Assembly: GCA_043797545.1 (NCBI GenBank)
Contig: JAZDPN010000064.1
Span: forward strand, 1-61,605
DNA length: 61,605 nt
From: Patescibacteria group bacterium
Lineage (GTDB): Bacteria; Patescibacteriota; Gracilibacteria; JAHISY01
Reading direction: 5' to 3'
Position numbers and translations under genes: made by a program. Below, one piece after another: positions 1 to 61,605 of this stretch. Position 1 is the first letter of the stretch. Every line of letters begins with the position of its first letter. A model generated the notes under the pieces. That model was not told the DNA's origin, did not search any database, and was given only the letters and a program-made list of their open reading frames with translations.

Positions 1-1077
1 TTTCTCGACGATCTCGCGAAATTGAATATCGAAACGCCGACGCATCTTCCCCGCGCGAGCGAGCACATCACCGAGCAAGTTGAATTAATTAAAACGCTGG
101 AAAAAAAGGGTTTTACTTACACGACCTCCGACGGCATTTATTTCGACACGAGCAAATTTGCGGATTACGGAAAATTATCCGGCCAAAAAATCGAAGACAA
201 AGCGGCCGGCGCGCGCGTCGCAGTGAAGTCGGAGAAACGGAATCCGGCCGATTTCGCACTGTGGAAATTTTGCGTCGGGGAAAACGCGCAGCACATTTTG
301 CGCTGGCCGAATCCCTCCGGCGACGGCGAAGGTTTCCCCGGCTGGCATCTCGAATGCTCCGCGATGTCGATGAAATATTTGGGAGAGACTTTTGATGTCC
401 ATACTGGCGGCGTCGATCACATTCCCGTGCATCACGAAAATGAGATCGCGCAGTCGGAGGCCGCGACGGGTCGGAAGTTCGTGAATTTTTGGCTGCACAA
501 TGAATTTCTCACCGTCGACGGCGGCAAAATGTCGAAGTCGCTCGGCAATCTTTTCACGCTGAATGATCTCGCGCAAAAAGGTTTCGAGCCGCTCGCTTTT
601 CGTTATTTTTGTTTGAATTCGAACTACCGCGGGAAATTGAATTTTTCTTGGGAAGCTTTGCAAAATGCGCAGAACTCGCTCCGAAAATTGCGCGCGGAAT
701 TCCGGAAATTGCCGACCGGAAAAATCGACGCGGCGGAAGTTGAGAAATTTGGCGCGGCACTCGCCGACGATTTGAATTCGCCGCGTGCGCTCGCTGTCGT
801 TTGGGATTATTTGAAAAATCCGCAAGCGAATCAAACGACGATTTTGAAATTCGACACTGTACTCGGTCTCGATCTCGCGAAAGCTGAAGACGAAAAAATT
901 GAGATTTCGCCGGAAGTGCAAAAACTACTCGACGAGCGCGCGACAGCTCGAGCGAAAAAAGATTTCAAAAAGTCGGACGAGCTCCGCGACCGGATTTTGG
1001 AAAAAGGTTTCGAAATCGAAGACGCGAAATCCGGCGAGCAAATTTTGAAAAAAAGGATTCCGGGTCAGGATAATTAG
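1..1077 (+). CDS. cysS: cysteinyl-tRNA synthetase, C-terminal part (5' end lies outside window)
   Basis: Frame is open from base 1. Contains GWHLECSAM and the class-I KMSKS loop (GGKMSKSLGN), plus a helical anticodon-binding tail. Stop TAG at 1075-1077. Confidence 0.93.
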   Translation, partial: FLDDLAKLNIETPTHLPRASEHITEQVELIKTLEKKGFTYTTSDGIYFDTSKFADYGKLSGQKIEDKAAGARVAVKSEKRNPADFALWKFCVGENAQHILRWPNPSGDGEGFPGWHLECSAMSMKYLGETFDVHTGGVDHIPVHHENEIAQSEAATGRKFVNFWLHNEFLTVDGGKMSKSLGNLFTLNDLAQKGFEPLAFRYFCLNSNYRGKLNFSWEALQNAQNSLRKLRAEFRKLPTGKIDAAEVEKFGAALADDLNSPRALAVVWDYLKNPQANQTTILKFDTVLGLDLAKAEDEKIEISPEVQKLLDERATARAKKDFKKSDELRDRILEKGFEIEDAKSGEQILKKRIPGQDN

Positions 1078-1312
1078 CCCAAGAGCCATCGAACATAATG
1101 GCGATTAATTCTCTCACTGACTCTGAAACTGGACACCGAAACTCAATCTTATTGTCATTGGTTCTTTTAATGCAATCTGTAGGAATACCAGCCCTAGTCA
1201 ACTCTGCATCCAACCCTAAAAGTAAGCGAATCATTCCCGCATCGCACAACTCTTGATGATTGAATCTAGGAAGACTTAAAACGTGGTGGACTCTTTCTTT
1301 TTTCTTAAACAT
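965..1312 (-). CDS. hypothetical protein (115 aa) in AT-rich spacer
   Basis: ATG ORF with AT-rich composition unlike the flanking core genes and no recognisable motif. The last ~37 codons run antisense through the cysS 3' end, so the true extent is uncertain. Confidence 0.3.
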   Translation of the reverse strand: MFKKKERVHHVLSLPRFNHQELCDAGMIRLLLGLDAELTRAGIPTDCIKRTNDNKIEFRCPVSESVRELIAIMFDGSWANYPDPESFFSKFARRISRLRFRNLFPKSGRGARPTF

Positions 1313-1698
1313 CAGAATTCCGATTCTACTCCTCGAAAATTTTTTCTAGCAAGTCGGAAATTTACAAAAAATGATCAGCCTTCGACCCAAAAGGAGCTCG
1401 GGAAAATACCCTGAATTTTCTGGCGAACTGACTGTCCTAGCTCTAAAAAGAAAAACAGGAAACCGGGAGTCTCTTTTTTTCTACGAATCAAATGAGTATT
1501 TAAACCGGCACTAGTAAAAAATCGAATTAGCTCCAAAATAAATTCAGGCAAATCAAGCGAGTCAATTCCAGAAACGTCGAGTGTGTGCTTTGGTTTGTCG
1601 ATAGTGTAGGGATAAGTTGGCTGTCGCAAGGTCAAAAATAAAAAATAGTTGCCGATTATACAAAATTTATTTTGGAAGGCAAAAATAAAATTAAAGTT

Positions 1699-1707
1699 TG
1701 TTAAAAT
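1699..1707 (+). promoter_or_regulatory. extended -10 promoter (TGTTAAAAT) for tilS, leaderless geometry
   Basis: TGTTAAAAT followed by 6 nt and then the GTG start at 1714. Confidence 0.5.
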
Positions 1708-1713
1708 CCCTGC

Positions 1714-2625
1714 GTGAAAGTCCTCATCGCCGTCTCGGGCGGGGTCGATTCGGTTGCCCTCCTCGACCTTCTCGCCAAAAAAAAGTTGGGCGGTTTTTTG
1801 GGTAAAAATTTGCCACCGATCGAACTCGTCGGCGTCGCGCATTTCAATCACCGCATTCACCGCGATGCCGCGGCGCACCAAAAATTCGTTCGCGATTTGG
1901 CCGCGAAATATCGCCTGCCATTTTTCACAAAACGCGCGACTACGAAACTGAAATCCGAGGCCGAGGCGCGCGATGCCAGATATAAATTTTTGAAAGCCGT
2001 CGCGCGAAAAACACGAGCCGACACGATCGCGCTCGCTCACCACGCCGACGATCAAGTCGAGACAGTTTTGCTAAATGTGATTCGCGGATCGGGACTTTTG
2101 GGTTTGTCGGGCATGGCCGAATCTCGCGATGGTCTGTGGCGGCCATTACTCGCAATTGCTAAAAAACGATTGTTCGAACATTGCAAAAAAAACAGACTGA
2201 AATTCGTTTATGATCCGACCAATGATGACGCAAATTATTCGCGTAATTTTGTGCGACTAAAAATTATCGGCGAAATGGAACGATTGAATCCGAAAGTCCG
2301 GGAAGCTTTTCTCCGGCTCGCGCAGCACGCCCGTGAAGGCGCGGAACTTGCCGAGCTGCTCGCGCGGGAATTTTTGATTCGCTGCGCGACTGCGAAAAGT
2401 ATTCCATTGAATGAATTCAACGCGCTGCCGCCCGCCGTCGCGAAAGCCGTGATTCGCCAAATTTATTGTCTCGCAGTCGGCAATCTGCAGAAAATCGAAG
2501 CGCTGCACGTCTCGGAAATTTTGGAATTGGCGAAAAATCCGGCGGGCAACAAAACGAAAAAATTCGGCGAGCTGACTTTTCGGACGGGGAAATCAGGCGA
2601 CAAGCGCGTCTTGGCATGGAAGTGA
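1714..2625 (+). CDS. tilS: tRNA(Ile)-lysidine synthase
   Basis: N-terminal PP-loop motif VLIAVSGGVDSVAL. Length and layout are typical of TilS. GTG start. Confidence 0.9.
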   Translation: MKVLIAVSGGVDSVALLDLLAKKKLGGFLGKNLPPIELVGVAHFNHRIHRDAAAHQKFVRDLAAKYRLPFFTKRATTKLKSEAEARDARYKFLKAVARKTRADTIALAHHADDQVETVLLNVIRGSGLLGLSGMAESRDGLWRPLLAIAKKRLFEHCKKNRLKFVYDPTNDDANYSRNFVRLKIIGEMERLNPKVREAFLRLAQHAREGAELAELLAREFLIRCATAKSIPLNEFNALPPAVAKAVIRQIYCLAVGNLQKIEALHVSEILELAKNPAGNKTKKFGELTFRTGKSGDKRVLAWK

Positions 2626-2661
2626 TTTTATGTTAAAATAACAGCACAAAATAAATATTGA

Positions 2662-3177
2662 ATGGGAATTTTGGACATATTCCGTGGCCCAGAAGCGGCT
2701 CAGGCAAAAGAGCTAACTTATGAGCTAAAAACTGAGGTTCTTAGAAATCTAGCCACGTCTTGTCAAGAAAAATTAGCAGGGATCGCTAGGCAGGCTGAGG
2801 CCAAAATCGCAAAAGAGAGCAAGCCGCAAAAGATTGTTACCCATGATATTTTGCGCAGCCGATCTATTCCGAGACCTATTGGAGAAGACCAATTGACCAT
2901 AAAGCTAGGATTCATCAAAACTGAAATTACTAAAAAAATTTTCGAAGGTGTGATATCGCCAGCTGAGCTGCAAGCTTGGCTGACCAGAAAAGGTCAAAAT
3001 ATATCTGTTCAGGAATTACAGCAAATTCTCAGCAAGAAACAACCCATAAATCAAATTACCCTGAAAGAACGTGAGGCGGCAAAGAAAAATAATATCGATG
3101 TTGAATCGGAAATTAATTTTTGGGTTGAGCGGGTTGCCAGCTCAGGAGTTTTCGAACAATTATTGAATCTAAAATAA
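2662..3177 (+). CDS. hypothetical protein (171 aa)
   Basis: Clean ATG ORF in an AT-richer islet. Predicted helical, no recognisable motif. Confidence 0.55.
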   Translation: MGILDIFRGPEAAQAKELTYELKTEVLRNLATSCQEKLAGIARQAEAKIAKESKPQKIVTHDILRSRSIPRPIGEDQLTIKLGFIKTEITKKIFEGVISPAELQAWLTRKGQNISVQELQQILSKKQPINQITLKEREAAKKNNIDVESEINFWVERVASSGVFEQLLNLK

Positions 3178-3186
3178 AAGAAGCCT

Positions 3187-3214
3187 TTGACAGTCGTCTA
3201 GTTTTTGCTAAAAT
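3187..3214 (+). promoter_or_regulatory. sigma70-type promoter of infC-rpmI-rplT (TTGACA-N16-TGCTAAAAT)
   Basis: Consensus -35 TTGACA and extended -10 TGCTAAAAT, seen directly upstream of infC. Confidence 0.6.
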
Positions 3215-3296
3215 TCCGCGGCTTTTTGTTTTTTTAATTTCTTTTTTGCCTCCTCGCAAGAGATACAGTCCAGCCGTGCGGATTCCCCGCCCGATC

Positions 3297-3827
3297 ATGA
3301 ATGAGCGCATTTTTGCGCGCGAAGTCTTCGTGGTTGGCTCGGATGGCGAGAAATTGGGAGTCCTGCCGACAATCGAAGCCATTGCCAAAGCTAAAGCGGA
3401 AGAACTCGACCTAATTCTGGTCGCACCCAAGGTCAATCCCCCCGTCGCCAAGATTCTCGATTTCGGAAAGTGGATGTATGAGCAGCAGAAAGCGCTTTCA
3501 AAAAATAAAGCGAGTGGCAAAGCCAAAGAGATGAAAGGCGTCCGACTCGGCGTGCGCATCGCGGAAGGCGATCTCAATACGCGCGTCAAGCAAGGTCGGG
3601 AATTCCTCGAAAAGGGCCACAAACTGAGAGTCGTCTTACAATTCAAAGGACGAGAGATGGCGCACTTCGATCTAGCGATTGGCAAGATGAAGGAGTTCGC
3701 CAAAAGATTGGACGAAGTCTCCTCAATCGAAGAGCTGCCCAAAAAAATGGGACGCCAGCTCATCATGATGCTCAAACCGGAAAAAAAGAAAATTTCTAAC
3801 TCTCCCTCAAATGAAGCTCAAAACTAA
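3297..3827 (+). CDS. infC: translation initiation factor IF-3
   Basis: [23 protein letters not shown]... matches the IF-3 N-domain and the C-domain is present. I took the ATG at 3297. The ORF is open from the TTG at 3246, and IF-3 often uses atypical starts, so the start is uncertain. Confidence 0.9.
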
Positions 3828-4005
3828 GCGCGCCGCAGCGAAAAGATTCCGCAAAACTGGGACGGGCAAGATCGTCGGACGCAAAGCCGGACGCGGCCAC
3901 CTCCTGATGCAAAAATCAAAATCGCAAAAGAAGCTCGCCAACAAGGCAAAGCAGTTTTCCAAAGGCGATACGAAGAGACTCGCCCGTCTGCTCCCCAATT
4001 TATAA
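3811..4005 (+). CDS. rpmI: 50S ribosomal protein L35
   Basis: [21 protein letters not shown]... is a typical L35. It overlaps the infC 3' end by 17 nt. Confidence 0.93.
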
Positions 4006-4020
4006 TTTTAATTTTTTCCC

Positions 4021-4389
4021 ATGAGAGTCAAAGGAGGCACCACTACCCGCGCCCGCCACAAAAAAGTTTTGAAAAGAAACAAAGGCTTTCGTGGTCGCCA
4101 AAAAACAACTTTTCGCGTCGCCAAGCAGGCTGACATGAAAGCCGGCAAGCATGCTTATGTCGGTCGCAAACTAAAAAAGCGAACTTACCGCGCGCTCTGG
4201 ATTCAGAGGTTAAATGCCGCTGTGCGCGCCGCTGGTTTGACTTATTCCCGTTTCATCGACGGACTGACGAAAGCCAAAGTCGTAGTAAATCGCAAAAACT
4301 TGAGCGAGCTGGCAATCAATGAGCCCAAGACTTTTGAGAAAATTGTCGAGACAGCCAAAGCCAAAGCCAGCTCCCCTGTCCGTAAGTAG
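4021..4389 (+). CDS. rplT: 50S ribosomal protein L20
   Basis: [26 protein letters not shown]... is a typical L20. Confidence 0.95.
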
Positions 4390-4424
4390 TTTTTGGTTTA
4401 AAATCGGAACTGTGGAAAAAATTT

Positions 4425-5012
4425 TTGGCGGTCGGACTAATCCTAGGCTCTCTTTTGGGTTGCGCCACAAACAAAATTCCTAACCTATCAGCCATGCACA
4501 AAAACGCCCTTTTTATCATCGCGCCGGAAAATTTCCGCGACGAGGAACTTTTTGTTCCCAGAGAAATTTTGGAAAAAGCGGGAGTGACGACGACAGTCGC
4601 TTCGCGCGAGCCGGGAATTTGTCGAGGTAATCGCGGCGGATCGGCTGAGGCTGTGATCGGGCTGAATCAAGTAAATGCCGAAGATTTCGATGTCGTGATT
4701 TTTGTTGGCGGCGGCGGAAGCCAAATTTTTCGCGCTGATCCCGCCGCGCATTTGATCGCGCAAAAGACTTTGGCGGCGGGCAAAATTCTGGCCGCGATCT
4801 GCGCCGCACCGACGATCCTCGCCCAAGCCGGAGTTTTGCAAAATAAAAATGCGACTGTTTTCCCCGATCCGGATTACGAAAAAGCTTTGATCGAAAATGG
4901 CGCGAATCTGACCAAATCCGAGCTTGAAATCGATGGCGATATCATCACTGCGAATAATGCCGATGTGGCAAAAGATTTCGGGGAGGCGATTATCAAAAAA
5001 CTTGTTCGATAG
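4425..5012 (+). CDS. DJ-1/PfpI family protein, probable lipoprotein
   Basis: DJ-1/PfpI core with nucleophile-elbow cysteine (AAICAAP). The N-terminus has a lipobox-like LLGC. An in-frame CTG at 4410 would give MWKKFLAVGLILGSLLGC, so the start is uncertain. Confidence 0.8.
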   Translation: MAVGLILGSLLGCATNKIPNLSAMHKNALFIIAPENFRDEELFVPREILEKAGVTTTVASREPGICRGNRGGSAEAVIGLNQVNAEDFDVVIFVGGGGSQIFRADPAAHLIAQKTLAAGKILAAICAAPTILAQAGVLQNKNATVFPDPDYEKALIENGANLTKSELEIDGDIITANNADVAKDFGEAIIKKLVR

Positions 5013-5298
5013 CTACGCGCAAGCGCAAACCGTGCAGCTCTTCTAAAGCTATACCCAAACACCCTGCGTTTGATAACCGGAAAAGTCGTCCACCAATATC
5101 AATTGACTTGGATATCTCTACATGTTTTGAAGTGCCATCAATTTGCAGCTCAACTACAGAAGCAAGTCCAGCATCATCACAACTGACGGTGCCAACATAC
5201 ATAACTTTATGGCCACCAACTGAAGCTTCCCTAATTTTCCGTAAGAAAATTCTTTGATTTTGAATCTCTGCCAGTGCTGGTCGTCGTGGTTCAGTCAT
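4993..5298 (-). CDS. small hypothetical protein, paralog A of a 3-member local family
   Basis: 101 aa. Shares the G-H-x-[IV]-[KM]-[FY]-[IV]-G ... [IL]-[EQ]-I-D-G-x-x-K-x-V pattern with ORFs 5502..5852 and 5870..6223. Its 3' end overlaps the DJ-1 gene end by 20 nt. Confidence 0.55.
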   Translation of the reverse strand: MTEPRRPALAEIQNQRIFLRKIREASVGGHKVMYVGTVSCDDAGLASVVELQIDGTSKHVEISKSIDIGGRLFRLSNAGCLGIALEELHGLRLRVAIEQVF

Positions 5299-5430
5299 AA
5301 GATTTTTGAAAGCTGGTTTTTTACCATAAAAATATTAATCAAGCAAACAAGGCTTTTGGTTAGGATCAAGCGTAATACCCAATTAGATCGAGATAGATTT
5401 AATTTTCTTACGACATTACAAGGCCTAAGC

Positions 5431-5508
5431 CCAAATTTGATCACCGCGGACAACCCCGACGTGGCGAATGTATTTGGGGAGGCGGTACTTGCCAAACTTG
5501 CTCAATAG
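5431..5508 (+). pseudogene. relic of a DJ-1/PfpI gene 3' end (last ~25 codons plus stop)
   Basis: PNLITADNPDVANVFGEAVLAKLAQ* versus the intact gene tail GDIITANNADVAKDFGEAIIKKLVR* (4935-5012). About 14/23 aa and ~70% nt identity. Nothing DJ-1-like lies upstream in that frame. Confidence 0.7.
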
Positions 5509-5852
5509 CTGCACGATTTTCCCCTCGCAAAACTTGATCCAAAAGTTCGGAGTTCCCGCAAAATTATCCTCGGCGACTCACCGGAATTAGAATTGGGCAC
5601 CAAATTCACAAAAAACTGTCGGCCATTGGCTCTAAGTTTGCCTGAATTTTTTACTGTTTTTCTTTCATCTCCAATCTGCAAGACAATCCTAATTCCTCCG
5701 GAACCGAAAAGAGTACGAAACGGATAAGTTTCTGTGCCGATGAATTTAACTGTAATTCCTGGAATTCGCCCAACAACTGCAGCTTCTTCATTCAATCCAA
5801 GAGCAATCCTCTCGCTAACCGGAATTTCGGGAATTGTTTTAGTTTGCTCCAT
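5502..5852 (-). CDS. small hypothetical protein, paralog B
   Basis: 116 aa with ...ITVKFIGTE...IVLQIGDERKTV... aligning to paralogs A and C. Its 3' end overlaps the DJ-1 relic. Confidence 0.55.
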   Translation of the reverse strand: MEQTKTIPEIPVSERIALGLNEEAAVVGRIPGITVKFIGTETYPFRTLFGSGGIRIVLQIGDERKTVKNSGKLRANGRQFFVNLVPNSNSGESPRIILRELRTFGSSFARGKSCSY

Positions 5853-5869
5853 GTTTCAAAAAAGTTTAA

Positions 5870-6223
5870 TTAGCAGGGCGACATTCTGCATAGCTCTTCA
5901 AAAAAAGCTCTGAAACATTCTCTGGATTTTCTGACTCGACTGATTTCGACAACATCCTTAGTTCTAAGATCATCGTTGGCTTTATAGCTTACACGAATGC
6001 TTAATTTATTATCGATCTTAACTTTCCGACCACTCACAACCAATTTTCTTTCGCCATCAATTTCGATCCAAAGCCTGTGTCTAGGAAATGGCAAAACACC
6101 TTCTACATCTCCATCCAAACCTATAAATTTAATCGTATGACCGTCTAATTGATCCGATTCACCCTGGGATAATCTGATTACATTTTTTTCAGACTTGGGC
6201 GAAATTGGTTCTGGTCCAAGCAT
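5870..6223 (-). CDS. small hypothetical protein, paralog C
   Basis: 117 aa with ...GHTIKFIGLDGD...LWIEIDGERKLVV... aligning to paralogs A and B. Confidence 0.55.
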   Translation of the reverse strand: MLGPEPISPKSEKNVIRLSQGESDQLDGHTIKFIGLDGDVEGVLPFPRHRLWIEIDGERKLVVSGRKVKIDNKLSIRVSYKANDDLRTKDVVEISRVRKSRECFRAFFEELCRMSPC

Positions 6224-6286
6224 TTCAAAAAATTAAGTCCCGATTCTCAACAAAAAAAATTCAATTCGTCAAATTTTTGTTTTGAT

Positions 6287-6315
6287 TTGCTCGACCGGAG
6301 CTTTTTGGGTAGAAT
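6287..6315 (+). promoter_or_regulatory. candidate promoter of rplO-secY (TTGCTC-N17-TAGAAT)
   Basis: Hexamers with 17-nt spacing, about 20 nt upstream of the rplO ATG. Confidence 0.4.
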
Positions 6316-6335
6316 CGCGCGGCTAATTTTTCCCA

Positions 6336-6818
6336 ATGCAACAACATACTTTGAAACCGAAAAAAGGTTCCACTCACCGCCACAATCGGCGCGGCATCGG
6401 CGACGGTTTCGCTGGTCGCGGCTGCAAAGGCCAACAAGCGCGCGTCGGCGGCCGATCGAAATTTGGCGCCGGTTTCGAGGGCGGTCAAATTTCCCTCTTG
6501 AGGAGAATGCCAAAATTAGGTGGTTTTCGTAATGTAAACCGGGTCGAATTCCAGCCGGTCAATCTGGGTGATTTGGAAAAACTCGGCATCGATAAAATTT
6601 CGCGCGAGACGCTCAAAAATGCCGGCCTGATTAGCAAAAAAAATTCCCCAGTGAAGATTCTCGGCTTTGGTCAATTAAGCAAAAAATTAACTTGCTTCGT
6701 CGATGCCGTTTCGAAATCAGCTCGCGCGGCGATCGAAAAAGCCGGCGGGTCAATCGAGCTGCCCGCCAAAAAACCGGTTGAGAAAAAGGCCAAAAAAGCG
6801 GAAAATCCAGCCAAATAA
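6336..6818 (+). CDS. rplO: 50S ribosomal protein L15
   Basis: LKPKKGSTHRHNRRGIGDGFAGRGCKGQQARVGG... is a typical L15. Confidence 0.93.
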   Translation: MQQHTLKPKKGSTHRHNRRGIGDGFAGRGCKGQQARVGGRSKFGAGFEGGQISLLRRMPKLGGFRNVNRVEFQPVNLGDLEKLGIDKISRETLKNAGLISKKNSPVKILGFGQLSKKLTCFVDAVSKSARAAIEKAGGSIELPAKKPVEKKAKKAENPAK

Positions 6819-6827
6819 TTTTTTCGG

Positions 6828-8126
6828 ATGAATTACTTCAAACGCATTTTTCAGGCTCCCGACCTACGCAAGAAGGTTTTGTTTACGATTTTCGCGCTCG
6901 TCCTCTATCGCGTCGTTTCGCATATCACCGTACCGGGAATCGACCATGCCGCTCTGACCGGACTCTTTGACAAGAATCAGTTGCTGGGCGTTTTCTCACT
7001 CCTGACTGGCGGCAGCTTGAAAAACTTTTCCATCGTCCTGATGGGCCTCACGCCCTACATCAATGCCTCGATCATCGTCCAGCTCATGACCGTTGTAATT
7101 CCCCGGCTCGAAGAATTGTCCAAGGAAGGCGAACAGGGCCGCAATAAAATCAATTCTTATACCCGCTGGCTCGCTTTTCCTTTAGCCTTTTTACAAAGCT
7201 ACGGAATGATTTTGCTTTTGAATAAGTCCGCCGGCGGCAATTTGATCCCCAATATCTCGGATTGGTCCGTCATCCTACCAATCATGCTAATTGTCTCGGC
7301 TGGGACGATTTTCATGATGTGGCTGGGCGAGCTGATGACAGAGAAAGGCATCGGTAATGGTATTTCTGTTTTGATTTTCGCTTCGATTGTTTCCGGTATT
7401 CCTGCCGTCCTGGGCCAAACTCTCGGCATCGCCCAATTCGACCAGTCGAAATTAATTCCTTTTGCCATCCTGCTCGTAGTCACGATCGCCCTCACGATTT
7501 TCGTCGTCCTCGTTACTGAGGGCGCGCGGCAGATTCCGGTGAATTACGGTTCGCGCGCTGGCAGTCGCGGCGCCCAGTCGGCTCTACCGATTCGCATCAA
7601 TCAAGCTGGCATGATTCCGATTATCTTCTCGGTCTCGCTGGTGACTTTCCCGACTATTATCGCTCAGTTCGTCCAAAACTCGAGCAATCCGACTGTCGCG
7701 GCAGCCGCTAAGTTTATTTTGGCGAATCTGAACGGTTCTGCGCCTGGACTGCTTTACATCGTCCTTTACCTTTTCTTCATCATCGCATTTACCTACTTCT
7801 ACGTTTCGATTACTTTTGACCCAGCTAAAATCGCGGAGAATATTCAGAAACGCGGTGGATTCATCCCTGGCATCCGACCAGGCCGCGAGACGGCTGAGTT
7901 TTTGTCCGGCGTCTCGAACCGCTTGAATCTCTGGGGTGGTTTGTTTTTGGGCTTTGTCGCCGTTCTGCCGATCCTTTTGACCAAGTTTTTTGCCAGTCAG
8001 TCTTTCGGCTCAGTTCCGCTTCTGATCTCAGGAGCCGGATTGATCATCGTGGTTGGAGTGGTGCTGGAATTGATTCGCCAGATCAACGCGCAGCTCATCA
8101 TGCACGATTACGATAAATTCAATTAG
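6828..8126 (+). CDS. secY: preprotein translocase subunit SecY
   Basis: 432 aa, 10-TM pattern, conserved SecY blocks (LGVFSLLTGGSL, GELMTEKGIGNGISVLIF). Follows rplO as usual. Confidence 0.95.
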   Translation: MNYFKRIFQAPDLRKKVLFTIFALVLYRVVSHITVPGIDHAALTGLFDKNQLLGVFSLLTGGSLKNFSIVLMGLTPYINASIIVQLMTVVIPRLEELSKEGEQGRNKINSYTRWLAFPLAFLQSYGMILLLNKSAGGNLIPNISDWSVILPIMLIVSAGTIFMMWLGELMTEKGIGNGISVLIFASIVSGIPAVLGQTLGIAQFDQSKLIPFAILLVVTIALTIFVVLVTEGARQIPVNYGSRAGSRGAQSALPIRINQAGMIPIIFSVSLVTFPTIIAQFVQNSSNPTVAAAAKFILANLNGSAPGLLYIVLYLFFIIAFTYFYVSITFDPAKIAENIQKRGGFIPGIRPGRETAEFLSGVSNRLNLWGGLFLGFVAVLPILLTKFFASQSFGSVPLLISGAGLIIVVGVVLELIRQINAQLIMHDYDKFN

Positions 8127-8130
8127 AACA

Positions 8131-8164
8131 GGATTAAGGAGTAAGGAGTAAGAATTAAGTTAAT
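8131..8164. repeat. purine-strand copy of the heptad repeat family (GGATTAAGGAGTAAGGAGTAAGAATTAAG)
   Basis: SD-like TAAGGAG units directly after the secY stop. This is the reverse complement of the CTTAMTY heptads seen at 44225, 57991 and 12801. Confidence 0.6.
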
Positions 8165-8221
8165 ATCGAAACTCCCCCGCCAAATAACGAAAACTCACTC
8201 GAACAGAAGCTCGACGAGATT

Positions 8222-8425
8222 TTGGAAACTTTGAAAAAAATCGAAAAACAAAATCACAAAAATCCTTGGATGAGCGGCGCGAAATTTTTCGTTTTGAATT
8301 TTACGAAAATCGCGGCGTCAATTTTGACACTGATCTTACTCTGGAAAATCTGGGGATTAGTCGACGGGATTGCAGGCGGAATGGATTTTTTACTCGAGAA
8401 AGCTGGCAGCTTAAAGTTCTGGTAA
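8222..8425 (+). CDS. hypothetical small membrane protein (67 aa)
   Basis: TTG ORF with one clear hydrophobic helix (AASILTLILLWKIWGLV). No supporting motif and the start is uncertain. Confidence 0.35.
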   Translation: METLKKIEKQNHKNPWMSGAKFFVLNFTKIAASILTLILLWKIWGLVDGIAGGMDFLLEKAGSLKFW

Positions 8426-8428
8426 AAT
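8420..8428 (+). promoter_or_regulatory. extended -10 (TGGTAAAAT) upstream of the 70-aa ORF
   Basis: Motif lies 20 nt upstream of the ATG at 8449. Confidence 0.35.
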
Positions 8429-8448
8429 ACCATCTTAATTTTTTTAGG

Positions 8449-8661
8449 ATGACTAACTCTAAACCAGAAACTTTCACAGTCGTGACTACTGACGGCCAAT
8501 CTCATGAAGGACAATCCTTAGTAGACGTGGCACGATTTAATCCGGAATTGATCAAAGAAATTCGCGACCAACTCGGAAATATTTTGACTCCTAAACGGTT
8601 GACTGAATTACTTCAAGAAAACCAACCTGCTCTCGCCGCTGCCATTGAAACGTGGAGATAA
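8449..8661 (+). CDS. hypothetical protein (70 aa)
   Basis: ATG-initiated part of ORF 8266..8661. The upstream 61 codons overlap the previous ORF and look non-coding. Confidence 0.45.
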   Translation: MTNSKPETFTVVTTDGQSHEGQSLVDVARFNPELIKEIRDQLGNILTPKRLTELLQENQPALAAAIETWR

Positions 8662-8669
8662 AAGCAATA

Positions 8670-9698
8670 TTACTGCAAAAACTCCGCCTTGTTTTCGTTG
8701 TGCTCAGTCAGCGTCTTGGCGAAATGAATCTGACCTTCCGAATCGTGTAGGTAGTAGTAGAAATCATTCAGCTCCGGGTGCAGCGCAGCCGCAATCGCGC
8801 TCTTGCTCGGCGAGCAAACTGGAGTCGGCGGCAAGTCACGGTATTTGCGCGTGTTGTAAGGCGAGTCGATTGCAAAGTCCTCAGTCGTTAAATTTTTCTT
8901 GTGACCGAGGACATAAAACAAAGTTGAGTCAGCATAGAGTCCCATCCCATTTTCGAGCCGCCGCCAGAGAATATCAGCTACTTTGGGACGATTGGCTTCG
9001 CTCGGCTCTTCCAGCTCGACAATCGAAGCCAGCGTCAAAACCTCGTGCAAAGTTTTGGGAGACTTGGCTGCGTCCCAGTCCAATTCAGCTAAAGTCCGAC
9101 TCATCGCAGCCAGCATTTTTCGAGTTAAATCTTGAACCGAGAAATTACTCGGATCGATTTTGTAAGTCGCCGGGAAAAGATAGCCCTCGAGTGAAGCGAC
9201 TCCCCGCTTGGCTGCGAAGCCTTCTTGGTCGGCGATGCCCGCGCCACCCGACCGGACGAAGTTTTGGAAATCGCCGGATTTGATCAAGCCCAAGCTGACC
9301 AACTTCGCGTCAATCTCTGCCGAATTCCAACCCTCGAGAACAGTCAAAGAAACTTGGGCCGCTTCCCCAGCCTGGAGGATCTGAGCCACAGCCGGGATAG
9401 TCTCACCGCCGCGAAATTGGAAATGACCTGCCTGAATCTTGGCATCCAAATTATTGTCTTTGAGATAATTCAAAAGCGCCCAGTCATCCGCCACCACTCC
9501 GATTGCTTTGAGTCGCGCAGCGACCGCTTTGGGGCTCTCGCCTTTTTCGATTGTGAAATCAATCGAGAGCTGGCTTGGACCGGTTTTTTGCAGGGCAGCC
9601 GGATAATAAACAAATTGGCGGTAGGCGAATACGCCACCCAAACCGACCAAAGCAACCCCGACCAGGATTGGCAAAACTTTTTGAGCCAAGCTTTTCAT
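8670..9698 (-). CDS. mltG: endolytic murein transglycosylase MltG (YceG family)
   Basis: N-terminal TM helix, LysM-like region, and YceG blocks (YLFPATYKI, ASIVELEE, SPYNTRKYRDLPPTPVCSP). Confidence 0.9.
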   Translation of the reverse strand: MKSLAQKVLPILVGVALVGLGGVFAYRQFVYYPAALQKTGPSQLSIDFTIEKGESPKAVAARLKAIGVVADDWALLNYLKDNNLDAKIQAGHFQFRGGETIPAVAQILQAGEAAQVSLTVLEGWNSAEIDAKLVSLGLIKSGDFQNFVRSGGAGIADQEGFAAKRGVASLEGYLFPATYKIDPSNFSVQDLTRKMLAAMSRTLAELDWDAAKSPKTLHEVLTLASIVELEEPSEANRPKVADILWRRLENGMGLYADSTLFYVLGHKKNLTTEDFAIDSPYNTRKYRDLPPTPVCSPSKSAIAAALHPELNDFYYYLHDSEGQIHFAKTLTEHNENKAEFLQ

Positions 9699-9709
9699 TT
9701 GGAGAAAAA

Positions 9710-10033
9710 TTAATTTTGCGCTGGCGCGCCGCCGCTTCCCATCAAACTCTGCATCTCAGCCATTACACCTTTCATCTTTTCAGCCGCAATCTCCTGCGCT
9801 TTTTTAATTCCCTTATTGGCGGCCGAGACAATCGCGGCACCCAATTTTTCCGCATTTTCCGTCGATTTCAGCTCTTCCGGAATCTTGACCGAAATAACTT
9901 CCATTTCGGCATTGACCGTGACGAGCACGCCATCCGTCTCCGCTTCGATGTGAATATTCGCGAGCTCTTTTTTAATTTGCTTCGCTTGCTTCTGCAATTT
10001 GTACATGTCGCGAACCTGACCCAGCATTCCCAT
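9710..10033 (-). CDS. ybaB: nucleoid-associated protein YbaB/EbfC
   Basis: MGMLGQVRDMYKLQKQAKQIKKEL...VTVNAEMEVISVKI is typical of YbaB. Start moved to M32 of the ORF, because the upstream part overlaps the promoter region. Confidence 0.88.
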   Translation of the reverse strand: MGMLGQVRDMYKLQKQAKQIKKELANIHIEAETDGVLVTVNAEMEVISVKIPEELKSTENAEKLGAAIVSAANKGIKKAQEIAAEKMKGVMAEMQSLMGSGGAPAQN

Positions 10034-10056
10034 ATTAAAAAAATTAAAGCGGGACG

Positions 10057-10065
10057 ATTTTAGCA
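10057..10065 (-). promoter_or_regulatory. extended -10 (TGCTAAAAT) for ybaB-mltG
   Basis: Plus strand reads ATTTTAGCA, 23 nt upstream of the ybaB ATG at 10033. Confidence 0.5.
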
Positions 10066-10068
10066 AAT

Positions 10069-10097
10069 TTGCGCCAAGAAAACTTTTCGCGTAAAAT
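10069..10097 (+). promoter_or_regulatory. candidate rpsB promoter (TTGCGC-N17-TAAAAT)
   Basis: Back-to-back with the ybaB promoter. Leaves a ~64-nt 5' UTR before rpsB. Confidence 0.45.
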
Positions 10098-10167
10098 CTC
10101 TTCACTTTTGCGGCGGATCGGGCCACTCCTCCCGAGCTGAAGCCACAAAAAATTTAACCCCAAAAGG

Positions 10168-10878
10168 ATGAATAACTCAGACGACCTACGCCGGCTGCTC
10201 GTGGCCGGACTCCACTTCGGACACAAGACCGCCAAGTGGAATCCCAAAATGAAACCCTATATTTTCGGGGAGAAAAACGGAATTCATATTTTTGATTTAG
10301 AAAAAACAGCGGCCTGCCTCAAGACTGCGATGGATTTTTTGACGAAAACGGCCAGCGAAGGCAAAACGATTTTATTAGTTTCGACCAAACAGCAAACTCT
10401 AGAAAGTCTGCCCGATCTGGCCATCGCGCTGAATTGTCCTTTTGTCACCCAGAAATGGTTTGGCGGACTCTTGACCAACTGGAAAACGACCAAGGAACGT
10501 CTCCGCCAATTGCGCGATCTTAAGAAAGAACGCGACGAAAATAATTTCGCGCGTTTCCTAAAAAAAGAGCGCAACCAAAAAATGAAGCAAATCGAAAAAC
10601 TTGAAAGCTGGCTCTCGGGCATCGAAAAACTGGAAAAAAAGCCTGATGTGCTTTTTGTCCTTGATGCTGTTCGTGACAAAATCGCCCTACGCGAAGCCAA
10701 AAAATGCGGTATTCCGGTCGTCGCCGTTTGCGATTCGAATGCTGATCCGAGCTTAGTCGACTTCCCGATCCCGGCCAATGATGATGCCGTCAAAGCGATC
10801 CAATTGATTTTAAATGAAGTCCACGAAGCGATCGAACGCGGCCAAAAGAGTCCGGCCGAGAAAAAATCGGAAAAATAA
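10168..10878 (+). CDS. rpsB: 30S ribosomal protein S2
   Basis: LLVAGLHFGHKTAKWNPKMKPYIFGEKNGIHIFDL is a typical S2. Confidence 0.95.
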   Translation: MNNSDDLRRLLVAGLHFGHKTAKWNPKMKPYIFGEKNGIHIFDLEKTAACLKTAMDFLTKTASEGKTILLVSTKQQTLESLPDLAIALNCPFVTQKWFGGLLTNWKTTKERLRQLRDLKKERDENNFARFLKKERNQKMKQIEKLESWLSGIEKLEKKPDVLFVLDAVRDKIALREAKKCGIPVVAVCDSNADPSLVDFPIPANDDAVKAIQLILNEVHEAIERGQKSPAEKKSEK

Positions 10879-10911
10879 TTTAGAATTTCCTCAAAATTAA
10901 TCTTTTGAGCA

Positions 10912-11922
10912 ATGAACGATCCCACCCCAAATCCGACCAGCCCGACTCCCCCGGCTGGCGATCCCAATCCGATTCAGCCAGCTCAGCCTAAGCCGCCAAA
11001 GCTTGATCTCGAGCATGAGCTAGCCACCGCCCCGACTCCGGTTGAGATTCCGGCTGCCCCGACTAGACCAGTCGAACCAGTCCAAGCTCAACCGATTCAG
11101 CCAACCGAACCGGTCAAGCCGCTTGAATCAACACCAATTCAACCGACCGAGCCAGCCAAACCGGCTCAATCGGCTCAAGTAAACCCCGTACCTGCTCAAC
11201 CGACTCCAGCGACCCAGCCTCAGCAACCACCCCAGGCTCAACCAGCAGCCCCAAATAATCCGATTGAGCGAATTATTAATAATCCGATCGGAACAGCCGA
11301 GCAGGTCGCTATCAACCCGGTCGGAGCGACAGCCGAGATTATCATGGGTGCACCGGCCAAACCCGGGGACAAACCTGAGCGGCCTGAAACCGAACTGGCA
11401 AACAAAGCCGCCGCTGGATTAGCCACAATGCTCAAAAATTCCCAGCAAAATCAAAGTGCTGGCCCGAATTACCAAACTGGCTTCCGACCGGACGGCAGCA
11501 CTCCTCTCGATGCCGAGGAAAAGATTTTCGCGGCGGTCGGCTATATTTCCTTTCTTTGCTTCCTGCCGTTACTGGCCCGGCGCGACTCGGAATTTGCTCA
11601 GCATCACGCCCGCCAAGCTGTCGTGGTTTTCGTGATTTTTATGTTTATCTGGGTCGTCGGCAAAATTTTCGGTCTGTCCGGCTTCGTCGGCTTTCTACAA
11701 ATTTTGGAATTCATTGCTGGTTTCGCCCTGGCTTACAAAGGTGATTGGTTCAAGATTCCGATTATTTACGATCTCTCACTCAATCTGAAAGTCGAACCAG
11801 CTGCGAACACCAATCCACCCGCGACACCAGGCAACCCTGCTAATCCAGCTGGGACAGGTCCAACGACTGGTAAATTTGATGAGCTGAATGACGACGATGG
11901 CAATGACGATGGCGACGACTAG
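10912..11922 (+). CDS. Pro-rich membrane protein with DUF4870-like C-terminal domain
   Basis: The first ~115 aa are P/Q/A-rich with PIQPTEP(V/A)KP repeats. The C-terminal part (AAVGYISFLCFLPLLARRDSEFAQHHARQAVVVFVIF...) resembles the DUF4870 membrane domain. Acidic tail. Confidence 0.7.
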   Translation: MNDPTPNPTSPTPPAGDPNPIQPAQPKPPKLDLEHELATAPTPVEIPAAPTRPVEPVQAQPIQPTEPVKPLESTPIQPTEPAKPAQSAQVNPVPAQPTPATQPQQPPQAQPAAPNNPIERIINNPIGTAEQVAINPVGATAEIIMGAPAKPGDKPERPETELANKAAAGLATMLKNSQQNQSAGPNYQTGFRPDGSTPLDAEEKIFAAVGYISFLCFLPLLARRDSEFAQHHARQAVVVFVIFMFIWVVGKIFGLSGFVGFLQILEFIAGFALAYKGDWFKIPIIYDLSLNLKVEPAANTNPPATPGNPANPAGTGPTTGKFDELNDDDGNDDGDD

Positions 11923-11968
11923 CATCGGATTTGCTTGTTTTTGATTTTAATTTTTAACCTTTTTCAAA

Positions 11969-12745
11969 ATGCCCCCAATCACTGCTGCCCTGGTCAAAGA
12001 ATTACGCGATGCCACTGGCATCTCGATGCTGAAATGTAAAAAAGCGCTTGAAGAGGCCGCTGGTGATCTCGAAAAAGCGCGTGAAGTTTTACGCAAAGCG
12101 GGCGAAGCTGATGCTGCGAAACGTTCCGAGCGCAAAGCGGGTGAAGGCGTGATCGCACTCAAAATCGCGACTAATGGTAAAAAAGGCATCGTCTTGCAAC
12201 TCTTCTGTGAGACCGATTTTGTCGCGGTAAATGAAGGTTTTAGCTGTCTGGCCGACGATCTCGCCAGCGAGGCACTCGAGGGCGTCGATATCATAAATGC
12301 GAGTGAGACAAAAATCCGTGAGGCGATCCAAAAAAACGGTGAGAATATCAAGATTGGTGAAGTGAAAATTTTAGAAGGCGAGACAATCGCGGGCTACCTG
12401 CATTCCAATAAAAAAATCGGCGTGCTCGTCGCTGGCAGCGGCGCCGCGGAAGTTTTGTCCGACATAGCGATGCAGATCGCTGCGATGAAGCCAGCCGTGA
12501 TTTCACCGGAGCAAGTTTCTGCCGATGAGATCGCCAAAGAAACCGAGATCCAGAAAGAAATCCTCGCCAAAGAAGGCAAGCCAGCCGCAATGCTGGATAA
12601 GATTTTGGAAGGTAAATTAAGGAAATTCCGCGAAGACAAAAGCCTCTTGAAACAAGCTTTTGTCAAGGACTCGTCTCAGACCGTCGAGCAATTTTTGGCA
12701 GCCAAGTCCGCCAAGGTTGAGCAATTCATCCGGCTCGCGATCTGA
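11969..12745 (+). CDS. tsf: elongation factor Ts
   Basis: ITAALVKELRDATGISMLKCKKALEEAAGDLEKAREVLRKAG is the UBA-like N-terminus, with the EF-Ts core following. Confidence 0.93.
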   Translation: MPPITAALVKELRDATGISMLKCKKALEEAAGDLEKAREVLRKAGEADAAKRSERKAGEGVIALKIATNGKKGIVLQLFCETDFVAVNEGFSCLADDLASEALEGVDIINASETKIREAIQKNGENIKIGEVKILEGETIAGYLHSNKKIGVLVAGSGAAEVLSDIAMQIAAMKPAVISPEQVSADEIAKETEIQKEILAKEGKPAAMLDKILEGKLRKFREDKSLLKQAFVKDSSQTVEQFLAAKSAKVEQFIRLAI

Positions 12746-12763
12746 AGAGGGATTGTAAAGATT

Positions 12764-12820
12764 ATAAGGAGCGATAAGGATGCTTATAGGAAATGTTTTT
12801 CTTACTCCTTAACTCCTTAT
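12764..12820. terminator. SD-like/anti-SD-like hairpin between convergent tsf and aroD (possible bidirectional terminator)
   Basis: ATAAGGAG..AAGGA pairs with TCCTT..CTCCTTAT (8+5 bp, ~25-nt loop). Built from the heptad repeat family in both orientations. No clean U-tract. Confidence 0.4.
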
Positions 12821-12830
12821 TTCTTAATCC

Positions 12831-13517
12831 TTATTCAAATACTTTCCACCACTCGCGCAATTCAGCAACAGTCAACTGCCCCGGCGCAGTCGCGTTTTTT
12901 TTGTCGAGCGGCGCGAACATACCAAGTCCGCCGATCAGCGGCGTAATCACGCGCGTCGGCTCGCCCGGCTCGCCCATCGCCATCGTGAGAAAACCTTTTT
13001 TCTTTTTCGCGAGCTCCCACGAGATTTGGAAAATCGGCGAGCAGTCGTCAAAAGTTTTCGCGGTCGCAACAATTTTCACAACTTCGGCTTTTAATTTCGC
13101 AGCTTTTTCCGCGATTTGGCGCAGTTTTTCGATCTTCGGCATTTTGGCGAAATCGTGAAACGAGAGAATCAATTTCGCGCCGGCGGAATTTTTTTGGAAT
13201 TGGCGAATCAGTGCGACGGGCGTGTCGAGCGCGAGATCGACGAAACTCGCACCGGATCGCGCCGCGCTCGTCAAAAGTTCGACACGTTTTTTGTCGCCGA
13301 AACGACAAACGCCGTTTTCTTTTTTTGTTTTCAAATTGACGATCACGGGTTTTTTCGCCGCCTGGAGAATTTTTTGAATTTTAGATTCGTCCAAACTTTT
13401 TACTTTGTCGAGCCAAACTTCGATCAAATCCGCCTGATCCTGCGAGTCGAGAATTTGGCGCTCGAAATCCGCGACCGAAATCGGCCGCAACGGAACGATA
13501 ATTTTGGGATTCAACAT
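12831..13517 (-). CDS. aroD: type I 3-dehydroquinate dehydratase
   Basis: 228 aa with the AroD type-I pattern (DLIEVWLD, ILSFHDF, KIVATAKTFDD, MAMGEPG). Confidence 0.88.
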   Translation of the reverse strand: MLNPKIIVPLRPISVADFERQILDSQDQADLIEVWLDKVKSLDESKIQKILQAAKKPVIVNLKTKKENGVCRFGDKKRVELLTSAARSGASFVDLALDTPVALIRQFQKNSAGAKLILSFHDFAKMPKIEKLRQIAEKAAKLKAEVVKIVATAKTFDDCSPIFQISWELAKKKKGFLTMAMGEPGEPTRVITPLIGGLGMFAPLDKKNATAPGQLTVAELREWWKVFE

Positions 13518-14713
13518 TTGCGAATCAAGGTGAATTGAGGCAAATCGTGATTAATTTCGAGCCAAACTTTGGCTTTTTGACCGCCGTGTGCCGCGGAAAT
13601 TTCAGTGAATTTTTCGTCGAAAATTTTACTGATTTCCAATTTTTTTAGCGAGTCGTACGGCGGGACAGCTTCGATTTTATCACCTTTCTGAAGCCGATTT
13701 TTCGGCGTGAGTAAAATTTTTCCGCGGGAACTTTTTTCGACCAGCCCGAGAAAATTTTGCGGATTTTCACTCCCCGACCGTTCGAAATTTTGGAGATTTT
13801 GGAGCGAACCGTCGAAAAATCCGAGCGTGAAATCACGATTGCCAGTCGTCAGAATTTCGTGCCACAAATTTCGGTCGAACTTTTTTCCCGCAGCGAAATC
13901 ATCGAGCGCTTGTCGATACGCGCGAACGATCGTCGCGAGATAGCCGAGCGATTTATTGCGACCTTCGATTTTGAACGAACAAATCCCCGCGCGCGTGAGC
14001 TGCGGAATTTTTTCGAGCAAACAGAGGTCGCGCGAATTCAAAATATAACTGCCTGCGGAATCTTCTTCGAGTGGAAAAAATTCGCCCGGGCGTTTTTCCT
14101 CGACGAGGGAATACGACCAGCGACACGGTTGCGCGCACTGCCCGCGATTCGCGTCGCGTTCAGTCAAAAAATTCGAGAGCAGACAACGCCCGGAGTACGA
14201 CATGCAAATCGCGCCGTGGACAAAAACTTCGAATTCCATTTTCGGATTCGCCGCGACGATTTTTTTAATTTCCGCGAAGGAAAGTTCCCGCGCGAGAATC
14301 ACCCGCGACACGCCGAGCTTTTTCCACTCCCCGACCGTCAGCGAATTGACGGAATTCGCCTGCACGGAAAGATGTTTCGCGACTTTCGGAAAAAATTTCC
14401 GCAGAACGGCGAGCACACCGAGGTCGGAAAAAATGAACGCGTCGGGCGGAGTTTTTTTCAATTTCGCGAGAAAATTCTCCAATTTTTTGAACTCATGATC
14501 GCGCGGAAAAGTGTTCGTCGTGAGGTAAATTTTCTTTTTCGCAGCACGACAAATCGCGATCGCTTTTTGGATCTGTGGAACGCCGAATTTGTTTTCACCG
14601 ACGCGCAGCGAAAAATCAGGTGTGCCGAGATACACCGCGTCCGCACCGAAGGCGAGCGCGACGCGCAATTTTTCGAGATCGCCCGCGGGCGCGAGCAGTT
14701 CGGGCAATTTCAT
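13511..14713 (-). CDS. peptidase U32 family protein
   Basis: MKLPELLAPAGDLEKLRVALAFGADAVYLG is a typical U32 N-terminus and the Cys-containing core is present. Overlaps the aroD start by 7 nt. Confidence 0.88.
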   Translation of the reverse strand: MKLPELLAPAGDLEKLRVALAFGADAVYLGTPDFSLRVGENKFGVPQIQKAIAICRAAKKKIYLTTNTFPRDHEFKKLENFLAKLKKTPPDAFIFSDLGVLAVLRKFFPKVAKHLSVQANSVNSLTVGEWKKLGVSRVILARELSFAEIKKIVAANPKMEFEVFVHGAICMSYSGRCLLSNFLTERDANRGQCAQPCRWSYSLVEEKRPGEFFPLEEDSAGSYILNSRDLCLLEKIPQLTRAGICSFKIEGRNKSLGYLATIVRAYRQALDDFAAGKKFDRNLWHEILTTGNRDFTLGFFDGSLQNLQNFERSGSENPQNFLGLVEKSSRGKILLTPKNRLQKGDKIEAVPPYDSLKKLEISKIFDEKFTEISAAHGGQKAKVWLEINHDLPQFTLIRKC

Positions 14714-14720
14714 TTCAGAG

Positions 14721-14729
14721 ATTTTACAA
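14721..14729 (-). promoter_or_regulatory. -10 element (TTGTAAAAT) 7 nt before the U32 ATG (leaderless geometry)
   Basis: Plus strand reads ATTTTACAA, followed by 7 nt and the CAT at 14711-14713. Confidence 0.45.
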
Positions 14730-14732
14730 GAT

Positions 14733-14760
14733 TTGACAAAAATATTTTTAATATTAAAAT
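14733..14760 (+). promoter_or_regulatory. promoter TTGACA-N16-TAAAAT, 6 nt before the ATG at 14767 (leaderless geometry)
   Basis: Consensus hexamers. The start codon sits at the expected transcription start. Confidence 0.55.
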
Positions 14761-14766
14761 AAATAA

Positions 14767-15363
14767 ATGCAAGATGGTTTGACTACAATCTCGCCAGAAT
14801 GCGGTGGAGGACTAGTTTTGCGTGAACGCGGTCTTTTGCGGCGACTTATTGTTGAAAACTTGCTTCTCCGTAGCTCGCATGCAGGCCAACTTCCACCAAA
14901 TATCAGTGAGGTGGGAATCAAAGGTCTACCATGTCAAATTTTCCGTAGCGGACGCGTGCAAATGGAGCATATATCCGGACTTCAAAACTTGGGTGTAAAA
15001 AGAGTTGTCTCCTTTTATAAACAAGAAAACCCTGCGGCTGATAAACTTCAAAAAAAATTACAATCGGCAGGTATCGAAAGTGAAATAGTCTTTCGTCCAG
15101 CTGAACTGATGGACGCAGATCTAGTACGTCAAATTATAAATACCGTTTTGAGCGATTCAAGAACAAAATTGATAAACTGCCACGCTGGATCTAATCGAAC
15201 CGGGATAATTATTGCAGCAATTCGTAGAATTTACGGGGAGAACTACCAACAAATTTTTCGCGACCTGTGGCTGCACGGCCATATTCCGTTTCCAAAATTC
15301 CGGCATTTTTACCGCGAAATTTTGCCGCAATTTGGAACGCAATCGAGTAAAATCGCGGGGTGA
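14767..15363 (+). CDS. protein tyrosine/dual-specificity phosphatase-like protein
   Basis: CX5R active-site signature INCHAGSNRTGIIIA. AT-richer than its neighbours. The stop overlaps the dus start (GTGA). Confidence 0.7.
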   Translation: MQDGLTTISPECGGGLVLRERGLLRRLIVENLLLRSSHAGQLPPNISEVGIKGLPCQIFRSGRVQMEHISGLQNLGVKRVVSFYKQENPAADKLQKKLQSAGIESEIVFRPAELMDADLVRQIINTVLSDSRTKLINCHAGSNRTGIIIAAIRRIYGENYQQIFRDLWLHGHIPFPKFRHFYREILPQFGTQSSKIAG

Positions 15364-16307
15364 ATTTTTGGCAAAAGACCGCTCGTCCGGTTCTCGCGCT
15401 CGCGCCGATGGCCGGCTACACCGACTCCGCGTTTCGGCAGCTCATTCGCAGCTTTTCGAGAAAAGTAATTTTGTGGAGTGAATTCGTTTCGGCCGACGCG
15501 CTCAAATTCGATTCGAAAAAGTCGAAAGAGATGCTCGCATTCGCGCGAAACGAGCAGCCTTTCGTCGCACAAATTTTCGGGAAACGCGTCGAGAATTTCG
15601 TCGAAGCCGCGAAATTCGTCGAGTCGATCGGCGCGGTCGGCGTCGATTTGAATTTCGGTTGTCCGGCGAAAAAAGTCGTGAATTCCGATCACGGCTCGGC
15701 GCTGCTGAAAAATCCGCAACTCGCGAGCGAAATAATTTCAGCGGTAGCGAATTCGGTCAAAATCCCGACGAGCGTAAAAATGCGACTTGGCATTTCGGAC
15801 GACAAAAATCTCGAAAGTTTCGCAAAAATGGTCGAAAATTCCGGCGCACAACTTTTGACAATTCACGGGCGGACAGCGAAACAAATGTACCACGGCGAAG
15901 CTGATTTCGCGCCGATTTACCGCGTAAAAAAACTTGTGAAAATTCCGGTGCTCGGCAACGGCGACATCGACTCCGCGGACAAATTTTTCGCAAAATTGGG
16001 CAATCTCGACGGGCTGATGATCGGTCGCGCGGCGGTCCAAAATCCGTGGATTTTTCGCGAAATCGAAAATCGACTCGCGGGCAAAACTTCGAAAACGCCG
16101 CGCACTTTGCGAGCAAAAATTCCGACGATTTTGCGACACGCGCGATTGCTCGTCGCGACGAAAGGCGAAAAACGCGGGATGCTCGAGATGCGAAAATTTT
16201 CGGCCAATTATGTTCGCGGCGAACCGAATGCGAAAAAACTGCGCGCTAGCCTAGTCCGAGTTGAGAAACTGGCTGAACTGAAAAAAATCCTAATTCGGGC
16301 CGTTTAA
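15360..16307 (+). CDS. dus: tRNA-dihydrouridine synthase
   Basis: LAPMAGYTDSAFRQLI, LNFGCPAKKV and catalytic Cys context. TIM-barrel Dus layout. Confidence 0.92.
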   Translation: MNFWQKTARPVLALAPMAGYTDSAFRQLIRSFSRKVILWSEFVSADALKFDSKKSKEMLAFARNEQPFVAQIFGKRVENFVEAAKFVESIGAVGVDLNFGCPAKKVVNSDHGSALLKNPQLASEIISAVANSVKIPTSVKMRLGISDDKNLESFAKMVENSGAQLLTIHGRTAKQMYHGEADFAPIYRVKKLVKIPVLGNGDIDSADKFFAKLGNLDGLMIGRAAVQNPWIFREIENRLAGKTSKTPRTLRAKIPTILRHARLLVATKGEKRGMLEMRKFSANYVRGEPNAKKLRASLVRVEKLAELKKILIRAV

Positions 16308-17362
16308 TTGTCGTCGTGGCGTAAAAACGGCTCGATATGAGCCTCATCGACCAAACCGCGCGCGATCAAATCCTGAGAGAAGCGGCGCATGCTAATCATG
16401 CCCTGATTGGAAGAAGTCGTAATTGTGTTGTCGAGCTGCGGCGTATCGCCTTTGCGAATCGCATTGCGAATCGCGGCAGTCGTGATCATCAATTCAAAAA
16501 CGGCAATCCGCCCGCCACCCTTCTTGGGAACCAACCTCTGACTCAAGATCGCAATCAAGGAATCAGCCAGGCGTGCCAAGACCGCATCGCGCTGATCAAG
16601 CGGATAAGCCTGCATTAAGCGATTCACGGTCTGGGAAGCTGAATTCGTGTGTAAAGTCGAGAAAACGAGATGGCCCGTCTCGCACAAATTCAAAGCAGCC
16701 GTAATCGTATCGCGATCGCGCATTTCGCCGACCATGACAATATCAGGATCTTCGCGCAGAGCGACGCGCAGAGCTGCATCAAACGAACGCGTATCGTAAT
16801 TCAGCTCGCGCTGCGAAAAAATACATTTCTTATTCGTAAAAATGTACTCGATTGGATCTTCAATCGTGATGACATGCTCAATCCGCGTTTCGTTAATTTC
16901 TTCCAGCATCGAACGCAAAGTCGTCGATTTACCGCTACCGGTGGGGCCACACATCAAAATCAAACCTTGTTTACGTCGAATCAAATCATGAATCGCGGCT
17001 GGCACGCCGATCTCTTCCAGGGCCGGTAGGACTTTATCGACTTGGCGCATCACCAGCGCAATCCGGCCGCGACGATAAAAAGCATTGCAGCGAAAATTCG
17101 TACCGTCGGAATGCTGGTAAGAGAAATCAAATTCGCGGTCGACTTTCAGTCTTTCGATTTCCACCTGACCTTTGAGCATTTTGAAAATCACCGCCTCGGC
17201 ACTCGGTTCGTCGAGGATCGGGAGCGACTCGACCAAATGGATTTCGCCGAAAATTCGCAAAGCGGTTTTTTGGTCGGCCCCGAGATGAATATCGGAAGCC
17301 TGCTTGGCGATCGCAAGGTCGAGCAATTTTTGGAGATCGAAGACTGCTGGAGTATCTGTCAT
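16304..17362 (-). CDS. pilT: type IV pilus retraction ATPase PilT
   Basis: 352 aa. Walker A GPTGSGKSTT, Asp box, Walker B DPDIVMVGEMRD, His box FSTLHTNSA. PilT-sized, with no PilB N-terminal extension. Confidence 0.9.
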   Translation of the reverse strand: MTDTPAVFDLQKLLDLAIAKQASDIHLGADQKTALRIFGEIHLVESLPILDEPSAEAVIFKMLKGQVEIERLKVDREFDFSYQHSDGTNFRCNAFYRRGRIALVMRQVDKVLPALEEIGVPAAIHDLIRRKQGLILMCGPTGSGKSTTLRSMLEEINETRIEHVITIEDPIEYIFTNKKCIFSQRELNYDTRSFDAALRVALREDPDIVMVGEMRDRDTITAALNLCETGHLVFSTLHTNSASQTVNRLMQAYPLDQRDAVLARLADSLIAILSQRLVPKKGGGRIAVFELMITTAAIRNAIRKGDTPQLDNTITTSSNQGMISMRRFSQDLIARGLVDEAHIEPFLRHDDN

Positions 17363-17800
17363 TTAGGCTTTTTGATAATCAATCTCGGCCCGGGCCTTTT
17401 CGCGCTCGATGAATCTCTTGCCAACTAGCAAGTCGAAACTCGGCACATCAGCCGCGAGCTGAGTCGCGGTCGGACGATCGAGAATCAGAACTTCCGAATT
17501 GGAAAAAGCGCGCGCCGAAGCATTGCGCGTCTTTTGGCCGAGTGCACCGAGTTCGCCGAAAACGTCGCCCGGTTCGAGAAAAGCGACTTCTTCCGCCATC
17601 CCGTCGGCGATGCGAACAATCTCGACTTCTCCACTTTTGATCACGAAAAGTTGATCGCCGGCTTCACCTTCATGGAAAATGAATTCCCCCGCCGGAAAGC
17701 TTTTAATTTGAATTTTATCAATCAAAGCGGAATCACGTACTGCATCTAGATCGGCAAAAAGCGATAGTTTTTTAATCGCTGCCAGATTTGTAGGGAGCAT
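17363..17800 (-). CDS. stand-alone cyclic-nucleotide-binding domain protein (145 aa)
   Basis: CAP/PKA-type cNMP-binding fold (FHEGEAGDQLFVIKSGEVEI ... FGELGAL...RNASARA). Its TAA stop abuts the pilT ATG with no spacer. Confidence 0.82.
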   Translation of the reverse strand: MLPTNLAAIKKLSLFADLDAVRDSALIDKIQIKSFPAGEFIFHEGEAGDQLFVIKSGEVEIVRIADGMAEEVAFLEPGDVFGELGALGQKTRNASARAFSNSEVLILDRPTATQLAADVPSFDLLVGKRFIEREKARAEIDYQKA

Positions 17801-17829
17801 CCTTTTGGTTTTAGTTTAAAAACGCTGTT

Positions 17830-17838
17830 ATTTTAGCA
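17830..17838 (-). promoter_or_regulatory. extended -10 (TGCTAAAAT) for the cNMP-binding gene and pilT
   Basis: Plus strand reads ATTTTAGCA, 29 nt upstream of the ATG at 17800. Confidence 0.5.
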
Positions 17839-17896
17839 TAAAAATGATTCGAGGACAATCTCTGCCTTGGCTCAAATCGGGTAAAATCCAATCGCT

Positions 17897-18457
17897 TTGA
17901 CCCTCTTTCTACTCTTCACGCTAGCTCATTTATTGGGCGACTACCCTTTTCAAACTAGCTGGATTTATCTCCAAAAAACTAAAGGTCTGCCTGGTCAACT
18001 GCTACATGTCAGCATTTTAGGAGCCTGTTTCTTAATCCTGACTGCTCCCCTGCTGAGCAATCGGATCGTATTAAACGCACTCACCCTGATTTTAGTCATG
18101 CATTTTTTGCAAGACTTTTTGAAAATTGAGCTGGTAAGCAAACGCGGTAAAATCCGCCCTTTTCCGGCTCTCGTACTTGATCAAGCGCTGCACTTCGCAC
18201 TCTTGTTTGGAGTGACGAACCGACTTAATTCAGTCAATCTAAAAATCGGTTTTGGGGCGGACCTACTCGGATCACCTAGTTTGCCCTGGATTCTGTTTTA
18301 CTTAGCCACTCTGATCTTGGGAACTTTTACCTGGGATGTCGTAAGATTTGTTTGGCGCAACGAAACGAAAGAGTTGCAACACGACTGGCTAGCGCTTGGC
18401 CTGCGCGGCGCGATTATTACAATTATTTTTGGGGCAGTTTATTTACTGGATTGCTGA
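17897..18457 (+). CDS. DUF3307-like membrane protein
   Basis: N-terminal HLLGDYPFQT motif and multiple TM helices. Its 3' end overlaps the convergent FecR-like gene by 19 nt. Confidence 0.65.
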   Translation: MTLFLLFTLAHLLGDYPFQTSWIYLQKTKGLPGQLLHVSILGACFLILTAPLLSNRIVLNALTLILVMHFLQDFLKIELVSKRGKIRPFPALVLDQALHFALLFGVTNRLNSVNLKIGFGADLLGSPSLPWILFYLATLILGTFTWDVVRFVWRNETKELQHDWLALGLRGAIITIIFGAVYLLDC

Positions 18458-20991
18458 TTGTTTATAATCCCGTTAATCCCATTTTGAATTTTATTGACTA
18501 AATCTTGGCCGGTACTTTGAAAAAGTTGGCCGCTATTGATTTGTTCACTGGAAGATTTTTGTAACTCAGAAAAATCACTGGTGGATTGTTTTAGGCTTTC
18601 GACCGCTTCGGAAGCCTTTTGAGCGGTCGCCGCGGCTTCTTCAGCCGCTTTTTTGGCAGTCGCAGCAGCATCCTCAGCCGCTTTCTTGGCGGCCGCCTCT
18701 TCAGCTGCTTTCTTGACTCTAAGCTCTTCAGCCGCTTTCTTGGCAGTATTTGCAGCTTCCTCGGCTGCTTTTTTGGCAGCTGCCTCTTCGGCTGCTTTCT
18801 TGGCGGCATTAGCAATCTCCTCAGCTGCTTTCTTGGCTGCCGCCTCCTCGGCGGCTTGCTTGGCTCTCAGCTCCTCGGCTGCTTTCTTGGCTACAGCTTC
18901 TTCAGCAGCTTTCTTCGCTGCAGCTTCTTCAGCAGCCTTGCGCGCAATAGCTTCCTCGTCGGCTTTACGTTTTTTGGCCTCCTCTTCCTCGACAGCACGA
19001 CGGGCCTTAGCTTCTTCTTCTTTTTTAAGCTCAGCTTCAGCCTTACGCTCAAGCTCTAAATTTTTCGCCAGGTCAGGCTCATTGAGATTAGTTTCGAGCT
19101 TGATCTCGCTCTTACCAGTTTCGCCGAAAAAGTAATTTGCGTCCTGCTGGGCAGCTGTCTGAACCTGAGCCGGAGCAGCGTTGTCGGTAATTTCTTTAGC
19201 CTTTGATTTCAACCATTCAGAGTTGGTTTCGGGAATAAAGTCAGGTTTGGCAATACCTTTGTCTTTCAGCTGAGAAACCTCCGATAAAACCTCGGTTAGT
19301 TTTTGAGAATCGAGATTTTGCTTAGCTGAATTTTCAGATGAGAGACCCGGCTCAGCCTCGATATGCTCATTCAGTAAGCGCGAATCTTCGTTCAGGTTTG
19401 GTTTGTAATCACCAGTATTTTCGGGACCAGGCTGATCCTCAGAAGTAACCGTCGAAAGCAAGGGCGCGACCGCGTGGCCAATTTTGTTTTCGAGGTTTTG
19501 AGCTGTTTTGTCAGTATTAGCCGGATTTTGCTCTGGCTTTGTCCCATCTTGCTGGGATTCGGTTTTGACAGCCCGCGCAATCGCATCTCGGGCTTTTTCC
19601 GTCTCGTCAATATTATTAATCGCAGCCTGCAAGTAAGGATTAACTATCAGCTCTTGCAGATTTTCATTGGAAATTTTTCTGACTTCCGGAGCGGCGGCGA
19701 AATCACCGCGAATATCATCAGCTAATTTCTGGACAATCTTCTTGGCAGTTGTTTGCTCACCAGCCTTAGCTAAATCATAGGCTTCGATAATGCGTCTCTG
19801 ATATTGTTCTTTTTTAATCTCGTCTTTCTGGTCAGCCGGAGCGGACTCGACTTCGACTTCGTAAAGAAATTCTTTGGCGGCATAATCTCGATCCGTCGCG
19901 ACCGTCGAATTGGTTGTTTGTTTAGCGTTATTGATTACGCGAACGATGTTCTGTGCAATCTCAGTTTTCTTGGCCGCGTCAGTCGTCTGATCACGCGCTT
20001 CGGCTACTTGCAGAATCAAATCTTTAGCAGCGGCGAGCTGAGTCGTCGCGACATCTTCAGCTCCCTGACGCAGTAAAACCTGAGCTTCAAGCACTTTACG
20101 CTCGGCGATCTTGGAGGCGACAACCGCCTTTTGCTCCACGCCAAAAGCCGTCGAGAGCAGAAGCTGGTCACGCAAATTTTTCAACTTGTAACCAAACTCC
20201 CCCGGTAAAGCACCAACCAATTTCTCCTGAGCACGCTCGATTTTGCGCTGAACCTTAATTTCTTGAATCGCGTCGGCCTGTTCATTGCCTTGAAACCAAT
20301 CAGCCTTCTTCTCGTTATCGGCAATTTGCTCGACTTTGAAACGTACCGACCGCTGAGCTTCAGCACTCTCGAGGGTCGCATTGGCACGGCGCACGCGCGG
20401 GAAAGAACCCGCTTTCTGACCTTCGATAATTACAGTCGACTCGTCTTTTTCGGCGCTCGCGCGCTGAACTTTTTTGAGCAACAAACTGTGTTCGACTGCC
20501 ATTACAGTCGTATTGCCGTCGCTATTTACCGCAATGTCAAAGGCTGAACCGCGCACAGCTGCGGCGACATCGGCGGTAGCCACCTCAAAAGTCGATTCAC
20601 TATTGACCAGCTTGGTGACCTTGGACCAAACCTCTCCCAAATCAAGCCGCAACCTGACCCGACTCGCCGTCGCATCTGAATCCTCACCGGCAATCTCGGT
20701 CAGAGTAATTTTGGTGCTGCCGGATAAGCGCGAAACAGAGTTGTCAAAGAAAACAATCTCAGCCGAAGCGTCAGCCGCGGTCTCGATATTATCGCCGACG
20801 TGTAGGACATCTCCATCCAGCGCCGCAATTCCATTAATCCAGGCACGACCGTGTTCCAGCTTGATATGCGTGGCTTCATGGATTTCCGCCAAGACGTCCG
20901 GCATCAAGGCAGCTCGTGAAAGCAGCCCACTCTCGAAAATCGAGAAGGCAAAGGTCAGCAAAATGATTGCAACCCAAAATGATTTTTTCAT
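18439..20991 (-). CDS. secreted FecR-domain protein with long coiled-coil and Ala/Glu/Lys repeat tail (850 aa)
   Basis: Signal-peptide-like N-terminus and a FecR-like beta domain (GRAWINGIAALDGDVLHVGDNIETAADASAEIVFFDNSVSRL). The C-terminus carries iterated AAEEAAAKKAAEE units. Confidence 0.8.
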   Translation of the reverse strand: MKKSFWVAIILLTFAFSIFESGLLSRAALMPDVLAEIHEATHIKLEHGRAWINGIAALDGDVLHVGDNIETAADASAEIVFFDNSVSRLSGSTKITLTEIAGEDSDATASRVRLRLDLGEVWSKVTKLVNSESTFEVATADVAAAVRGSAFDIAVNSDGNTTVMAVEHSLLLKKVQRASAEKDESTVIIEGQKAGSFPRVRRANATLESAEAQRSVRFKVEQIADNEKKADWFQGNEQADAIQEIKVQRKIERAQEKLVGALPGEFGYKLKNLRDQLLLSTAFGVEQKAVVASKIAERKVLEAQVLLRQGAEDVATTQLAAAKDLILQVAEARDQTTDAAKKTEIAQNIVRVINNAKQTTNSTVATDRDYAAKEFLYEVEVESAPADQKDEIKKEQYQRRIIEAYDLAKAGEQTTAKKIVQKLADDIRGDFAAAPEVRKISNENLQELIVNPYLQAAINNIDETEKARDAIARAVKTESQQDGTKPEQNPANTDKTAQNLENKIGHAVAPLLSTVTSEDQPGPENTGDYKPNLNEDSRLLNEHIEAEPGLSSENSAKQNLDSQKLTEVLSEVSQLKDKGIAKPDFIPETNSEWLKSKAKEITDNAAPAQVQTAAQQDANYFFGETGKSEIKLETNLNEPDLAKNLELERKAEAELKKEEEAKARRAVEEEEAKKRKADEEAIARKAAEEAAAKKAAEEAVAKKAAEELRAKQAAEEAAAKKAAEEIANAAKKAAEEAAAKKAAEEAANTAKKAAEELRVKKAAEEAAAKKAAEDAAATAKKAAEEAAATAQKASEAVESLKQSTSDFSELQKSSSEQINSGQLFQSTGQDLVNKIQNGINGIINNQQSSK
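18590..19070 (-). repeat. in-frame tandem repeats encoding (K)AAEEAAAKK units
   Basis: Iterated GCTGCTTTCTTGGC...GCCTCTTCAGC units on the plus strand. They produce the spurious antisense ORFs 18619..19059 and 18653..19135. Confidence 0.8.
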
Positions 20992-21015
20992 TTATTTTTG
21001 TTTTAAAATCATGGC

Positions 21016-21024
21016 ATTTTAGCA
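21016..21024 (-). promoter_or_regulatory. extended -10 (TGCTAAAAT) for the FecR-like gene
   Basis: Plus strand reads ATTTTAGCA, ~25 nt upstream of the ATG at 20991. Confidence 0.5.
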
Positions 21025-21071
21025 CAAAACACCCAAAATCACAAACCAAAGTTAACCTTTTCGCCTTAAGC

Positions 21072-21461
21072 CTACGCTCCGATCCGTCTCACGATTTCGT
21101 TGAAAACTTCGGTCGAAAGTCCAAGTTTGACATTATTAAAGGCAGTCGTCGGCAAAAAAAGGGTTTCAAGTTTTTCAGCCGCGCGCACAGTCGCCGTCCT
21201 GGGTTTAGCAATCGCCAGTAAAGCCAGCTCGCCGAAAAAGTCATTGACATGCAAATCGGCAATCTTGCGCTCACCGCGCTCGACAAGCGCCGAGCCAGCT
21301 ATGATGACGTACATCCCATCTGGGATCGCACCTTCTTGAATCACGACCGCATTTTCGGCGAAATTTTTCTTGATGCAGGCCGCCGCCACGACACGCAAAT
21401 GATCAGTCGTCAGACCTTTGAAAAAAGGGAGTGTGCGCAGAGTTTCGATTAAATCATTCAT
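21072..21461 (-). CDS. stand-alone cyclic-nucleotide-binding domain protein (129 aa)
   Basis: FFKGL...VIQEGAIPDGMYVIIAGSA...FFGELALL...RTATVRA is a canonical phosphate-binding cassette. Lies 22 nt downstream of the cyclase gene. Confidence 0.85.
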   Translation of the reverse strand: MNDLIETLRTLPFFKGLTTDHLRVVAAACIKKNFAENAVVIQEGAIPDGMYVIIAGSALVERGERKIADLHVNDFFGELALLAIAKPRTATVRAAEKLETLFLPTTAFNNVKLGLSTEVFNEIVRRIGA

Positions 21462-21483
21462 CGCGGAAGGTAAATTAGCATTT

Positions 21484-23472
21484 TTATTTGATTTTTAAAA
21501 TCGTTTCTCCGCGCCAGTTCACGGGCGGTGGATTTTTGCGAAAGCGGGTAATCCTGGCAAGCATGACTGCCGAGGCGGGATGATGAATAGTGCGATAGAT
21601 CTGAACTGCTGTTTTGAAATCTCTTTTTCTATAAGCCGAGAACGCTTTCAGGCTTTTCTCCGCCAAACTAATCTGAGCCGCAGTCGCCGATTTTTTTTCC
21701 GCTAGTAATTCGTAAATTTCCGTAAATTCGCGCCGTCCTTTGACTACGACCCGATCAATCAAACGCGCCAGCAATTCCTTTTGGACTTTTTGGAAAGTCT
21801 CGCCGGAAATCAGAATTTGGGTGCCATAAATTTTATTCACGCCTTCAAGTCGGCTGGCGACATTGACCGCATCACCAATCGCGGTGTAATTGAAGCGAGT
21901 CGCTAAACCGAGGTTACCGACTACGGCTGGCCCGGTATGGATGCCAGTTCGCGCCTTGGGAACTTTGTCGGCCAGTATTTTTTTAGTAGCGAGCGCGGCC
22001 CGACAAGCCGCCAAGGCGTGATCGGGATTGGGCAGAGGCGCATTCCAAAAAGCCATGACGGCATCACCGATAAATTTATCAAGCGTGCCGCCGGCTGCAA
22101 GAACAGTCTTCGTAATCGCCCCTAGTCGCTCGTCGAGCATACGTACGACGGCAGAGGGAGACATTTTTTCAGAAATCTTGGTGAAATTTTCTAGATCGGC
22201 GAAAAAAATCGTCAGCTCGCGTTTCGCACCACCCAAACCCAAAGCCCGCGGATCATCCTCAATCTTGCGAACGAGCTCAGGCGCGAGATAACGCGAAAAA
22301 GCCTTTTGAAGATAGCGTAATTCTGCTCCTTTGCCGAAATAATGGTAGATGAGTGCTACGACCAAAATCGCCAGCGTTCCCCAAAGCAAAAAGGCAAAAG
22401 GCAGCAAAATTCCATTTTCGAAAGCAAAAATCGCTCCCAAAAGCTCGGCGAGAATTCCCAGTCCAAACAAAATCAAAGAAGTGACGAGCGGGAGCGTAAA
22501 AAACAAAATTCCAAAAATAATCAACGTCGCTCCAAGTAAAACCACAGCTCCTGATTGATTTAAGTTCTGAAGTGTCTGGCCGGAAAGCAGGGTCTGCAAA
22601 ATATTGGCATGAATCTCGACCCCGGACATCGCCTGCCCGGCCGAAACCGGAGTAAGTTGCTCATCATGAATGCCAGTCGCGTCAGTAAATCCAAGCAGGA
22701 CTATTTTGCCGCGGACTAAATCTGGATTGAAATTATTGTGAAAAATATCAGTGAAAGAAATGCGCGCAAAACTGCCGGGGCGACCGAAAAAATTAATTAG
22801 CAGCGAGCCATTTTCGAGTGGTGCGACGATCGGACCGTAAGTTTTTTGCAAAGCGAATGGTGATCTCAATTTGGATTGAGAAAAAACCAATCGATTGGGA
22901 GTCAGGCTTTGCGACGTTGTGCCAAAAAATTTTTCTAGGAGAACTAAGTCAAAATTCGCGATTTTACCGGAAAAAATAGGAACGCGACGCACCACCCCAT
23001 CGACTTGGTCGGCCGCAAGATTGGTAAAACCAAAATCAGCCGCGGCGCGAAATTCCGACAAAGGCAGTAGATCGGAATCGACATTTTTCTGAGCTGCCAA
23101 AACAAGATTGGGATTTAGGTTGAGCGTCTCGGTCAACAGCGCGTCATCAGCAGAAGTAGCAGCCTCGGAAAAAATCACATCCAAGCCAATCACTGCCGCT
23201 CCAGCGGATTGCAGATTGCGGAGCGCGGTCGCGAAAAATCCACGCCGCCAGTCTTGCCAGCGTCCCAAAACCGGATCGGCCAAGCTCGCATCGTCAATCG
23301 CAACTAGAATAACTTCAGGAGCAGCCCGATTTGTAGTCGAATAAATCCTGTCTTGTAGCGCGAGCTGCCAGCCGCCAAAAATTCCCTGGCCATAGAACCA
23401 AGTCCATAAAAAAGCGTTCAAAAGAATCAGCCCGGCCGAAACGAAAAACTTTTGGCGTTTATTTTTTTCCAC
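21484..23472 (-). CDS. CHASE2 sensor domain-containing class III adenylate/guanylate cyclase
   Basis: N-terminal TM plus a periplasmic CHASE2-like region, a 3-4 TM block, then a cyclase homology domain (LTIFFADLENFT, KFIGDAVMAFWNAP, RTGIHTGPAVVGNLG, YTAIGDAVNVASRLE). GTG start. Confidence 0.88.
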   Translation of the reverse strand: MEKNKRQKFFVSAGLILLNAFLWTWFYGQGIFGGWQLALQDRIYSTTNRAAPEVILVAIDDASLADPVLGRWQDWRRGFFATALRNLQSAGAAVIGLDVIFSEAATSADDALLTETLNLNPNLVLAAQKNVDSDLLPLSEFRAAADFGFTNLAADQVDGVVRRVPIFSGKIANFDLVLLEKFFGTTSQSLTPNRLVFSQSKLRSPFALQKTYGPIVAPLENGSLLINFFGRPGSFARISFTDIFHNNFNPDLVRGKIVLLGFTDATGIHDEQLTPVSAGQAMSGVEIHANILQTLLSGQTLQNLNQSGAVVLLGATLIIFGILFFTLPLVTSLILFGLGILAELLGAIFAFENGILLPFAFLLWGTLAILVVALIYHYFGKGAELRYLQKAFSRYLAPELVRKIEDDPRALGLGGAKRELTIFFADLENFTKISEKMSPSAVVRMLDERLGAITKTVLAAGGTLDKFIGDAVMAFWNAPLPNPDHALAACRAALATKKILADKVPKARTGIHTGPAVVGNLGLATRFNYTAIGDAVNVASRLEGVNKIYGTQILISGETFQKVQKELLARLIDRVVVKGRREFTEIYELLAEKKSATAAQISLAEKSLKAFSAYRKRDFKTAVQIYRTIHHPASAVMLARITRFRKNPPPVNWRGETILKIK

Positions 23473-23478
23473 AGGGAA

Positions 23479-23487
23479 ATTTTAGCG
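23479..23487 (-). promoter_or_regulatory. -10 element (CGCTAAAAT) 6 nt before the cyclase GTG (leaderless geometry)
   Basis: Plus strand reads ATTTTAGCG, followed by 6 nt and the CAC at 23470-23472. Confidence 0.5.
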
Positions 23488-23511
23488 CAAAAGCGCGGCG
23501 TACTAAAAAAC

Positions 23512-23586
<75 letters not shown>

Positions 23587-23597
23587 ACGAGGCCTGA

Positions 23598-23606
23598 ATT
23601 TTAGCG
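23598..23606 (-). promoter_or_regulatory. -10 element (CGCTAAAAT) 11 nt upstream of the tRNA-fMet 5' end
   Basis: Plus strand reads ATTTTAGCG. Confidence 0.45.
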
Positions 23607-23788
23607 AATTGTTTATTTTTTTCAAACTAAAAAGTGTTTTATTCGCTTTTGCTAGAAATTAAATTTTTAAGTCAATTAATTGATTTACGCAATGAGCGAC
23701 CTAAAACTCTGGTCCTCTTTGGTTTTAACTTTTACTCTCTTGTTGCGAATTACAAAAGCTGCCTCGATATAATTACACTCAAGTAAAA

Positions 23789-24109
23789 TTACATGCTGGC
23801 CAGCGCATCTGACAACAAAGTATCTGCCAATTGAGCCTCTTTCTTCTGCTTACGATCATCAAAAGCGCTCAAATTCTTAAAGTGAATGCTATTAATTTCA
23901 TGTTTTAACTTGATCAGAATTTCGGGCGGCAAGCCTTTAACCAACTTTTCATCACGGCTTTTAAGTTCCAATAAACGCATCTGCAAAGCTTGCAAGCTTG
24001 CCACATTCATTTTTGGCAGCGCTTGAAGCATTTTGATTTTTTTCGATTTTTCTAAACTAATTGCAGTCAAAAGTAATTCTTTGACGGAATTTTGGAGGGA
24101 ATTTTCCAT
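23789..24109 (-). CDS. hypothetical helical protein (106 aa)
   Basis: ATG at M6 of ORF 23789..24124, 7 nt after the stop of the upstream small ORF. AT-rich, predicted all-helical, no known motif. Confidence 0.5.
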   Translation of the reverse strand: MENSLQNSVKELLLTAISLEKSKKIKMLQALPKMNVASLQALQMRLLELKSRDEKLVKGLPPEILIKLKHEINSIHFKNLSAFDDRKQKKEAQLADTLLSDALASM

Positions 24110-24116
24110 AAAAAAA

Positions 24117-24314
24117 TTAAGCACCTCTAGTGCGAATTTGGTTAATGCCGGAAGTAGTAGAGTTATCCGCTACTTGCCGATAATTCTCAAGAGCCTGACG
24201 AGTCGCGTCAGCAACATCCATTTGGCTTTGTTGATTTAAATCGGCATCTTGAGAAAAATTTTTTCGTACAAGATCAAGAACCTCCTGCCCTAACTTAGCG
24301 CTTTGCTGCTCCAA
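24117..24314 (-). CDS. hypothetical small protein (65 aa)
   Basis: TTG ORF, first gene of a 2-gene unit divergent from the 833-aa gene. Q/D-rich and helical. Confidence 0.4.
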   Translation of the reverse strand: MEQQSAKLGQEVLDLVRKNFSQDADLNQQSQMDVADATRQALENYRQVADNSTTSGINQIRTRGA

Positions 24315-24486
24315 AGTCGGGCTGGATTCAGTCCGACTTTCCGAACCTTGCGGAATATCGAGCTTTTTTGGTGTTTCTGGAGAGATTTTATTTTAATTTA
24401 AATTTAATTTTCGACTTGTTTTTCCGAATCTGTTAGTGTGAAAATTTCATATTTCTATCTTCAGATAGTTTTCAATGTTTCCTGGC

Positions 24487-24495
24487 ATTTTAGCA
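24487..24495 (-). promoter_or_regulatory. extended -10 (TGCTAAAAT) driving the two small minus-strand genes
   Basis: Plus strand reads ATTTTAGCA. An inverted repeat CTATCT-TC-AGATAG (24455-24468) lies ~20 nt downstream of it. Confidence 0.45.
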
Positions 24496-24552
24496 AAAAT
24501 ATGCGCGGATCTCAATCTCAAACAGTTGAGTTTTAATTTATTTTTAATCTAA

Positions 24553-27054
24553 ATGGAGCCTCCCGACTTACTTCGCGAAGACCCGCTCTTAACTGAAATT
24601 TTGGCAAAAATCGAGAATTGCATGCGTAGCTTCGATTTCGCTGCTCATAAAAAAGAACTCGAATCACAAAAACAGGCGAGAAAACGGCAAGGATTAGTGC
24701 TTTTCCGAGAAGATGATGACATAGCTATAGATCAAGATATTGAGGACGGCAATATCGCCGGACTCTCGAGAAGAGCTTCCGAAATTCAAAAAACTCGAAC
24801 TGACGAGCGGGCTCAAGCGCAGATTTTAAATCTGTATGAATTGATCGGATTACTACATCGCGCCAAAAACAATTTTGCCGGTTTTTTAGCTGGTTTCCAA
24901 AAAACCTTGGATTTTTTCGCAAAAGACCAGCTGAATTTTTCGGAACTTAGATTAAATTTACAAATTAGGGTCATTTATGCTTTAGAACAGCTGGTGGGCT
25001 ACGCGATCACTTATTCTCACGATTTTAATGAGGCCCTTTTATTAATGGAAAGGCTTGAAGAAAAAATTGAGCAACTTGATCCAAAGCTAATCGATGTCGA
25101 TACTTTCCGAGATAATCTGCGTCTCAATAGAGCTTCGGTATATCGCCGGCTCGGCAAACACAAGAAAGCAGAAGGCTTATTGTCCGAAGATCAGCACGAA
25201 GTACACTACCCGCAAAATCTAATACATCGCTACGTATATGTTTGTGAGCTTGCCCGAGCCAAGAGAGATCGTGAACAAATAAGACTTTGCTCTGATAATT
25301 TGCTTTTATTGATCGGAGGAATTAACGGGCAAGGCAAATTCGCTAATTTTTTCCAACAGCTTTTTATAGATCTCAGCGCAGCAGAAAAAAATGAAATTAC
25401 TGTGCGTATTCAAAAAGAATATCTGCTTTGTCTGCTGGAATTAGATCAACTTCCTGAATATGAGTCTAAGAAGATATCCTGGTCGGAAAGTTGGCGAGAA
25501 AACATGGCTAGCCAACCAGCTGATTTAGCAATACTTGAAGGAGATTTACTCTTAAAAGAAGCTGGAAAGTCGGGAACGGCCGATGATTCTGCGGATAGAA
25601 AATATCAAGGAGCAATAGGGCTGTATCAGGAAAATAACTTGGATTTTTGTGCTACCGAAGCTGTCATCCGCTATCTAAATAAATTTAAAGAAAAATTTCC
25701 TAGAGAAAAGTTGGAAGAGCTTTTTCTACGCCACTGGCAAATCGTCGAAAAAAATATCGGCCAAACAGTAATGCAGGTCTTCGCAGCCGAACATCAAGAA
25801 ACTGCCAGGGTTTCCTCTGTTCTATTCGAAATTGCCGAGTTGATAAAGTTCTTATACGGCACAGAAGGCTCAAACAAAGAAAAAACCTTACAGCAAGCAT
25901 TAATCTCTCTCGGTAAGAAAAACTTAACGGCCGCGAAAGAGAAAATAATTTTGCAAAATGACGATAACCCTGAGGATCAATATCGCAAATTAAGTGAGGC
26001 TTTCGGTGCGAAGGGTCTGCTAGCAATAAGCAAAGATGAAGGCGGAATGTGGAAAAAGGAATATTCTGCGCGAGCTGAAAAAGATGATTTCGACTGGCGA
26101 TATTTACTCGACCTCCCGGAAATTCAGGCAAAAATAGCCGAGGCAGACCGGACACAAAAAATGACCGAATTAAAATTTGTATTTACAAACACAAAATGTA
26201 CTGACGCTGCGATGCATTTAGTTTTTTTGCCCAATGAACCTGGACGGATCTCAATTGTTGACCGTGGCAGCAGACTTGGATTCTCGGACGCGGAAAAGCA
26301 ATTAATGCTGCCAGAGAAATTTCCACCGAAACGCATTCAAACAGGAGTCACAACAACTGTTGATAGAGACTACCAGCAAATTCAGCGGGCGATTGCGATG
26401 TTCTACCTGGAAAGAATTCCGCGCTTCCAAATTACGGCGGCCGAAAATATCGTCTATGCCTGGACCGAAGAAGACGGCCAAAAAAAAGTTCTCGGTGGTT
26501 TGTCAGCCAATATTTTGGAAAATGAAATTAACCACGCGGCTGGCGAGCATCTCAGCTATCCGGAAATTTTTGGCGGAGAGAATTTTTGGGAGACTTTAAA
26601 AACAGAGGTCGATAAGCAACTACAAGCTGGATCGCTATCACCGATTTGGCAAGAAGCTTTTCAACAAAAAGGTGAAGTCAAACGCGAACAATGCGCCGAG
26701 ATCGGCGGACTAGCCGCACGCGATGGAACAATAGCTCCAGCGATATTCCTGCAAACAACCAAGTTCTGCTTGGAAAAGAAACGACCCTGGATGATCATGA
26801 TTCGCAATGCAAGAGTCGAGCGCCTATTTAAACTAATCGGCATCGAAGCTGTGGACTTGGGATATGCCAATATCCAAGACAAAAAAGTACGAGCGGAGCT
26901 GTGCCAATCTGGTTGGGACACAGCAGGACTCACCGCCTGGGAAGCAGATTATTTCAATCGAGAATTGAATCCGAGGATGGTCATCCTAAATACTCAGCAA
27001 GCCCAAAATGCAATCTTGGCTTTCTTCCAAAAGAGGAATCGACCGCTAAAATAA
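24553..27054 (+). CDS. large hypothetical protein (833 aa): helical-repeat N-terminal region plus C-terminal GNAT/N-acyltransferase-like domain
   Basis: AT-rich ATG ORF. The first ~600 aa are helical/TPR-like with no motif I recognise. The last ~228 aa (nt 26368-27051) carry EIGGLAARDG...(25 aa)...WMIMIRNARVERLFKLIGIE...WEADYF...NPRMV. From memory this resembles the thermostable-hemolysin / N-acyl amino acid synthase branch of GNAT-fold enzymes. Confidence 0.75.
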   Translation: MEPPDLLREDPLLTEILAKIENCMRSFDFAAHKKELESQKQARKRQGLVLFREDDDIAIDQDIEDGNIAGLSRRASEIQKTRTDERAQAQILNLYELIGLLHRAKNNFAGFLAGFQKTLDFFAKDQLNFSELRLNLQIRVIYALEQLVGYAITYSHDFNEALLLMERLEEKIEQLDPKLIDVDTFRDNLRLNRASVYRRLGKHKKAEGLLSEDQHEVHYPQNLIHRYVYVCELARAKRDREQIRLCSDNLLLLIGGINGQGKFANFFQQLFIDLSAAEKNEITVRIQKEYLLCLLELDQLPEYESKKISWSESWRENMASQPADLAILEGDLLLKEAGKSGTADDSADRKYQGAIGLYQENNLDFCATEAVIRYLNKFKEKFPREKLEELFLRHWQIVEKNIGQTVMQVFAAEHQETARVSSVLFEIAELIKFLYGTEGSNKEKTLQQALISLGKKNLTAAKEKIILQNDDNPEDQYRKLSEAFGAKGLLAISKDEGGMWKKEYSARAEKDDFDWRYLLDLPEIQAKIAEADRTQKMTELKFVFTNTKCTDAAMHLVFLPNEPGRISIVDRGSRLGFSDAEKQLMLPEKFPPKRIQTGVTTTVDRDYQQIQRAIAMFYLERIPRFQITAAENIVYAWTEEDGQKKVLGGLSANILENEINHAAGEHLSYPEIFGGENFWETLKTEVDKQLQAGSLSPIWQEAFQQKGEVKREQCAEIGGLAARDGTIAPAIFLQTTKFCLEKKRPWMIMIRNARVERLFKLIGIEAVDLGYANIQDKKVRAELCQSGWDTAGLTAWEADYFNRELNPRMVILNTQQAQNAILAFFQKRNRPLK

Positions 27055-27058
27055 ACAA

Positions 27059-29164
27059 GTGCAAATAATAGTGTTTCTGCTCGCGCTCACGATCCTCTTC
27101 AATATTGTTGTTGCCATCACAGCTTTTTTAAAAACCAAGCGCAAGGACGCGGTAGTCTTTTTCGCGATTTATCTCTTGGGAGATATTCTCTGGACTGCAG
27201 GAATTCTCTATGCGATTTTGCACGCGCGCGAAACAGTTTTCCTCCCAGGCAGCACGGTCTTCGAAGTAATGAAATTGGTTTTTCTGGCGCCGCTTATTCT
27301 GTTAGTCGCACAAAATCTTTTTATCCAAACTTTACTTGGCGGCGTCAAACTGATGAAGACGAAGTTCAACTACTTTATTTTGGCTCTGACCATCATCACA
27401 GCCAGCATAATTCTTTTTGACAACACTCTGTTCTCAAGCGTGAAGGTTTATTTTGAGGGCTACATTGAGGTCGCGCGTGGCTTCATGAAAATTCCCTATT
27501 CACTTTTAGTCGTTTTTTACTACTTCTACCCGTTTTTTATTGTTAAAAAAAATCTAAAAAAACTGGATGACGAATTAAGTAAAAAACGAATCCGTCTTCT
27601 GCTTTGGACACACGGAATCGTGTATGGCAGCGGCATGATCACAAACATGATCCTTTCGGCTTTTCTCGGTATGCCGCAGCTAACCGGTATTGGCCCGATT
27701 TTTTCGCTAATCACGGCCGCGTTCTTTGTCTATGCGGTAACACGTTATCGCTTTCTCGACATCAAGTTCGTCATTTCCAAGACGGTCAAGATCGCCATCG
27801 CGTTGCTTTCGGCTTTCGGCACAGCCTACCTGCTGCCCAGATTTCTAGGAATTTTTTTGACAGGAAAATATATTACATATCTCAACCCCTTCAGTTTAAT
27901 CGCGGCATTGGCGGTTTACCTGTCTAGCATCCGGTTTTTTAATTCGGATAAATTTCACCGCTTTTTTGGTATTTCCAACGTGGAATATTTCCGAGCTACC
28001 ATCAAAGAATTTCGAAATAAAAACATTATCTACACAAATGTGCACGAACTCAGAAAGGATTTGCACGAAATTTTTTCTGTAAAATTAAGAGTCGATTTTG
28101 TCGATGTCCTCCTCTGGGATGATGAAAGCCGCAAAAAATTTCCACGTCTTTTAAAATTCGTTTCGCAGAGCAGCGAAACTTTAGTCTTGAAAGAACTGCT
28201 ATTTCTGAGCCAGAATAATCCCATTAAAAAAATGCTAGCCCAAGAAATTGAGAAATTGGGCGAAGTCATCGTCCCGCTTTTTCAGCCTTCTCGTGAACCA
28301 ATCGGCCTATTACTGCTCGGCAAAAAAGTTTTCGGGGATCCCTACTATGTCGGAGAAATCGAGGCGTTGCAGCGCGCCCAGTCACATCTCAGTCTGCGTT
28401 TGACCGGTGCAATTTTCAACTCGCAGCTCAAAAAAGAAGTACGCCGTAAAACCGAAAGCCTCAAAAAACAAAATGAGCGCATCCGTGAATTAATGCGCCA
28501 ACAAGCTGATTTTATCGCGGTCTCGGCGCACGAGCTTCGTACGCCGCTCTCTATCGCGATTTTACAAACCGAAATGCTCGAGGCTAGCTTGGCCAATTCT
28601 GACAAAGAGGATGATGCCAGGAACGCAAGCGAGGCTCTGCACAAATTGCAGGACTTGGTTCAAAAACTTTTTACAGTTCAAAAATTTGATATTAAAAAAG
28701 TTGACTTGAGCCTACGAAAAATCCGGCTAAGCGATTTTCTGGCTAAAATTTTCCGAGACTTTGAGGCCGTCATGCGAGAAAAGGCGATCGATTTTCGGCT
28801 CGAAAATAAGTTGAATCTTAATTTCACAGTCGCGCTTGATCCGCTCCAAATCCGACAGGTCTTACAAAATGTTTTATCCAATGCCGTGAAATTCACTCCT
28901 CGCAATGGTCGAGTCGTTTTACGGGCCGAGCAGCATGGTGAAAATGTTTTACTCGCAATTCGCAATTCGGGCAGCCTGATTCCTGATCAGGACAAAAAAG
29001 CGATCTTCGAAAAATTTCGCAGCTTGCGCAATTCCAAAAGCAAAGGTCTCGGACTCGGACTCTACTTGGCCAAAAAAATTATCGAGCTGCACCGAGGCAA
29101 AATCTGGGTCGAAGATGTCGATCGCGAAACCGAATTTCGGATTCAACTTCCCAGCAACGTCTGA
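27059..29164 (+). CDS. sensor histidine kinase with ~8-9 TM N-terminal sensor domain
   Basis: About 290 aa of closely spaced TM helices, a cytoplasmic linker/GAF-like region, H-box FIAVSAHELRTPLS, N-box LSNAVKFTP and G-box GLGLGLYLAKKIIELHRG. GTG start 4 nt after the upstream stop. Confidence 0.9.
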   Translation: MQIIVFLLALTILFNIVVAITAFLKTKRKDAVVFFAIYLLGDILWTAGILYAILHARETVFLPGSTVFEVMKLVFLAPLILLVAQNLFIQTLLGGVKLMKTKFNYFILALTIITASIILFDNTLFSSVKVYFEGYIEVARGFMKIPYSLLVVFYYFYPFFIVKKNLKKLDDELSKKRIRLLLWTHGIVYGSGMITNMILSAFLGMPQLTGIGPIFSLITAAFFVYAVTRYRFLDIKFVISKTVKIAIALLSAFGTAYLLPRFLGIFLTGKYITYLNPFSLIAALAVYLSSIRFFNSDKFHRFFGISNVEYFRATIKEFRNKNIIYTNVHELRKDLHEIFSVKLRVDFVDVLLWDDESRKKFPRLLKFVSQSSETLVLKELLFLSQNNPIKKMLAQEIEKLGEVIVPLFQPSREPIGLLLLGKKVFGDPYYVGEIEALQRAQSHLSLRLTGAIFNSQLKKEVRRKTESLKKQNERIRELMRQQADFIAVSAHELRTPLSIAILQTEMLEASLANSDKEDDARNASEALHKLQDLVQKLFTVQKFDIKKVDLSLRKIRLSDFLAKIFRDFEAVMREKAIDFRLENKLNLNFTVALDPLQIRQVLQNVLSNAVKFTPRNGRVVLRAEQHGENVLLAIRNSGSLIPDQDKKAIFEKFRSLRNSKSKGLGLGLYLAKKIIELHRGKIWVEDVDRETEFRIQLPSNV

Positions 29165-29499
29165 ACCCGCTCAAGTAAATTTTTGAGAGAGAGATCGACC
29201 TTGACCCAGTAATCATCCGCGCCAGCCGCCAGCGCGCGATCACGCAGCTCAAAAGGGCTGTAATTGGAAAAAACTACAATCTTGGCCTCAGGAAAGCGCT
29301 TTTTAGTTTGAGGGATCAATTCAATCCCGTCCAACTCTTCATCTGGTAAACCATGGTCCAATAGAATCAGATCCGGGCTGAAATCCCTGACTGAAGAAAT
29401 CGTCGGCGAGAGTCGTGCCTCAAATCCCGATCGCTCAAGATGCCCGCGATAAATTTTGCCAAGCTTTTCTTCATCCTCAACAATTAGGATTTTTTGCAT
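29143..29499 (-). CDS. single-domain response regulator (receiver only)
   Basis: MQKILIVEDEE, LILLDHGLPD (phospho-Asp), VVFSNY and a conserved Lys region. Start moved to ATG M7. Its 3' end overlaps the kinase 3' end by 22 nt, convergently. Confidence 0.85.
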   Translation of the reverse strand: MQKILIVEDEEKLGKIYRGHLERSGFEARLSPTISSVRDFSPDLILLDHGLPDEELDGIELIPQTKKRFPEAKIVVFSNYSPFELRDRALAAGADDYWVKVDLSLKNLLERVQTLLGS

Positions 29500-29506
29500 C
29501 GTGCTG

Positions 29507-29512
29507 ATTTTA
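29507..29512 (-). promoter_or_regulatory. -10 hexamer TAAAAT 7 nt before the receiver ATG (leaderless geometry)
   Basis: Minus strand reads TGTTTAAAAT-CAGCACG-ATG. Confidence 0.45.
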
Positions 29513-29514
29513 AA

Positions 29515-29542
29515 CAAAACAAGCCGTTTTTTTTCCTGGCTT
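29515..29542 (-). terminator. weak intrinsic terminator after metF
   Basis: AAGCC/GGCTT stem (5-6 bp, A-rich loop) followed by GTTTTGTTT on the minus strand. Confidence 0.3.
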
Positions 29543-29555
29543 CACTGTGATTTAA

Positions 29556-30368
29556 TTATTTTTTAAGAAAGTCGAAAATCTTATTGGCACTTTCGGTCCG
29601 ACCGAGCGGCATGATATGCACTCCAGCTAGACGATCTCGCAGCTTTGTCAGAAGCTCAATCGCCAAATCAGCACCGCAATTTTCATCCTTTTCTAGGCGT
29701 GCCAAAACGGATTTGGGAATCGAGACACCGTGCACTTTCGAATTGAAATACTCCGCAACCTTCAAGCTCTTGAGCGGCATGATGCCAAGCAGGACCGGAA
29801 TTTTGATACCGGCTTTCTGAACTGCCGTGAGAAATTTTTCAGCCGTTGCGACATCGAAAACTGGTTGCGTTTGGACGAATTGCGCGCCGGCCGCTTCCTT
29901 TTCTTTCAAATATTCGATCTGTCCTGCGACATTCGGATTAGCGGCGACTGCTATTTTCAAGTCAGTTGGCGATTTAGTCGGCTTACCGAGAAATTCACCC
30001 TGATTCAAATCGCGAATCAAACTGACCAAACCAGGCGCACGAATTTCGAAAACATTTTTTGCGCCAGCATCGCCTGAGAGCGCGAGAATTCCCGTCAAAC
30101 CAAGATTGCCAGCCGCCAAAATTTTTTGGGCCAAGCCGAGCCGGGTCGAGTCGCGGCAAGTCAAATGCGCGATGGCTGGAGTCTGGGTCGCCTCTTGAAC
30201 TCGGAAAGCCAAAGTAATCGGATCGATTGTCAATCGGCCCAAAATTCCATCTGGGATATTGAAAGCATCCGCCCGCAAACTTTTAGCCTCTTCAGTGACT
30301 TTCGTAAGATCGGTTCCCGCCAAAGAACTTAGCTCAACCGTAACCGGAAAATTCCTTAAATCCAGCAT
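29556..30368 (-). CDS. metF: methylenetetrahydrofolate reductase
   Basis: 270 aa. Contains AIAHLTCRDS and a TIM-barrel MTHFR pattern (IPVLLGIMPL, FVQTQPVFD). Confidence 0.85.
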   Translation of the reverse strand: MLDLRNFPVTVELSSLAGTDLTKVTEEAKSLRADAFNIPDGILGRLTIDPITLAFRVQEATQTPAIAHLTCRDSTRLGLAQKILAAGNLGLTGILALSGDAGAKNVFEIRAPGLVSLIRDLNQGEFLGKPTKSPTDLKIAVAANPNVAGQIEYLKEKEAAGAQFVQTQPVFDVATAEKFLTAVQKAGIKIPVLLGIMPLKSLKVAEYFNSKVHGVSIPKSVLARLEKDENCGADLAIELLTKLRDRLAGVHIMPLGRTESANKIFDFLKK

Positions 30369-30375
30369 TTTCTTA

Positions 30376-30384
30376 ATTTTAGCA
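30376..30384 (-). promoter_or_regulatory. extended -10 (TGCTAAAAT) 7 nt before the metF ATG (leaderless geometry)
   Basis: Minus strand reads TTTGCTAAAAT-TAAGAAA-ATG. Confidence 0.55.
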
Positions 30385-30419
30385 AATTAATTTGTGCTTC
30401 ATGCTCAATGTTCCATGTT

Positions 30420-31502
30420 TCATGTTCTGACCCAATGCATACCGCCCAAATTTTTGGCTAAGCCTTTCATCTCGAGCAAACTCAAAATTGCAGCTGCTTG
30501 ACTAGCGGCCAGTCCAGTTTCGCGCGAAATCTCATCAGCGTGTTGCGCCGTCTTTTGCAGGATTTGAAGAATCTGGGTTTCTTCAGCCGAATTGGCGATC
30601 GCCTCACGAACTTTGATTTTTTCCGGCAAATCGCACAACTCCAGAGAATCCAAAACATCAACCGCCGCGACGATCGGCTTGGCGCCTTGTTGGATCAAAC
30701 GAATCGGGCCGACCGAATTTTCGGAAAAAATCGAGCCCGGCACAGCAAAAACTTCCCGACCAAATTCATTGGCCAGTGAAGCGGTAATCAGACTGCCTGA
30801 CTTTTCACGACCCTCAGAAACTACAACTCCCCGCACGAGTCCAGCAATAATCCGATTGCGGAGCGGAAAATTATAGGCATTGGGCGGCGTCCCAATCGGA
30901 AATTCAGAAATAATCGCCCCGCCTTTGGACAAAATTTCTTCTCCCAGGCTTCTATTTCTGGGAGGATAAATCGAGTCAATTCCGTTGCCGAGCACTGCAA
31001 CCGTCCGGCCACCGACCTCGAGCGCGGCCTGGTGGGCAATCGCATCCGCCCCGAGCGCTAAACCGGAAATAATCGAAATACCGGCTATCGCCAAATCACG
31101 GGAAATCGCATGAGTCGCCTGGCGCCCGTAATAAGTCAAGATTCTCGAGCCGACCACCGCAATCGCGAAATCATCAGCCGGAATCGGAAACTCACCGCGC
31201 ACCAGCAAAACCGGAGGCGGATCGTAAATCGTTTTTAAAAGTTTAGGATAATTTTCAGAGCTAATCGGTAAAACCTTGGCGCCGATTTTTTGCAGCTTGG
31301 CGAAAACCTGATCCGGATCAATTTTTTCCTTTTCAGCCCAAATCTCAGTAACCGCTTTGAATTCTATCCCCGCTTCCTGCCAATCGTGGCGCGACGCTTT
31401 CCAAATCTTTTCGGCATCGTTTTGAAAAAACTGCAAAAGCCGACCGAAGCGTAAAGCAGTCAGTTTTTCGAGCGAATTCAGCGCAGCGAAATACTTCTCC
31501 AT
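30420..31502 (-). CDS. dprA: DNA-processing protein DprA
   Basis: Rossmann-like DprA core (VVGSR..T.YG, ISGLALGADAIAHQAAL, AVLGNGID.IYP, FPLRNRIIAGL) plus a C-terminal winged-helix-like tail. Confidence 0.92.
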   Translation of the reverse strand: MEKYFAALNSLEKLTALRFGRLLQFFQNDAEKIWKASRHDWQEAGIEFKAVTEIWAEKEKIDPDQVFAKLQKIGAKVLPISSENYPKLLKTIYDPPPVLLVRGEFPIPADDFAIAVVGSRILTYYGRQATHAISRDLAIAGISIISGLALGADAIAHQAALEVGGRTVAVLGNGIDSIYPPRNRSLGEEILSKGGAIISEFPIGTPPNAYNFPLRNRIIAGLVRGVVVSEGREKSGSLITASLANEFGREVFAVPGSIFSENSVGPIRLIQQGAKPIVAAVDVLDSLELCDLPEKIKVREAIANSAEETQILQILQKTAQHADEISRETGLAASQAAAILSLLEMKGLAKNLGGMHWVRT

Positions 31503-31516
31503 TTTGCCATTTCAGC

Positions 31517-32056
31517 TTACCAAAAAGTTTTTTTGAGGCCGAGGAAATAAGCCGACAAATTGACCAAAGGATTCGCGATCGAAGCAAAAAGCAGTAAAAA
31601 TAGACTCGCGCGCCATTCCCAATTAATTAAAAAATTGGTAAAAACTAAAAATCCCAAAATGTAATCAATCTGGTCAAGCGGTAAGAATGGTCGTCCGGGA
31701 GCAATACGCCAAAGCCTTTTGAGAAAACTGCCCGCCAAATCTCCGACCAAAGCACCCAGTCCGGCCAGCGCGCCGAAAAGCAAAAATTGCCCAAGATGCT
31801 CCAAGAGACCAGTCGAGTAGATTTGGTACTTTTGAAAACAAAACTGGAGCGCGCCAATTAGCGCGCCACCAAGCGTCCCGGCCAATAGGCCGCGCCAAGA
31901 CTTGTTTTGGCCGAAAATCTCGCGACCCAGAAATTTTTTACCGCAATCAACTGGCCGCGCCAAAACCGGGCAAAAATTAATTTTCGTCGCCAAGACTGGC
32001 AACATATTGGCCACAAAAGCCGGGAGTGCGAGATACAAAATCGCAAAATAGCTCAT
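31517..32056 (-). CDS. CarS-like (CDP-archaeol synthase family, DUF46) integral membrane cytidylyltransferase
   Basis: 179 aa. LPAFVANMLPV, GQNKSWRGLLAG, GDLAGSFLKR and GRPFLPLDQIDYILG match my recollection of the CarS family blocks. Confidence 0.75.
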   Translation of the reverse strand: MSYFAILYLALPAFVANMLPVLATKINFCPVLARPVDCGKKFLGREIFGQNKSWRGLLAGTLGGALIGALQFCFQKYQIYSTGLLEHLGQFLLFGALAGLGALVGDLAGSFLKRLWRIAPGRPFLPLDQIDYILGFLVFTNFLINWEWRASLFLLLFASIANPLVNLSAYFLGLKKTFW

Positions 32057-33009
32057 TTTTCAGATATTTTAAACCAATCGCGTAAACTTTTTTCGAGTGA
32101 AAATTGCGGTCGGAAGCCGAGTTCGCGGGAAATTTTTTTGGAATCGAAAACTCTTTTTTGGAAACCGAGAAAAATATTCTCGGCTGGAATCGGCGCGCCG
32201 AAAAATTCGGCGATGCGCGCGCAGCCGCTCGCCAGAGAACAGAGGTTTTGCGGCAAAATTCGAATCACAGTTCTTTGGCCCAGCACTCGCGCTGCTGTCC
32301 CGAAAAGTTTTTGAGAGGAAATATTTTCACCGAGCGCAATGAAATTTTCTTTCGGTTTGGCTTTGACCAAAACCAACCGAATCGCGGTCGCGAGATCACG
32401 CACATCGATAAAAGCATTGGCGCCATCGGGAACGAAAATCCGTTTTTTATTTTTCACGAAATCGAAAATCCGCACGGCGGAAGTCGGGTCGCCCGGGCCG
32501 AGCACGAGCGGCGGAAAGACTATATTTGTAGGGATTTTCGCCGAATCGATTTGGAAATTGGGAAAAAATTTGGAATGCGAGTAAGTCAGGTTTTGAAACT
32601 TTTCCCAAGCAAATTCGGTCGTCTCGGAAATTTTTTTCTGGCCGAAACCGAGCGCAGCGCTGGATGAAATTTGAACCAAGCGCGCGACTTTTTTTTGCTC
32701 GCAAACGCGCAAAAGATTGAGTGAACCGAGCGCGTTGATCTCGAAAACTTTACTGCGATCTTTGCGCAAAAAAGAAACCAATCCGGCCAAATTCACGACC
32801 CAATCGCGCGCGCGAATAATTTTGGCAAACGATTGCGGACGAGTCAGATCGACCCGCGAGAAATATTGAACGCCCGGAATTTTATTTTTCGGCGCGGAAC
32901 GATTCAAGGAAATAATTTGTTTAAAACCGCTTTTTTTTAAGGCTGCAATCAATTCACGTCCGACAAAACCATTGCCGCCAAACACGAGAAGTCGATCGGT
33001 TTTTTTCAC
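32053..33009 (-). CDS. NAD-dependent epimerase/dehydratase (extended SDR)
   Basis: LLVFGGNGFVGRELI Rossmann motif and a YxxxK region (YSHSK). GTG start at V22 of the ORF overlaps the pgpA stop (GTGA). Confidence 0.8.
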   Translation of the reverse strand: MKKTDRLLVFGGNGFVGRELIAALKKSGFKQIISLNRSAPKNKIPGVQYFSRVDLTRPQSFAKIIRARDWVVNLAGLVSFLRKDRSKVFEINALGSLNLLRVCEQKKVARLVQISSSAALGFGQKKISETTEFAWEKFQNLTYSHSKFFPNFQIDSAKIPTNIVFPPLVLGPGDPTSAVRIFDFVKNKKRIFVPDGANAFIDVRDLATAIRLVLVKAKPKENFIALGENISSQKLFGTAARVLGQRTVIRILPQNLCSLASGCARIAEFFGAPIPAENIFLGFQKRVFDSKKISRELGFRPQFSLEKSLRDWFKISEK

Positions 33010-33482
33010 ACAAAATAAATTAAAACCAAAACTCCGAGCGCGGCGTACAGTCCGGCGACGAGATCGTCCCAAAAAACCGAAGCGGGCGTTTTGCGAGCAT
33101 CGATTTTGCGGATTCCCCAGATTTTGGAAATATCAAAAAGACGAAAAAGTAAAAAGGCCGCGCCGATCAAGAGCCAATTTTTAGGAAAAAAGAAAAGTGG
33201 AAAACAGGCGACCAGCATCCCGGCGAACTCATCCAAAACTATCCAGCTCGAATCAGGATCTTTCTTAGGAGCAAAATTTTTGGTTGCCGCGATCCCCGAC
33301 CAGCAAACCAAAAGCAGCAAAACGATCCAAAAAGTGATTTGCGTCGGGAACGAAAATTTTTGAAAAAGGAGGTCGAAGCCGAACAAAATCGGCAAAGCGA
33401 GCAGCGATCCGGCCGTGCCCGGAGCGATCGGCACGAAGCCGATGCCAAAAAGCGAAAGCCAAAATCGAGCCAAGGATTTCAT
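33006..33482 (-). CDS. pgpA: phosphatidylglycerophosphatase A
   Basis: FGIGFVPIAPGTAGSLLALP, DEFAGMLVA and RLFDISKIWGIRKID are typical of PgpA. Confidence 0.88.
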   Translation of the reverse strand: MKSLARFWLSLFGIGFVPIAPGTAGSLLALPILFGFDLLFQKFSFPTQITFWIVLLLLVCWSGIAATKNFAPKKDPDSSWIVLDEFAGMLVACFPLFFFPKNWLLIGAAFLLFRLFDISKIWGIRKIDARKTPASVFWDDLVAGLYAALGVLVLIYFV

Positions 33483-34015
33483 TTGCGAAAAAAATTTTTG
33501 AGATAAATCGCGCCCGAAAAATACGCGGACAAAACAGCAAATGCAGCCGAAACCTCAGCGAGTCGGGTGAATAAATTTTGCGCGGGGAAAATGAGTGCAA
33601 GGAGCACGAAATTGAGCATCAAAACCTGAAAAACCATTTTCAATTTTCCCGAAAAAAGCGGCGCAATCGGCCGATTTTGCGAGAGCGAAAAATTTTTCAC
33701 TCCGTCGATCACGAGCTCGCGAATCAAAAGTAAAACGAAAACCCAAACCGGCAAAATGCCGGTCGGCGCGAGCAAAAGATACAAAGTCAGCGTGAGAATT
33801 TTGTCGAAAAGAGAGTCAAAAACCTTGCCAAATTTCGACTCGACTTTCCATTTTCTAGCTAAAAATCCGTCGAAAAAATCTGTCAACGACGCGAACCAAA
33901 ACAACGCGAAAATTATTTCGAATTGAAACGGAATCGCGACGAAAAATAAAACCACGATCGCGAGCGTCGCGAGAAAACGCGCGACAGTGAGAATATTTGG
34001 AAGATTTTTTTTCAC
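33479..34015 (-). CDS. pgsA: CDP-alcohol phosphatidyltransferase (phosphatidylglycerophosphate synthase-like)
   Basis: NLPNILTVARF ... DFFDGFLARKWKVESKFGKVFDSLFDKI contains the D(x)2DG(x)2AR...G(x)3D(x)3D motif. GTG start at V63 of the ORF is supported by a -10 element 7 nt upstream. Confidence 0.88.
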   Translation of the reverse strand: MKKNLPNILTVARFLATLAIVVLFFVAIPFQFEIIFALFWFASLTDFFDGFLARKWKVESKFGKVFDSLFDKILTLTLYLLLAPTGILPVWVFVLLLIRELVIDGVKNFSLSQNRPIAPLFSGKLKMVFQVLMLNFVLLALIFPAQNLFTRLAEVSAAFAVLSAYFSGAIYLKNFFRK

Positions 34016-34022
34016 GCGTTGG

Positions 34023-34031
34023 ATTTTAGAC
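34023..34031 (-). promoter_or_regulatory. -10 element (GTCTAAAAT) 7 nt before the pgsA GTG (leaderless geometry)
   Basis: Minus strand reads CGTCTAAAAT-CCAACGC-GTG. Heads the pgsA-pgpA-epimerase-CarS-like-dprA string. Confidence 0.5.
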
Positions 34032-34056
34032 GAAATACAGGCAAAATTGCGACTTC

Positions 34057-35094
34057 GTGAAAAAATCCATTCTTGAAAAAATCGATTTTGTGTCCGGTGG
34101 CGGGCGCTTCGCAATCGCAATCGCCCGGGTCGTCGCGCTGAACAATCCCGAACTCGCCGTCCAGATTTTGCTGCGTTATCCAGAGTACGTCGAAGCAGCA
34201 CAAAAAGGAAATTTCGATCATTTTTTCCCAGGAATTCGTCAAAATGTAGAAATCCCGAGGAATCTTTTTTTCTCGACGAACAAAGATTTCGCGAATATCG
34301 ATCCGGAGACGCTGAAATATTTTTTTATGGCCTATCCCGCACAAGACACTCCAGAAGCTTTGCAAAATCTCAAAGCGATGAATTTGCCCGCGCTGCTGAA
34401 TTGTCTTTTTCTCAGCGGGACGAAAGGCATCGTGATCAAAACTCGCCAATTGATGAGTCAGCTTTTGAAAGAAAAACTTCCGGGTTCATCAGAAAAAATC
34501 GCGGTTATGGTCGGACCGAATATCGCGGCCGATATTTTCGAAGGTGCCCCGGTCGTGAGTACGATCGCCGGTCCGCCCGCGACGACCGGAGAATTCGCGA
34601 AACTTTTTGCCGGGTCACCGATTTTGCGAGCGCACGAATCAGAGGAAATTTTAGGACTCGATTTTGCCGGAGTGATTAAAAATATTCATTCGATCGCGTT
34701 CGGAATCGCGCTCACATTCGGCCTACACGCATCTACTGTCGGAACAATTATGCAAGGTGCATTGCGAGAATTGGACAGCTTCGTCGCGGGATTCGGGTGC
34801 GATCGAAGCGCGGTATCGATCGGAATGAGCGGCGATTATCAACTCGCACTGTCCGGCGCGACTCGCAACGCGAAAGCTGGAATTGAATTCGCGCAAACTG
34901 GCAAACTGCCGGAAAATTATTTGGTCGAAGGCGTATTTTCACTCCCAATCATTCTCGAGCTGGCCCGCGAAAAAAATATTCGAATGCCGATCGTCGAAAT
35001 GCTCAACGAAGTTTTGAATAACGGGGTCAAACCGCAAAAAGCGCTCGAAGAATTAATTCGTTTTGGTCGCGATACCTACCGACTAAATTCATAA
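34057..35094 (+). CDS. gpsA: NAD(P)H-dependent glycerol-3-phosphate dehydrogenase-like protein
   Basis: GpsA layout (MVGPNIAADI, AGVIKNIHSIAFGIA, C-terminal helical domain). The N-terminal dinucleotide motif is degenerate. Divergent from pgsA. Confidence 0.75.
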   Translation: MKKSILEKIDFVSGGGRFAIAIARVVALNNPELAVQILLRYPEYVEAAQKGNFDHFFPGIRQNVEIPRNLFFSTNKDFANIDPETLKYFFMAYPAQDTPEALQNLKAMNLPALLNCLFLSGTKGIVIKTRQLMSQLLKEKLPGSSEKIAVMVGPNIAADIFEGAPVVSTIAGPPATTGEFAKLFAGSPILRAHESEEILGLDFAGVIKNIHSIAFGIALTFGLHASTVGTIMQGALRELDSFVAGFGCDRSAVSIGMSGDYQLALSGATRNAKAGIEFAQTGKLPENYLVEGVFSLPIILELAREKNIRMPIVEMLNEVLNNGVKPQKALEELIRFGRDTYRLNS

Positions 35095-36273
35095 TTTCTT
35101 GAAATTCGCGCGAATGAATTTCGTCGCTTTGGCCGGCTCATAAATTCCGTCTTTTTCGAAAGTCACGATTTTTTCGTCGTACAAAGTTTTCGGCGCTTCG
35201 CGACCGAGAATCTGGACATTGCCTTTGTAAAGTCCGAGCCGCACTTTGCCCGTCACTTTTTGACGCAATTTGTCGATCTGTTTCGCGAGCGCGATGCGAC
35301 GCTTCGAATACCAAAAACCGTTGTACACGAGCTCGGCATATTCCGCGGAAATGCGATCGCGCGCGTGCAGCTCGTCTTTCGGGACGGTCAAACTCTCGAC
35401 GGCGCGCAGCGCGGTGAAAAGAATCGTCCCGCCCGGCGTCTCGTACACTCCCCGACTCTTCATCCCGATGAAGCGATTTTCAACCAAATCAACTCGGCCA
35501 ATTCCGTTTTCTCCGCCGAGTTCGTTCAGTTTTTTGAAAATGTCGAGCGCGGGCATTTTTTGACCGTTCAATTTTGTCGGCACGCCTTTTTCGAGCTCGA
35601 GCTCGATCTCGGTCGTGCGGTCCGGCGCGCGCTGCGGCGAAACCGTCAATTCGAACATTTCCTCCGGCGGCGTGAGATTCGGATTTTCGAGAATCCCCGC
35701 CTCGTACGAAATGTGCAGTAAATTTTCATCCGAACTCCACGGCTTCGATTTCGACGCTTTGATCGGCAGTCCGTGCTTCGCGGCGTAATCAATCATCAAA
35801 TTGCGGCCGCCGAGTTTTTTGTAAAACTCCGGCTCGCGCCACGGAATGTACGGTTTCAATTTCGGTGCAAGCGCGTGGTAGGTCAATTCGAAACGCACCT
35901 GGTCGTTGCCTTTGCCCGTCGCGCCGTGCGAAAGAAATTGCGCGCCTTCTTTTTTCGCGACTTCGACCTGTGCTTTCGCGATCAAAGGTCGCGCGACTGA
36001 AGTCCCGAGCAAATAGTAATTTTCGTATTTCGCGGCCGACCATTGTAAAGGCAGGATGAAATCACGGAGAAATTCCTGCTGCAAATCGAGACAGACGAAT
36101 TTCGTAATTCCGGTCTTTTTCGCCCGCTCGCGAATCACATCAAGGTCTTCGACTTTTTGGCCGAGGTCAGCGAGACAGCCAATCACTTCGAAACCTTTTT
36201 GGATGAGGAAGTGGGCAATCACGGTCGTATCGAGACCCCCCGAATAGGCCAGCACCATTTTTTTATTAGGCAT
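35089..36273 (-). CDS. argG: argininosuccinate synthase
   Basis: MVLAYSGGLDTTV, HGATGKGNDQVRFE and ENRFIGMKSRGVYETPGG are typical of ArgG. Confidence 0.95.
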   Translation of the reverse strand: MPNKKMVLAYSGGLDTTVIAHFLIQKGFEVIGCLADLGQKVEDLDVIRERAKKTGITKFVCLDLQQEFLRDFILPLQWSAAKYENYYLLGTSVARPLIAKAQVEVAKKEGAQFLSHGATGKGNDQVRFELTYHALAPKLKPYIPWREPEFYKKLGGRNLMIDYAAKHGLPIKASKSKPWSSDENLLHISYEAGILENPNLTPPEEMFELTVSPQRAPDRTTEIELELEKGVPTKLNGQKMPALDIFKKLNELGGENGIGRVDLVENRFIGMKSRGVYETPGGTILFTALRAVESLTVPKDELHARDRISAEYAELVYNGFWYSKRRIALAKQIDKLRQKVTGKVRLGLYKGNVQILGREAPKTLYDEKIVTFEKDGIYEPAKATKFIRANFKKL

Positions 36274-36283
36274 TTGAAAAAAA

Positions 36284-36478
36284 TTAAATTGATAATTGAG
36301 TCAAAAAATAAGCTGAGATTGCAATTAGGGCGATGGAAACAATTATAAAAATCCAGGCAATAACCCTGATGCGCGGAGAAATATAGGAATAGCTAAAAGC
36401 ATGGTGCACCGCAAAACCAGCAAAAATCAGAAAGGCGGTTAGCAGCAGTCCGTAAAGAATATAGATTGCGGTTTGCAC
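36284..36478 (-). CDS. small 2-TM membrane protein (64 aa)
   Basis: Two clear hydrophobic helices. GTG start 7 nt after a TGCTAAAAT element. Lies 10 nt upstream of argG. Confidence 0.5.
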   Translation of the reverse strand: MQTAIYILYGLLLTAFLIFAGFAVHHAFSYSYISPRIRVIAWIFIIVSIALIAISAYFLTQLSI

Positions 36479-36485
36479 GAAGTTG

Positions 36486-36494
36486 ATTTTAGCA
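36486..36494 (-). promoter_or_regulatory. extended -10 (TGCTAAAAT) 7 nt before the GTG at 36478 (leaderless geometry)
   Basis: Minus strand reads TTTGCTAAAAT-CAACTTC-GTG. Confidence 0.55.
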
Positions 36495-36606
36495 AATCAG
36501 CTGGAACTTCCCCAAAGAGAGGGGTTATGCTGACCAATTAATCTCTTTTATTGAAATAATTTTACTTTTTCGGCAAGCCGGGACGTTTGAAAAACAAGCC
36601 TAAAGC

Positions 36607-36615
36607 TGCTAAAAT
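36607..36615 (+). promoter_or_regulatory. extended -10 (TGCTAAAAT) upstream of the ATG at 36638
   Basis: The motif lies inside the 5' end of track ORF 36587..37867, which argues for the downstream ATG as the true start. Confidence 0.5.
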
Positions 36616-36637
36616 CCCCGGATTTAAAAACATAAAA

Positions 36638-37867
36638 ATGCAAAACAAAAATCCTGGTCGTTTCCTCAAAGTTGCGGCCTTTACTCTGGGTCTCGGCATC
36701 ATGGTCGCTGGCACATTTGCCAATGAAAAAAATGCCGGCACTGTGGCAAGTTTCGATGCGAATCTGAATGCGGCCAGCGCGACCGCGATTGATTCCGCGA
36801 TCCCGAATAAAATCGGCGTGTGTGAACAAACCGCGACCGCCCAGGCCAATCAGAAAATCATAGCTAGCGCCGCAAACCTCGATACCATCCTGACTGGCGC
36901 GACCGAGCTGGAGTCCAAATTTATCGAGCCGATCCAGACTGCGATCGCAGCCCAGCGCCTCGAGATGCAAATCATCGAGCCGGGCAAGCGGTATGAATTT
37001 TTGGTGAAAGACGGCCAAACCGCTTTTTGGAAATGCGTCTTGTCAAATAATGCCTTGCTGGGCGATGTCGCCGACACGAATCTCGCTAGCGCTTTCCTGA
37101 GCCAAGCCGATATTTTCGCCAAGGAAATTAAAAAAATCGGCTATGCGATCGGATCCGCGAAAGAGGTTGATCAATTTTTGAATTTCGTGAATACACCTGA
37201 CGGCGAACCAGTTCTCGAGACTACGATTTTAAATTCGAGCGGAGCAGTCTTTTTCAAAGTTTTTGAAACTGAGCTGCCGAACTTCGAGAAATATAATGAT
37301 TTGCGCCAGGCGCTACGCGACCGGGTCGGTGTGACCAATTTGCGGCCAGCTGTTTTCGGCGCGGAGTCGTATTACTGGATGTGGGGCGAGAATGACAAAA
37401 TGGCAGCCAGCGTTTTCACGGCTGGCGGCAAAGTCTTCGGCGTCAGTTATCAAACCGCTCACTTCAAATCAATCCGCCGTGCGATCGATATCTTGCAAGC
37501 CGACTTCGATTTACTTGAGAAAAAAGTCGAGCTGGTGAAAAAGTCCAATGGCCGCTTCAAAGATTTGACGATCGGGGAATTTGAAAAGCTCACGGAAGAT
37601 GATCTAGGACCGGACCTCGTGCGCAAGCTCAAGGCGCTCGATACACCCAAGGTCGATGCCAATAGTCTCAAAGTCGATCTGCTGGAGTCCGAGCCGGCCG
37701 CCCTGATGCAGACTGAGCCAGCGGCAGCTGCAGCCGAGCCCGTCGAGGAATCGCCCCTGGCTAAATTCGAAAAAGCTCAGGCCACTGACCCGGCTCCCCT
37801 GCCTATCCCAGCCGAGGCCGGACAAGTCTTGGAAAATACGACCGCGCCAATACCGGCCAGTCTCTAG
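36638..37867 (+). CDS. secreted hypothetical protein (409 aa)
   Basis: MQNKNPGRFLKVAAFTLGLGIMVAGTFA is a signal peptide. No recognisable domain. Acidic/Pro-rich C-terminus. Confidence 0.6.
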   Translation: MQNKNPGRFLKVAAFTLGLGIMVAGTFANEKNAGTVASFDANLNAASATAIDSAIPNKIGVCEQTATAQANQKIIASAANLDTILTGATELESKFIEPIQTAIAAQRLEMQIIEPGKRYEFLVKDGQTAFWKCVLSNNALLGDVADTNLASAFLSQADIFAKEIKKIGYAIGSAKEVDQFLNFVNTPDGEPVLETTILNSSGAVFFKVFETELPNFEKYNDLRQALRDRVGVTNLRPAVFGAESYYWMWGENDKMAASVFTAGGKVFGVSYQTAHFKSIRRAIDILQADFDLLEKKVELVKKSNGRFKDLTIGEFEKLTEDDLGPDLVRKLKALDTPKVDANSLKVDLLESEPAALMQTEPAAAAAEPVEESPLAKFEKAQATDPAPLPIPAEAGQVLENTTAPIPASL

Positions 37868-37895
37868 GAGTCCGATTCGAGAATCGGTTGAGAAC

Positions 37896-37904
37896 TGCTA
37901 AAAT
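37896..37904 (+). promoter_or_regulatory. extended -10 (TGCTAAAAT) upstream of aspS
   Basis: Lies 18-21 nt before the TTG at 37923 / ATG at 37926. Preceded by the hairpin CCGATTC-GA-GAATCGG (37872-37887). Confidence 0.5.
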
Positions 37905-37922
37905 CAGGCAGCTTTAATTTTT

Positions 37923-40163
37923 TTGATGCTGCAAACTTTTTACCGTTCACACTCGTGCAATGATTTGACCGAGAAAAATCTCGACGAAAAAATCAAACTC
38001 GTCGGCTGGGTCGATCGCCGCCGCGATCACGGCGGACTGATTTTCATCGACTTGCGCGACCGCTACGGCATCACGCAAATCGTGACTGACCCGGAGATTT
38101 CCGGCGCGGCGCACAAAACTTTTGAGAAAGTGCGTCCGGAATGGGTTTTGCAAATCGAAGGCAAAGTCCGCGCGCGTCCGGCCGGTCAGGAAAACGCAAG
38201 GATGGCGACGGGAAAAATTGAAATTTTGGTTTCGGGTGTGAAAGTTTTGAACGAAGCCGAGACTCCGCCTTTCGAGATTGCCGAGGAAAATGATGAAAAC
38301 GAAGAAATTCGGCTGAAATATCGTTATCTTGATCTACGCCGAAAACGCTTACAAAAAAATATCGTTCTTCGCCACAAGCTACTTCAGGCGACGCGGAAAT
38401 ATTTTTACGAGCAAAATTTCGTCGAGATCGAAACGCCGATTCTCATCAAAGGGACGCCGGAGGGCGCGCGCGAATATCTCGTCCCGAGTCGCGTGCATCC
38501 GGGAAAATTTTATGTGCTACCGCAGTCGCCGCAGCAGCTGAAACAGCTATCGATGGTCGCGGGTTTCGATCGCTACATGCAGATCGCGCGCTGTTTTCGC
38601 GACGAAGATCAACGCGGCGATCGCCAGCCGGAGTTCACGCAAATGGATTTGGAAATGAGTTTTGTGAATTCGGATGATGTGATGGATGTGAATGAAAAGG
38701 CTCTAATCTCGGTAACGCAAGAGTGTCGGCCGGACGCGCAATTGAAGTTCGCGAAATTTCCGCGACTTTCTTTCGACGACGCGATGAATAAGTACGGAAG
38801 CGACAAACCGGATTTGCGTTACGAACTCGAAATCGTCGATATCACCGCAGAAACGCGCGGCTGCGGTTTCGGGATTTTCGCGAATGCGGCAGTCGTGAAA
38901 GTTTTGAAAGTTCCCGGCGGCGCGAAATTCAGTCGGAAAGATATCGAGGAATTGACCGATGCAGCGAAAATTTACGGCGCGAAAGGACTCGCGTGGATCA
39001 AGGTCGCGGAAAAATTCGAGGGCGTGCCGGTCGAAAAATTGGGTCAAGATTTGACGAAAAAGATTGCCGAAAAATGCGGCGCGGTGAAAGAAGACATTTT
39101 GCTTTTCGCGGCGGATGAATGGGAAACCGTTTGCACTTCGCTCGGCGCAGTGCGCATCGAGTCGGCGAAAAAATTGGGCTTGCTCGACGGCAAAGAAAAC
39201 GAATTCGCATTTTGCTGGATTACCGATTTCCCGATGTTTGCGAAAGATGCGGAAACTGGCGAGCTCGCGTCGATGCATCACCCCTTCACCCGTCCGAAAA
39301 ATCCGGCGGATCTCGACAGCGATCCGCTGAAAGCGAAAGCTGAGGCGTACGATGTCGTGCTGAACGGCTACGAAATCGGCGGCGGCTCGGTGCGGATTCA
39401 CGAGCGCGATCTACAAAAAAAGATTTTCGACATTTTGAAAATCTCGGACGAAGATGCCGAGCGTCGTTTCGGACACATTTTGAAAGCGTTCAGCTTCGGC
39501 GCGCCGCCGCACGGAGGGATCGCGTGGGGGCTCGATCGCATTGCGATGCTTTTCGCCGGCGAACCGAACATTCGCGAGGTGATCGCCTTCCCGAAGACAA
39601 ACAAAGCCGAGGATCTCATGCTGTCCGCGCCGGATGTCCTGCCCGCGGCGCAGCTCGCGGAGGCAAATATTCGCTCAACCGCGGATGGGAAAAAATCGAA
39701 ACGCGACATTTTCGCGGAGATCGTCGAGCTTTTGAATTCGCGCAAAATTAAATTTGAAAAACTCGAACACGCCGCGGTCAAAACTTCGGCGGAGGCGGCG
39801 AAAGTCCGCGGGACGACGCTCGAACAAGCTGCCCGCGCGCTCGTTTGGAAAACTGAAAACGGCTTTATTCAAAGTGTTTGCTCGGCGGCGCGAGAAGTCG
39901 ACGAGGCGCAATTGAAAAAAGTCGCGGGCGTGCAGAAACTCGAGCTCGCAAAACCGGAGGAGGTGAAAAAAATCACCGGCTGCGAGATCGGCTGTGTCCC
40001 GCCGTTCGGGAATATTTTCGATTTACCAGTTTTCGTCGACAAGTCGCTTGAGTCGGAAAAGATAATCGTCTTCAATGCCGGCGAGCACACGAAGTCGATC
40101 AAAATGCCGTTCGCCGATTATTTGAAAATCATCGGTGGGAAGACGAGTGAGTTTGCGAAATAA
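37923..40163 (+). CDS. aspS: aspartyl-tRNA synthetase fused to a C-terminal YbaK/ProX-type aminoacyl-tRNA deacylase domain
   Basis: Bacterial-type AspRS (OB fold, motif 2 FRDEDQRGDRQPEFTQMDLEMSF, GAD insertion, motif 3 GGIAWGLDRIAMLF) ends near aa 590. An extra 153 aa follow, with a YbaK-like pattern (..LEHAAVKTSAEAA...GCEIGCVPPFG..VFVD..L...IVFNAGE). Confidence 0.9.
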   Translation: MMLQTFYRSHSCNDLTEKNLDEKIKLVGWVDRRRDHGGLIFIDLRDRYGITQIVTDPEISGAAHKTFEKVRPEWVLQIEGKVRARPAGQENARMATGKIEILVSGVKVLNEAETPPFEIAEENDENEEIRLKYRYLDLRRKRLQKNIVLRHKLLQATRKYFYEQNFVEIETPILIKGTPEGAREYLVPSRVHPGKFYVLPQSPQQLKQLSMVAGFDRYMQIARCFRDEDQRGDRQPEFTQMDLEMSFVNSDDVMDVNEKALISVTQECRPDAQLKFAKFPRLSFDDAMNKYGSDKPDLRYELEIVDITAETRGCGFGIFANAAVVKVLKVPGGAKFSRKDIEELTDAAKIYGAKGLAWIKVAEKFEGVPVEKLGQDLTKKIAEKCGAVKEDILLFAADEWETVCTSLGAVRIESAKKLGLLDGKENEFAFCWITDFPMFAKDAETGELASMHHPFTRPKNPADLDSDPLKAKAEAYDVVLNGYEIGGGSVRIHERDLQKKIFDILKISDEDAERRFGHILKAFSFGAPPHGGIAWGLDRIAMLFAGEPNIREVIAFPKTNKAEDLMLSAPDVLPAAQLAEANIRSTADGKKSKRDIFAEIVELLNSRKIKFEKLEHAAVKTSAEAAKVRGTTLEQAARALVWKTENGFIQSVCSAAREVDEAQLKKVAGVQKLELAKPEEVKKITGCEIGCVPPFGNIFDLPVFVDKSLESEKIIVFNAGEHTKSIKMPFADYLKIIGGKTSEFAK

Positions 40164-40202
40164 AATCGGCAACCTCTAATTTGCAGACCGTTTTCAATAA
40201 AC

Positions 40203-40619
40203 TTATTGCCGAGGAGTTTTCGCAGCTTTAGCTGGGACAAACTTGAAATTTTTTGCTGGAAACTCTCCCTTTTGTAGACCAGCTTGCAATTTTTTCATAT
40301 CGGGAGTGACTCCAGCCGGGATATTGCACTCTATAACAACATCGGGAAATTTTCCCGGAACTAAACCTTTAAACTGTTGAGTGATATTTGGTTGACCTTC
40401 CTGAATATTATCCATACTAACTCCAGGAAAACCAGCAGCCCTTACGGCATCAAGCACTTGTATGCTGTGAGCAAAACCTCCCAAACCTTGGCGGTCATCG
40501 GTACCTTTAAAAACCACTCTCAAAGTTTGAGTCGGCTGCAAGGTTCTTTCGACTGCCTGTCTAGCGATATATTGTGGTCCTTTCAAAGGATCTAGACTTC
40601 GTGGAGTTTCTTTAGACAT
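40203..40619 (-). CDS. hypothetical protein (138 aa)
   Basis: ATG ORF in an AT-richer islet downstream of the GGDEF gene. No known motif. Confidence 0.5.
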   Translation of the reverse strand: MSKETPRSLDPLKGPQYIARQAVERTLQPTQTLRVVFKGTDDRQGLGGFAHSIQVLDAVRAAGFPGVSMDNIQEGQPNITQQFKGLVPGKFPDVVIECNIPAGVTPDMKKLQAGLQKGEFPAKNFKFVPAKAAKTPRQ

Positions 40620-40695
40620 TTTAAATTGGGTTAATATCTTTTGGATTTTAACTTAAATTTTTTTAAATGTCAAGATGTTGGTTTGCGAAATAAAA

Positions 40696-41400
40696 TTAAG
40701 CCGTCGTAACTTCACCAGATCCAGTTTTTCCGTCGCAAACAACAACTTTATTGCGTCCAGCATCTTTAGCCTCGTAAAGTTTGTCATCAGCTCGTTTCCG
40801 AAGCTGTTCTGCTGTCTCTTTTGGCAACCTCTGAGCAACGCCCAAGCTAGCCGTTGCAGTGAGAATCTTATTCTCACCTGTTTTTGGATCTTTAAAATTA
40901 ACTTCCATATTTTCGATTTTCTTACGTAATTTTTCAGCAATCGCTTGAGCGTCTTCCAAATCGGTGTTCGGCAAAATAATTGCAAGTTCGTCACCGCCAG
41001 TACGCGCCACAATGTCTGTATTGCGCACAGCACATTTGAGCAAAGCCGCTATATCTTTTAAAAATTTGTCCCCGGCAAGGTGACCGCCGAAGTTATCATT
41101 AATAATTTTGAAATGATCAATATCGATTACTATAATCGATAATGACTTGTCAGTTTCTCTTTCTTGGACAGCAATTTCTCGATCAAGACTAAGAGAAAAA
41201 CAACGAAGATTATGCAATTCTGTCAAACCGTCGATCATAGATTTATCATTAAGGTCACGAAACATAGCAGCGATTCCTGCACGGTTTTTTCTTCTCAGTT
41301 TTAAAAGCGTCAATAATTGATCTTCCGGCAAATCGGGAAACTCTTGTTTGAACTTAATAAGCTTACGACTCAAAAGACGCTCTTTAATTTTAAAATCCAT
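40696..41400 (-). CDS. diguanylate cyclase (GGDEF domain, GGDEL variant) without sensor domain
   Basis: DGLTELHNLRCF..., IIVIDIDHFKIINDNFGGHLAGD, RNTD I-site positioned 5 residues before ARTGGDELAIILP. Confidence 0.85.
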   Translation of the reverse strand: MDFKIKERLLSRKLIKFKQEFPDLPEDQLLTLLKLRRKNRAGIAAMFRDLNDKSMIDGLTELHNLRCFSLSLDREIAVQERETDKSLSIIVIDIDHFKIINDNFGGHLAGDKFLKDIAALLKCAVRNTDIVARTGGDELAIILPNTDLEDAQAIAEKLRKKIENMEVNFKDPKTGENKILTATASLGVAQRLPKETAEQLRKRADDKLYEAKDAGRNKVVVCDGKTGSGEVTTA

Positions 41401-41407
41401 GACCGAT

Positions 41408-41416
41408 AGTTTACCA
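41408..41416 (-). promoter_or_regulatory. extended -10 (TGGTAAACT) 7 nt before the GGDEF ATG (leaderless geometry)
   Basis: Minus strand reads TGGTAAACT-ATCGGTC-ATG. Confidence 0.45.
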
Positions 41417-41447
41417 CTAAACTTTATTTATGCAAGTCCACTCTGAA

Positions 41448-42656
41448 TTATTTTGTTTTCTTCTTGGCGATTTTTTTCTCTTCGTTTTTTTCAATCACTA
41501 AATCCAATCTTTTCGCCTGAAATTCCCGGATTTTTTCAAGGATTTTGCCTGATTCGCTTTCAACTTTTTTATTTGGGATCTTGAAACCGGCTGCCGCGTG
41601 ATGTCCGCCTCCGCCGAAAATTCCTGCGATTTCCGCCGCCGAAACAGCTGGGGTCGTCGTTCGAATGCTGCCTGAAACGGTTGCATCTCTTTGTTTGAGC
41701 AAAACAACCACCTCCGCGCCCGGCGCGTGCGAAAGCAGCTCGTCAATCAAACCATCGGTTTCCTCGATGTTTGCGCCCGCCGCACGGAAATCACTTTCCG
41801 TGATCGCGCTCCAAACGATACGATGGACCTGATCAAATTCAATTTTTGCCAAAGCCATCCCCCAAAGCTTCAGGGTCGAAAGCTGCTTTGTCTTGTAAAC
41901 ATGGCGAATGATTTCTTGCTGGCGCGCCCCCGCTTCGATCAAGTCTGCTGATAATTCGAAACTCCTGGGGGTCGTATTGGAATTTTGGAACGAACCGGTA
42001 TCGGTGATAATCCCAGTCAAAATCAAAGTCGCGACATCCTCGTCGAGCAATTTTTTGTTGAATTCAGACTCGAGCGAGCGCAGCACACGCAGGACTAATT
42101 CCGAACTTGAAGCTGCCGTAGTGTCGACGAAATTAACTTTACCGAAACCGGTATTGCTCGCGTGGTGATCGATATTGATCACCGGAGTTTCGTAAAAAAG
42201 ATTCGGATTCGCTTCGAAAAGTCGACCGAGCTGCGGTAAATCCGGGACATCGACGCAAACGATCAGATCGAAATCCGCCTCCCCGACCGCGAATTCGATT
42301 TCGTCGCGCGTGAACGGCGCGCCGCCGACTGGCCGGACGGAAATCTTCAAAACCCCGTCTTCGATTTTCGAAAAAACTTCAGCCGACTCACGATCTTTCA
42401 AGGAAAAATTCAGGACAAGATCATTCGCTCCAGCAATCGCCGTCTCAAAATTTTCTAGCGCCGGAAGAAAATCATAAAGCGCTGGGACCGGATCGGCCGC
42501 AGCTGCAATCGCACTTTTATCTAATTTTCGTAAAGCCAATAAAAGCGCCAGCGCACTTCCGATCGCGTCGCCGTCCGGATTTTGGTGTCCAAGAATCAAG
42601 ACTTTGCCGCTTTGGCGGATTAGATTGACGACTTGCTGGAGCGGGGTGGAGCTCAA
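41448..42656 (-). CDS. nrnA: DHH/DHHA1 phosphoesterase (NrnA-like nanoRNase / pAp phosphatase)
   Basis: ILGHQNPDGDAIGSALAL, NIDHHASN, GIITDTGSF, GGGGHHAAAGF. Lys-rich C-terminal tail. TTG start. Confidence 0.85.
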   Translation of the reverse strand: MSSTPLQQVVNLIRQSGKVLILGHQNPDGDAIGSALALLLALRKLDKSAIAAAADPVPALYDFLPALENFETAIAGANDLVLNFSLKDRESAEVFSKIEDGVLKISVRPVGGAPFTRDEIEFAVGEADFDLIVCVDVPDLPQLGRLFEANPNLFYETPVINIDHHASNTGFGKVNFVDTTAASSSELVLRVLRSLESEFNKKLLDEDVATLILTGIITDTGSFQNSNTTPRSFELSADLIEAGARQQEIIRHVYKTKQLSTLKLWGMALAKIEFDQVHRIVWSAITESDFRAAGANIEETDGLIDELLSHAPGAEVVVLLKQRDATVSGSIRTTTPAVSAAEIAGIFGGGGHHAAAGFKIPNKKVESESGKILEKIREFQAKRLDLVIEKNEEKKIAKKKTK

Positions 42657-42758
42657 AATTGTTTAGATTTAAGCGGAGATTCTAACTTTTTAATAAATCT
42701 TTTCAAAATTTATCCTGGTATTTTACCATCATAAAAAGTAAAAGTCAAGGTCTATTTT

Positions 42759-42787
42759 TTGCTGATCGGCTCGGCTTTTCCTAGAAT
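42759..42787 (+). promoter_or_regulatory. candidate rpsF-ssb-rpsR promoter (TTGCTG-N17-TAGAAT)
   Basis: Hexamers with 17-nt spacing. Leaves a ~50-nt 5' UTR before rpsF. Confidence 0.45.
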
Positions 42788-42843
42788 CTCGCCGCTTTTT
42801 TGGGGCTCGTCTAATCGGGTCTCAATTTAATTCCACAAAAAGC

Positions 42844-43374
42844 ATGACTAGCAAAACCACTATTTCTGGCAATTCTTATGAAGTTCTCGCGATTCTCGCG
42901 GGCACTTTGCGCGAGAGCGAAGTCAAAAAAGAATTGGAAAAATGGGAAGCTGAGCTCGCCAAGCTTGGTAAGATTTTAGCCAAAATTGTTTGGCCGAATC
43001 GCCCACTCGCTTACAAAGTCGCCAAAAATGAGCGGGGCACTTATTTGATCGTCCATCTCGAGGCAGCTGGTAAAAAAATTGCCGAGCTGGAAAATGCTTT
43101 ACGGCTCGACCCCAAAGTCATCCGTCATCTCATCGCCCGCACACCGAAGCAGTATGTTTGGCGTGATTACAGCGAGGAAGATCTTGAGCACGATTTCACG
43201 AAATTAGAGAGCGCTAAGCCTGCTCCCGAGCCGCGTTTTGTGAAGAAAAAAGGCAGCCGAACAAAACCGGAAAATGCCAAACCAGCCGCAAAGAAAGTTG
43301 AAAAAGAAGCCGAGCCGACTGCCAACGCCGGCGAAATCGACAAAAAACTCGATGATATCCTGGCTGATTTGTAA
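42844..43374 (+). CDS. rpsF: 30S ribosomal protein S6 with ~70-aa charged C-terminal extension
   Basis: YEVLAILAGTL...WPNRPLAYKVAKNERGTYLIVHLEA is the S6 core. At 176 aa it is longer than the usual ~100-130. Confidence 0.9.
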   Translation: MTSKTTISGNSYEVLAILAGTLRESEVKKELEKWEAELAKLGKILAKIVWPNRPLAYKVAKNERGTYLIVHLEAAGKKIAELENALRLDPKVIRHLIARTPKQYVWRDYSEEDLEHDFTKLESAKPAPEPRFVKKKGSRTKPENAKPAAKKVEKEAEPTANAGEIDKKLDDILADL

Positions 43375-43394
43375 TTTTATTTTTTTTAAAAAAA

Positions 43395-43841
43395 ATGCGT
43401 AGCGTCAATAAAGTCATCCTCGTCGGCAACCTCACCCGCGATCCTGAGCTCAAAGCCACGACTGGCGGACAGGCGATTTGCACTTTCGGACTCGCGACGA
43501 ATCGACAGTGGAAAGACCAGAACGGCGAACAAAAAGATTTAGTCGAGTTTCACGAAATCACAGCTTGGGCGCGTCGCGCTGAGATTTGCCACCAGATTTT
43601 GAAAAAAGGTAATCTCGTCTACATCGAAGGCTACCTCAAAACGCGCAGCTGGCTCGACGAGGAAACTCAAAAAAAGCGCTACCGGACCGAGATCGTGGTA
43701 GATGACATCATCAAGCTCGAGAAACGCAGTGGTGAAGCAATCGCCGAGGCAAGCAGCCCGGCCAATGAAAATGATGGTGCGTCCGCGACTGCAGCCTTCG
43801 ACGAAGCACCGATCGAGACTAATAACCCAGCCAACTTTTAA
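43395..43841 (+). CDS. ssb: single-stranded DNA-binding protein
   Basis: VNKVILVGNLTRDPELK...FHEITAWARRAE is the OB fold. Acidic/hydrophobic C-terminal tip. Confidence 0.93.
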   Translation: MRSVNKVILVGNLTRDPELKATTGGQAICTFGLATNRQWKDQNGEQKDLVEFHEITAWARRAEICHQILKKGNLVYIEGYLKTRSWLDEETQKKRYRTEIVVDDIIKLEKRSGEAIAEASSPANENDGASATAAFDEAPIETNNPANF

Positions 43842-43850
43842 TTTACAAAA

Positions 43851-44081
43851 ATGGTCAAAAATTCTTCAGTCCGCAAGCTCTGCAAATTTTGCGCCGCCAA
43901 AACCGAGTTTATTGATTACAAAAATGTCCGTATTTTGCGACGTTATGTGAATCTCGATGGCAAAATCCAGCCACGTCGTTATTCGGGCAATTGCATGAAG
44001 CACCAAAGAATGCTGTCTTCGGCGATCAAAAAAGCGCGCATCGCGGCGCTCATCCCTTTTACCCGAGACGCGGTTTTATAG
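43851..44081 (+). CDS. rpsR: 30S ribosomal protein S18
   Basis: [60 protein letters not shown] is a typical S18. Confidence 0.93.
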
Positions 44082-44097
44082 TTTTTTTCACGAACCC

Positions 44098-44172
<75 letters not shown>

Positions 44173-44224
44173 TTCGACTCGTCCCGCAAAAGCGGGGCTC
44201 GGAGCTACAACTAGCAATTGCAAA

Positions 44225-44294
44225 CTTAATCCTTACTTCTTACTTCTTAATCCTTACTTCTTAATTCTTAATCCTTACTTCTTAATTCTTAATC
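44225..44294 (+). repeat. ten perfect tandem heptads CTTA[A/C]T[C/T] (21-nt super-unit CTTAATC-CTTACTT-CTTAATT), G-free
   Basis: Read directly. The 70 nt end 5 nt before the rplU ATG. Confidence 0.9.
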
Positions 44295-44299
44295 CTGTA

Positions 44300-44617
44300 A
44301 TGACCAAATTTGCAATCATCGGCGTCGGCGGCAAACAATTCCGTGTCAGCGAAGGCGACAAAATCGTAGCTGAAAAAGTCGCGGAAGCGAGCGACCAACC
44401 GATCAAAATTAATCATGTCTTTCTGATCGCGGATGGCGACGAGGTAAAAATCGGCACACCTCTAGTCGAGGGCGCGAGTGTCGAGGCGAAAGTTTTGGAA
44501 GTAAAAAAAGGCGAGAAAGTACGCGTTTTCAAAATGAAGCAGCGCAAACGCTATCACCGCGAAAAAGGCCATCGCCAGCTCGAGGCGACGATCGAAATTT
44601 TGAAGATCAAAGGCTAA
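44300..44617 (+). CDS. rplU: 50S ribosomal protein L21
   Basis: FAIIGVGGKQFRVSEGDKIVAEK... is a typical L21. Confidence 0.93.
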   Translation: MTKFAIIGVGGKQFRVSEGDKIVAEKVAEASDQPIKINHVFLIADGDEVKIGTPLVEGASVEAKVLEVKKGEKVRVFKMKQRKRYHREKGHRQLEATIEILKIKG

Positions 44618-44626
44618 AATCTTGGG

Positions 44627-46189
44627 GTGAATTTTTTGCGCCGTCTCTCCCCGCTCGCGAACTTCAATGAGTTCTTCATCAGTTGGGTTTATTTCGTGCA
44701 AGGCAGCGCGAGTATTTTTGGCATCGCGGAAGCGTTAATTTTGCGCGAGCAGCTCGGATTGGATTTCGCGCAAATCGCACTCGTCGGCGCAGCCTCGATT
44801 ATTCCGTGGAGCATCAAACCGCTTTACGGAATTTTGACCGATCTCGTGCCGATCGGGAAATATCGGCGACGACCGTATTTGCATTTTTTCCCGCTGCTCG
44901 CGGTCGCGGGCTACGCTTGGATCGCGCTTTTTGGTGATAGTTTTTTGAGCTATTTGCTGCCGCTGGTCATCGCGAATATCGGTCTCGGCTTCGTCGATGT
45001 CGCGACGGACGGCTTCGTCGTCGAGCAGTCCAATCCGCAAAATGTCGCGCGTTTGCAGGGCATCACGCAAGCGTCGATTCGCGTCGCGGCTTTTCTCGCC
45101 AGCTTTTTTTCCGGGCTTTTAATTTTTCGCGCAATCCTCACTCCGCACCAAATTTTTTGGATTGCGGCGGCGCTTCCCCTTTTGACGACGATTTTTTCGT
45201 TTGGAATTCGCGAAGAGCCAGTGACGAAAAGTGAAGAAACCGTGGCGCGACACGAATTGACTCCAGCTTTCGTGGTGAGCTTGCTCGGTATTTTTGGCTT
45301 AATTATTTTTAATCTCGCACTGCCGGATTTTTTACCCGGGCTGACGCATTTGCCGGGAATGTTTTGGAGCACAGTTTCGTGGTCGGGATTTTTCGCGTGG
45401 CTGACCGCGTATTTTTGGCGGTTGAAAAAAATGCAACTCGCGAGCGGCATGATTTTTCTCGCAATGCTTTTTATTTTGCTTTGGCGCTTCAATCCCGGCG
45501 CGAGCACGCCGATGTTTTTTTATTTGAAAGATGAGCTGAAAATCTCGGAAGAAACGCTCGGTTTCATTTCGACGGCGTCGCAGGTCGCGTCGATTTTGGC
45601 AGTAATTCTGGCGGTGAAATTTTTCGATAAATTTCATTTGAAAAAAGTGCTCGGCTGGTCGGTCGTCGCAGCAGGATTATTCGGAATTTCCAGCTTCGCG
45701 CTGACGCGCGTCGACTGGTCAATCGCGCTCGGCTCGAATTTTTTTGTCAAAATTTTGGGGTCGGCGATCGCGCTGCCAGTTTATTTTTTCGAGGCGGTCT
45801 TCACGAAAATCGGCGGCGGAGCGTGGACGAATTTTTGGACGACCGCGACGAGCATGAGTCCGATTGAGAATTTTCTGTTCGTTCAAGGTTTTTTCGCGGA
45901 ATTACTTTTCATGATCGCGTACATTCCGCTTTTCAAATTGGCTGTGCTCATCACACCGAAACGCGCCGAAGCGACGAATTTCGCGGTGATCGCGGCGGTG
46001 ATGAATATTGGTCTCGCGCTCTCGACTTACGCGAGCGGCACGCTGTACGAATTTTTTCGCAATCCCGCGCTCGACGAATCCGCGCTCGACTTGAGCGCAA
46101 TCGAGATTTTGATTTGGATTAATGTCCTGACTTCGTTCGCCTGTCTTTTCGTTTTGCCGTTTATTCGGGAAAGAGAGATTGTGAAATAA
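44627..46189 (+). CDS. folate/biopterin transporter (BT1) family MFS protein
   Basis: About 12 TM helices. WSIKPLYGILTDLVPIGKYRRRPY is the BT1 signature region. Confidence 0.8.
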   Translation: MNFLRRLSPLANFNEFFISWVYFVQGSASIFGIAEALILREQLGLDFAQIALVGAASIIPWSIKPLYGILTDLVPIGKYRRRPYLHFFPLLAVAGYAWIALFGDSFLSYLLPLVIANIGLGFVDVATDGFVVEQSNPQNVARLQGITQASIRVAAFLASFFSGLLIFRAILTPHQIFWIAAALPLLTTIFSFGIREEPVTKSEETVARHELTPAFVVSLLGIFGLIIFNLALPDFLPGLTHLPGMFWSTVSWSGFFAWLTAYFWRLKKMQLASGMIFLAMLFILLWRFNPGASTPMFFYLKDELKISEETLGFISTASQVASILAVILAVKFFDKFHLKKVLGWSVVAAGLFGISSFALTRVDWSIALGSNFFVKILGSAIALPVYFFEAVFTKIGGGAWTNFWTTATSMSPIENFLFVQGFFAELLFMIAYIPLFKLAVLITPKRAEATNFAVIAAVMNIGLALSTYASGTLYEFFRNPALDESALDLSAIEILIWINVLTSFACLFVLPFIREREIVK

Positions 46190-46190
46190 A

Positions 46191-46388
46191 TTAAGTTGTG
46201 CCCTCGCTAACGCCTCTTCTTTTTAAAAGGAGAGCGCGACCAACTGCAGCGTGAATTTTATTCTTGCCAGGAAGTGTTTGCCGTCCTTTTAGATCTAAAC
46301 ACGCATGCAATGCTTCTCTAGAAATTTGAGCATCGACACTAATAATTAATTTGTAGGCTTCACATCCGGGAAATTCAAAATCTGGCAT
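46191..46388 (-). CDS. hypothetical small protein (65 aa)
   Basis: AT-rich ATG ORF downstream of the M23 peptidase gene. No motif. Confidence 0.3.
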   Translation of the reverse strand: MPDFEFPGCEAYKLIISVDAQISREALHACLDLKGRQTLPGKNKIHAAVGRALLLKRRGVSEGTT

Positions 46389-46428
46389 ATCAAAAATATT
46401 TTCGAGATTTTAGTCAAATTTTTTTAAA

Positions 46429-47862
46429 TTACAACTTGACTGCCTCGCTCATGTATTTCTGGGGAATATCTTGAAGACGCATTTTTTCGAGTGGGAGATA
46501 ATCAAGTGGGTCGACATGTTCGCCGTGATCGATGACTTCGAAATGCAAGTGCGCGCCAGTCGTCATGTAGCCCGCGCCCGGCGTCCCGGGAATCCCGCCG
46601 GACAATCCGATGAGATCGCCTGCTTTCACGATGTCACCTTCCCGCACGAGAATTTTCGAAATGTGACCGTAAGTCGTCGCGAGTCCGTTTGGGTGTGCGA
46701 TCGTGATGTACGAATAACCGTAGCCGTTGTCTTTCGCTTTGTACACGATTCCCGGCGCAGCAGCCGAGACGCGCGAACCGTAAGTCAGCCGAAAATCAAC
46801 CGCCTGGTGCTGCACACCGAAACGACCTTGATAACTCGAATCGTGAAAATACGCAGTGATCCCGCGTGCCGGACTCGCCGGCCAAAGTACTTTCGGAACA
46901 CGATTCGGAAAAACCACTCCCGCGACCGACGCAACCGATTGATCCTCGAGCAGCTGCGAAAATTGCTCTTCGCTGAGACTACCTTTCAGGCCTTTTAATT
47001 TCGCATCGATCACCCCGAGCTGCGAGCGCAATTCATCAATTTCGGAAAGAGCTTGCAATTGCTGCCGTTGTGAATTCTCGACTAATTTGCGATATTTCGC
47101 TTCCTGACCCTGTGTCTCGTTCAATAATTCTTGTTTCCCGGCACGCATTTTCGCGAGCTCACGCGTGCGAAGGATAATTTCCTGTTGGAGTAAAACGAGC
47201 TCGCCGCGTTTCGCCAAAAGTTGCGCTCTTGTTTTTTCGTAATTCGCCTGTTTGGCTTGTAAATCGAGAATCAGCCCAGCAGAAATATTTTGGAGAATGT
47301 CGAGATAAGTTTTTTTGGTCTCGACATCTGCGAGCGACTCGTCAGTGAAAAGAAATTTCAAAGCCGAAATCTCGCCAGTGTCCCAGTCGGTGTACTGCAT
47401 CGTCTCGGAATATTCGATGCGAATAAATTCATCCAAAAGTTCGCGCGACCGCGCCATCTCGACTTCGCGCATTTCGGACAATTCGGCTAGATCGGCGAGT
47501 TCAAGCTGGATCGCTTTGGTCTGCTCCTGCAAATTTTCTAAATTCGTATTTTCGATCGCGAGATTCGCGTCGAGAGTTTTGAGCTGCTCGGAAAGTGTGT
47601 TGATCTTCGCGTCGAGCAGCGGCAATTTGTCAGCCGCGACTTGATCGATTGAGCCAGACGCGTTGATGTAAGTTTCGTATTTTTTGTCGATCTGGTTGCG
47701 GATAAAAACGAGCGCGTCGACCGTCCGACTAGCCTGATCAAAAACACCTTCGCGCTGAGTCGCGGCGTGCGCGCAGGGCGCGACCAAAATCATCAGAGCA
47801 AAGGCGAGAGAAATAAATTTAGAAGTTTTCAATTTTTTGTGTAAGGCAAAAATTACGCACAT
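46429..47862 (-). CDS. M23 family metallopeptidase with N-terminal coiled coil (EnvC-like)
   Basis: Signal peptide and long coiled coil. C-terminal LytM domain (HQAVDF, ITIAHPNGLATTYGHIS, GAHLHFEV). An alternative TTG start at 47832 is possible, because the ATG at 47862 overlaps the -10 element. Confidence 0.88.
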   Translation of the reverse strand: MCVIFALHKKLKTSKFISLAFALMILVAPCAHAATQREGVFDQASRTVDALVFIRNQIDKKYETYINASGSIDQVAADKLPLLDAKINTLSEQLKTLDANLAIENTNLENLQEQTKAIQLELADLAELSEMREVEMARSRELLDEFIRIEYSETMQYTDWDTGEISALKFLFTDESLADVETKKTYLDILQNISAGLILDLQAKQANYEKTRAQLLAKRGELVLLQQEIILRTRELAKMRAGKQELLNETQGQEAKYRKLVENSQRQQLQALSEIDELRSQLGVIDAKLKGLKGSLSEEQFSQLLEDQSVASVAGVVFPNRVPKVLWPASPARGITAYFHDSSYQGRFGVQHQAVDFRLTYGSRVSAAAPGIVYKAKDNGYGYSYITIAHPNGLATTYGHISKILVREGDIVKAGDLIGLSGGIPGTPGAGYMTTGAHLHFEVIDHGEHVDPLDYLPLEKMRLQDIPQKYMSEAVKL

Positions 47863-47865
47863 TTT

Positions 47866-47896
47866 ACCCTAAACCCTATCCCCTATAATCTCAAAC
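47866..47896. repeat. heptad repeat block (CCCTAAA-CCCTATC-CCCTATA...)
   Basis: C-rich on the plus strand. On the minus strand the G-rich copy runs into GGGTAAAAT, the -10 of the M23 peptidase gene. Confidence 0.6.
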
Positions 47897-48364
47897 CTAT
47901 TCGGTCGGCTGGACTTTGACGATCCGCGTCCGCACATTGTCGAGCTTCGGAATCGTCAGAACCAGCACGCTTTTTTTGAATTCCGCGCGCGCTTTTTTCG
48001 AATCGACGGCCTCGGGCAAAACAATCGAGCGACTGAACGGACCGAAAAAACATTCCTGCACAAGGTAATCGCTGTCGACCGAACTCGGAATCGGCGCGGC
48101 GCGCTCGCCCTCGATCGTGACGACGTCCTCGGTAATTTCGACGCGAACTTCGTCGGGATGGACGCCCGCGAGCGGCGCGACAATAATCAAATTGTCGTTC
48201 GTCTCGACCACATCGACCGCGAGCTGCGCGACTTCCGAATCATCATTTTCCGCCATTTCGCCCGGTACTTTCTTCAAACTCTCCGGCGCGGGCGGCGGAT
48301 TTTTGGGACGTTGCAAATTGGTCGCGAGATTGCCGATGCCGATCGGTTTTTGGTCGAAGCTCAT
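47897..48364 (-). CDS. Hsp20/alpha-crystallin family small heat-shock protein
   Basis: VDVVETNDNLIIVAPLAGV...VRVEITEDVVTIEGER...FSRSIVLPEAVD...AEFKKSVLVLTIPK. Start at M28 of the ORF avoids overlap with thyX. Confidence 0.88.
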   Translation of the reverse strand: MSFDQKPIGIGNLATNLQRPKNPPPAPESLKKVPGEMAENDDSEVAQLAVDVVETNDNLIIVAPLAGVHPDEVRVEITEDVVTIEGERAAPIPSSVDSDYLVQECFFGPFSRSIVLPEAVDSKKARAEFKKSVLVLTIPKLDNVRTRIVKVQPTE

Positions 48365-48377
48365 TTCAGAATTTATT

Positions 48378-49085
48378 TTAACTTTTTGCGTTGCGTTTTC
48401 GCAATTCGCCGTCGAGCGCTTTCCATTTCCCGCAGGATAAATCACCTTCCCAGCAAATTTTTTGCGTTTCGCAGGTCGGACCGGCGTATTTGAAAATATT
48501 CGGCGCGACGGGTTTGACCAATTTCAACATTTCATTCGCCATCGCGCGAATCTCGGCCTGCGCACGAACACAAAGTCGATGCTCAAAAAAATTGAGTAAC
48601 GAGCGCGCATTCATCGTGAAAACGATTTTCGTCGCGGTTGCGTTCGGGAGAATCGCCCGCGCGTCTTCCGCCGGGATTTTCGCTTCCAACATTTTTTCGT
48701 AAAAAGCGCCAATTTCCTTCATTTTCGCTTCGAATTCTTTTTTCAATTTGGCGTCAGCGGCGATTTTCGGCGGCGTGACAAATTCGAATTCACCGTTTTT
48801 GAATTTCACGTAACGCTGCGATTGCTGCGAAAAACTCGCGATGCGGTGACGCACGAGCTGATGCGTGAGCGCGCGCGAAATTCCTTCGACGGCAAAAGTG
48901 AAACTCGCGTGTTCAACGGTCGAAAGATGACCGCCTTGAAGCACGATGTCGATCAGTCGCTCGCGTTTTTCCGGCGCTAAATTTTCTTTCAATTCGTCCC
49001 CGCCTTTCGCGGAATAACACTGATTGATCGCCGCCGCGACGACAGCTTCGGGATCTTGCGTGTGTGAAATCAGGACGACTTTCAT
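48378..49085 (-). CDS. thyX: FAD-dependent thymidylate synthase
   Basis: ThyX motif [18 protein letters not shown] (RHRxxSxxxxSxR). Confidence 0.93.
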
Positions 49086-49606
49086 TTGCGTTTTTTGAGA
49101 ATCTTCCCGAGTGAGCCTGCGACGACGGTTTTTTTCGGAACGTCATGAATGACAACCGCGAGCACACCGATTTTCGCATCGTCGCCGACTTTTACCGGCC
49201 CGAGAATTTTCGCGCCCGCACCGATGACGACGCGATTGCCGATCGTCGGATGCCGCTTTTTTTTCGGGGAACTTTTCCACCAGCCGATCGCACCGAGCGT
49301 GACATCATGATAAATCATCACATCGTCGCCGACTTCTGCAGTCTCACCAATCACGACACCGTAGCCGTGGTCGATAAAAAATCTTTTGCCAATTTCCGCG
49401 CCGGGATGAATTTCAATTCCAGTAAGTAGCCGACCAATTTGCGAAATAAGCCGCGGAACAAAAGGAACTCCGAGAATAAAAAGCGGATGCGCGACGCGGT
49501 GAAACGCGAGCGCCCACATCCCGGGATACAAAATTATTTCGAGCGGGCGCAACCCGCCGCGGAGTGCGGGATCGCGGTCAATCGCGGATTTGATCCAGTC
49601 GAACAT
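49082..49606 (-). CDS. cysE: serine O-acetyltransferase
   Basis: [43 protein letters not shown] is a hexapeptide-repeat CysE core. Confidence 0.88.
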
Positions 49607-49645
49607 AATTAGGGAATAGGTTTTAGGTTTTAGGGTTTAGTAATT
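49607..49645. repeat. heptad repeat block (AGGGAAT-AGGTTTT-AGGTTTT-AGGGTTT-AGTAATT on plus strand)
   Basis: On the minus strand it reads ...AAACCCT-AAAACCT-AAAACCT-ATTCCCT-AATT-ATG and abuts the cysE start. It overlaps the last codons of the four-helix-bundle gene. Confidence 0.65.
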
Positions 49646-49988
49646 TTTTCCGAATTGCGGTGAGCATTTTACCAACTTCACCCAAATCAGCGAGCAATTC
49701 TTTTGCCTGTCCGGAATTTAAATATTTGAATTCTTGCGAAAGTAAAATTTGAGTTTCCAACTCGGCGCAAGACCCAAGCGAATTACTTAAAAAATGTGCG
49801 TAATCTTTCCGAGTCGCGCGCGCGTAGCCTTCGGCAATATTAGAGACAATCGAAATCGCGCATCTCCTCATTTGTGATTTCAAACCAAATTCCTCATTTC
49901 GTGGAAAATTTTCAGTAAATTTATAGACCTTTTTTGACAGCACAAAAGCTTTCTGCCAAACAATCAGTTCTTTGAAATTTTTAATCAT
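49623..49988 (-). CDS. four-helix-bundle protein (23S rRNA intervening-sequence protein / S23-type family)
   Basis: [13 protein letters not shown]...[11 protein letters not shown]....[14 protein letters not shown] is the family signature. The ATG at M8 is preceded by TATAGT plus 6 nt. Confidence 0.85.
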
Positions 49989-50000
49989 AAATTTACTATA

Positions 50001-50029
50001 CCCTATCACCTAACCCCTATACCCTACTT
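50001..50029. repeat. heptad repeat block (CCTATCA-CCTAACC-CCTATAC-CCTACTT)
   Basis: Inverted relative to the block at 49607-49645. Overlaps the valS stop and the four-helix-bundle gene's -10 region. Confidence 0.6.
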
Positions 50030-52675
50030 CAAAATTTTGAGACGCTCCTCAATCTTCGCAATCTTTTCTTCGACGGCTTGCAATTTCGCTCGCTCAGCAT
50101 CGACGACATTCTTCGGGGCGCGTTCGGTAAAATCTTTGTTCGCCAATTTTTTCTGAATCACGCCGAGGTAAATTTGCGCTTCTTTCAGGTCGGCATTCAA
50201 GCGTTTTTTCTCGACTTTCGGATCGAGCAATTTGTCGAGCGGCAGATAAATTTCCAAATCCGCTTCGATTTTCGCGACTGCGTTTTCGACTTTTTTGCCA
50301 GACTTTTTGACTGTGAGCGAATTGAGTCGTGCGAGTTTTTTGATTTCGTTCGATTGCTTTTTGAGGAATGATTCGAACTTACCAGCGTGGACGATCGCGG
50401 CGATTTTGCGTCCCGGCTCGACGGACATTTCGGCTCGCACTGAGCGAATCGCAGAAATAATCGCAATCACAATTTTCATTTCTTCTTCCATCCTCAGATT
50501 GATTCGGCCTTTGCTCGGTTTCGGATATTTCTCAAGCGCGAGCAATTTTGGCTTTTTCGAATTCGGGAAAAAGTTCTCCCAAATTTTCTCCGTCGCGAAC
50601 GGAATGAATGGATGCGCGAGTCGGAGAATTTGCGCCAAAACATGGCCGAGCAATTTTTTGTTCGGCGCTTCTTTGGTCAGCTCGAGATACCAATCGCAAA
50701 AATCCGACCAAACAAATTCTTGAATTTTGGCGGCCGCCTCGGCAAACGCGTATTTGTCGAAAGCCTGATTCGTCTCGAGAATCAGCCTGTTCAATTTGGA
50801 AAGAATCCAGCGATCGGGCAAACCGCGCGGCGTTGGATTCGCGGGCATCTCGGGTTTTTTGCCGAGCACGCCGAAAACATAACGCGACGCATTCCAAAGT
50901 TTATTGACGAAATTGCGCTGACCGGTGACTTTCGTTTCGGAGAATTTGAGGTCTGTGCCGGGCGTCGAGCCGACGACGAGCGAAAGTCGCAACGCGTCCG
51001 TGCCGTATTTTTCGATCATCGCGAGCGGATCGATGCCGTTATTCAAAGATTTCGACATTTTGCGACCCTGCTCATCGCGCACGAGTCCGTGCAGATAAAC
51101 TGTTTTGAATGGAACTTTACCAGTGAATTCGAGGCCAAGCATGACCATCCGCGCGACCCAGAAAAAGAGAATATCGTAGCCAGTCTCGAGGATCGTATTC
51201 GGATAAAAAGTACGAAAATCTTTCGTCGATTTCGGCCAACCGAGCGTCGCGAAAGGCCACAGTCCGCTCGAAAACCAAGTGTCGAGAACATCCGCGTCGC
51301 GAACGAGACTGAGATTGCCGCAAGTCGGACATTTTTTCGGCTCTTTTTCGGAAACAATCACGCGCTGGCAACCTTCCTTTTTCTTACTTTTTTTGTCCGC
51401 AAATTCGGGTACTTTTTTGCAATACCAGACCGGCAATTGATGTCCCCACCACAGCTGGCGGGAAACGCACCAGTCCCGAATCTCGTCCAACCAGCGAACA
51501 AATTCTTTTTCGAAACGCGCCGGGACAAATTCGATTTGCTTCTTTTTGACTGCTTTCAAAGCCTTTTCCGCAAGCGGCTGCATTTTGACAAACCACTGCA
51601 TCGATTCGAGCGGTTCGATCGTCGCGTCGCAGCGCGAGCAGTGCCCGACCGAGTGCGCGTGTTTTTCAATTTTTTCGAGATTACCGATATCGTCAAGATA
51701 TTTGATCACGGCTTTGCGTGCTTCATTCAAAGGCATGCCAACGAAACGCCGGCCAGCGTGCTTCGTCATTTTTCCCTGCGGGCCGATCACGACGATCGAC
51801 GGCAATTTGTGATCGCGGCCGATTTCCGCGTCGAGCGGATCGTGCGCCGGCGTGATTTTCACCGCGCCAGTGCCAAATTTCGGATCAACTCGAGAATCGG
51901 CGATGACTTTAATTTCGCGATTCACGATCGGGAGTATCAAAGTTTTGCCAATGAAATCGTGGTATCGTCGGTCGTCCGGATGCACCGCGACTGCGACATC
52001 ACCGAGCATCGTCTCCGGTCGAGTCGTCGCGACACAAATCGAGCGGTCAGTCGCGGACACAAAGTAGCGAATGAAATATAAATTGCCTTCTTCTTCGCGG
52101 TGCTCGACTTCGATGTCGGAGAGAACGGTTTTGCAGCGCGGGCACCAATTCACGAGTCTTTTATCGCGGTAAATCAGTTTCTTTTTGTAAAGCTCGACAA
52201 AAGCTTTGGTCACGGCGGCGGAGCGCTCGTCGTCGAGCGTAAAAGCTTCGCGTTCCCAATCACAGCTCGCGCCCATTTTGCGAATTTGCTCGGAAATCCT
52301 GGCGTGATATTTGTCTTTCCACTGCCAAACTTTTTTGACAAATTCCTCCCGGCCTAGCTGATCACGAGTCAGACCTTTTTCGAATAATCTTTTTTCGACA
52401 ACATTTTGCGTCGCGATGCCAGCGTGATCCGTCCCCGGCAGCCAAAGCACATCGTGTCCGGTCATTCGCGAATGGCGCGCGATGATGTCCTCGATCGTCA
52501 AAGTAATCGCGTGTCCGAGATGCAGCGCGCCAGTCACATTCGCCGGCGGCATCATCATCGTGAAAACTTTTTTCTTGGCTTTACCGACAGCTTTACCAAG
52601 ATTTTGACTGGCCCATTTTTGCGCAATCTCGTTTTCGACTTCTTTCGGAATGTACGCTTTCGCGATTTCGTCCAT
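50024..52675 (-). CDS. valS: valyl-tRNA synthetase
   Basis: PPANVTGALHLGHA (HIGH), KMSKSLNN (KMSKS), CP1 editing domain and C-terminal coiled coil. The ATG at M18 of the ORF is supported by CGCTAAAAT 7 nt upstream. Confidence 0.95.
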   Translation of the reverse strand: MDEIAKAYIPKEVENEIAQKWASQNLGKAVGKAKKKVFTMMMPPANVTGALHLGHAITLTIEDIIARHSRMTGHDVLWLPGTDHAGIATQNVVEKRLFEKGLTRDQLGREEFVKKVWQWKDKYHARISEQIRKMGASCDWEREAFTLDDERSAAVTKAFVELYKKKLIYRDKRLVNWCPRCKTVLSDIEVEHREEEGNLYFIRYFVSATDRSICVATTRPETMLGDVAVAVHPDDRRYHDFIGKTLILPIVNREIKVIADSRVDPKFGTGAVKITPAHDPLDAEIGRDHKLPSIVVIGPQGKMTKHAGRRFVGMPLNEARKAVIKYLDDIGNLEKIEKHAHSVGHCSRCDATIEPLESMQWFVKMQPLAEKALKAVKKKQIEFVPARFEKEFVRWLDEIRDWCVSRQLWWGHQLPVWYCKKVPEFADKKSKKKEGCQRVIVSEKEPKKCPTCGNLSLVRDADVLDTWFSSGLWPFATLGWPKSTKDFRTFYPNTILETGYDILFFWVARMVMLGLEFTGKVPFKTVYLHGLVRDEQGRKMSKSLNNGIDPLAMIEKYGTDALRLSLVVGSTPGTDLKFSETKVTGQRNFVNKLWNASRYVFGVLGKKPEMPANPTPRGLPDRWILSKLNRLILETNQAFDKYAFAEAAAKIQEFVWSDFCDWYLELTKEAPNKKLLGHVLAQILRLAHPFIPFATEKIWENFFPNSKKPKLLALEKYPKPSKGRINLRMEEEMKIVIAIISAIRSVRAEMSVEPGRKIAAIVHAGKFESFLKKQSNEIKKLARLNSLTVKKSGKKVENAVAKIEADLEIYLPLDKLLDPKVEKKRLNADLKEAQIYLGVIQKKLANKDFTERAPKNVVDAERAKLQAVEEKIAKIEERLKILK

Positions 52676-52682
52676 CTTGTCG

Positions 52683-52691
52683 ATTTTAGCG
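52683..52691 (-). promoter_or_regulatory. -10 element (CGCTAAAAT) 7 nt before the valS ATG (leaderless geometry)
   Basis: Minus strand reads TCGCTAAAAT-CGACAAG-ATG. Confidence 0.55.
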
Positions 52692-52829
52692 AAATTTTGG
52701 CCGCCAGTTAAATTTATAGTGAACAAAAAATTTGTATCGTGGCTTTTTCAAGCTGAAAAGTCTGAATAACTGCAAAATTTACAAATATTATTTTTATGGC
52801 AAAAACAGCGAATCCGGTCGAGCGAGAAC

Positions 52830-52838
52830 TGCTAAAAT
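52830..52838 (+). promoter_or_regulatory. extended -10 (TGCTAAAAT) 7 nt before the TTG at 52846 (leaderless geometry)
   Basis: CTGCTAAAAT-CAGCTTA-TTG. Confidence 0.5.
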
Positions 52839-52845
52839 CAGCTTA

Positions 52846-53802
52846 TTGAATCCCAAATTTTCGATCGGTCTCGTTTTATTTGAAACGAAATTTTTGGAGC
52901 AAGCGCTCCCCTCGCTCTTCGCACAAAAATTTGAGTCAGTCGAATTTCTAATCCGCGATCACTCGTCCGATTTCGTCGCAAGTAAATTGATCGAAAAAAA
53001 TTTTCCGGAAATTGCGAAAAAAGCACAGATTTTTCGCGGAGAAAATCTCTGGCATTCGGGCGGAATGAATTTTTTGATCGGAAAATCCCGGGGTGAATTT
53101 TTCGTCGCGGCGTCGACCGATATACTTTACGAGCCGAATTTTTTGAAAAAAGCGGCGAAAATTTTGCACGATCCAGCGAACAAAAAAGTCGGCGTGCTCG
53201 GCGGAAAATTGAAAAAATGGAATGCAGAGAAAAACGCGCGACTCGAAATCCTCGACTCCGCTGGGATCGGCGCGACCCGCGCGGGGCGTTTTTTCGAAAT
53301 CGGCGGTGGACAAAATTCGCGGAAATTTTCCACGGAAAAAATCGTGTTCGGGATTTCCGCAGCGCTCGCGATTTATCGGCGCGCCGCACTAGAAGAAGTC
53401 GCCGTCGACGGGAAATTTTTCGACGAAAAATTACATTTCAAAAATGATGTCGACCTCGCGTTTCGCTTGAATTGGCTCGGCTGGTCGGCGAAATTTTCGC
53501 CAGAGATCGTGGCGTGGCACGCGCGCGGACTCGGTGATGCGAAGTCGCGCCGAAACCGCTCTGCGTTCGAACGCAAAAATTCTATGTTCGGACAATTCGT
53601 CGTGATCGCAAAAAATTGGGACGAAAACTTTTCGCTCCGCACAAAAATTGCTACGAAAATTCGGCAGCTCGCGCTCCGGATTTTTGCATTTTTCGCCGAA
53701 CCCGAAAAAAACGGAATTCGAAAATTTGACGCAATTCAGGGAGAATTGAAACCAACACCGCGCAAAATCTCAGCCGCGGAAGTTGAAAAACTTTTTACAT
53801 AA
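52846..53802 (+). CDS. family 2 glycosyltransferase
   Basis: FSIGLVLFETKFLEQALPSLFAQKF..VEFLIRDHSSD is a GT-A N-terminus, with a DxD-like STD. TTG start chosen from the promoter geometry. The track ORF is open from 52732. Confidence 0.75.
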   Translation: MNPKFSIGLVLFETKFLEQALPSLFAQKFESVEFLIRDHSSDFVASKLIEKNFPEIAKKAQIFRGENLWHSGGMNFLIGKSRGEFFVAASTDILYEPNFLKKAAKILHDPANKKVGVLGGKLKKWNAEKNARLEILDSAGIGATRAGRFFEIGGGQNSRKFSTEKIVFGISAALAIYRRAALEEVAVDGKFFDEKLHFKNDVDLAFRLNWLGWSAKFSPEIVAWHARGLGDAKSRRNRSAFERKNSMFGQFVVIAKNWDENFSLRTKIATKIRQLALRIFAFFAEPEKNGIRKFDAIQGELKPTPRKISAAEVEKLFT

Positions 53803-53868
53803 AGTAAAAAATAAATTTCGAAGTTAACCCCCGAGATATCTCGGTGGTTAACGGACTAATCATCAACC

Positions 53869-54684
53869 GTGAAGCTATCTATCATCATTCTCGACTTCGA
53901 AAAATCGACGCGCGTACTCGCAAATGTCGCCGCGCTTTTGGCACAAAAAACAGATTTTGATTTTGAAATCATCGTCGCGGTAAACGCTGCAAATGAAGCC
54001 AAAAAAGCGAAATTCGCTGGACTTGTGAATGAACCGAAAATCAAATTTATTTTCAACGCGGAGAATCTCGGCTACCCGCGCGGAATCAATTCCGCGGTGC
54101 AAAAATCGAGCGGTGAAATTCTCGCGATCGTGAATCCGGATTTGATTTGTCCCGACGAAAATTCGCTCGCGAAACTCGTCGCGAAGATCGAGTCAGACGC
54201 GAAAATCGGGGTGCTCGCACCGCGACAAATTCGTGAAACGGACGGCCAAACCGAAATGACCGCGCGTGCTTTCCCGCAGCTTTTGAATCAAATTGCGCGG
54301 CGAACTTGGCTGCGCAAAATTCCCGGAATCCGTGAGCGCGTCGCACATGATGAAATGCAACATCTCGATCTGGCGCGCGAACAACAGGTCGACTGGTTGC
54401 AGTCGAGCTTTTGGATTGTGCGAAGAAATTTTTGGGACGAGCTCGGCGGACTCGACGAACGCTTTTTTCTTTTTATGTCCGATCCGGATTTTTGTCGCCG
54501 CGTCTGGGATGCTGGAAAAATAGTGCTTTTTTGGCCTGAAGTCATCGTCCGCGCGGACGGACTGCGCGCAAGCGCGGGCGGATTTTTGGCGTTTTTCAAA
54601 AAGTGGACGCTGCGTCAACATCTCCGCGACGCGCTGAAATATTTTGGGAAATGGCGCGGAAAGAAAAATCCACGCGATCAGTAA
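53869..54684 (+). CDS. family 2 glycosyltransferase
   Basis: LSIIILDFEKS...EIIVAVNAANE...GYPRGINSAVQKSSGEILAIVNPDL is a GT-A fold. GTG start. Confidence 0.8.
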   Translation: MKLSIIILDFEKSTRVLANVAALLAQKTDFDFEIIVAVNAANEAKKAKFAGLVNEPKIKFIFNAENLGYPRGINSAVQKSSGEILAIVNPDLICPDENSLAKLVAKIESDAKIGVLAPRQIRETDGQTEMTARAFPQLLNQIARRTWLRKIPGIRERVAHDEMQHLDLAREQQVDWLQSSFWIVRRNFWDELGGLDERFFLFMSDPDFCRRVWDAGKIVLFWPEVIVRADGLRASAGGFLAFFKKWTLRQHLRDALKYFGKWRGKKNPRDQ

Positions 54685-57035
54685 AACTCGGGCAGAAGTT
54701 TCGCCGGGTGAATTTCGGGAATTTTCTCGAGCGTCGGCAGATCGCTGATCTTGATTTTGCCCAAATATAGTTTTTTGAGATCGCCGCCGTCCGCGACAAA
54801 TTTTTGGATTTTTTGCAGCCCGGAAAAATAAATCGCGTCTTTCGTGAAGCCGCCCGGTCCGGCAGTCGCAGTCAAACCGCGTTTCACTTTCACCGCAGTT
54901 TTCCACGCGCGCTCGTCGTCGAAACCGTATTTTTTGACCAGCGCGAAAATTTGGGAAAAAGATTTTTCGGCGGCAGCAGCGACCGCGAGACAGCTCGCGA
55001 TCGGCCAGAATTCTTTTTCATGCGCGGACTGTAAAACTTTATTTTGGTTGAAAATCGCGAGTCCTTCTTCGATCTCGAGATAATTCCCCGTTCCCCGCGC
55101 GAAGATTTCGTACTTTTGCGCGCGACCGTTTTCCGTGCGGAGAATGTGCGTCTCGACCTCGTGCGCGATCGTCGCGCGCAGTCGCTCGGGCGACCACTTC
55201 GCGCCGGCACGCACGAAAAGTGTCCCCGATTTTCCAGCAAGCGCGTCGGAGACGAGATCAGTTTTCAAAACAACTTTCCAATTTTTGAGACCATATTTGG
55301 CAAAAGTTTTTTGGAATTCTTCCGCAGCGGATTTCGCGTCGAGATCGATTTTTTCGGCCGAAAATTTTTTCGGTTTCGCAGCCAAAAGTTTCTCTGCTGT
55401 CGCAATAATTTCCGGACTCGGGAAACCGTAAAGTTGGCGCGATTTCTCGGCAAAATCCGGCTTGCCGATTGATTCGAGCAGCTCGATTTTGCGCCGCATT
55501 TCCAATTTTTTGCCGCGGAAAAGTGCACCGAGCGGCGACTCTGGAATTTCGATCGCGGCGAGCTCAGCAAGTAATTTTTGCGGATCGAAGGTTAATTTTT
55601 TGTAATGAAAAACTGGATCATAATTTTTGAGCGCGGAAAACTTTTTCTTTTCGGCCAGCAGATTGATCGGCTTGAGAAAATGCAAAAGCCGAATTTTTTT
55701 GTCGAGCACGACGAGCTTCCGATCAAGCACGGCGAAATCGACCGGCCGTGCGGTCGGCTTTTTTTCTTTCGGCAAAATCGGTTCCTCTTTCGCGACCGGG
55801 TTGATAAGGAAATTGCTGAGGTCGCGCCGCCCGAGAATGATTTTGTAATTCGCGTCCGACAAATCGGTTTTTTCGGCGACAGTCGTGAGTCGCTCGTCCG
55901 CGAGGATGATTTTGAGATGGACATTTTTCGAATTTTTTTCGACCGGCGCGAGCTGCAATTTTTCGGCGAGCTCGGCGTCAATCGCGGTCGTCGCGTGCGT
56001 CGGATCGAGCTCGACTTTCACCCGGTGGATCGTATTATCTTTGAGCAAAATCTCGGCCGGTTCGATGAAATCAACAACTGTTTTTTTCGGATATTTTTTC
56101 TTTTTCTGCGTTTTGCCGAAAAGCTCTTTGCCGAGTTTTACGCCTTTTTCCGGCGAATCGACTTTGAGTCCGCGAACTCTTTCTAATCTTTTTTTGAGCG
56201 GCGCGAGATTCGCGATCTGGACCATCAAACCCGCGCGCGCATTCACTTCGAGTAATAATGGTCCGTCTTTTTGATCGACAACAAGATCCGCTGCAAGATA
56301 GCCGAGGTTCGTGTGCAACTGCGCCGCGCTCGCGATTTTGAGAATTTCGTCGAAGTCCGGAATGAGATGTCCAGCGGTCGGAATCCCGCCCGGCAGCTCG
56401 TCGAGCAATTGATTGAAACGGACGGCGTGCGTAGTTTTGCCCGAAGCGAGATCGATCCCGAGTCCGATCCCGCCGAGATGGACATTCGCTTTCCCGCCCG
56501 ACTCGGGCGTCGGCACACGCAACATCGCCATCACCGGAATGAGATTGTGAACGATGACGCGCACGTCCGGCAAACCTTCGACTGCGAGTCCGGAAATGAA
56601 TTCGATCGAATCGACGCGACTTTCGAAAAACGCAATGTCGGGCAAACTCGCGATCGAAAATTCGCCGTCGAGAATGTCTTCGATGTGCTCGCGCAACTCC
56701 GCCTCGGTCAATTTCCCACCGCCGACTTTTTGCCAGACGCCGTCAAGAATTTTTTCCTTCACGACGACAATTCCCTCCCCGCCAAATCCGGCATTCGGTT
56801 TCAAAACGAACGAATCGGGCAAAATTTCAAAATCGAACCTGTCGAATTCTTCGCGATTGCGAATCGTGGCAATCAGCCTAGGGACGGGCACGCCGCGGGT
56901 CGAGAGAAATTGTTTGGTCGACAATTTTGAGTCAGCCATTTTGATCGCCTTTTTACGATTAAAAGGCCGCAAATATTCCAAATTGCGGGAATTAATCCCG
57001 AGGATCCCGTGATTTTTGAAAAACGGAAAAACCAT
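54678..57035 (-). CDS. fusion protein: RimK-type ATP-grasp ligase + DUF785/RimB-like domain + DUF1704 (MATCAP-like, HExxxH) domain
   Basis: aa 1-295: GILGINSRNLEYL, KPNAGFGGEGI, LLEVNARAG. aa ~320-435: ...YKIILGRRDLSNFLINP. aa ~450-785: IAHEVETHILRTENG, EIEEGLAIFNQ, LYLGKI. The start overlaps the leuD stop (TAATG). Confidence 0.85.
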   Translation of the reverse strand: MVFPFFKNHGILGINSRNLEYLRPFNRKKAIKMADSKLSTKQFLSTRGVPVPRLIATIRNREEFDRFDFEILPDSFVLKPNAGFGGEGIVVVKEKILDGVWQKVGGGKLTEAELREHIEDILDGEFSIASLPDIAFFESRVDSIEFISGLAVEGLPDVRVIVHNLIPVMAMLRVPTPESGGKANVHLGGIGLGIDLASGKTTHAVRFNQLLDELPGGIPTAGHLIPDFDEILKIASAAQLHTNLGYLAADLVVDQKDGPLLLEVNARAGLMVQIANLAPLKKRLERVRGLKVDSPEKGVKLGKELFGKTQKKKKYPKKTVVDFIEPAEILLKDNTIHRVKVELDPTHATTAIDAELAEKLQLAPVEKNSKNVHLKIILADERLTTVAEKTDLSDANYKIILGRRDLSNFLINPVAKEEPILPKEKKPTARPVDFAVLDRKLVVLDKKIRLLHFLKPINLLAEKKKFSALKNYDPVFHYKKLTFDPQKLLAELAAIEIPESPLGALFRGKKLEMRRKIELLESIGKPDFAEKSRQLYGFPSPEIIATAEKLLAAKPKKFSAEKIDLDAKSAAEEFQKTFAKYGLKNWKVVLKTDLVSDALAGKSGTLFVRAGAKWSPERLRATIAHEVETHILRTENGRAQKYEIFARGTGNYLEIEEGLAIFNQNKVLQSAHEKEFWPIASCLAVAAAAEKSFSQIFALVKKYGFDDERAWKTAVKVKRGLTATAGPGGFTKDAIYFSGLQKIQKFVADGGDLKKLYLGKIKISDLPTLEKIPEIHPAKLLPEFY

Positions 57036-57514
57036 TAAATTTGATTCAAAAGACCACCCGCCAAAACAATTTTTTGCAAAAATTCTGGCAACGGCTCAAG
57101 CGCAAATTCAGTTTTTTGGGTCAAATTTTTAATTTTCGAATTGGTTAAATCAATCTCGATCGCGTCATTTTCGGCAAATTTTGCGGTCGCGTTTTCGAGG
57201 ACGAAAGTCGGCAAACCAAAATTGACCGAGTTGCGGAAAAAAATCCGCGCGAACGAATCAGCTACAACGGCACGGACACCCGCACCGACGAGCGCCCAAA
57301 CTGCGTGCTCGCGGGAACTTCCGCAACCGAAATTTTGACCCGCAATCACAATCGGATTTTGGGCCGATTTTAATTTTTCTCCCCCAATCGCCTCGAGAGC
57401 ATGAGCCGCCAATTCGGTCTGATCTGAGCTGGTCAGATAGCAAGCCGGAATAATCAAGTCGGTATCGATATCGTCCCGGGCAAAAATTTGCGCCGAGCCA
57501 GAGATGTTTTTCAT
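57035..57514 (-). CDS. leuD: 3-isopropylmalate dehydratase small subunit (archaeal-type LeuD, 159 aa)
   Basis: DDIDTDLIIPACYL, IVIAGQNFGCGSSREHAVWAL, ADSFARIFFRNSVNFGLP. No leuC is adjacent. Confidence 0.88.
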   Translation of the reverse strand: MKNISGSAQIFARDDIDTDLIIPACYLTSSDQTELAAHALEAIGGEKLKSAQNPIVIAGQNFGCGSSREHAVWALVGAGVRAVVADSFARIFFRNSVNFGLPTFVLENATAKFAENDAIEIDLTNSKIKNLTQKTEFALEPLPEFLQKIVLAGGLLNQI

Positions 57515-57520
57515 AAGGGC

Positions 57521-57529
57521 ATTTTAGCA
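57521..57529 (-). promoter_or_regulatory. extended -10 (TGCTAAAAT) 6 nt before the leuD ATG (leaderless geometry)
   Basis: Minus strand reads TTTGCTAAAAT-GCCCTT-ATG. Confidence 0.55.
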
Positions 57530-57548
57530 AAAAGCTTGAATAATTGAT

Positions 57549-57577
57549 TTGCTCGGCTGAAAAAAGTCATTTAAAAT
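57549..57577 (+). promoter_or_regulatory. promoter TTGCTC-N17-TAAAAT for small membrane gene, leu leader and leuA
   Basis: Hexamers with 17-nt spacing, 23 nt upstream of the ATG at 57601. Confidence 0.5.
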
Positions 57578-57600
57578 TCAGACACTTTAATCCCCTCAAA

Positions 57601-57849
57601 ATGAGCACTCCATTTAAAGTCATGAAGGCGGTATACGTTTACCTTTCCGCGTTCGTTGGACTTCTCGTCGTCGCAGCTGGGCTTTATAGCATGCTTGAAT
57701 ATCTCTTAAGCATTCTTTTCATTGATTCAGCTTTTGACGCGATTTATGTGATTACTCCTATCACTCGTATTGTTGTCGGTCTCTTCATCATGGTTCCACA
57801 CTGGGCAATCGGTCACCACTTCCACACTCTCGAATCGAAAAAAAGATAA
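57601..57849 (+). CDS. small 2-TM membrane protein (82 aa)
   Basis: MSTPFKVMKAVYVYLSAFVGLLVVAAGLY... has two hydrophobic helices. ATG at M20 of the track ORF. Confidence 0.55.
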   Translation: MSTPFKVMKAVYVYLSAFVGLLVVAAGLYSMLEYLLSILFIDSAFDAIYVITPITRIVVGLFIMVPHWAIGHHFHTLESKKR

Positions 57850-57851
57850 AG

Positions 57852-57902
57852 ATGATGATTACGAAAAATCTCCTTCTCGAGCTCCTTCTCCTCACCCGCT
57901 GA
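57852..57902 (+). promoter_or_regulatory. Leu-rich leader peptide ORF (MMITKNLLLELLLLTR*) of a putative leu attenuator
   Basis: 16 codons, 7 of them Leu (CTC x5, CTT x2). Begins 2 nt after the upstream stop and lies 117 nt upstream of leuA. Confidence 0.6.
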
Positions 57903-57927
57903 GAGGCTCGATTTTGCAAATAAATTG

Positions 57928-57961
57928 AAGCCTCTCGCAACTGGGAGGCTTTTTATTTTTT
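57928..57961 (+). terminator. intrinsic terminator / attenuator hairpin upstream of leuA
   Basis: AAGCCTCTC-GCAACT-GGGAGGCTT forms a 9-bp stem followed by TTTTATTTTTT. Its 5' arm can instead pair with GAGAGGCT (57901-57908), which overlaps the leader stop codon. Confidence 0.7.
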
Positions 57962-57990
57962 CAACCGAGACAGATTAAAATAAAACCAAA

Positions 57991-58018
57991 TTTACTTCTT
58001 AATCCTTACCCCTTCCTA
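57991..58018 (+). repeat. four heptads TTTACTT-CTTAATC-CTTACCC-CTTCCTA ending at the leuA ATG
   Basis: Same family as 44225-44294. G-free. Confidence 0.65.
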
Positions 58019-59551
58019 ATGACTGAAATCGTAAAAATCTTCGACACGACATTGCGCGACGGCGAACAATGCCCCGGCGCGAGTTTGAACCACGATGAAA
58101 AACTGCAAATCGCGGCTCAGCTCGAGAAACTCGGTGTCGATGTGATCGAAGCGGGATTTCCGATCGCATCGCCCGACGATTTTCGCGCAGTGAAGGAAAT
58201 CGCGAAATTGGTCGAAAAATCGACGGTTTGCGGGCTTTCGCGCGCCATCACGAAAGATATTCAAGCGGCGGCGGACGCAATCGCGCCGGCGAAGAAAAAG
58301 CGCATTCACACTTTTCTTGCGACGAGCGACATGCACTTGAAATACAAATTGAAGATGAGCCGAACTGAGGCTCTAGAACGAATCGCCGAAATGATTAAAT
58401 TCGCGAAAAGTTTGGTGCGCGATGTGGAATTCAGTCCGGAAGATGCGAGCCGCAGCGATCCGAAATTCTTACTGAAAGCGCTCGCCGTCGCAGTCAAAAA
58501 TGGCGCGAAAACCTTGAATATTCCGGACACAGTCGGCTACGCTACACCGACAGAATTCGGGAAATTTATCAAAATGATTCGCCAAAATGTGCCGAAAGAT
58601 GTCGTGATTTCGGTGCATTGTCACGACGATCTGGGCTTGGCTGTAGCGAATTCTTTGGCGGCGGTCGAGAACGGCGCGCGGCAGGTCGAGTGCACAGTGA
58701 ACGGCATCGGCGAGCGCGCAGGCAATACGAGTCTCGAGGAAGTCGTAATGGCACTCAAAACGCGCAAAGATTTTTTCCGGAATTTGCGGACGAATATTCA
58801 GCCGAAAGAAATTTATCGGACGAGTCGGCTCGTTTCGAATTTGACTGGTTTCGTCGTCCCGCCGAACAAAGCGATCGTCGGCTCAAACGCTTTCGCGCAC
58901 GAAAGCGGCATTCACCAACACGGCATCATCGCGAAACGCGAAACTTACGAAATCATGAAAGCCGAGGATGTCGGCGTGGAGAAAAATAAATTGGTTTTGG
59001 GGAAACATTCCGGCCGGGCAGCGCTGATTCAGAGAATGGTCGAGCTCGGTTTCAAATTGACGCAAAACGAAGTCGACAAAACTTTCGAGCGCTTCAAAAT
59101 TTTGGCCGACAAAAAGAAAGAAATTTTCGACGAAGATCTCGAGGCTTTGGTTGTGAATGAAATTTCGGAAGCCGCGGCCGAATGGCATGTCGAATCGGTC
59201 GAAGTCGTAGCTGGCAATCGTCGGAAACCGACCGCCGAAATTGCTCTGCGCAATTCGCAAGGTAAGATTTTCAAAAAGAAATCTGGCGGGACTGGACCGG
59301 TCGACGCAGCGTATTCCGCGGTGAACGCGATCGTCGGCGAAAAAGTGAAATTGCTCGAATTTCGGATGGACGCGGTGAGCGAAGGCATCGACGCGCAAGC
59401 GACAGTCACGGTGAAAGTCGAAACAGAGACCGGGCGGATTTACACTGGCAAGGGTAGCCACACCGACATCGTCGTCGCGAGTGTCAAAAGTTATCTGAAT
59501 GCGCTGAATAAAATCGTCGCGGGGAAGGAGCGAATAAAAGTTATTTTGTAA
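58019..59551 (+). CDS. leuA: 2-isopropylmalate synthase
   Basis: IFDTTLRDGEQCPGASL, HCHDDLGLAVANSLAAV, and a C-terminal LeuA regulatory domain. Confidence 0.95.
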   Translation: MTEIVKIFDTTLRDGEQCPGASLNHDEKLQIAAQLEKLGVDVIEAGFPIASPDDFRAVKEIAKLVEKSTVCGLSRAITKDIQAAADAIAPAKKKRIHTFLATSDMHLKYKLKMSRTEALERIAEMIKFAKSLVRDVEFSPEDASRSDPKFLLKALAVAVKNGAKTLNIPDTVGYATPTEFGKFIKMIRQNVPKDVVISVHCHDDLGLAVANSLAAVENGARQVECTVNGIGERAGNTSLEEVVMALKTRKDFFRNLRTNIQPKEIYRTSRLVSNLTGFVVPPNKAIVGSNAFAHESGIHQHGIIAKRETYEIMKAEDVGVEKNKLVLGKHSGRAALIQRMVELGFKLTQNEVDKTFERFKILADKKKEIFDEDLEALVVNEISEAAAEWHVESVEVVAGNRRKPTAEIALRNSQGKIFKKKSGGTGPVDAAYSAVNAIVGEKVKLLEFRMDAVSEGIDAQATVTVKVETETGRIYTGKGSHTDIVVASVKSYLNALNKIVAGKERIKVIL

Positions 59552-59601
59552 ATTTTGGATACCGCTACGCAAATTCCCTTTATTTAAGCCAAATCAAGCT
59601 T

Positions 59602-59621
59602 TTCGCGCAAGCGAATTTTTT
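59602..59621 (+). terminator. short intrinsic terminator after leuA
   Basis: TTCGC-GCAA-GCGAA (5-bp stem, GNRA loop) followed by TTTTTT. Confidence 0.35.
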
Positions 59622-59681
59622 GTGAAAAGTATTGACCGAAATAAAGACCATCTATACTCTTTCGCAAACTTTTTTTCGGGT

Positions 59682-59810
59682 ATGACTGAATTGGAAGAGA
59701 TCGATCTGATGACTGGCAAGGCGCTCAAGCTGCTAACCAAGGTTTTGCTACTCGCTGGAGCTTTCACTTTATTTGGTCTACTAGCGATGAAACTTTTAAA
59801 AGTTTTTTAG
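59682..59810 (+). CDS. hypothetical tail-anchored small membrane peptide (42 aa)
   Basis: MTELEEIDLMTGKALKLLTKVLLLAGAFTLFGLLAMKLLKVF. Preceded by TTGACC-N15-TATACT (59632-59658). Its 3' end overlaps the convergent fumarase gene by 4 nt. Confidence 0.35.
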   Translation: MTELEEIDLMTGKALKLLTKVLLLAGAFTLFGLLAMKLLKVF

Positions 59811-61279
59811 ATTTTACCGCCCTGCGCATCCATCCCGACGATCGCGAGCAAATTTTCAACCTCCAATTCCCACATCGCCTCGGGCATGCCGAACTCGTCG
59901 AGAAAATCGACCCCGCGAACTTCGCGAATCGCGTCCGCGTAAAAAGCCGCCGCGCCGCCGATCGCGTGGCAATAAACCGCGCCGAATTTTTGGAGTGCTT
60001 TTTGGGTCGCCTCTCCCATTCCGCCTTTGCCGATCAAAATGCGAGCACCAGTTTTGGCGAGAAATTGCGGCGTGAATGCATCGAGCCGCGCACTCGTCGT
60101 CGGTCCCGCCGCGACAATTTTCCAAATTTCCTTTTCGGAAAATTTGCCTCGAGCTTGCTTGTAGTGAGCTTGTTGAACCTGTCGAGAGGCGACTTTTTGG
60201 CGAATCGCGATCGGACCGGCGTGAAAAATACCGAGATTTTGCAAATTTTTCGGCAATTTATTTTTGAGTGCGAACTGGTGCACCTGATCGCGCGCGGTGA
60301 AAATACAACCAGAAACCGCTACCAAATCGCCCACCCGTAATTCGCGAACTTCTTTTTCCGAAGTCGGAAGCGTTATTTTTCGCGCATTTTTCGGAGTGAA
60401 ATCCGTCGGGAGCATTCTTTTCGAAAAATCATTCGCGAGAATTTTGCCCGCGGAATCGACTACGATTTTCGCGCGGCGCGTCGCCCAGCACGAGTACGCG
60501 AGCGTCACGAAAAAGCTCGCGGGGTGGCGCGGCAGCTTAGCAATTTTGCAATCGAGCAGCGTCGTCCTCCCGCCGAGCCCGCCCGCGCCGATCCGCGTCG
60601 AATTAATTTTGCGGAGAATCGTCGCTTCCATTTTCGCCAAAACCGGATTGGAATTTGGTGTTCCGATTTTGGTAAGCAGGTTCTTCTTTGCCAATTTGAA
60701 AGCCTCGGCTCGGTCGCCGCCGACGACGATCGACGCGACTCCCGGCGGGCAGCCTTTCGCGACGGAATTTTCGAGCAACTCACGCGCAGCTTTTTCGATC
60801 CCGGCGAGATCGCGTCCGGCAAGCCCGAATTTTGTCTCCGCGGGAAGTGAAATTTGCGCGGACACATTTTCGCTCCCGCCGCCTTTCAGCAAAACTTGAA
60901 TTTTGCTGATCGAACTCGCGGAGATTTCAAATTCGATTTTCGGGCGATTCCCAAGATTTTTGCCGGAAATTGGATCGACAGAATTCGGGCGGAGCAATCC
61001 GACTTTCGTCGCTTTTTTCGTCGCGGCGATAATTGCCTTTCCAATTTTCTCCCAATTTTTTGGCAAGGATTTCACAAAAAAAGTGATCGCCCCGGTGTCT
61101 TGGCAAATCGGACGCGCCGATTTTTTCGCGCGAGCGATATTTTCGAGAATGATCTCGAATGCGATTTTTCCGCGGGCATCGGACTCGCGACTTTTCGCGG
61201 AAATGAGCGACTCGACGACATCCGCTGGCAAATTCGTCGCGGCAGCGTGAATGAGTTCGAAAATCGAGTCAGTAATCAC
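59807..61279 (-). CDS. class I (Fe-S) fumarate hydratase / tartrate dehydratase-type hydro-lyase, fused alpha+beta
   Basis: Alpha part has PICQDTGAITFFVK and KGGGSENVS. Beta part has VSGCIFTARDQVH, GPTTSARLD and LIGKGGMG. GTG start. Confidence 0.85.
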   Translation of the reverse strand: MITDSIFELIHAAATNLPADVVESLISAKSRESDARGKIAFEIILENIARAKKSARPICQDTGAITFFVKSLPKNWEKIGKAIIAATKKATKVGLLRPNSVDPISGKNLGNRPKIEFEISASSISKIQVLLKGGGSENVSAQISLPAETKFGLAGRDLAGIEKAARELLENSVAKGCPPGVASIVVGGDRAEAFKLAKKNLLTKIGTPNSNPVLAKMEATILRKINSTRIGAGGLGGRTTLLDCKIAKLPRHPASFFVTLAYSCWATRRAKIVVDSAGKILANDFSKRMLPTDFTPKNARKITLPTSEKEVRELRVGDLVAVSGCIFTARDQVHQFALKNKLPKNLQNLGIFHAGPIAIRQKVASRQVQQAHYKQARGKFSEKEIWKIVAAGPTTSARLDAFTPQFLAKTGARILIGKGGMGEATQKALQKFGAVYCHAIGGAAAFYADAIREVRGVDFLDEFGMPEAMWELEVENLLAIVGMDAQGGKI

Positions 61280-61285
61280 GCGCGC

Positions 61286-61294
61286 ATTTTAGCC
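61286..61294 (-). promoter_or_regulatory. -10 element (GGCTAAAAT) 6 nt before the fumarase GTG (leaderless geometry)
   Basis: Minus strand reads TGGGCTAAAAT-GCGCGC-GTG. Confidence 0.5.
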
Positions 61295-61299
61295 CAGAT

Positions 61300-61448
61300 G
61301 CAAAAATAGCCCGCCGAGGCGAACTATTTTTGTTTTTGGCTCGATTACTGATTTCGTTAGATAATCCGAGGATTAAAGGACGAGTGATTGAGAGATTTTT
61401 GATTCGCCGAGGCGAGTCAAGAAGAGCAGACAATCTCAGTAAAGGAAC
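61300..61448 (-). ncRNA. candidate ~145-nt small RNA (promoter-to-terminator unit without ORF)
   Basis: Bounded by TTGCAA-N17-TAGAAT (minus strand, 61455-61483) and the terminator at 61306-61327. Contains a second CGCC-GAG-GCG hairpin (61401-61418) and a CU-rich stretch, CCTTTAATCCTCGG. No ATG or GTG codon, and the only TTG frame is 15 codons long. Confidence 0.35.
61306..61337. terminator. bidirectional intrinsic terminator hairpin
   Basis: ATAGCCCGCC-GAGG-CGAACTAT imperfect hairpin, flanked by TTTTTGTTTTT on the plus strand and TTTTTG on the minus strand. Confidence 0.4.
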
Positions 61449-61454
61449 ATGTAT

Positions 61455-61483
61455 ATTCTATCAAAATTTGCCAAAAATTGCAA
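61455..61483 (-). promoter_or_regulatory. near-consensus promoter TTGCAA-N17-TAGAAT on the minus strand
   Basis: Plus strand reads ATTCTA (61455-61460) ... TTGCAA (61478-61483). Confidence 0.45.
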
Positions 61484-61505
61484 ATCTGTTTGCGCGGAAA
61501 TTTTG

Positions 61506-61514
61506 TGGTATCAT
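61506..61514 (+). promoter_or_regulatory. extended -10 (TGGTATCAT) 13 nt upstream of tRNA-Leu
   Basis: Same geometry as the tRNA-fMet promoter. Confidence 0.4.
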
Positions 61515-61527
61515 TCCGCAGTTGCGA

Positions 61528-61605
61528 GCCGGAGTGGCGGAATTGGTAGACGCGCACGACTCAAAATCGTGTGGGGCAACTCGTGAGGGTTCGATTCCCT
61601 CCTCC
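61528..61605 (+). tRNA. tRNA-Leu (CAA), 3' acceptor strand truncated by window edge
   Basis: GCCGGAGTGGCGGAATTGGTAGACGCGCACGACTCAAAATCGTGTGGGGCAACTCGTGAGGGTTCGATTCCCTCCTCC. Long variable arm (class II) and anticodon loop CTCAAAA. Confidence 0.85.

Follow-up and report, generated by a model that had tools for sequence, protein, structure and literature searches.

A TAAAAT box 6–7 nt before start codons points to widespread leaderless mRNAs in an uncultured Patescibacteria genome

Main

In an uncultured, Peribacteria-like member of the Patescibacteria (candidate phyla radiation, CPR), a TAAAAT box ends 6 or 7 nt before the start codon at approximately 170–190 of ~950 open reading frames (ORFs), about one gene in five. 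Because the box stands at exactly this distance, the corresponding mRNAs probably have no leader; from the DNA alone, we infer that transcription very probably starts at or near the first codon and that the resulting leaderless mRNAs would be translated without a Shine–Dalgarno (SD) sequence. An earlier note on a single window (the whole stretch of 61,605 nt analysed here) had proposed widespread leaderless mRNAs transcribed from a start-adjacent promoter word. That proposal is now supported by a genome-wide spacing peak, a purine rule at the predicted transcription start, use of the same box by tRNA genes, a conservation footprint, start-codon swaps, Pfam coverage and the NCBI annotation.

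The genome is ~1 Mb (995 kb scanned) with 49% G+C, and genes were called with an in-house ORF scorer. As the MAG includes contigs of a second strain (C64 versus C5; ValS 91% identical), the genome-wide counts are approximate. Of the genomes compared, G007 belongs to the same genus as the host and G010 to another.

A recurrent box in the window

The window holds 17 copies of YGYTAAAAT where 4.7 would be expected, a count reached by none of 100 dinucleotide-preserving shuffles. All but one of these copies are positioned ahead of a gene and oriented towards it, eight of them at 6–7 nt from a start codon, seven at 21–31 nt and one at 11 nt (tRNA-Met). The copy at 24487 on the minus strand had no clear target gene in the window scan.

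All 14 genes that had been said to carry a box 6–7 nt before the start do so, and the Pfam profiles used to check the identities of the listed genes agree on them. The spacing is 6 nt for tilS (1699–1716, +; TGTTAAAAT, GTG 1714, with ATG at equal spacing in the G007 orthologue), the PTP-like phosphatase (14752–14769, +; TAAAAT, ATG 14767), the CHASE2 adenylate/guanylate cyclase (23470–23487, −; CGCTAAAAT, GTG 23472), the four-helix-bundle protein (PF05635; 49986–50003, −; TATAGT, ATG 49988) and leuD (57512–57529, −; TGCTAAAAT, ATG 57514), orthologues being compared for the last two, and the class I fumarase (61277–61294, −; GGCTAAAAT, GTG 61279), whose GTG is retained in G007, G008, G005 and C64 and replaced by ATG in G010.

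The spacing is 7 nt for the U32 peptidase, which is divergent from the phosphatase (14711–14729, −; TAAAAT, ATG 14713), the response-regulator receiver (29497–29515, −; TAAAAT, ATG 29499), metF (30366–30384, −; TGCTAAAAT, ATG 30368; conserved in G007 and G011), pgsA (34013–34031, −; TAAAAT, GTG 34015), the 64-amino-acid ORF ahead of argG (36476–36494, −; TGCTAAAAT, GTG 36478; conserved in G007), the GGDEF protein (41398–41416, −; TAAACT, ATG 41400), valS (883 amino acids; 52673–52691, −; CGCTAAAAT, ATG 52675) and the GT2 glycosyltransferase (52830–52848, +; TGCTAAAAT, the last of the 7 nt being a purine, TTG 52846). At valS, TAnnnT at 7 nt is retained in seven of nine orthologous sequences, with the hexamer itself altered.

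Three further candidate leaderless genes in the window, all GTG at 6 nt, had gone unlisted: the dihydrouridine synthase Dus (15345–15362, +; TAAAAT, GTG 15360), with its box within the 3′ end of the upstream gene; a histidine kinase (27044–27061, +; CGCTAAAAT, GTG 27059), where the box shares its last T with the upstream stop codon; and a BT1/MFS transporter (44612–44629, +; TAAAAT, GTG 44627; conserved in G006), where the TAA of the box is the rplU stop codon.

Genome-wide spacing

Among ORFs of at least 100 amino acids, TAAAAT ends 6 nt before the start in 86 cases and 7 nt before it in 66, with ~12 at neighbouring spacings and roughly 5–20 at each of the others; the total of 152 compares with ~24 expected for two spacings. 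Raw counts made without any ORF condition gave 107 matches to TAAAAT-N6-RTG and 77 at N7 versus 20–29 at N8–N13. The spacing noticed in the window is thus enriched genome-wide with and without the ORF condition, and the strict-box excess amounts to ~150–170 ORFs. The relaxed pattern TAnnnT, which includes TTAAY-derived hexamers, is found at 6–7 nt in 163 of 456 likely first genes versus ~32 at control spacings, and the predicted leaderless share is approximately a quarter of transcription-unit first genes.

Of the 194 leaderless candidates, 89 lie at divergent intergenic regions, an enrichment. Another 46 lie ≤25 nt downstream of a co-directional gene, the box falling within or at its end, and in 15 of these the upstream gene terminates on the TAA of the box; for these 46, read-through transcripts that carry such starts internally may also exist. 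The 6–7 nt peak and its register recur in G007, G010 and G011, marking a family trait.

The box as a probable −10 promoter element

TAAAAT is a −10 box and not a ribosome site, because it also precedes tRNA genes, has a G upstream and is followed by a purine at the seventh base. It ends 8–13 nt before the mature 5′ end in 16 of 43 tRNA genes, with a peak at 8–9 nt; in the window, CGCTAAAAT serves a non-coding gene, tRNA-Met (23586–23606, −), 11 nt before its mature 5′ end. Upstream of the box, G is found at position −2 in 63% and TG in 30%; positions −8 to −5 form a T-tract, and a −35 hexamer was not recognisable. When ATG stands at spacing 7, it is preceded by a purine 60 times out of 67 in the host and 27 out of 33 in G007. 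When GTG stands there, the preceding base is C in 11 of 15 and six of seven cases, respectively, which would shift the transcription start to the G. This rule at base 7 is a transcription-start signature, not a ribosome-binding one.

The genome encodes one primary sigma factor (418–444 amino acids) and four small ECF-type factors. We propose that the single primary factor uses TAAAAT as its −10 element and that RNA polymerase would start at the seventh base after the box, a purine, so that the mRNA would begin with the start codon itself at spacing 6 (GUG or AUG) or with one purine followed by AUG at spacing 7. On such leaderless mRNAs, as in mycobacteria and Deinococcus, ribosomes would recognise the 5′-terminal start codon directly. 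The other unit-first genes would use the same box further upstream, giving short TTAAY leaders, with SD pairing unused.

Start codons and their conservation

The leaderless candidates comprise 111 ATG, 77 GTG and six TTG starts, and GTG accounts for 40% of leaderless starts versus 3% of leadered ones. The earlier note had drawn attention to leaderless GTG and TTG starts together. TTG showed no excess at 6–7 nt genome-wide, yet the GT2 TTG is retained in eight sequences from four genera, with GTG in one. In most GT2 orthologues no alternative in-frame start lies further upstream, and in G009 a stop codon immediately precedes the start. Nor is leaderless GTG initiation the noteworthy exception that it had been taken for, as in mycobacteria a 5′-terminal ATG or GTG is necessary and sufficient (PMC4633059), and the RTG rule found here matches.

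Orthologues from three other genera have diverged in the spacer and flanks but retain both box and start codon. Across 62 G007 orthologues, identity is ~40% upstream, 71–89% in the hexamer, 35–53% in the spacer and 79–92% in the start codon, and downstream of the start codon it shows a 3-base periodicity. A box at 6–7 nt was found in 43 of 56 orthologues of leaderless genes in G007, versus 14 of 119 genes of the ‘other’ class, and in 15 of 26 versus three of 52 in G010. ATG and GTG are exchanged at one aligned position in seven cases in G007 and nine in G010, and Pfam profiles start at residues 2–6 of the predicted proteins.

The geometry had also been said to settle several ambiguous starts, and the NCBI annotation carries exactly the short forms of pgsA (178 amino acids; the 240-amino-acid form is absent from the public collection), GT2 (318 amino acids) and the receiver (118 amino acids), as well as that predicted for tilS, although this agreement is not wholly independent, as GeneMarkS-2 builds a −10 box close to starts into its own model.

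SD-like words and leadered genes

GGAG, GAGG or AGGA occurs at −20 to −4 before 3.6% of leaderless starts, 0.7% of those in the TTAAY class and 3.9% of the rest, versus 11.2% of internal in-frame ATGs, and no SD k-mer was enriched before starts genome-wide. This depletion agrees with the claim that the leaderless genes have no SD sequence. The 16S 3′ tail, a check suggested earlier, retains the canonical CCUCC (GGATCACCTCCTTTCT) in four genomes of the same genus, from which it was read as the 16S gene is missing from the host MAG. The bS21 profile (PF01165) matched none of the 12 host-family genomes, in agreement with the frequent absence of bS21 in Peregrinibacteria and Gracilibacteria (PMC9297842).

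Other unit-first genes have the box 21–25 nt upstream, which would give G-poor, pyrimidine-rich leaders of 15–18 nt with TTAAY 8–9 nt before the ATG. Counted at 8–10 nt, TTAAY precedes ~140 starts (only ~15% of ORFs; 88% ATG) in every gene context; genes of this class have their TAAAAT box 21–25 nt upstream, and leadered genes have A-rich bases directly before the ATG. In the window, leadered genes include a unit starting at ATG 2662 (2631–2664, +; TGTTAAAAT, 22-nt leader), infC, encoding IF3 (3206–3248, +; TGCTAAAAT, TTG 3246, 31-nt U-rich leader with TTAAT; Pfam), a gene with a short TTAAY leader at ATG 10033 (10031–10065, −; TGCTAAAAT, then cgtcccGCTTTAATTTTTTTAAT), a cNMP-binding protein (17798–17838, −; TGCTAAAAT, ATG 17800, 29-nt leader; Pfam), a FecR-domain protein (20989–21024, −; TGCTAAAAT, ATG 20991, 24-nt leader; Pfam), a secreted protein that is leadered, not leaderless (36607–36640, +; TGCTAAAAT, ATG 36638, 22-nt leader), and AspRS, with a short TTAAY leader (37896–37928, +; TGCTAAAAT, then caggcaGCTTTAATTTTTTTG, ATG 37926; Pfam). 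Leaders had been thought confined to classic autoregulated or attenuated genes; this does not hold, as the AspRS, cNMP-binding and FecR-domain genes and ~140 others share the G-poor TTAAY leader. In the host genus this leader is sometimes amplified to heptad arrays of 3–22 copies that precede highly expressed genes (ATP synthase alpha, GAPDH, enolase and ribosomal S9, S12, S13 and L21); the rplU leader (44225–44302, +; ATG 44300) holds ten tandem CTTAATC/CTTACTT heptads.

Alternative explanations

If TAAAAT were not a promoter element but a ribosome-binding word of non-SD type, carried on leadered or polycistronic mRNAs and similar to the AT-rich motifs of GeneMarkS-2 ‘group B’ genomes, its distance from the start would be as expected, the 46 candidates close behind a co-directional gene, including the 15 that share their TAA with a stop codon, would be accommodated, and a second word (TAATTT/TTAAY) at a similar distance in other genes would have a parallel. 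However, a box at fixed distance before untranslated tRNA genes, and again 21–25 nt upstream of TTAAY-class genes, is hard to reconcile with ribosome binding, as are the fit to TANNNT with an upstream G, the purine rule at the seventh base and the 89 candidates at divergent intergenic regions, and we consider this reading highly improbable. It is also very unlikely that real promoters were merely pushed onto genes by compaction, with proteins made mainly from longer transcripts by SD-independent internal initiation and leaderless translation minor. The genome is indeed very compact, tRNA promoters are likewise only 8–9 nt away, and the leadered genes, whose translation does without SD, show that internal initiation independent of SD exists in this genome. 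Yet nearly half of the candidates are the first gene after a divergent neighbour, with no space for another promoter, and the exact register, conserved across genera, the start-codon-dependent seventh base and the class-specific 40% GTG are difficult to account for if the 5′ end itself has no importance.

Given the A/T-richness of intergenic DNA and the uncertainty of start assignment in a MAG, the pattern might be an artefact of composition or of starts chosen to fit the motif. This was tested and not supported: dinucleotide-preserving shuffles fail to reproduce the motif count, only 6–7 nt stands out when every possible start is scored at every spacing, a reversed-pattern control gave 24 matches versus 121, and orthologue conservation, start-codon swaps and Pfam N-terminal coverage all fit the predicted starts. 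An artefact is scarcely credible, and leaderless transcription from a start-adjacent −10 box remains our preferred reading.

Discussion

Leaderless transcription is an already known mode, and the NCBI annotation already uses these starts. The leaderless-rich ‘group C’ of GeneMarkS-2 comprises Actinobacteria (Mycobacterium tuberculosis, M. smegmatis, Corynebacterium and Streptomyces) and Deinococcus-Thermus (Deinococcus deserti), with 25–50% of units predicted to be leaderless (PMC6028130, PMC4633059), compared with about a quarter in the host. Both have a TANNNT −10 box 6–8 nt before the start of many unit-first genes and an enrichment of ATG and GTG, but not TTG, at the 5′ end. Group C genomes use SD sequences for their remaining genes, whereas the host has SD-like words depleted and TTAAY or G-poor leaders; those with code 11 are almost all high-GC (10.1101/2022.07.25.500264), in contrast to 49% G+C here. 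The host also differs in its far commoner GTG among leaderless than leadered starts and in one conserved TTG start in the +2 register. The literature searched contained no report of leaderless genes in Patescibacteria. Candidatus Peribacter riflensis has been tabulated as ‘SD-scarce’, with very few SD-led genes (PMC10783764); that account of related CPR covers SD scarcity only, without promoter-to-start geometry, a leaderless class or the TTAAY leader.

Bacteroidota (group B) resemble the relatives of the host in retaining the 16S CCUCC tail while avoiding SD sites, and resemble its leadered genes in the A-rich bases before ATG and an A/T-rich non-SD upstream signal. They differ in carrying the motif before almost every gene and in not relying mainly on leaderless mRNAs. 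In a published Flavobacterium ribosome structure, bS21 is reportedly part of the pocket that sequesters the anti-SD, whereas the host family lacks it.

It is possible, although we hold this only tentatively, that the host family initiates without any SD pairing by two conserved modes, a strict-register leaderless one and one using very short, G-free UUAAY leaders. Leaderless messages may then have GUG at +1, AUG at +1 or after one purine, and at least one conserved UUG in the +2 register, and the 5′-proximal UUAAY may be a specific ribosome-recruiting signal that is read by a short four-domain S1 or another ribosomal component. The family offers a natural case of SD loss, with the anti-SD tail retained and both SD use and bS21 gone, that bears on SD-independent initiation in reduced genomes. 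For heterologous expression of these CPR genes, a native ribosome-binding site is not to be expected. Transcription units and true starts can be read from DNA alone in this family, which is of value for uncultured CPR genomes, whose annotation proceeds with no experimental data. These findings extend leaderless-rich gene expression to the Patescibacteria, in which a simple pattern scan suggests that it is patchy, being strong in the host family and a minority of others.

Spacing of the box from start codons

The window corresponds to contig C5 in a MAG that comprises 995 kb on 79 contigs, with 48.7% G+C and an estimated completeness of 93.6%. Among named relatives the closest is "MAG: bacterium isolate BP8.bin32", whose ValS is 88% identical, and the remaining ValS matches are at most 48% identical. 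Genome size in the same class ranges from 0.7 to 2 Mb, some 16S matches exceed the model length and some members read TGA as sense, features consistent with the class of the candidate phyla radiation that includes Gracilibacteria and Peribacteria; the standard genetic code is used in the window genome's family. A second valS (91% identical) and its neighbouring genes are found on contig C64 with promoter variants of their own, for example TATCAT for TAAAAT before valS. The MAG is two related strains or species binned together, and because of this duplication the genome-wide counts are approximate. Genes were called with a simple in-house ORF scorer, and the comparative set comprised about 1 Mb of sequence from relatives.

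The window holds 17 copies of the extended box YGYTAAAAT, in which we read TAAAAT as a -10 element, where 4.7 were expected, and none of 100 shuffles reached 17. Eight of these exact copies end 6-7 nt before a start codon, seven lie at 21-31 nt, one lies 11 nt before tRNA-Met and one, at 24487 on the minus strand, has no clear target. For the 14 genes in which the earlier note had placed a single promoter word 6-7 nt from the start, box, spacing and start codon were as stated in every case, and the gene identities were backed by Pfam. Leaderless candidates that it did not list are Dus (GTG 15360), a histidine kinase (GTG 27059) and a BT1/MFS transporter (GTG 44627).

We then scored every ATG, GTG or TTG opening an ORF of 100 aa or more at all distances from TAAAAT. 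Across the genome, 86 starts were found at 6 nt and 66 at 7 nt, compared with about 5-20 elsewhere, so that the genome-wide enrichment that the earlier note had proposed as a check is present; a second, broad rise appeared at 21-25 nt. When the ORF condition was dropped, TAAAAT-N6-RTG occurred 107 times and N7 77 times, compared with 20-29 for N8-N13, and TTG showed no excess at 6-7 nt in this genome-wide count. The excess over control spacings corresponds to a strict -10 box at 6-7 nt in about 150-170 of about 960 ORFs. Rule-based assignment yielded 194 leaderless candidates, 89 of which follow a divergent neighbour and 46 of which lie no more than 25 nt after a co-directional gene. There is frequent overlap between a leaderless gene's box and the 3' end of the co-directional gene before it (window 15348-15353, 27047-27054 and 44615-44620). 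Genome-wide, the TAA of TAAAAT is the upstream gene's stop codon in 15 cases, and in six GTGA or ATGA gene overlaps the box lies within the upstream coding sequence.

Evidence for a promoter over a ribosome site

The box also precedes genes that are not translated: it ends 8-13 nt, mostly 8-9 nt, before the mature 5' end in 16 of 43 tRNA genes. At -2 the base is G in 63% of cases, TG is seen in 30%, and positions -8 to -5 form a T-tract. There is no recognisable -35 hexamer, and TTGnnn was not enriched at 16-18-nt spacing. The genome encodes one primary and four small ECF-type sigma factors.

At spacing 6, the seventh base after the box is also the first base of the start codon (G in GTG, A in ATG). 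When ATG stands at spacing 7, this base is a purine in 60 of 67 cases here and in 27 of 33 in G007, a genome of the same genus; when GTG stands there, it is C in 11 of 15 and six of seven, respectively, and such a C would shift initiation to the G. The seventh base thus behaves as a transcription start would, and from its pattern at the two spacings the predicted 5' ends are GUG, AUG or R-AUG. Overall, five lines of evidence argue for a promoter over a ribosome site, and from the sequences we infer both the transcription start positions and leaderless translation. The observation in the earlier note is confirmed, and its interpretation, a -10 word at the start codon giving leaderless mRNAs, is supported by the spacing peak, the tRNA boxes, the seventh-base rule and conservation among orthologues.

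The box without a clear target is a perfect TGCTAAAAT at 24487-24495 on the minus strand; the roughly 320 nt from there to a 111-aa gene at 24124 hold no convincing ORF. The only ORF between the two has 65 aa and a TTG start. Rfam gave nothing convincing downstream of this promoter, with a weak ROSE_3 match on the opposite strand (E=0.09), and identified only three tRNAs in the window. The stretch from 24487 to about 24125 (minus strand) could be a long leader, or encode a small protein or an unrecognised RNA.

Conservation and start codons

The same spacing peak, with the same register of GTG at 6 and ATG at 7, was found in G007 and in G010 and G011, which belong to other genera of the family. 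Comparison of 62 leaderless candidates with their G007 orthologues gave identities of about 40% upstream, 71-89% in the hexamer, 35-53% in the spacer and 79-92% in the start codon, with coding periodicity 3' of it. A strict box at 6-7 nt was kept in 43 of 56 G007 orthologues of leaderless genes but in only 14 of 119 of the 'other' class; in G010 the corresponding figures were 15 of 26 and 3 of 52. In 16 cases, including tilS, the fumarase and valS, ATG in one orthologue was aligned with GTG in the other. GTG makes up 40% of leaderless starts, compared with 3% of starts in the short-leader (TTAAY) class.

In eight sequences from four genera GT2 keeps its TTG, which lies 7 nt downstream of TGCTAAAAT and has a purine just before it; a ninth sequence has GTG. 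An upstream in-frame start is absent from most of these sequences, a stop codon stands directly upstream in the relative G009, and the conserved Rossmann strand starts at residue 6. Pfam models begin at residues 2-6 in tilS, pgsA, the fumarase, the receiver and the PF05635 protein. In the public annotation, pgsA, GT2, the receiver and tilS stand precisely in their short forms (178, 318, 118 and 303 aa, respectively), and the longest-ORF forms of pgsA, GT2 and the receiver are absent; the starts of these three that had been resolved from promoter geometry are therefore the annotated ones.

Leadered genes and heptad arrays

In about 140 genes, 88% of them starting with ATG, TTAAY stands 8-10 nt before the start, in leaders that are G-poor, pyrimidine-rich and A-rich just 5' of the ATG. 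In about half of these genes TTAA is preceded, at a distance of 9-10 nt, by the end of a -10 box, which would give them leaders of about 15-18 nt. For the same reason, it is unlikely that TAATTT is a second -10 box with further leaderless genes; the motif is really TTAAY(Y), and its final T is often missing. The suggestion that leadered genes are the classic autoregulated ones proved too narrow, as those in the window include, besides infC, AspRS, a cNMP-binding protein, a FecR-domain protein and the secreted protein at 36638. infC (IF3; 3206-3248, plus strand), with an apparent TTG start at 3246 and a 31-nt U-rich leader, is one of the few leadered genes starting with a codon other than ATG, and its TTG would fit a gene that usually controls its own expression by means of an unusual start codon.

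Tandem heptads of the form CYTANYY (CTTAATC, CTTACTC and CTTAGTT), in 3-22 copies, form 30 arrays genome-wide, each a multiplied form of the TTAAY leader word. Three are in the window, at 44225-44294 (plus strand), 8132-8159 (minus strand) and 12816-12836 (plus strand). About 18 of the 30 end 1-11 nt before a start codon, and the genes 3' of arrays include what we take, by eye, to be those for ATP synthase alpha, GAPDH, enolase, ribosomal proteins S9, S12, S13 and L21, LeuA and GlmS. Copy number varies widely among orthologous leaders (rplU has 10 here versus 2-3 in G007 and G008, both of the same genus). Heptad hits numbered 98 versus 16 in a reversed control here, 98 versus 9 in G008 and zero in most other families; the arrays are almost confined to the window genome's genus. 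G-rich heptads, TAGGGTA and TAGGTTT, which overlap the valS end, flank the four-helix-bundle gene of the PF05635 family (23S rRNA intervening-sequence protein) at 49623-50035 (minus strand).

Absence of Shine-Dalgarno use

No SD k-mer was enriched before starts, and GGAG, GAGG and AGGA were under-represented. The share of starts with an SD-like 4-mer at -20 to -4 was 3.6% in the leaderless class, 0.7% in the TTAAY class and 3.9% among the others, compared with 11.2% for internal in-frame ATGs, in agreement with the earlier description of the leaderless genes as lacking SD sequences. bS21 is absent in 12 of 12 genomes of the family, which agrees with a published report (PMC9297842).

An altered anti-SD might have accounted for the pyrimidine-rich leaders. 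The window MAG itself has no 16S gene, but in four same-genus genomes the 16S tail is canonical, GGATCACCTCCTTTCT (CACCUCCUUUCU), which rules this out. Pairing of UUUAAY with GUUAAA of the 16S 3' trailer is likewise ruled out, as the trailer differs in G010 and in a further relative, G002, yet the TTAAY peak is present in G010, and C and U are equally frequent at the position that would lie opposite an A. Nor does loss of S1 hold: the MAG has no rpsA, yet S1-type matches (ORFs of about 400-500 aa) occur in the scanned same-genus genomes and in other relatives, and the gap reflects incomplete assembly.

Directly 3' of the 16S end in relatives (loci L091-L100), the spacer carries an SD-like stretch able to pair with the anti-SD: CCTCCTTTCT is followed by AGGGAG in the genus, and TAAGGAG or GAGGAG occurs in other families. 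In a further relative, G027, both sides have changed together, CCTCTCTA being followed by GAAAGAGA. This stretch is probably a pre-rRNA feature; a similar SD-like pairing feature occurs in the pre-rRNA of Firmicutes. Several 16S matches from the same class exceed the 1533-position model, a length that would fit insertions.

Relation to known systems and distribution

The leaderless architecture itself is already known from GeneMarkS-2 group C, the class of genomes with frequent leaderless transcription: in Actinobacteria and Deinococcus-Thermus, a Pribnow box and the start are separated by 6-8 nt (PMC6028130). The window genome has the same box-to-start architecture, and its RTG rule matches that of mycobacteria, in which a 5'-terminal ATG or GTG is both required and sufficient and TTG does not work (PMC4633059). 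Unlike textbook group C, however, it has mid-range G+C, does not use SD at all, has a TTAAY leader in place of SD, shows a GTG share specific to the leaderless class and has one conserved TTG. A published tabulation lists Ca. [quoted passage not shown]

As a crude measure of distribution, we compared counts of TANAAT-N6-RTG with those of the reversed pattern, which were 121 and 24 in the window genome. This pattern ratio was 2.3-6-fold in the family, up to 7.5-fold in some genomes of one other family and 1-1.7-fold in most of the class, and it reached at least 3-fold in roughly one in ten of 150 genomes of the phylum. Within the CPR the trait is therefore patchy and specific to certain lineages.

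What the first reader, a model, noticed from the sequence alone, without database searches (positions are those of the whole stretch)
16304..23472. Cyclic-nucleotide module wired to the type IV pilus retraction ATPase
Within 7 kb, all on the minus strand apart from one small gene, lie: a CHASE2-sensor class III nucleotide cyclase (21484-23472, leaderless); 22 nt downstream, a 129-aa stand-alone cNMP-binding protein with a canonical FGELAL...RTATVRA cassette; an 850-aa secreted FecR-domain/coiled-coil protein; a DUF3307 membrane protein; and a second stand-alone cNMP-binding protein (145 aa). The stop codon of that last gene directly abuts the pilT ATG (TAA-ATG). Neither cNMP-binding protein has an output domain, so each must act through a partner, and the second is positioned to be PilT's. 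CHASE2 and FecR-like proteins are frequent genomic neighbours, as far as I recall. Proposed circuit: extracellular cue -> CHASE2 cyclase -> cAMP/cGMP -> single-domain receptors -> pilus retraction. This would be notable in a lineage where type IV pili are thought to mediate host attachment and DNA uptake. The link is inferred from gene order only.
Basis: partly seen in the sequence, partly recalled or inferred. Interest (0 to 1): 0.65.

Follow-up and report, generated by a model that had tools for sequence, protein, structure and literature searches.

The report
cAMP sensor gene coupled to pilT
In a small clade of uncultivated Peribacteraceae (CPR/Patescibacteria), a CRP-like cyclic-nucleotide sensor protein with no DNA-binding domain is always encoded in a tightly coupled two-gene operon with the pilus-retraction motor PilT, often beside a membrane adenylate cyclase, which suggests but does not prove direct cAMP control of pilus retraction.

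Summary

What holds up best is the cNMP2-pilT pair:
- It is adjacent and overlapping or abutting in all 7 orthologous lineages I could inspect.
- It has its own conserved TGCTAAAAT promoter.
- It survives in a lineage where the cyclase, cNMP1, FecR and DUF3307 genes are absent from the neighbourhood.

The individual proteins look functional. cNMP2 is a CRP-type sensor domain plus long C-helix without an HTH, and its phosphate-binding cassette is invariant with an unusual Arg-Asn-Ala. The cyclase has every catalytic residue and Lys/Thr specificity residues, making it a class IIIb adenylate cyclase. PilT is canonical.

What is weaker:
- The cyclase-to-pilT link rests on synteny among close relatives, and the genes lie in separate transcription units.
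- The pairing is confined to one narrow clade. The sister PilT clade (66% identity) and CNB relatives at 36-45% identity lack it.
- No CNB-PilT fusion exists among the homologues screened.
- The one structural docking attempt was uninformative.

I found no published precedent for a CNB protein partnered with PilT.

Verdict: a real, conserved and probably functional coupling, and a new variant of second-messenger control of pilus motors. The mechanism is inferred, not shown.

The parts
23479..23486 (-). GCTAAAAT -10-like promoter element 6 nt upstream of the cyclase GTG (probable leaderless transcript cyclase-cNMP1)
   Evidence: the same element-N6-start geometry occurs at 5 other genes in the window
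21484..23472 (-). CHASE2-sensor, membrane-bound class IIIb adenylate cyclase (662 aa)
   Evidence: Pfam CHASE2 1.9e-47 and Guanylate_cyc 1.8e-19. TM segments at about 9-32 and 304-380. Metal Asp x2, Lys (GGTLDKFIGD), Thr (NYTAIGD), Asn and Arg (VNVASRLE) all present and conserved in orthologues. Best PDB hit is P. aeruginosa CyaB 3r5g, 2.5e-28.
21072..21461 (-). cNMP1: stand-alone cyclic-nucleotide-binding protein (129 aa), 22 nt downstream of the cyclase
   Evidence: PF00027 2e-15. Canonical cassette FGELALLAIAKPRTATVRA, conserved in 3 orthologues. Always follows the cyclase in L004, L007, L009/L012.
21016..21024 (-). TGCTAAAAT extended -10 promoter for the FecR-domain gene
   Evidence: motif occurs 11 times in the window against 0.78 expected
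18439..20991 (-). Exported or anchored FecR + DUF5667 protein with Ala/Lys/Glu 9-aa repeat tail (850 aa)
   Evidence: Pfam FecR 8e-13, DUF5667 3.8e-9; N-terminal hydrophobic segment; 27-nt tandem repeat 18665-18933
17897..18457 (+). DUF3307 multi-pass membrane protein, transcribed divergently from cNMP2-pilT
   Evidence: Pfam 4.6e-12; TM segments; present next to cNMP2 in 6 of 7 lineages
17830..17838 (-). TGCTAAAAT extended -10 promoter of the cNMP2-pilT operon (29 nt before the ATG)
   Evidence: the same element is upstream of cNMP2 in L004, L007, L009 and L011 (TGCTACAAT in L005)
17363..17800 (-). cNMP2: CRP-type sensor domain plus long C-helix, no output domain (145 aa)
   Evidence: PF00027 6e-23. 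Cassette F81-G-E-L-G-x-L-G-x-K-x-R-N-A-S-A-R-A98 invariant in 10 orthologues, apart from one Asn93-to-Asp change in P0005. AF2 pLDDT 84, pTM 0.79. Foldseek best hit MtbCRP+cAMP, TMq 0.77.
17360..17365 (-). TAA|ATG junction between cNMP2 and pilT (same frame in this genome)
   Evidence: Orthologues: 8-nt ATGnnTGA overlap (4 lineages), 14-nt and 32-nt overlaps.
16304..17362 (-). PilT-type type IVa pilus retraction ATPase (352 aa)
   Evidence: TIGR01420 393.7 bits against cut-off 319.1. A. aeolicus PilT 2ewv 2.5e-84. Walker A GPTGSGKST, Walker B DPDIVMVGEMRD, His box TGHLVFSTLHTN, AIRNAIRKG.

Best explanation
cNMP2 and pilT form a dedicated bicistronic, translationally coupled operon. cNMP2 is a CRP-like cyclic-nucleotide receptor that has no DNA-binding domain. 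It most likely binds cAMP and acts protein-to-protein on its co-expressed partner, the PilT hexamer, switching pilus retraction on or off, or controlling PilT recruitment.

In most members of the clade the cAMP would come from the neighbouring CHASE2 adenylate cyclase. Its extracytoplasmic sensor domain, possibly together with the exported FecR/DUF5667 protein, reads an envelope or host-contact cue. cNMP1, encoded 22 nt after the cyclase, is a second receptor of unknown target.

Shown: the gene content, intact catalytic and ligand-binding motifs, the conserved pair geometry and promoter, and the CRP-like fold.

Inferred: ligand identity, physical contact with PilT, the direction of the effect, and the link between this cyclase and cNMP2.
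For: - The pair is adjacent in 7 of 7 orthologous lineages (window, L001-3/14, L004/13, L005/6, L007/8, L009/12, L011). Identities are cNMP2 53-71% and PilT 71-83%.
- The start/stop overlap or abutment is conserved: 8 nt ATGnnTGA in four lineages, 14 nt, 32 nt, and TAA|ATG here. The TGCTAAAAT promoter upstream of cNMP2 is also conserved.
- The pair persists where the cyclase, cNMP1, FecR and DUF3307 genes are missing within 10 kb (L001-3), and where FecR is missing (L011).
- cNMP2 has no output domain. It is soluble and models confidently as a CRP sensor domain plus a 25-residue C-helix. Its cassette is invariant apart from one Asn93-to-Asp change, and its hinge motif P120-x-F-D-x-x-V-G is fully invariant.
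- The cyclase active site is complete, with Lys/Thr specificity residues as in the class IIIb adenylate cyclases CyaC and CyaB.
- There are no other pilus genes within the 61.6-kb window, so pilT's only conserved functional neighbour is cNMP2.
- CHASE2 cyclase/FecR-domain clusters are reported elsewhere (PMC9239204).
Against: - There is no direct evidence of binding. The AF2 model of the concatenated chain left the CNB part unfolded (pLDDT 26-56) and so is uninformative.
- No CNB+T2SSE fusion appears among the best 120 cNMP2-profile hits or in ten long PilT homologues.
- The nine residues that distinguish paired from unpaired PilTs are scattered.
- The arrangement is confined to one 50%-identity cluster of cNMP2. 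The closest unpaired PilT (66% identity, L029) works without it.
- Cyclase and pilT are in different transcription units. The complete neighbourhood is seen only in genomes that are syntenic with this one far beyond the module.
- The cassette has Arg-Asn-Ala where Ser/Thr/Ala is usual, so ligand affinity or identity is not certain.
Confidence: 0.5

Rival explanations
1. cNMP2 is a cAMP receptor that is co-expressed with PilT but acts on another component of the pilus machine (PilB, PilC or PilM) or on an unrelated target. Alternatively it simply buffers cAMP. In this reading the operon reflects co-regulation, not a complex.
For: - Stand-alone CNB proteins are common in many contexts. The nearest relatives of cNMP2 (36-45% identity) sit next to unrelated genes such as SLH proteins, GGDEF-GAF-HD proteins and YjdM.
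- No fusion or structural evidence ties cNMP2 to PilT.
Against: - Overlapping start/stop codons in all 7 lineages, and retention of exactly this pair through rearrangements, are what is expected for proteins made in fixed stoichiometry.
- No other candidate target is conserved beside it.
Confidence: 0.27
2. cNMP2 is a ligand-independent, or non-cNMP-binding, structural accessory of PilT that merely uses the CNB fold. The nearby cyclase is unrelated to it.
For: - Asn93 replaces the usual Ser/Thr/Ala after the cassette Arg, and this is a subfamily hallmark.
- CNB-fold proteins binding other ligands are known (established knowledge of the CRP/FNR superfamily).
- The pair occurs without a nearby cyclase in L001-3.
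Against: - Gly82, Glu83, Arg92 and Ala94, the residues that contact the ribose-phosphate, are invariant.
- PKA RI-alpha has Ala at the equivalent position and binds cAMP (my own knowledge).
- Four of the seven lineages keep an active adenylate cyclase within 4 kb.
Confidence: 0.12
3. The cyclase plus CNB proteins are a Pycsar-like anti-phage signalling system, and pilT is a bystander.
For: PADLOC models for Pycsar cyclase (95 bits) and CNB-TIR effectors (33-43 bits) hit the cyclase and both CNB proteins.
Against: - The hits cover only the generic cyclase and CNB domains.
- Neither CNB protein has a TIR or transmembrane killing domain.
- The cyclase is a CHASE2 membrane sensor with purine (ATP)-type Lys/Thr residues.
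- The genes are core-genome syntenic and not in an island.
Confidence: 0.02
4. The adjacency is inherited by descent in a young clade and has no functional meaning.
For: All carriers belong to one narrow clade. Several of them are broadly syntenic with the window.
Against: - cNMP2 has diverged to 53% identity, and flanking genes differ completely in L001-3, L005 and L011, yet the junction geometry and promoter are retained.
Confidence: 0.09

Closest known systems
Pseudomonas aeruginosa Pil-Chp / CyaB - cAMP - Vfr control of type IV pili
   Same: A class III adenylate cyclase makes cAMP, which is read by a CRP-fold receptor and feeds into type IV pilus function. The best PDB match of the cyclase domain here is CyaB (3r5g). 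The pathway is described in PMC11656802.
   Different: Vfr is a transcription factor with an HTH. cNMP2 ends after the C-helix and has no DNA-binding domain. CyaB has a MASE2 membrane module and is driven by PilG, whereas here the sensor is CHASE2. Control here would be post-translational and aimed at the retraction motor.
c-di-GMP control of pilus extension ATPases (MshE/PilB N-terminal domain; FimX-PilZ-PilB)
   Same: A nucleotide second messenger, read by a small receptor or adaptor, acts directly on a PilB/PilT-superfamily motor ATPase (PMC5595344, PMC11656802).
   Different: The messenger is different (c-di-GMP), the receptor folds are different (MshEN, PilZ, EAL), and the target is the extension motor, not PilT.
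CRP/GlxR/MtbCRP cAMP-sensor domain
   Same: The fold and C-helix match: TMq 0.77 to MtbCRP+cAMP, E 2e-13. The Gly-Glu...Arg-x-Ala cassette is present.
   Different: There is no HTH_Crp_2 domain, and the protein is 145 aa rather than about 210-230. It has Arg-Asn-Ala instead of Arg-Ser/Thr-Ala.
CHASE2 adenylate cyclase - FecR-domain protein - phosphodiesterase - TPR protein cluster of Campylobacterota; S. meliloti CyaD1/CyaD2/CyaK-Clr with FecR-domain SMc02177
   Same: A CHASE2-sensor adenylate cyclase lies next to, or is functionally linked with, an exported FecR-domain protein (PMC9239204, PMC5498481).
   Different: No phosphodiesterase or TPR gene is present in this module. Those systems have no stand-alone CNB proteins and no pilT.
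P. aeruginosa CbpA (non-CRP cAMP-binding protein)
   Same: A bacterial cAMP receptor that is not a transcription factor (mentioned in PMC11139211).
   Different: CbpA's partner and function are unknown, and it is not reported to be linked to pilT. I did not run a sequence comparison here.
Pycsar (cyclase + CNB-effector anti-phage system)
   Same: A class III-like cyclase is encoded next to CNB-domain proteins.
   Different: There is no effector (TIR or TM) domain. The cyclase is a membrane CHASE2 sensor with ATP-type specificity residues.

Membership tests
Cyclic-nucleotide-binding (CNB) domain proteins, PF00027 | Profile match above the curated threshold | tested here: met
   cNMP2 81.1 bits and cNMP1 57.0 bits against a cut-off of 27.5
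Cyclic-nucleotide-binding (CNB) domain proteins, PF00027 | Phosphate-binding cassette Gly-Glu ... Arg-[Ser/Thr/Ala]-Ala | tested here: met
   cNMP1 has FGELAL...PRTATVRA. cNMP2 has G82, E83, R92 and A94 invariant, but Asn93 (Asp in P0005) in place of Ser/Thr/Ala.
Cyclic-nucleotide-binding (CNB) domain proteins, PF00027 | Eight-stranded beta-barrel with N-terminal helices and B/C helices | tested here: met
   AF2 pLDDT 84.2 and pTM 0.79; Foldseek TMq 0.77 to MtbCRP
Cyclic-nucleotide-binding (CNB) domain proteins, PF00027 | Measured binding of cAMP or cGMP | not testable with these tools
   Needs ITC, DRaCALA or fluorescence assays with purified protein
CRP/FNR transcription factors | C-terminal helix-turn-helix DNA-binding domain (HTH_Crp_2, PF13545) | tested here: not met
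   No HTH hit. The protein ends at the C-helix, residue 145. Foldseek aligns only to the N-terminal half of CRPs (TMt about 0.5).
PilT/PilU type IVa pilus retraction ATPases (TIGR01420) | Family profile above the curated cut-off | tested here: met
   393.7 bits against 319.1. PilB, GspE, DotB and VirB11 models are all far below their cut-offs.
PilT/PilU type IVa pilus retraction ATPases (TIGR01420) | Walker A, Walker B/Asp box, His box and the AIRNLIRE-type motif | tested here: met
   GPTGSGKST, DPDIVMVGEMRD, TGHLVFSTLHTN, AIRNAIRKG. Conserved in the alignment.
PilT/PilU type IVa pilus retraction ATPases (TIGR01420) | Acts with a type IV pilus machine (pilB, pilC, pilM, pilins) in the same genome | not tested
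   No pil genes in the 61.6-kb window. The rest of the genome is not available. Peribacteria are reported to encode type IV pili and twitching genes (PMC4736985).
Class III (IIIb) adenylate cyclases | Two metal-binding Asp and the transition-state Asn and Arg | tested here: met
   FFADLENFT, FIGDAVMAF, AVNVASRLE, aligned to CyaB, CyaC and Cya2. Invariant in orthologues.
Class III (IIIb) adenylate cyclases | Substrate-specifying Lys plus Asp/Thr (ATP) rather than Glu plus Cys/Gly (GTP) | tested here: met
   Lys in GGTLDKFIGD aligns with Glu of the Cya2 guanylate cyclase (2w01) and with Lys of CyaC, CyaB and 6fht. Thr in NYTAIGD aligns with Thr of CyaC and CyaB.
Class III (IIIb) adenylate cyclases | Measured cAMP synthesis | not testable with these tools
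   Needs an enzyme assay
CHASE2-cyclase / FecR / PDE / TPR cluster (Campylobacterota type) | CHASE2 cyclase adjacent to a FecR-domain exported protein | tested here: met
   Conserved in L004, L007 and L009/12.
CHASE2-cyclase / FecR / PDE / TPR cluster (Campylobacterota type) | cAMP phosphodiesterase and TPR protein in the cluster | tested here: not met
   No such domains among the six genes or their immediate neighbours
Pycsar anti-phage system | CNB domain fused to a TIR or transmembrane effector domain | tested here: not met
   Both CNB proteins are single-domain and soluble. PADLOC hits cover only the CNB portion of the models.

The most novel reading that the evidence does not exclude
cNMP2 is the first example of a cAMP receptor that acts directly and post-translationally on a type IV pilus motor. 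It would be a 'headless CRP' that binds the PilT hexamer and gates retraction in response to an envelope or host-contact signal sensed by a CHASE2 adenylate cyclase. That would give an episymbiotic CPR bacterium a fast, transcription-independent switch between pilus attachment and pulling.
Probability: 0.35. Interest if true: 0.75.

Novelty: new variant of a known kind. Interest (0 to 1): 0.5.

Why it matters
Regulation of pilus extension and retraction in Patescibacteria is explicitly listed as an open question in recent experimental work on Saccharibacteria pili (PMC11623550).

Known second-messenger inputs to pilus motors are of two kinds. c-di-GMP acts on the extension ATPase, and cAMP acts through a transcription factor (PMC11656802). 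A review also notes that in most bacteria cAMP works only through CRP (PMC11139211).

A DNA-binding-free CRP-like receptor that is always co-translated with PilT would add a third mode: cAMP acting directly on the retraction motor. It also yields a simple two-protein system that can be tested in vitro without cultivating the organism. Its narrow distribution limits generality but makes it a clean natural experiment, because sister PilTs lack the partner.

Tried and rejected
1. Complex prediction. The concatenated cNMP2+PilT chain with an unpaired 75-sequence alignment was accepted, but the CNB part came out unfolded (pLDDT 26-56, pTM 0.69). The tool returns no PAE or coordinates, so nothing can be said about docking.
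2. Rosetta-stone search. There is no PF00437 among the best 120 cNMP2-profile hits. Ten PilT homologues of 443-602 aa have no CNB domain in their extensions at E <= 0.1. The representative-library search was dominated by multi-CNB proteins and gave no fusion lead.
3. Wider distribution.
   - The genome-contig scan with PilT gave only 5 loci, 3 of them from the same clade.
   - The metagenome scan with the cNMP2 profile gave 4 distant CNB loci, none with PilT.
   - CNB relatives at 36-45% identity were not next to PilT in the three lineages where downstream DNA could be read (L023/24, L025/26, L027/28). L021/L022 (P0016) is undetermined, because the contigs end about 50 nt after the gene.
4. 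Clade-specific PilT residues as an interface hint: only 9, and scattered. The sister clade's extra 25-40 residues are a low-complexity N-terminal tail.
5. Pycsar/defence reading: rejected.
6. Programmed read-through of the in-frame TAA: rejected as a conserved feature, because the orthologues overlap out of frame.
7. Literature. No paper was found linking a CNB protein to PilT, or describing cAMP signalling in Peribacteria. DUF3307 has no informative literature.

Full report
**1. What is there**

Pfam and NCBIfam confirm each of them:
- A CHASE2 + class III cyclase protein (21484-23472, minus strand, 662 aa, GTG start).
- A 129-aa single-domain CNB protein, cNMP1 (21072-21461), 22 nt downstream of the cyclase.
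- An 850-aa FecR + DUF5667 protein (18439-20991).
- A DUF3307 membrane protein on the plus strand (17897-18457).
- A 145-aa single-domain CNB protein, cNMP2 (17363-17800).
- A PilT/PilU-family ATPase (16304-17362; TIGR01420 393.7 bits against a cut-off of 319.1).

The cNMP2 stop codon TAA is followed immediately by the pilT ATG, and in this genome the two ORFs are in the same frame. A tRNA-Met gene (23512-23586, minus strand) lies just upstream of the cyclase. Hydropathy fits the expected topologies:
- The cyclase has an N-terminal hydrophobic segment and a block of segments at 304-380 flanking the CHASE2 domain.
- The FecR protein has one N-terminal hydrophobic segment.
- DUF3307 is multi-pass.
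- Both CNB proteins and PilT are soluble.

The FecR protein ends in about 9.5 copies of a 27-nt repeat encoding an Ala/Lys/Glu-rich 9-mer.

**2. Organism and surroundings**

The closest relatives are metagenome-assembled genomes labelled Candidatus Peribacteraceae, 'Patescibacteria group' or 'Gracilibacteria'. The standard genetic code gives long ORFs. The rest of the 61.6-kb window is housekeeping: tRNA synthetases, SecY, S2, EF-Ts, lipid and amino-acid genes, and DprA. It contains no other pilus gene, so pilT is an orphan here with cNMP2 as its only pilus-relevant neighbour.

**3. Transcription units**

An extended -10-like element, TGCTAAAAT, occurs 11 times in the window against 0.78 expected.
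- One copy sits 29 nt upstream of the cNMP2 ATG.
- Another sits 24 nt upstream of the FecR gene.
- GCGCTAAAAT ends 6 nt before the cyclase GTG. The same element-N6-start geometry occurs at five other genes, which supports leaderless transcription.

With DUF3307 on the opposite strand, the region therefore splits into [cyclase-cNMP1], [FecR gene], [DUF3307] and [cNMP2-pilT]. The cyclase and pilT are neighbours, not one operon.

**4. Is the cNMP2-pilT adjacency conserved?**

Yes, within its clade. cNMP2 has only about ten 90%-identity clusters of orthologues (53-71% identity) among 5.8 billion proteins. At 50% clustering they collapse to a single representative among 1.84 billion.

Every orthologue whose contig extends downstream is followed directly by a PilT orthologue of 71-83% identity. 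This gives seven distinct lineages: window, L001-3/L014, L004/L013, L005/6, L007/8, L009/L012 and L011. The junction is always tight: an 8-nt ATGnnTGA overlap in four lineages, 14 nt in one, 32 nt in one, and abutment here. The TGCTAAAAT promoter upstream of cNMP2 is retained.

The pair is also kept when the context changes.
- In L001-3 it lies between purine-biosynthesis genes and a 3688-aa SLH protein, with no cyclase, cNMP1, FecR or DUF3307 gene within 10 kb.
- In L011 the FecR gene is absent.
- In L005 the downstream genes differ.

By contrast, the loci that keep the whole six-gene neighbourhood (L004, L009/12, L007/8) are syntenic with the window well beyond it (Dus, U32 peptidase, dehydroquinase, EF-Ts and S2 on one side; MTHFR, response regulator and histidine kinase on the other). 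Their agreement therefore says little about selection on the cyclase-pilT link.

**5. Limits of the distribution**

- The next-closest PilT clade (58-66% identity), for example P0130 on an 842-kb contig, has no CNB gene upstream.
- CNB relatives of cNMP2 at 36-45% identity sit in unrelated contexts.
- Distant PilT loci (Clostridium, Saccharibacteria) have no such gene.
- No protein combining CNB and T2SSE domains appeared among the best 120 profile hits, and ten unusually long PilT homologues have no CNB domain.

The pairing is a recent, lineage-specific innovation.

**6. Are the parts functional?**

*Cyclase.* Alignment to solved class III cyclases shows both metal-binding Asp, the transition-state Asn and Arg, a Lys at the position that is Glu in the Cya2 guanylate cyclase, and a Thr at the second specificity position as in CyaC and CyaB. 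This is the class IIIb adenylate-cyclase pattern, and all of these residues are invariant in orthologues. The best PDB match is the catalytic domain of P. aeruginosa CyaB (2.5e-28).

*cNMP1.* It has a textbook cassette (FGELAL...PRTATVRA) that is conserved.

*cNMP2.*
- It has F81-G-E-L-G-x-L-G-x-K-x-R-N-A-S-A-R-A98, conserved in all ten orthologues with one Asn93-to-Asp exception (P0005).
- The ribose-phosphate contacts (Gly, Glu, Arg, Ala) are present.
- The residue after Arg is Asn instead of the usual Ser/Thr. This is a hallmark shared with its nearest non-paired relatives.
- An AlphaFold model with a 62-sequence alignment is confident (pLDDT 84, pTM 0.79). It shows the beta-barrel, a B helix, and a 25-residue C helix that starts at the invariant P120-x-F-D-x-x-V-G motif.
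- The closest solved structures are the sensor halves of MtbCRP, GlxR and CAP (TMq up to 0.77). cNMP2 is in effect a CRP without its DNA-binding domain.

*PilT.* It has Walker A, Walker B, the His box and AIRNAIRKG, and it matches A. aeolicus PilT at 2.5e-84.

**7. Tests of a physical link**

These were uninformative or negative.
- The concatenated cNMP2+PilT chain was accepted by the predictor, but the CNB part did not fold (pLDDT 26-56) while PilT did (above 90).
- Only nine residues separate paired from unpaired PilTs, and they are scattered.
- The sister clade's extra length is a low-complexity N-terminal tail.

**8. Interpretation**

The best-supported statement is narrow: cNMP2 and PilT are made together, in fixed proportion, from a dedicated operon that selection has preserved through rearrangements. 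A single-domain, soluble, CRP-like receptor with an intact cassette needs a protein partner, and PilT is the only conserved candidate.

My preferred mechanism (about 0.5) is that cAMP-bound or cAMP-free cNMP2 binds PilT and changes its activity or recruitment. This probably works through the hinge/C-helix surface that moves on ligand binding in all CNB proteins (established knowledge of CNB allostery).

The cyclase is predicted active and ATP-specific, it lies within 4 kb in four of the seven lineages, and CHASE2 cyclase/FecR neighbourhoods are described in Campylobacterota (PMC9239204). But it rests on proximity only.

Rivals are listed separately: co-expression without contact, a ligand-independent accessory, inherited adjacency without function, and a Pycsar-like system. 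PADLOC hits are domain-level only.

**9. Comparison with known systems**

- cAMP control of pili in P. aeruginosa runs through Vfr and transcription.
- c-di-GMP acts on extension ATPases directly or through FimX-PilZ (PMC11656802, PMC5595344).
- A review notes that in most bacteria cAMP acts only via CRP, with CbpA as a rare non-CRP receptor (PMC11139211).
- I found no report of a CNB protein partnered with PilT, and none of cAMP signalling in Peribacteria.

cNMP2 passes the membership tests for a CNB domain and fails the one for a CRP-family transcription factor, because it has no HTH.

**10. Verdict**

This is a new variant of second-messenger control of pilus motors. It is well supported as a conserved genetic coupling, and unproven as a mechanism. 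Interest is moderate (0.5): the hypothesis is testable and addresses an acknowledged gap in CPR pilus biology (PMC11623550), but it applies to one narrow uncultivated clade and rests on gene order.

Noticed in passing
window 23479-23486, 27045-27052, 30376-30383, 44613-44620, 57521-57528, 61286-61293 (and 11 TGCTAAAAT sites overall): A GCTAAAAT / TGCTAAAAT -10-like element is strongly over-represented (11 against 0.78 expected). At six genes it ends exactly 6-7 nt before the start codon, which suggests that leaderless mRNAs are common in this genome.
   Followed up: partly
window 37923-40163 (+): The aspartyl-tRNA synthetase (746 aa) carries a C-terminal YbaK-type aminoacyl-tRNA editing domain (PF04073, 2.4e-29). 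This is an unusual fusion for AspRS.
   Followed up: no
window 54678-57035 (-): A 785-aa protein fuses an ATP-grasp domain (ATPgrasp_ST, 1e-51) to a MATCAP-like carboxypeptidase domain (1e-55). It could be a ligase/peptidase pair acting on a peptide tail.
   Followed up: no
window 31517-32056 (-), with 32053-33072, 33479-34201, 34057-35094: A CarS-like (CDP-archaeol synthase family) gene sits beside a CDP-alcohol phosphatidyltransferase, an epimerase and a glycerol-3-phosphate dehydrogenase. This looks like a lipid-synthesis cluster with an archaeal-type member in a bacterium.
   Followed up: no
window 40696-41400 (-) and 41448-42656 (-): A stand-alone GGDEF diguanylate cyclase lies directly downstream of a DHH/DHHA1 phosphoesterase. 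This is a second nucleotide-messenger module in the same window.
   Followed up: no
window 24553-27054 (+), 27059-29164 (+): An 833-aa protein with only a weak thermostable-hemolysin-like hit lies in a low-GC stretch (0.39 against about 0.48). It is immediately followed by a histidine kinase whose start is also preceded by GCTAAAAT-N6.
   Followed up: no
window 17360-17365 (-): cNMP2 and pilT are in the same reading frame, separated only by TAA, so stop-codon read-through would give a 497-aa fusion. In the orthologues the genes overlap out of frame, so this is not conserved.
   Followed up: yes
L021 7528-10498; L022 6109-9079: The nearest non-paired relative of cNMP2 (P0016, 45% identity) lies head-to-head, 7 nt apart, with an 821-aa GGDEF-GAF-HD protein. 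This hints at CNB/c-di-GMP cross-talk in a related lineage.
   Followed up: no
P0129-P0138 (e.g. L029 10001-11131): PilTs of the unpaired sister clade carry a 25-40 residue low-complexity Thr/Ala/Ser-rich N-terminal extension that the CNB-paired PilTs lack.
   Followed up: partly
window 30420-31502 (-): DprA (DNA-processing protein A, 4.8e-73) is present, consistent with natural competence in this lineage.
   Followed up: no
window 21484-21690 (-), cyclase residues about 595-662: The cyclase has a conserved helical extension of about 70 residues after the catalytic domain (ending ...PPPVNWRGETILKIK). It has no Pfam match, is conserved in Peribacteraceae orthologues, and is absent from the distant CHASE2 cyclase in L027.
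   Followed up: partly

Follow-up and report, generated by a model that had tools for sequence, protein, structure and literature searches.

In a Patescibacteria group bacterium, a large protein ending in a GNAT-fold domain is encoded directly in front of a multi-pass sensor histidine kinase, and this GNAT–kinase module is found across at least three CPR lineages. Our tentative reading, which we hold to be quite possible, is that the pair comprises an acyl-signal synthase and its cognate membrane receptor kinase. The GNAT domain would use an acyl-thioester as donor and an amine as acceptor of the acyl group, and the large protein would in this way make an acylated small molecule, a lipophilic N-acyl signal. 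Once exported, this signal would be detected within the membrane by the approximately nine-helix sensor domain of the kinase encoded 4 nt downstream, and that kinase would in turn pass a phosphoryl group to a response regulator encoded nearby. The whole would act as an autocrine or quorum-sensing-like circuit, with a logic analogous to that of LuxM–LuxN. The window refers to the whole stretch of 61,605 nucleotides that was analyzed. The features of the module are listed in Table 1, where handles such as L001 denote related loci.

Table 1. Features of the module, in the order of their positions in the window
Feature	Coordinates	Strand	Basis or remark
tRNA-Met gene	23512..23586	-	ARAGORN; left border of the AT-richer module
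s2, helical protein of ~100 aa	23789..24124	-	alignment A6, 11 invariant columns
s1, small divergent ORF, 65 aa	24117..24314	-	positional homologues in L001, L006, L007, L011
AT-rich divergent intergenic region between s1 and the large gene	24315..24552	.	DNA alignment: conserved with related locus L011
Large gene	24553..27054	+	three-part protein: TPR-like solenoid, small α/β module, GNAT domain
TPR-like superhelix, aa ~10-483, all-helical, ~22 helices	24580..26001	+	AlphaFold pLDDT 82.2, pTM 0.82
Small α/β module (β-β-α-α-β-β-β), aa ~488-570	26014..26262	+	secondary structure of the AlphaFold model
GNAT-fold domain, aa 596-833	26338..27051	+	PF12261, AlphaFold, Foldseek
Strand β4 motif E716-I-G-G-L-A	26698..26715	+	alignments A1, A2, A3; strand from the model
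Sensor histidine kinase, 701 aa	27059..29164	+	begins 4 nt past the stop of the large gene
Stand-alone response-regulator receiver, 124 aa	29143..29517	-	PF00072, 49.6 bits

The large gene and its product

The open reading frame of the large gene runs unbroken from ATG 24553 to TAA 27052–27054 and encodes 833 residues. We regard it as beyond chance because a frame of 2.5 kb coincides with a Pfam match at E = 6e-7 and with conserved synteny. The NCBI gene model starts at TTG 24907, gives 715 aa and carries the name "thermostable hemolysin". A 180-aa fragment (P0002, 54% identity across aa 12–178) and the full-length relatives can be aligned right from the N-terminal end. The deposited model is therefore short by 118 N-terminal residues, and the true start is ATG 24553. 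The gene had been described as AT-richer than its flanks, and the GC content agrees with this (0.384 at 24001–25000 and 0.400 at 25001–26000, against a window mean of 0.479). The dip lies in the N-terminal part of the gene (GC 0.41), and the GNAT part has a GC of 0.465. The tRNA-Met gene at the border of the AT-richer module may, judging from this position, be an island boundary.

The preliminary description had called the protein an orphan, and this comes close to the truth. In 5.8 billion proteins, three word-indexed searches found the large protein itself alone, yet phmmer, run exhaustively on 1.84 billion cluster representatives, gave eight other matches, and about seven of them are relatives. 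Six are full-length (789–867 aa, 18–24% identity), one is the fragment P0002, and the eighth, P0008, is a low-complexity repeat protein that was left out. No homologue of the N-terminal part alone occurs among the 1.84 billion representatives; the solenoid is specific to the large-protein family. The family diverges fast, and its large proteins are 20–30% identical even where their partner kinases are 57–70% identical.

The N-terminal region had been characterized as helical and TPR-like but otherwise unrecognizable, which the AlphaFold, Foldseek and Pfam results support. The Foldseek matches of the solenoid model (APPBP2, separase, APC5, RapF/RapJ, MalT domain III and LGN) are generic TPR solenoids, with an rmsd of 9–25 Å. 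The window protein has no Pfam TPR match, and its relative P0005 reaches E 0.04–0.1 only. The small α/β module carries a motif that is conserved in alignments A1 and A4 (I-x-I-P...H-x-G....LS..E..LL). It has no Pfam match, and Foldseek against the PDB gave one weak GAF-like match (4bwi, E 0.03). Neither a membrane segment nor a signal peptide is predicted in the 833-aa protein, which is probably cytoplasmic. We speculate that the solenoid and the α/β module recruit or gate a substrate or a partner protein.

The GNAT domain and its relatives

Modeling and searching the C-terminal domain separately, as had been proposed, yielded a GNAT fold. The AlphaFold model of aa 596–833 (pLDDT 86.9, pTM 0.86) has the element order of GNAT enzymes, β1-α1-(α2)-β2-β3-β4-α3-β5-α4-β6-β7, with a V-shaped β4/β5 core. 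Insertions are present at two places, a helical one between β3 and β4 and one of two helices ahead of β7. Foldseek returned 747 PDB matches to this model at E ≤ 10, and the best 50 of the 747 are all GNAT-fold proteins with a probability of ~1.0. Six AHL synthases stand at the top and outrank the generic acetyltransferases: LasI (1ro5, 8.9e-6), MesI (6wns), TofI (3p2f), BjaI (5w8c), RpaI (6wn0) and EsaI (1kzf), with E values up to 7e-4 and TM-scores normalized to the target of 0.52–0.63. FeeM (PDB 2g0b, PF21926) appears at E 1e-3 with a TM-score to the target of 0.55–0.60 and appears by structure to belong to the same GNAT sub-branch. Its chemistry, in which an acyl-thioester and an amine give an N-acyl amide, is the reaction that we propose for the window enzyme. 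On the other hand, FeeM-type enzymes are single-domain proteins that are not described as kinase-coupled, and they have no significant sequence match to the window protein.

PF12261 (T_hemolysin, with δ-VPH and δVFH of Vibrio and Aeromonas) is the sole family profile that the window protein passes. The score is 29.8 bits for the whole protein and 32.1–32.2 bits for the domain alone (E 1e-7), against a gathering cutoff of 27. The match is borderline and partial, spanning aa 705–775 and only the central 71 of the 174 profile positions (76–146), and among the relatives only three of seven domains match PF12261, even at E ≤ 10. What the profile and the window protein have in common is an E-[IV]-G-x-L-A strand followed by helix-strand-helix. 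The preliminary description had tentatively placed the domain in the thermostable-hemolysin/N-acyl amino acid synthase branch of GNAT-fold enzymes. The profile score above cutoff, the confident GNAT model and the LuxI-type and FeeM matches bear out this placement. Its LuxM-like part found no support, as PF17327 (LuxM/AinS) matched neither the protein (E ≤ 1) nor the domain (E ≤ 10). All the motifs that had been quoted are present, namely EIGGLAARDG (aa 716–725), WMIMIRNARVERLFKLIGIE (aa 746–765), VDLGYANIQD (aa 767–776), WEADYF (aa 796–801) and NPRMV (aa 806–810), with 20 residues rather than about 25 between the first two.

Classical T_hemolysin members are ~200-aa single-domain proteins of Proteobacteria. 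In contrast, the window protein has 833 aa, is predicted to be cytoplasmic, is fused to a TPR-like solenoid, is linked to a kinase and comes from Patescibacteria. The characterized PF12261 proteins are described as secreted lipid-binding cytotoxins or hemolysins, not enzymes, and δVFH binds phospholipids and is cytotoxic (PMC11033176). Together with the score above cutoff and the NCBI name, these data would fit a thermostable hemolysin that acts as a membrane-damaging toxin, which we consider hardly credible. A signal peptide or membrane segment is missing, 600 residues form a cytoplasmic-type scaffold, and the match spans 71 profile residues only. Furthermore, the gene is strictly coupled to a two-component kinase and not to secretion genes, and the fold belongs to an enzyme family by Foldseek. 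The public label is misleading as a virulence-factor call.

The rank of the AHL synthases in Foldseek could also mean that the protein is a bona fide divergent LuxI-type AHL synthase, using SAM and paired with a LuxN-like AHL-sensing kinase. Such a pairing would accord with the LuxI–kinase adjacencies proposed in CPR genomes (PMC7567580) and with a weak match of the NCBIfam profile LuxN_Vibrio to the membrane region of the L013 sensor (E 0.039). This, however, is the only match to that profile among eight sensors, and the comparison of residues makes an AHL synthase very unlikely. Like PF17327, PF00765 (Autoind_synth) has no match to the window protein, whether the full length is searched at E ≤ 1 or the domain at E ≤ 10, nor has PF21926. 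The relatives show weak matches to PF21926 (E 0.1 in one relative, E 0.055 in L013) and to PF00765 (E 0.14 in L013). Aligning the domain by hhalign with LasI, TofI, BjaI and RpaI (alignment A5, 17 invariant columns) gives a probability of 43%. The LuxI residues F81-P82 correspond to Y669-P670 in this alignment and E101 corresponds to E716 by topology, and these are the only counterparts. R23, W33, D44, D47, R70, S103 and R104, the residues for SAM binding and lactonization, are not conserved, and F27 has no counterpart (hhalign and inspection).

The window domain and the LuxI synthases are alike in the F/Y-P-E-h-h motif (Y-P-E-I-F parallels the F-P-E-L-L of LuxI in hhalign), in an acidic β4 residue and in having no canonical CoA P-loop. 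They differ in the β3–β4 and pre-β7 insertions and in the fusion to a 600-aa N-terminal region. Because the SAM-binding and lactone-forming residues of LuxI are missing, the acceptor of the window enzyme would not be S-adenosylmethionine.

We then consider the active site. The CoA pyrophosphate loop Q/R-x-x-G-x-G/A was not found between β4 and α3. The window protein has R723-D-G-T-I-A and a 5-residue deletion at the place of a P..R motif in the relatives, which read P-x-x-x-R without a Gly-rich loop. To our knowledge, this loop is also missing from LuxI and FeeM enzymes. The β4 motif would occupy the place of the E-x-S-R bulge in LuxI enzymes and of E95 in FeeM, as suggested by topology rather than by residue-level structural alignment. 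G718 in this motif is one of only two GNAT-domain columns that are invariant across the family. The preliminary description had held that homologues without the proposed acyl-transfer residues would speak against its assignment, and this is found in part: the candidate catalytic Glu, E716, which is presumed to act as general base, is kept in four of the seven family members and replaced by Q or V in P0006, P0007 and P0009, although the GNAT fold itself was found.

The loss of the candidate Glu, the two invariant columns, the very fast evolution and the degenerate look of several partner kinases would suit a non-catalytic accessory. In that case, the GNAT-like domain would bind a ligand or play a regulatory part in the cytoplasm and, jointly with the TPR scaffold, would modulate the kinase encoded next to it. 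We find such a role rather improbable. The GNAT core is confidently modeled, the β4 bulge Gly and the aromatic/hydrophobic motifs are retained, and many GNATs function without a general base. A further point against it comes from the divergence of the sensor, described below.

The kinase and the neighboring genes

The kinase consists of approximately nine predicted membrane helices in aa 1–295 (hydropathy), a cytoplasmic linker domain, HisKA (PF00512, 35.6 bits) and HATPase_c (PF02518, 82.8 bits), with the H-box SAHELRTPL and the G2 box GLGLGL. About nine membrane helices with short loops are the design of receptors for lipophilic signals. In LuxM–LuxN and AinS–AinR of Vibrio, the gene of an acyl-signal synthase lies directly upstream of a 9-helix kinase, which senses the lipophilic product in the membrane. 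The window pair follows the same gene logic. However, the window kinase is not a hybrid, and there is no PF17327 match; the likeness is one of logic, not of demonstrated homology.

A homologous multi-pass kinase is encoded 0–23 nt downstream of the large gene in all seven complete loci (window, L001, L006, L007, L008, L009 and L010). The conservation of the synthase–kinase pairing, which had been proposed as a check, is thus confirmed, with a variant in L013. In L001, L006 and L007, the ATP-binding boxes of the partner kinase are degenerate. The receiver gene is convergent with the kinase gene, overlaps its 3' end by 22 nt and likely encodes the phosphoacceptor of the kinase. Response regulators are close to the module in L007, L008 and L009 as well. 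Within the module, there is no gene for an exporter, an acyl carrier protein or an acyl-activating enzyme.

Bernard et al. (2020, mSystems, PMC7567580) reported 18 adjacencies of a LuxI homologue and a sensor kinase in CPR genomes and regarded them as candidates for complete quorum-sensing systems. By their description, these resemble our module in the phylum-level group and in the idea of a GNAT-type synthase beside a transmembrane kinase. That study used PF00765, LuxI-seed and CATH profiles and demanded at least 75% mutual coverage of BLAST hits, so that an 833-aa TPR fusion would fail its filter. Neither 'hemolysin' nor PF12261 is found in the paper or its supplements.

Upstream of the large gene, s1 and s2 run in the opposite direction. 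The s1 protein is polar and poorly conserved, has 78–95 aa in the other loci and has no Pfam match; no leader, cleavage or export features were recognized in it. The s2 gene overlaps or abuts s1 and probably starts at ATG 24109. Its product contains the motif L-P-P-x-x-L-x-x-L and has no Pfam or PDB relatives. The intergenic region is presumably a shared promoter/operator region, as its conservation and divergent setting suggest. An inverted repeat lies at 24313–24340, and a promoter scan of the region was not above shuffled expectation.

In the Peribacteria locus L013, the GNAT domain (hhalign 94.7% against the family) and the kinase (sensor 99.4%) are kept, and the TPR region is exchanged for a pyruvoyl-decarboxylase domain (PF02675 AdoMet_dc, 42.7 bits). 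Two B12-radical-SAM genes adjoin the pair. Together, the AdoMet_dc domain and these genes point to small-molecule amine chemistry.

The exchange in L013 bears on whether the large protein might instead acylate a protein or peptide. The TPR solenoid would then bind s1, s2 or the kinase for acylation by the GNAT domain, like a fused NatA (Naa15 TPR and Naa10 GNAT) or a RiPP-lipidating GNAT, and might yield an acylated pheromone in the style of ComQ-ComX-ComP. TPR solenoids typically bind peptides or proteins, and Foldseek includes the peptide receptors RapF and RapJ and, weakly, Naa15. In addition, s1 and s2 keep their position in five loci, and s1 is hypervariable inside the divergent cassette of L001 and L006, as for a pheromone precursor. 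Nevertheless, we judge this explanation unlikely, as the Gracilibacteria- and Peribacteria-type loci lack both small genes but retain the GNAT–kinase pair, and L013 has a small-molecule decarboxylase domain in place of the TPR region. By structure, the GNAT domain is closest to synthases of small molecules and not to protein acetyltransferases. The matches of the solenoid to TPR proteins are generic, with a high rmsd, and the s1 protein shows no recognizable sign of processing or export.

Divergence of the module and its meaning

Comparing the co-occurring modules L001 and L006 revealed that the cytoplasmic part of the kinase is 95% identical in protein and at least 98% identical in DNA across ~1 kb. 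The divergent block is 22–31% identical and comprises the large protein (22–25%), s1 (27%) and the membrane sensor (~30%). The membrane sensor, and not the cytoplasmic kinase part, diverges along with the enzyme, contrary to what a cytoplasmic protein–protein regulator would lead one to expect. This arrangement resembles agr (AgrB-D-C) and comQXP of Firmicutes, where a hypervariable block of signal genes and membrane sensor is joined to a conserved transmitter. There is no homology to these systems, and our module presumably does not use a ribosomal peptide as its signal. L001 and L006 thus appear as an agr/comQXP-like mosaic, represented by one pair of metagenome-assembled modules, in which assemblers can mis-phase the shared 1-kb tract. 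The mosaic junctions recur in independent assemblies. Within the shared tract, alleles re-assort, possibly as an effect of phasing during assembly.

Several observations count against the acyl-signal synthase and receptor kinase that we tentatively propose: the partial PF12261 match, the description of characterized PF12261 proteins as hemolysins and not enzymes, the loss of E716 in three members, the loop deletion in the window protein, the weak sequence kinship to LuxI, the missing genes for an exporter, an acyl carrier protein and an acyl-activating enzyme, the degenerate kinases and the single-pair mosaic. Patescibacteria usually have no fatty-acid synthesis, which counts against it as well in respect of the acyl donor.

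Patescibacteria (CPR) are abundant; most are uncultured, their genomes are reduced, and they live attached to hosts. Little is known of their means of sensing one another or the host, and the CPR quorum-sensing candidates have so far been proposed solely via homology to classical families (PMC7567580). The module described here is a concrete, testable two-gene unit, in which a GNAT enzyme of the signal-synthase branch with exchangeable fusion partners is joined to a dedicated membrane kinase. If the enzyme makes a signal, both the chemistry of that signal and the family of its receptor would be new, and this would raise the question of the source of the acyl group in an organism without fatty-acid synthesis. 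As a more speculative and doubtful extension, the module may be a fast-diverging signaling cassette specific to the Patescibacteria/Gracilibacteria lineage, in which TPR–GNAT or decarboxylase–GNAT proteins would make a new class of N-acyl-amine signals read by the dedicated 9-helix kinase. The block of enzyme and sensor would recombine against a constant transmitter and create pherotypes, as in agr and comQXP. If this is true, it would amount to kin-discriminating communication in ultra-small episymbiotic bacteria, possibly with host-derived acyl chains.

Architecture and fold of the large protein

The reading frame of the large gene extends on the forward strand from an ATG at 24553 to a TAA at 27054 and encodes 833 residues, exactly as placed in the preliminary description. 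The motifs listed there are all present: EIGGLAARDG (residues 716–725), WMIMIRNARVERLFKLIGIE (746–765), VDLGYANIQD (767–776), WEADYF (796–801) and NPRMV (806–810). The reported AT-richness also holds, with a GC content of 0.38–0.40 across 24–26 kb versus a window mean of 0.479; the dip lies in the N-terminal two-thirds of the gene. The NCBI entry for this gene (715 aa, ‘MAG: thermostable hemolysin [Patescibacteria group bacterium]’) starts at a TTG at 24907 and leaves out 118 N-terminal codons (24553–24906). A T_hemolysin-type domain assignment is already public as this automated name. The omitted codons show conservation both in P0002, a fragment of 180 aa encoded by another Patescibacteria MAG (54% identity to the large protein over residues 12–178), and in full-length relatives, which align with the large protein starting at their N-termini, so that the true start is the ATG at 24553.

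In the model of residues 1–600 (alignment A4; pLDDT 82.2, pTM 0.82), a solenoid of about 22 helices reaches residue ~483, and residues ~488–570 form a small α/β module. The solenoid matches generic TPR superhelices in the PDB (APPBP2, separase, APC5, LGN and domain III of MalT), and the peptide-binding receptors RapF and RapJ are also among its matches. The α/β module has a weak GAF-like match. Pfam contains no family matching either part, in line with the earlier impression of a TPR-like helical N-terminus of no recognised family. No membrane segment is predicted in the protein.

The sole significant Pfam match is PF12261 (T_hemolysin) at residues 705–775, the family named in the preliminary description. 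It scores 29.8 bits with the whole protein and 32.1–32.2 bits with the domain alone, above the gathering cutoff of 27, and is borderline and partial, covering profile positions 76–146 of 174. NCBIfam gives no match to the protein or its GNAT domain. Those PF12261 proteins that have been characterised are described as lipid-binding cytotoxins (PMC11033176); our literature search on T_hemolysin as an acyltransferase found nothing relevant. That the large protein is a real haemolysin, as its family name would have it, is nevertheless hardly credible for a cytoplasmic, kinase-linked protein with a 600-aa scaffold.

The AlphaFold2 model of residues 596–833, built on the seven-sequence alignment A3, is confident (pLDDT 86.9, pTM 0.86) and displays GNAT topology with two insertions, one helical and placed between β3 and β4, the other made of two helices ahead of β7. 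In Foldseek searches of the PDB, the top ranks are LuxI-type acyl-homoserine-lactone (AHL) synthases: LasI (E 8.9e-6), MesI (1e-5), TofI (1.4e-5), BjaI (7e-5), RpaI (7e-4) and EsaI (7e-4). The N-acyl amino acid synthase FeeM follows at 1e-3, and the generic acetyltransferases Rv2747 and GCN5 at 1e-4 to 1e-3. Model and matches agree with the GNAT fold proposed in the preliminary description. Judging from topology, E716-I-G-G-L-A on β4 would occupy the position of the LuxI E-x-S-R strand and of the FeeM catalytic glutamate. G718 is invariant across the GNAT family members compared. E716 is kept in four of the seven (the window protein, P0003, P0004 and P0005) and is replaced by Q or V in P0006, P0007 and P0009. 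A canonical CoA P-loop is absent from the GNAT domain throughout A3.

The Foldseek ranking raises the idea of a true AHL synthase. We compared A3 with A5, an alignment of LasI, TofI, BjaI and RpaI taken from PDB alignments (17 invariant columns), and obtained an hhalign probability of 43%. The family S-Y-P-E-I-F pairs with LuxI F-P-E-L-L, and the α4 regions align too. However, LuxI R23, W33, D44, D47 and R70, which serve SAM binding and lactone formation, and S103-R104 have no counterparts in the family. PF00765 and PF17327 do not match the window protein at E ≤ 10. Strict LuxI membership is ruled out by the hhalign result and the missing key residues; LuxM/AinS membership, and with it the LuxM-like affinity suggested earlier, falls for lack of a PF17327 match. 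With those residues and matches missing, an AHL synthase is highly improbable, and the modelled fold places the domain in the LuxI/N-acyl-amino-acid-synthase/T_hemolysin branch. The original interpretation of the C-terminal domain thus survives at the level of fold and family.

A rare family and its kinase partner

Word-indexed searches of 5.8 billion proteins with the full protein, the C-terminal domain or the family alignment returned the self-match or nothing. Exhaustive phmmer against 1.84 billion cluster representatives gave eight matches besides the protein itself: the fragment P0002, six full-length relatives (P0003 to P0007 and P0009; 789–867 aa, 18–24% identity) and a low-complexity repeat protein, which we left out of the family. 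Some of these sequences come from MAGs of Patescibacteria and Gracilibacteria, others from metagenome contigs left unbinned. Homologues of the N-terminus alone were not found among these representatives. Scans of genome and metagenome contigs with the large protein alone, and of metagenome contigs with the transmitter of the L001 kinase (its conserved cytoplasmic part), found no relatives, and PDB sequence and profile searches with the large protein, family alignments A1 and A3, the s2 alignment A6 and the kinase-sensor alignment A7 found nothing significant. The term ‘orphan’ in the preliminary description was nearly right, except that these few relatives exist. Their sequences indicate a very small, very divergent and lineage-restricted family with a common architecture.

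Four nucleotides past the large-gene stop, a GTG at 27059 starts a 701-aa histidine kinase (27059..29164). Its first ~295 residues contain about nine predicted membrane helices; a cytoplasmic linker domain comes next, then HisKA and HATPase_c, both canonical. In the loci of relatives, a full-length kinase homologue, membrane domain included, lies 0–23 nt behind the large gene: L001–L004 (P0003), L005/L006 (P0004), L007 (P0005), L010 (P0006), L009 (P0009) and L008 (P0007). In L008, the kinase is a 708-aa ORF 7 nt past the stop that the gene calls of the record missed. The synthase–kinase pairing, whose conservation the preliminary description had left to be checked, is found in all seven complete loci. 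Response regulators lie near the module in L007, L008 and L009.

A 691-aa neighbour in L008, considered as a kinase, is an unrelated CoA-ligase-like protein. Around the module of this locus the public gene calls are in error: at the 708-aa ORF and at a 324-aa ORF they show strings of small reverse-strand genes instead, and the contig contains masked bases, seen as X runs in translations of both strands. A LuxN-like sensor is unsupported (one of eight sensors, E 0.039). The PADLOC match to a defence system is limited to the generic ATPase domain of the kinase, so that we discarded the idea of a defence system, and a GNAT toxin–antitoxin system is ruled out by the architecture, 833 aa and no small antitoxin-type partner of known family.

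The kinases of the window, L008, L010 and L013 are canonical. In L001, L006 and L007, the G1 and G2 ATP-binding boxes in the C-terminal ~120 residues are degenerate or missing, and the L007 kinase has no clear H-box. The kinases of some modules may be pseudokinases or phosphatase-only, as far as their sequences tell.

The small divergent ORFs s1 and s2 are found in the window, L001, L006, L007 and L011, and are absent from Gracilibacteria-type loci. A scan for promoters and terminators gave no signal above shuffled expectation. We notice an inverted repeat (92% complementary, 4-nt loop) at the start of s1. Conservation with the related locus L011 extends over much of the divergent intergenic region and points to candidate regulatory sites common to both. 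The tRNA-Met gene lies directly at the left edge of the AT-richer block holding s2, s1, the large gene and the kinase, and is a possible island integration site. Upstream of the module lies a signalling-rich stretch (16304–23472). Elsewhere in the window, the aspartyl-tRNA synthetase has at its C-terminus a YbaK-type domain for aminoacyl-tRNA editing (PF04073, residues 616–735), a fusion that looks unusual; in a 785-aa protein, a sugar-transfer-associated ATP-grasp domain (PF14397) is joined to a carboxypeptidase domain of the MATCAP type (PF08014); and a CarS-like membrane protein (CDP-archaeol synthase family, PF01864) is encoded on this bacterial Patescibacteria contig.

Coordinates of features in the window and in related loci
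Feature	Location	Strand	Remark
PilB-like T2SSE ATPase	window 16304..17362	-	
Two cNMP-binding proteins	window 17363..17800 and 21072..21461	-	
FecR-like protein	window 18439..20991	-	850 aa, long Ala/Glu/Lys-rich repeat region
CHASE2-adenylate/guanylate cyclase	window 21484..23472	-	
tRNA-Met	window 23512..23586		borders AT-richer block
s2	window 23789..24124		upstream of large gene, divergent; overlaps s1
s1	window 24117..24314		upstream of large gene, divergent; overlaps s2
12-nt inverted repeat	window 24313-24340		overlaps s1 start
Divergent intergenic region	window 24315-24552		related stretch at L011 1885-2050
Stand-alone receiver protein	window 29143..29517		convergent with kinase, overlaps its 3' end
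CarS-like membrane protein	window 31517-32056		
Aspartyl-tRNA synthetase	window 37923-40163		
785-aa fusion protein	window 54678-57035		
Mosaic kinase genes	L001 7040-9073; L006 4109-6136		also L002, L003, L005
Shared repeats	L001 3084-3482, 3674-3855, 9280-9414, 13758-13908; L006 56-240, 506-900		
708-aa kinase ORF	L008 10612-12738		
324-aa ORF	L008 6630-7604		
Fusion gene and radical-SAM stretch	L013 1673-3199 and 5403-8621		

Partner exchange and mosaic divergence

A kinase-side scan of GTDB species representatives revealed one further locus, L013, in a Candidatus Peribacteria MAG. Its kinase sensor matches the family sensor with 99.4% hhalign probability, and a 508-aa protein is encoded 23 nt upstream of the kinase. 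The C-terminal 215 residues of this protein match the family GNAT domain (hhalign 94.7%, E 6e-8) and show weak FeeM and Autoind_synth matches. At its N-terminus the protein carries a pyruvoyl-decarboxylase domain of the AdoMet_dc family (PF02675; 42.7 bits, cutoff 25). The self-cleavage motif of this domain looks atypical, with D-T-S-N-S where E-S-H is usual, and two B12-binding radical-SAM genes lie beside the module, convergent downstream. Since L013 keeps both the GNAT domain and the 9-helix kinase with a different N-terminus, these two constitute the conserved core, and the N-terminal partner is exchangeable. By its domain match, the partner exchanged in this lineage would be an enzyme making amines from amino-acid-type substrates. 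The swap weakens the reading of the large protein as a protein or peptide acyltransferase that works through the TPR groove, s1 or s2 being its candidate substrates; the absence of s1 and s2 from three lineages weakens it further, and we regard it as unlikely.

The P0003 module of L001 and the P0004 module of L006 come from the same samples. Their large proteins share 22–25% identity, s1 27% and the N-terminal half of s2 38%. The first 230 residues of the kinases, forming the membrane sensor, are 30% identical, versus 95% for the remainder. At the DNA level, similarity is undetectable over the first 690 nt of the kinase genes, and is followed by ~1,050 nt with a single difference and ~290 nt at ~80% identity. 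The junctions recur in independent assemblies from different assemblers. With L002 and L005 added, the shared tract exists as two alleles with 10–21 differing sites, and either allele occurs together with either cassette, depending on the sample; behind this re-assortment is either ongoing recombination or a 1-kb repeat wrongly phased by the assemblers. Identity over the ~1,050 nt ranges from 98 to 99.9% in these comparisons, L003 included. The sequence comparison robustly indicates that the modules have a shared tract at least 98% identical while their enzyme and sensor parts differ almost unrecognisably. In this single pair of modules, the picture is reminiscent of agr and comQXP with their hypervariable blocks. 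Between L010 and L009, the large proteins share 30% identity, the sensors 57% and the remaining parts of the kinases 70%, so that the large protein is the fastest-evolving component elsewhere too.

Non-coding or unannotated repeats, 79–89% identical and common to the L001 and L006 contigs, flank the modules in both orientations and may be mobile or recombinogenic elements.

A possible signal synthase and its receptor

We tentatively favour the idea that the large protein and the kinase are a signal synthase and its cognate receptor, a reading somewhat short of an even chance. The GNAT domain would acylate an amine other than SAM. The resulting N-acyl compound, lipophilic in nature, would be sensed inside the membrane by the co-transcribed kinase through its polytopic sensor, and the TPR solenoid and α/β module would recruit or gate a substrate or partner. 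This reading draws on the fold branch seen by Foldseek, the strict gene pairing, the decarboxylase swap in L013, the receptor design, and the divergence of the membrane sensor, rather than of the cytoplasmic part, along with the enzyme. On the other hand, Patescibacteria usually lack fatty-acid synthesis, and the module holds no exporter, ACP or acyl-activating gene. Also counting against it are the borderline, partial Pfam match, the degenerate ATP-binding boxes of several partner kinases, the description of PF12261 proteins as cytotoxins (PMC11033176) and the absence of the glutamate from three of seven members. The large protein could instead be a non-catalytic regulatory accessory of the kinase, which we consider quite unlikely.

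The concept of a synthase with its receptor has a precedent in CPR genomes, where Bernard et al. (2020) put forward 18 cases of a LuxI homologue next to a sensor kinase as candidates for complete quorum-sensing systems (PMC7567580). That search used LuxI profiles only, and neither ‘hemolysin’ nor PF12261 occurs in the paper or its supplements. We found no earlier description of the TPR-α/β-GNAT architecture, of the decarboxylase-for-TPR exchange or mosaic divergence, or of obligate pairing with a specific 9-helix sensor-kinase family in Patescibacteria, Gracilibacteria and Peribacteria. A GNAT-type signal synthase with a membrane sensor kinase is a known setting, and the new parts are the architecture, the pairing, the partner exchange and the mosaic. 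As a doubtful extension, CPR bacteria may use the module for kin-specific signalling, as a pherotype cassette that recombines.
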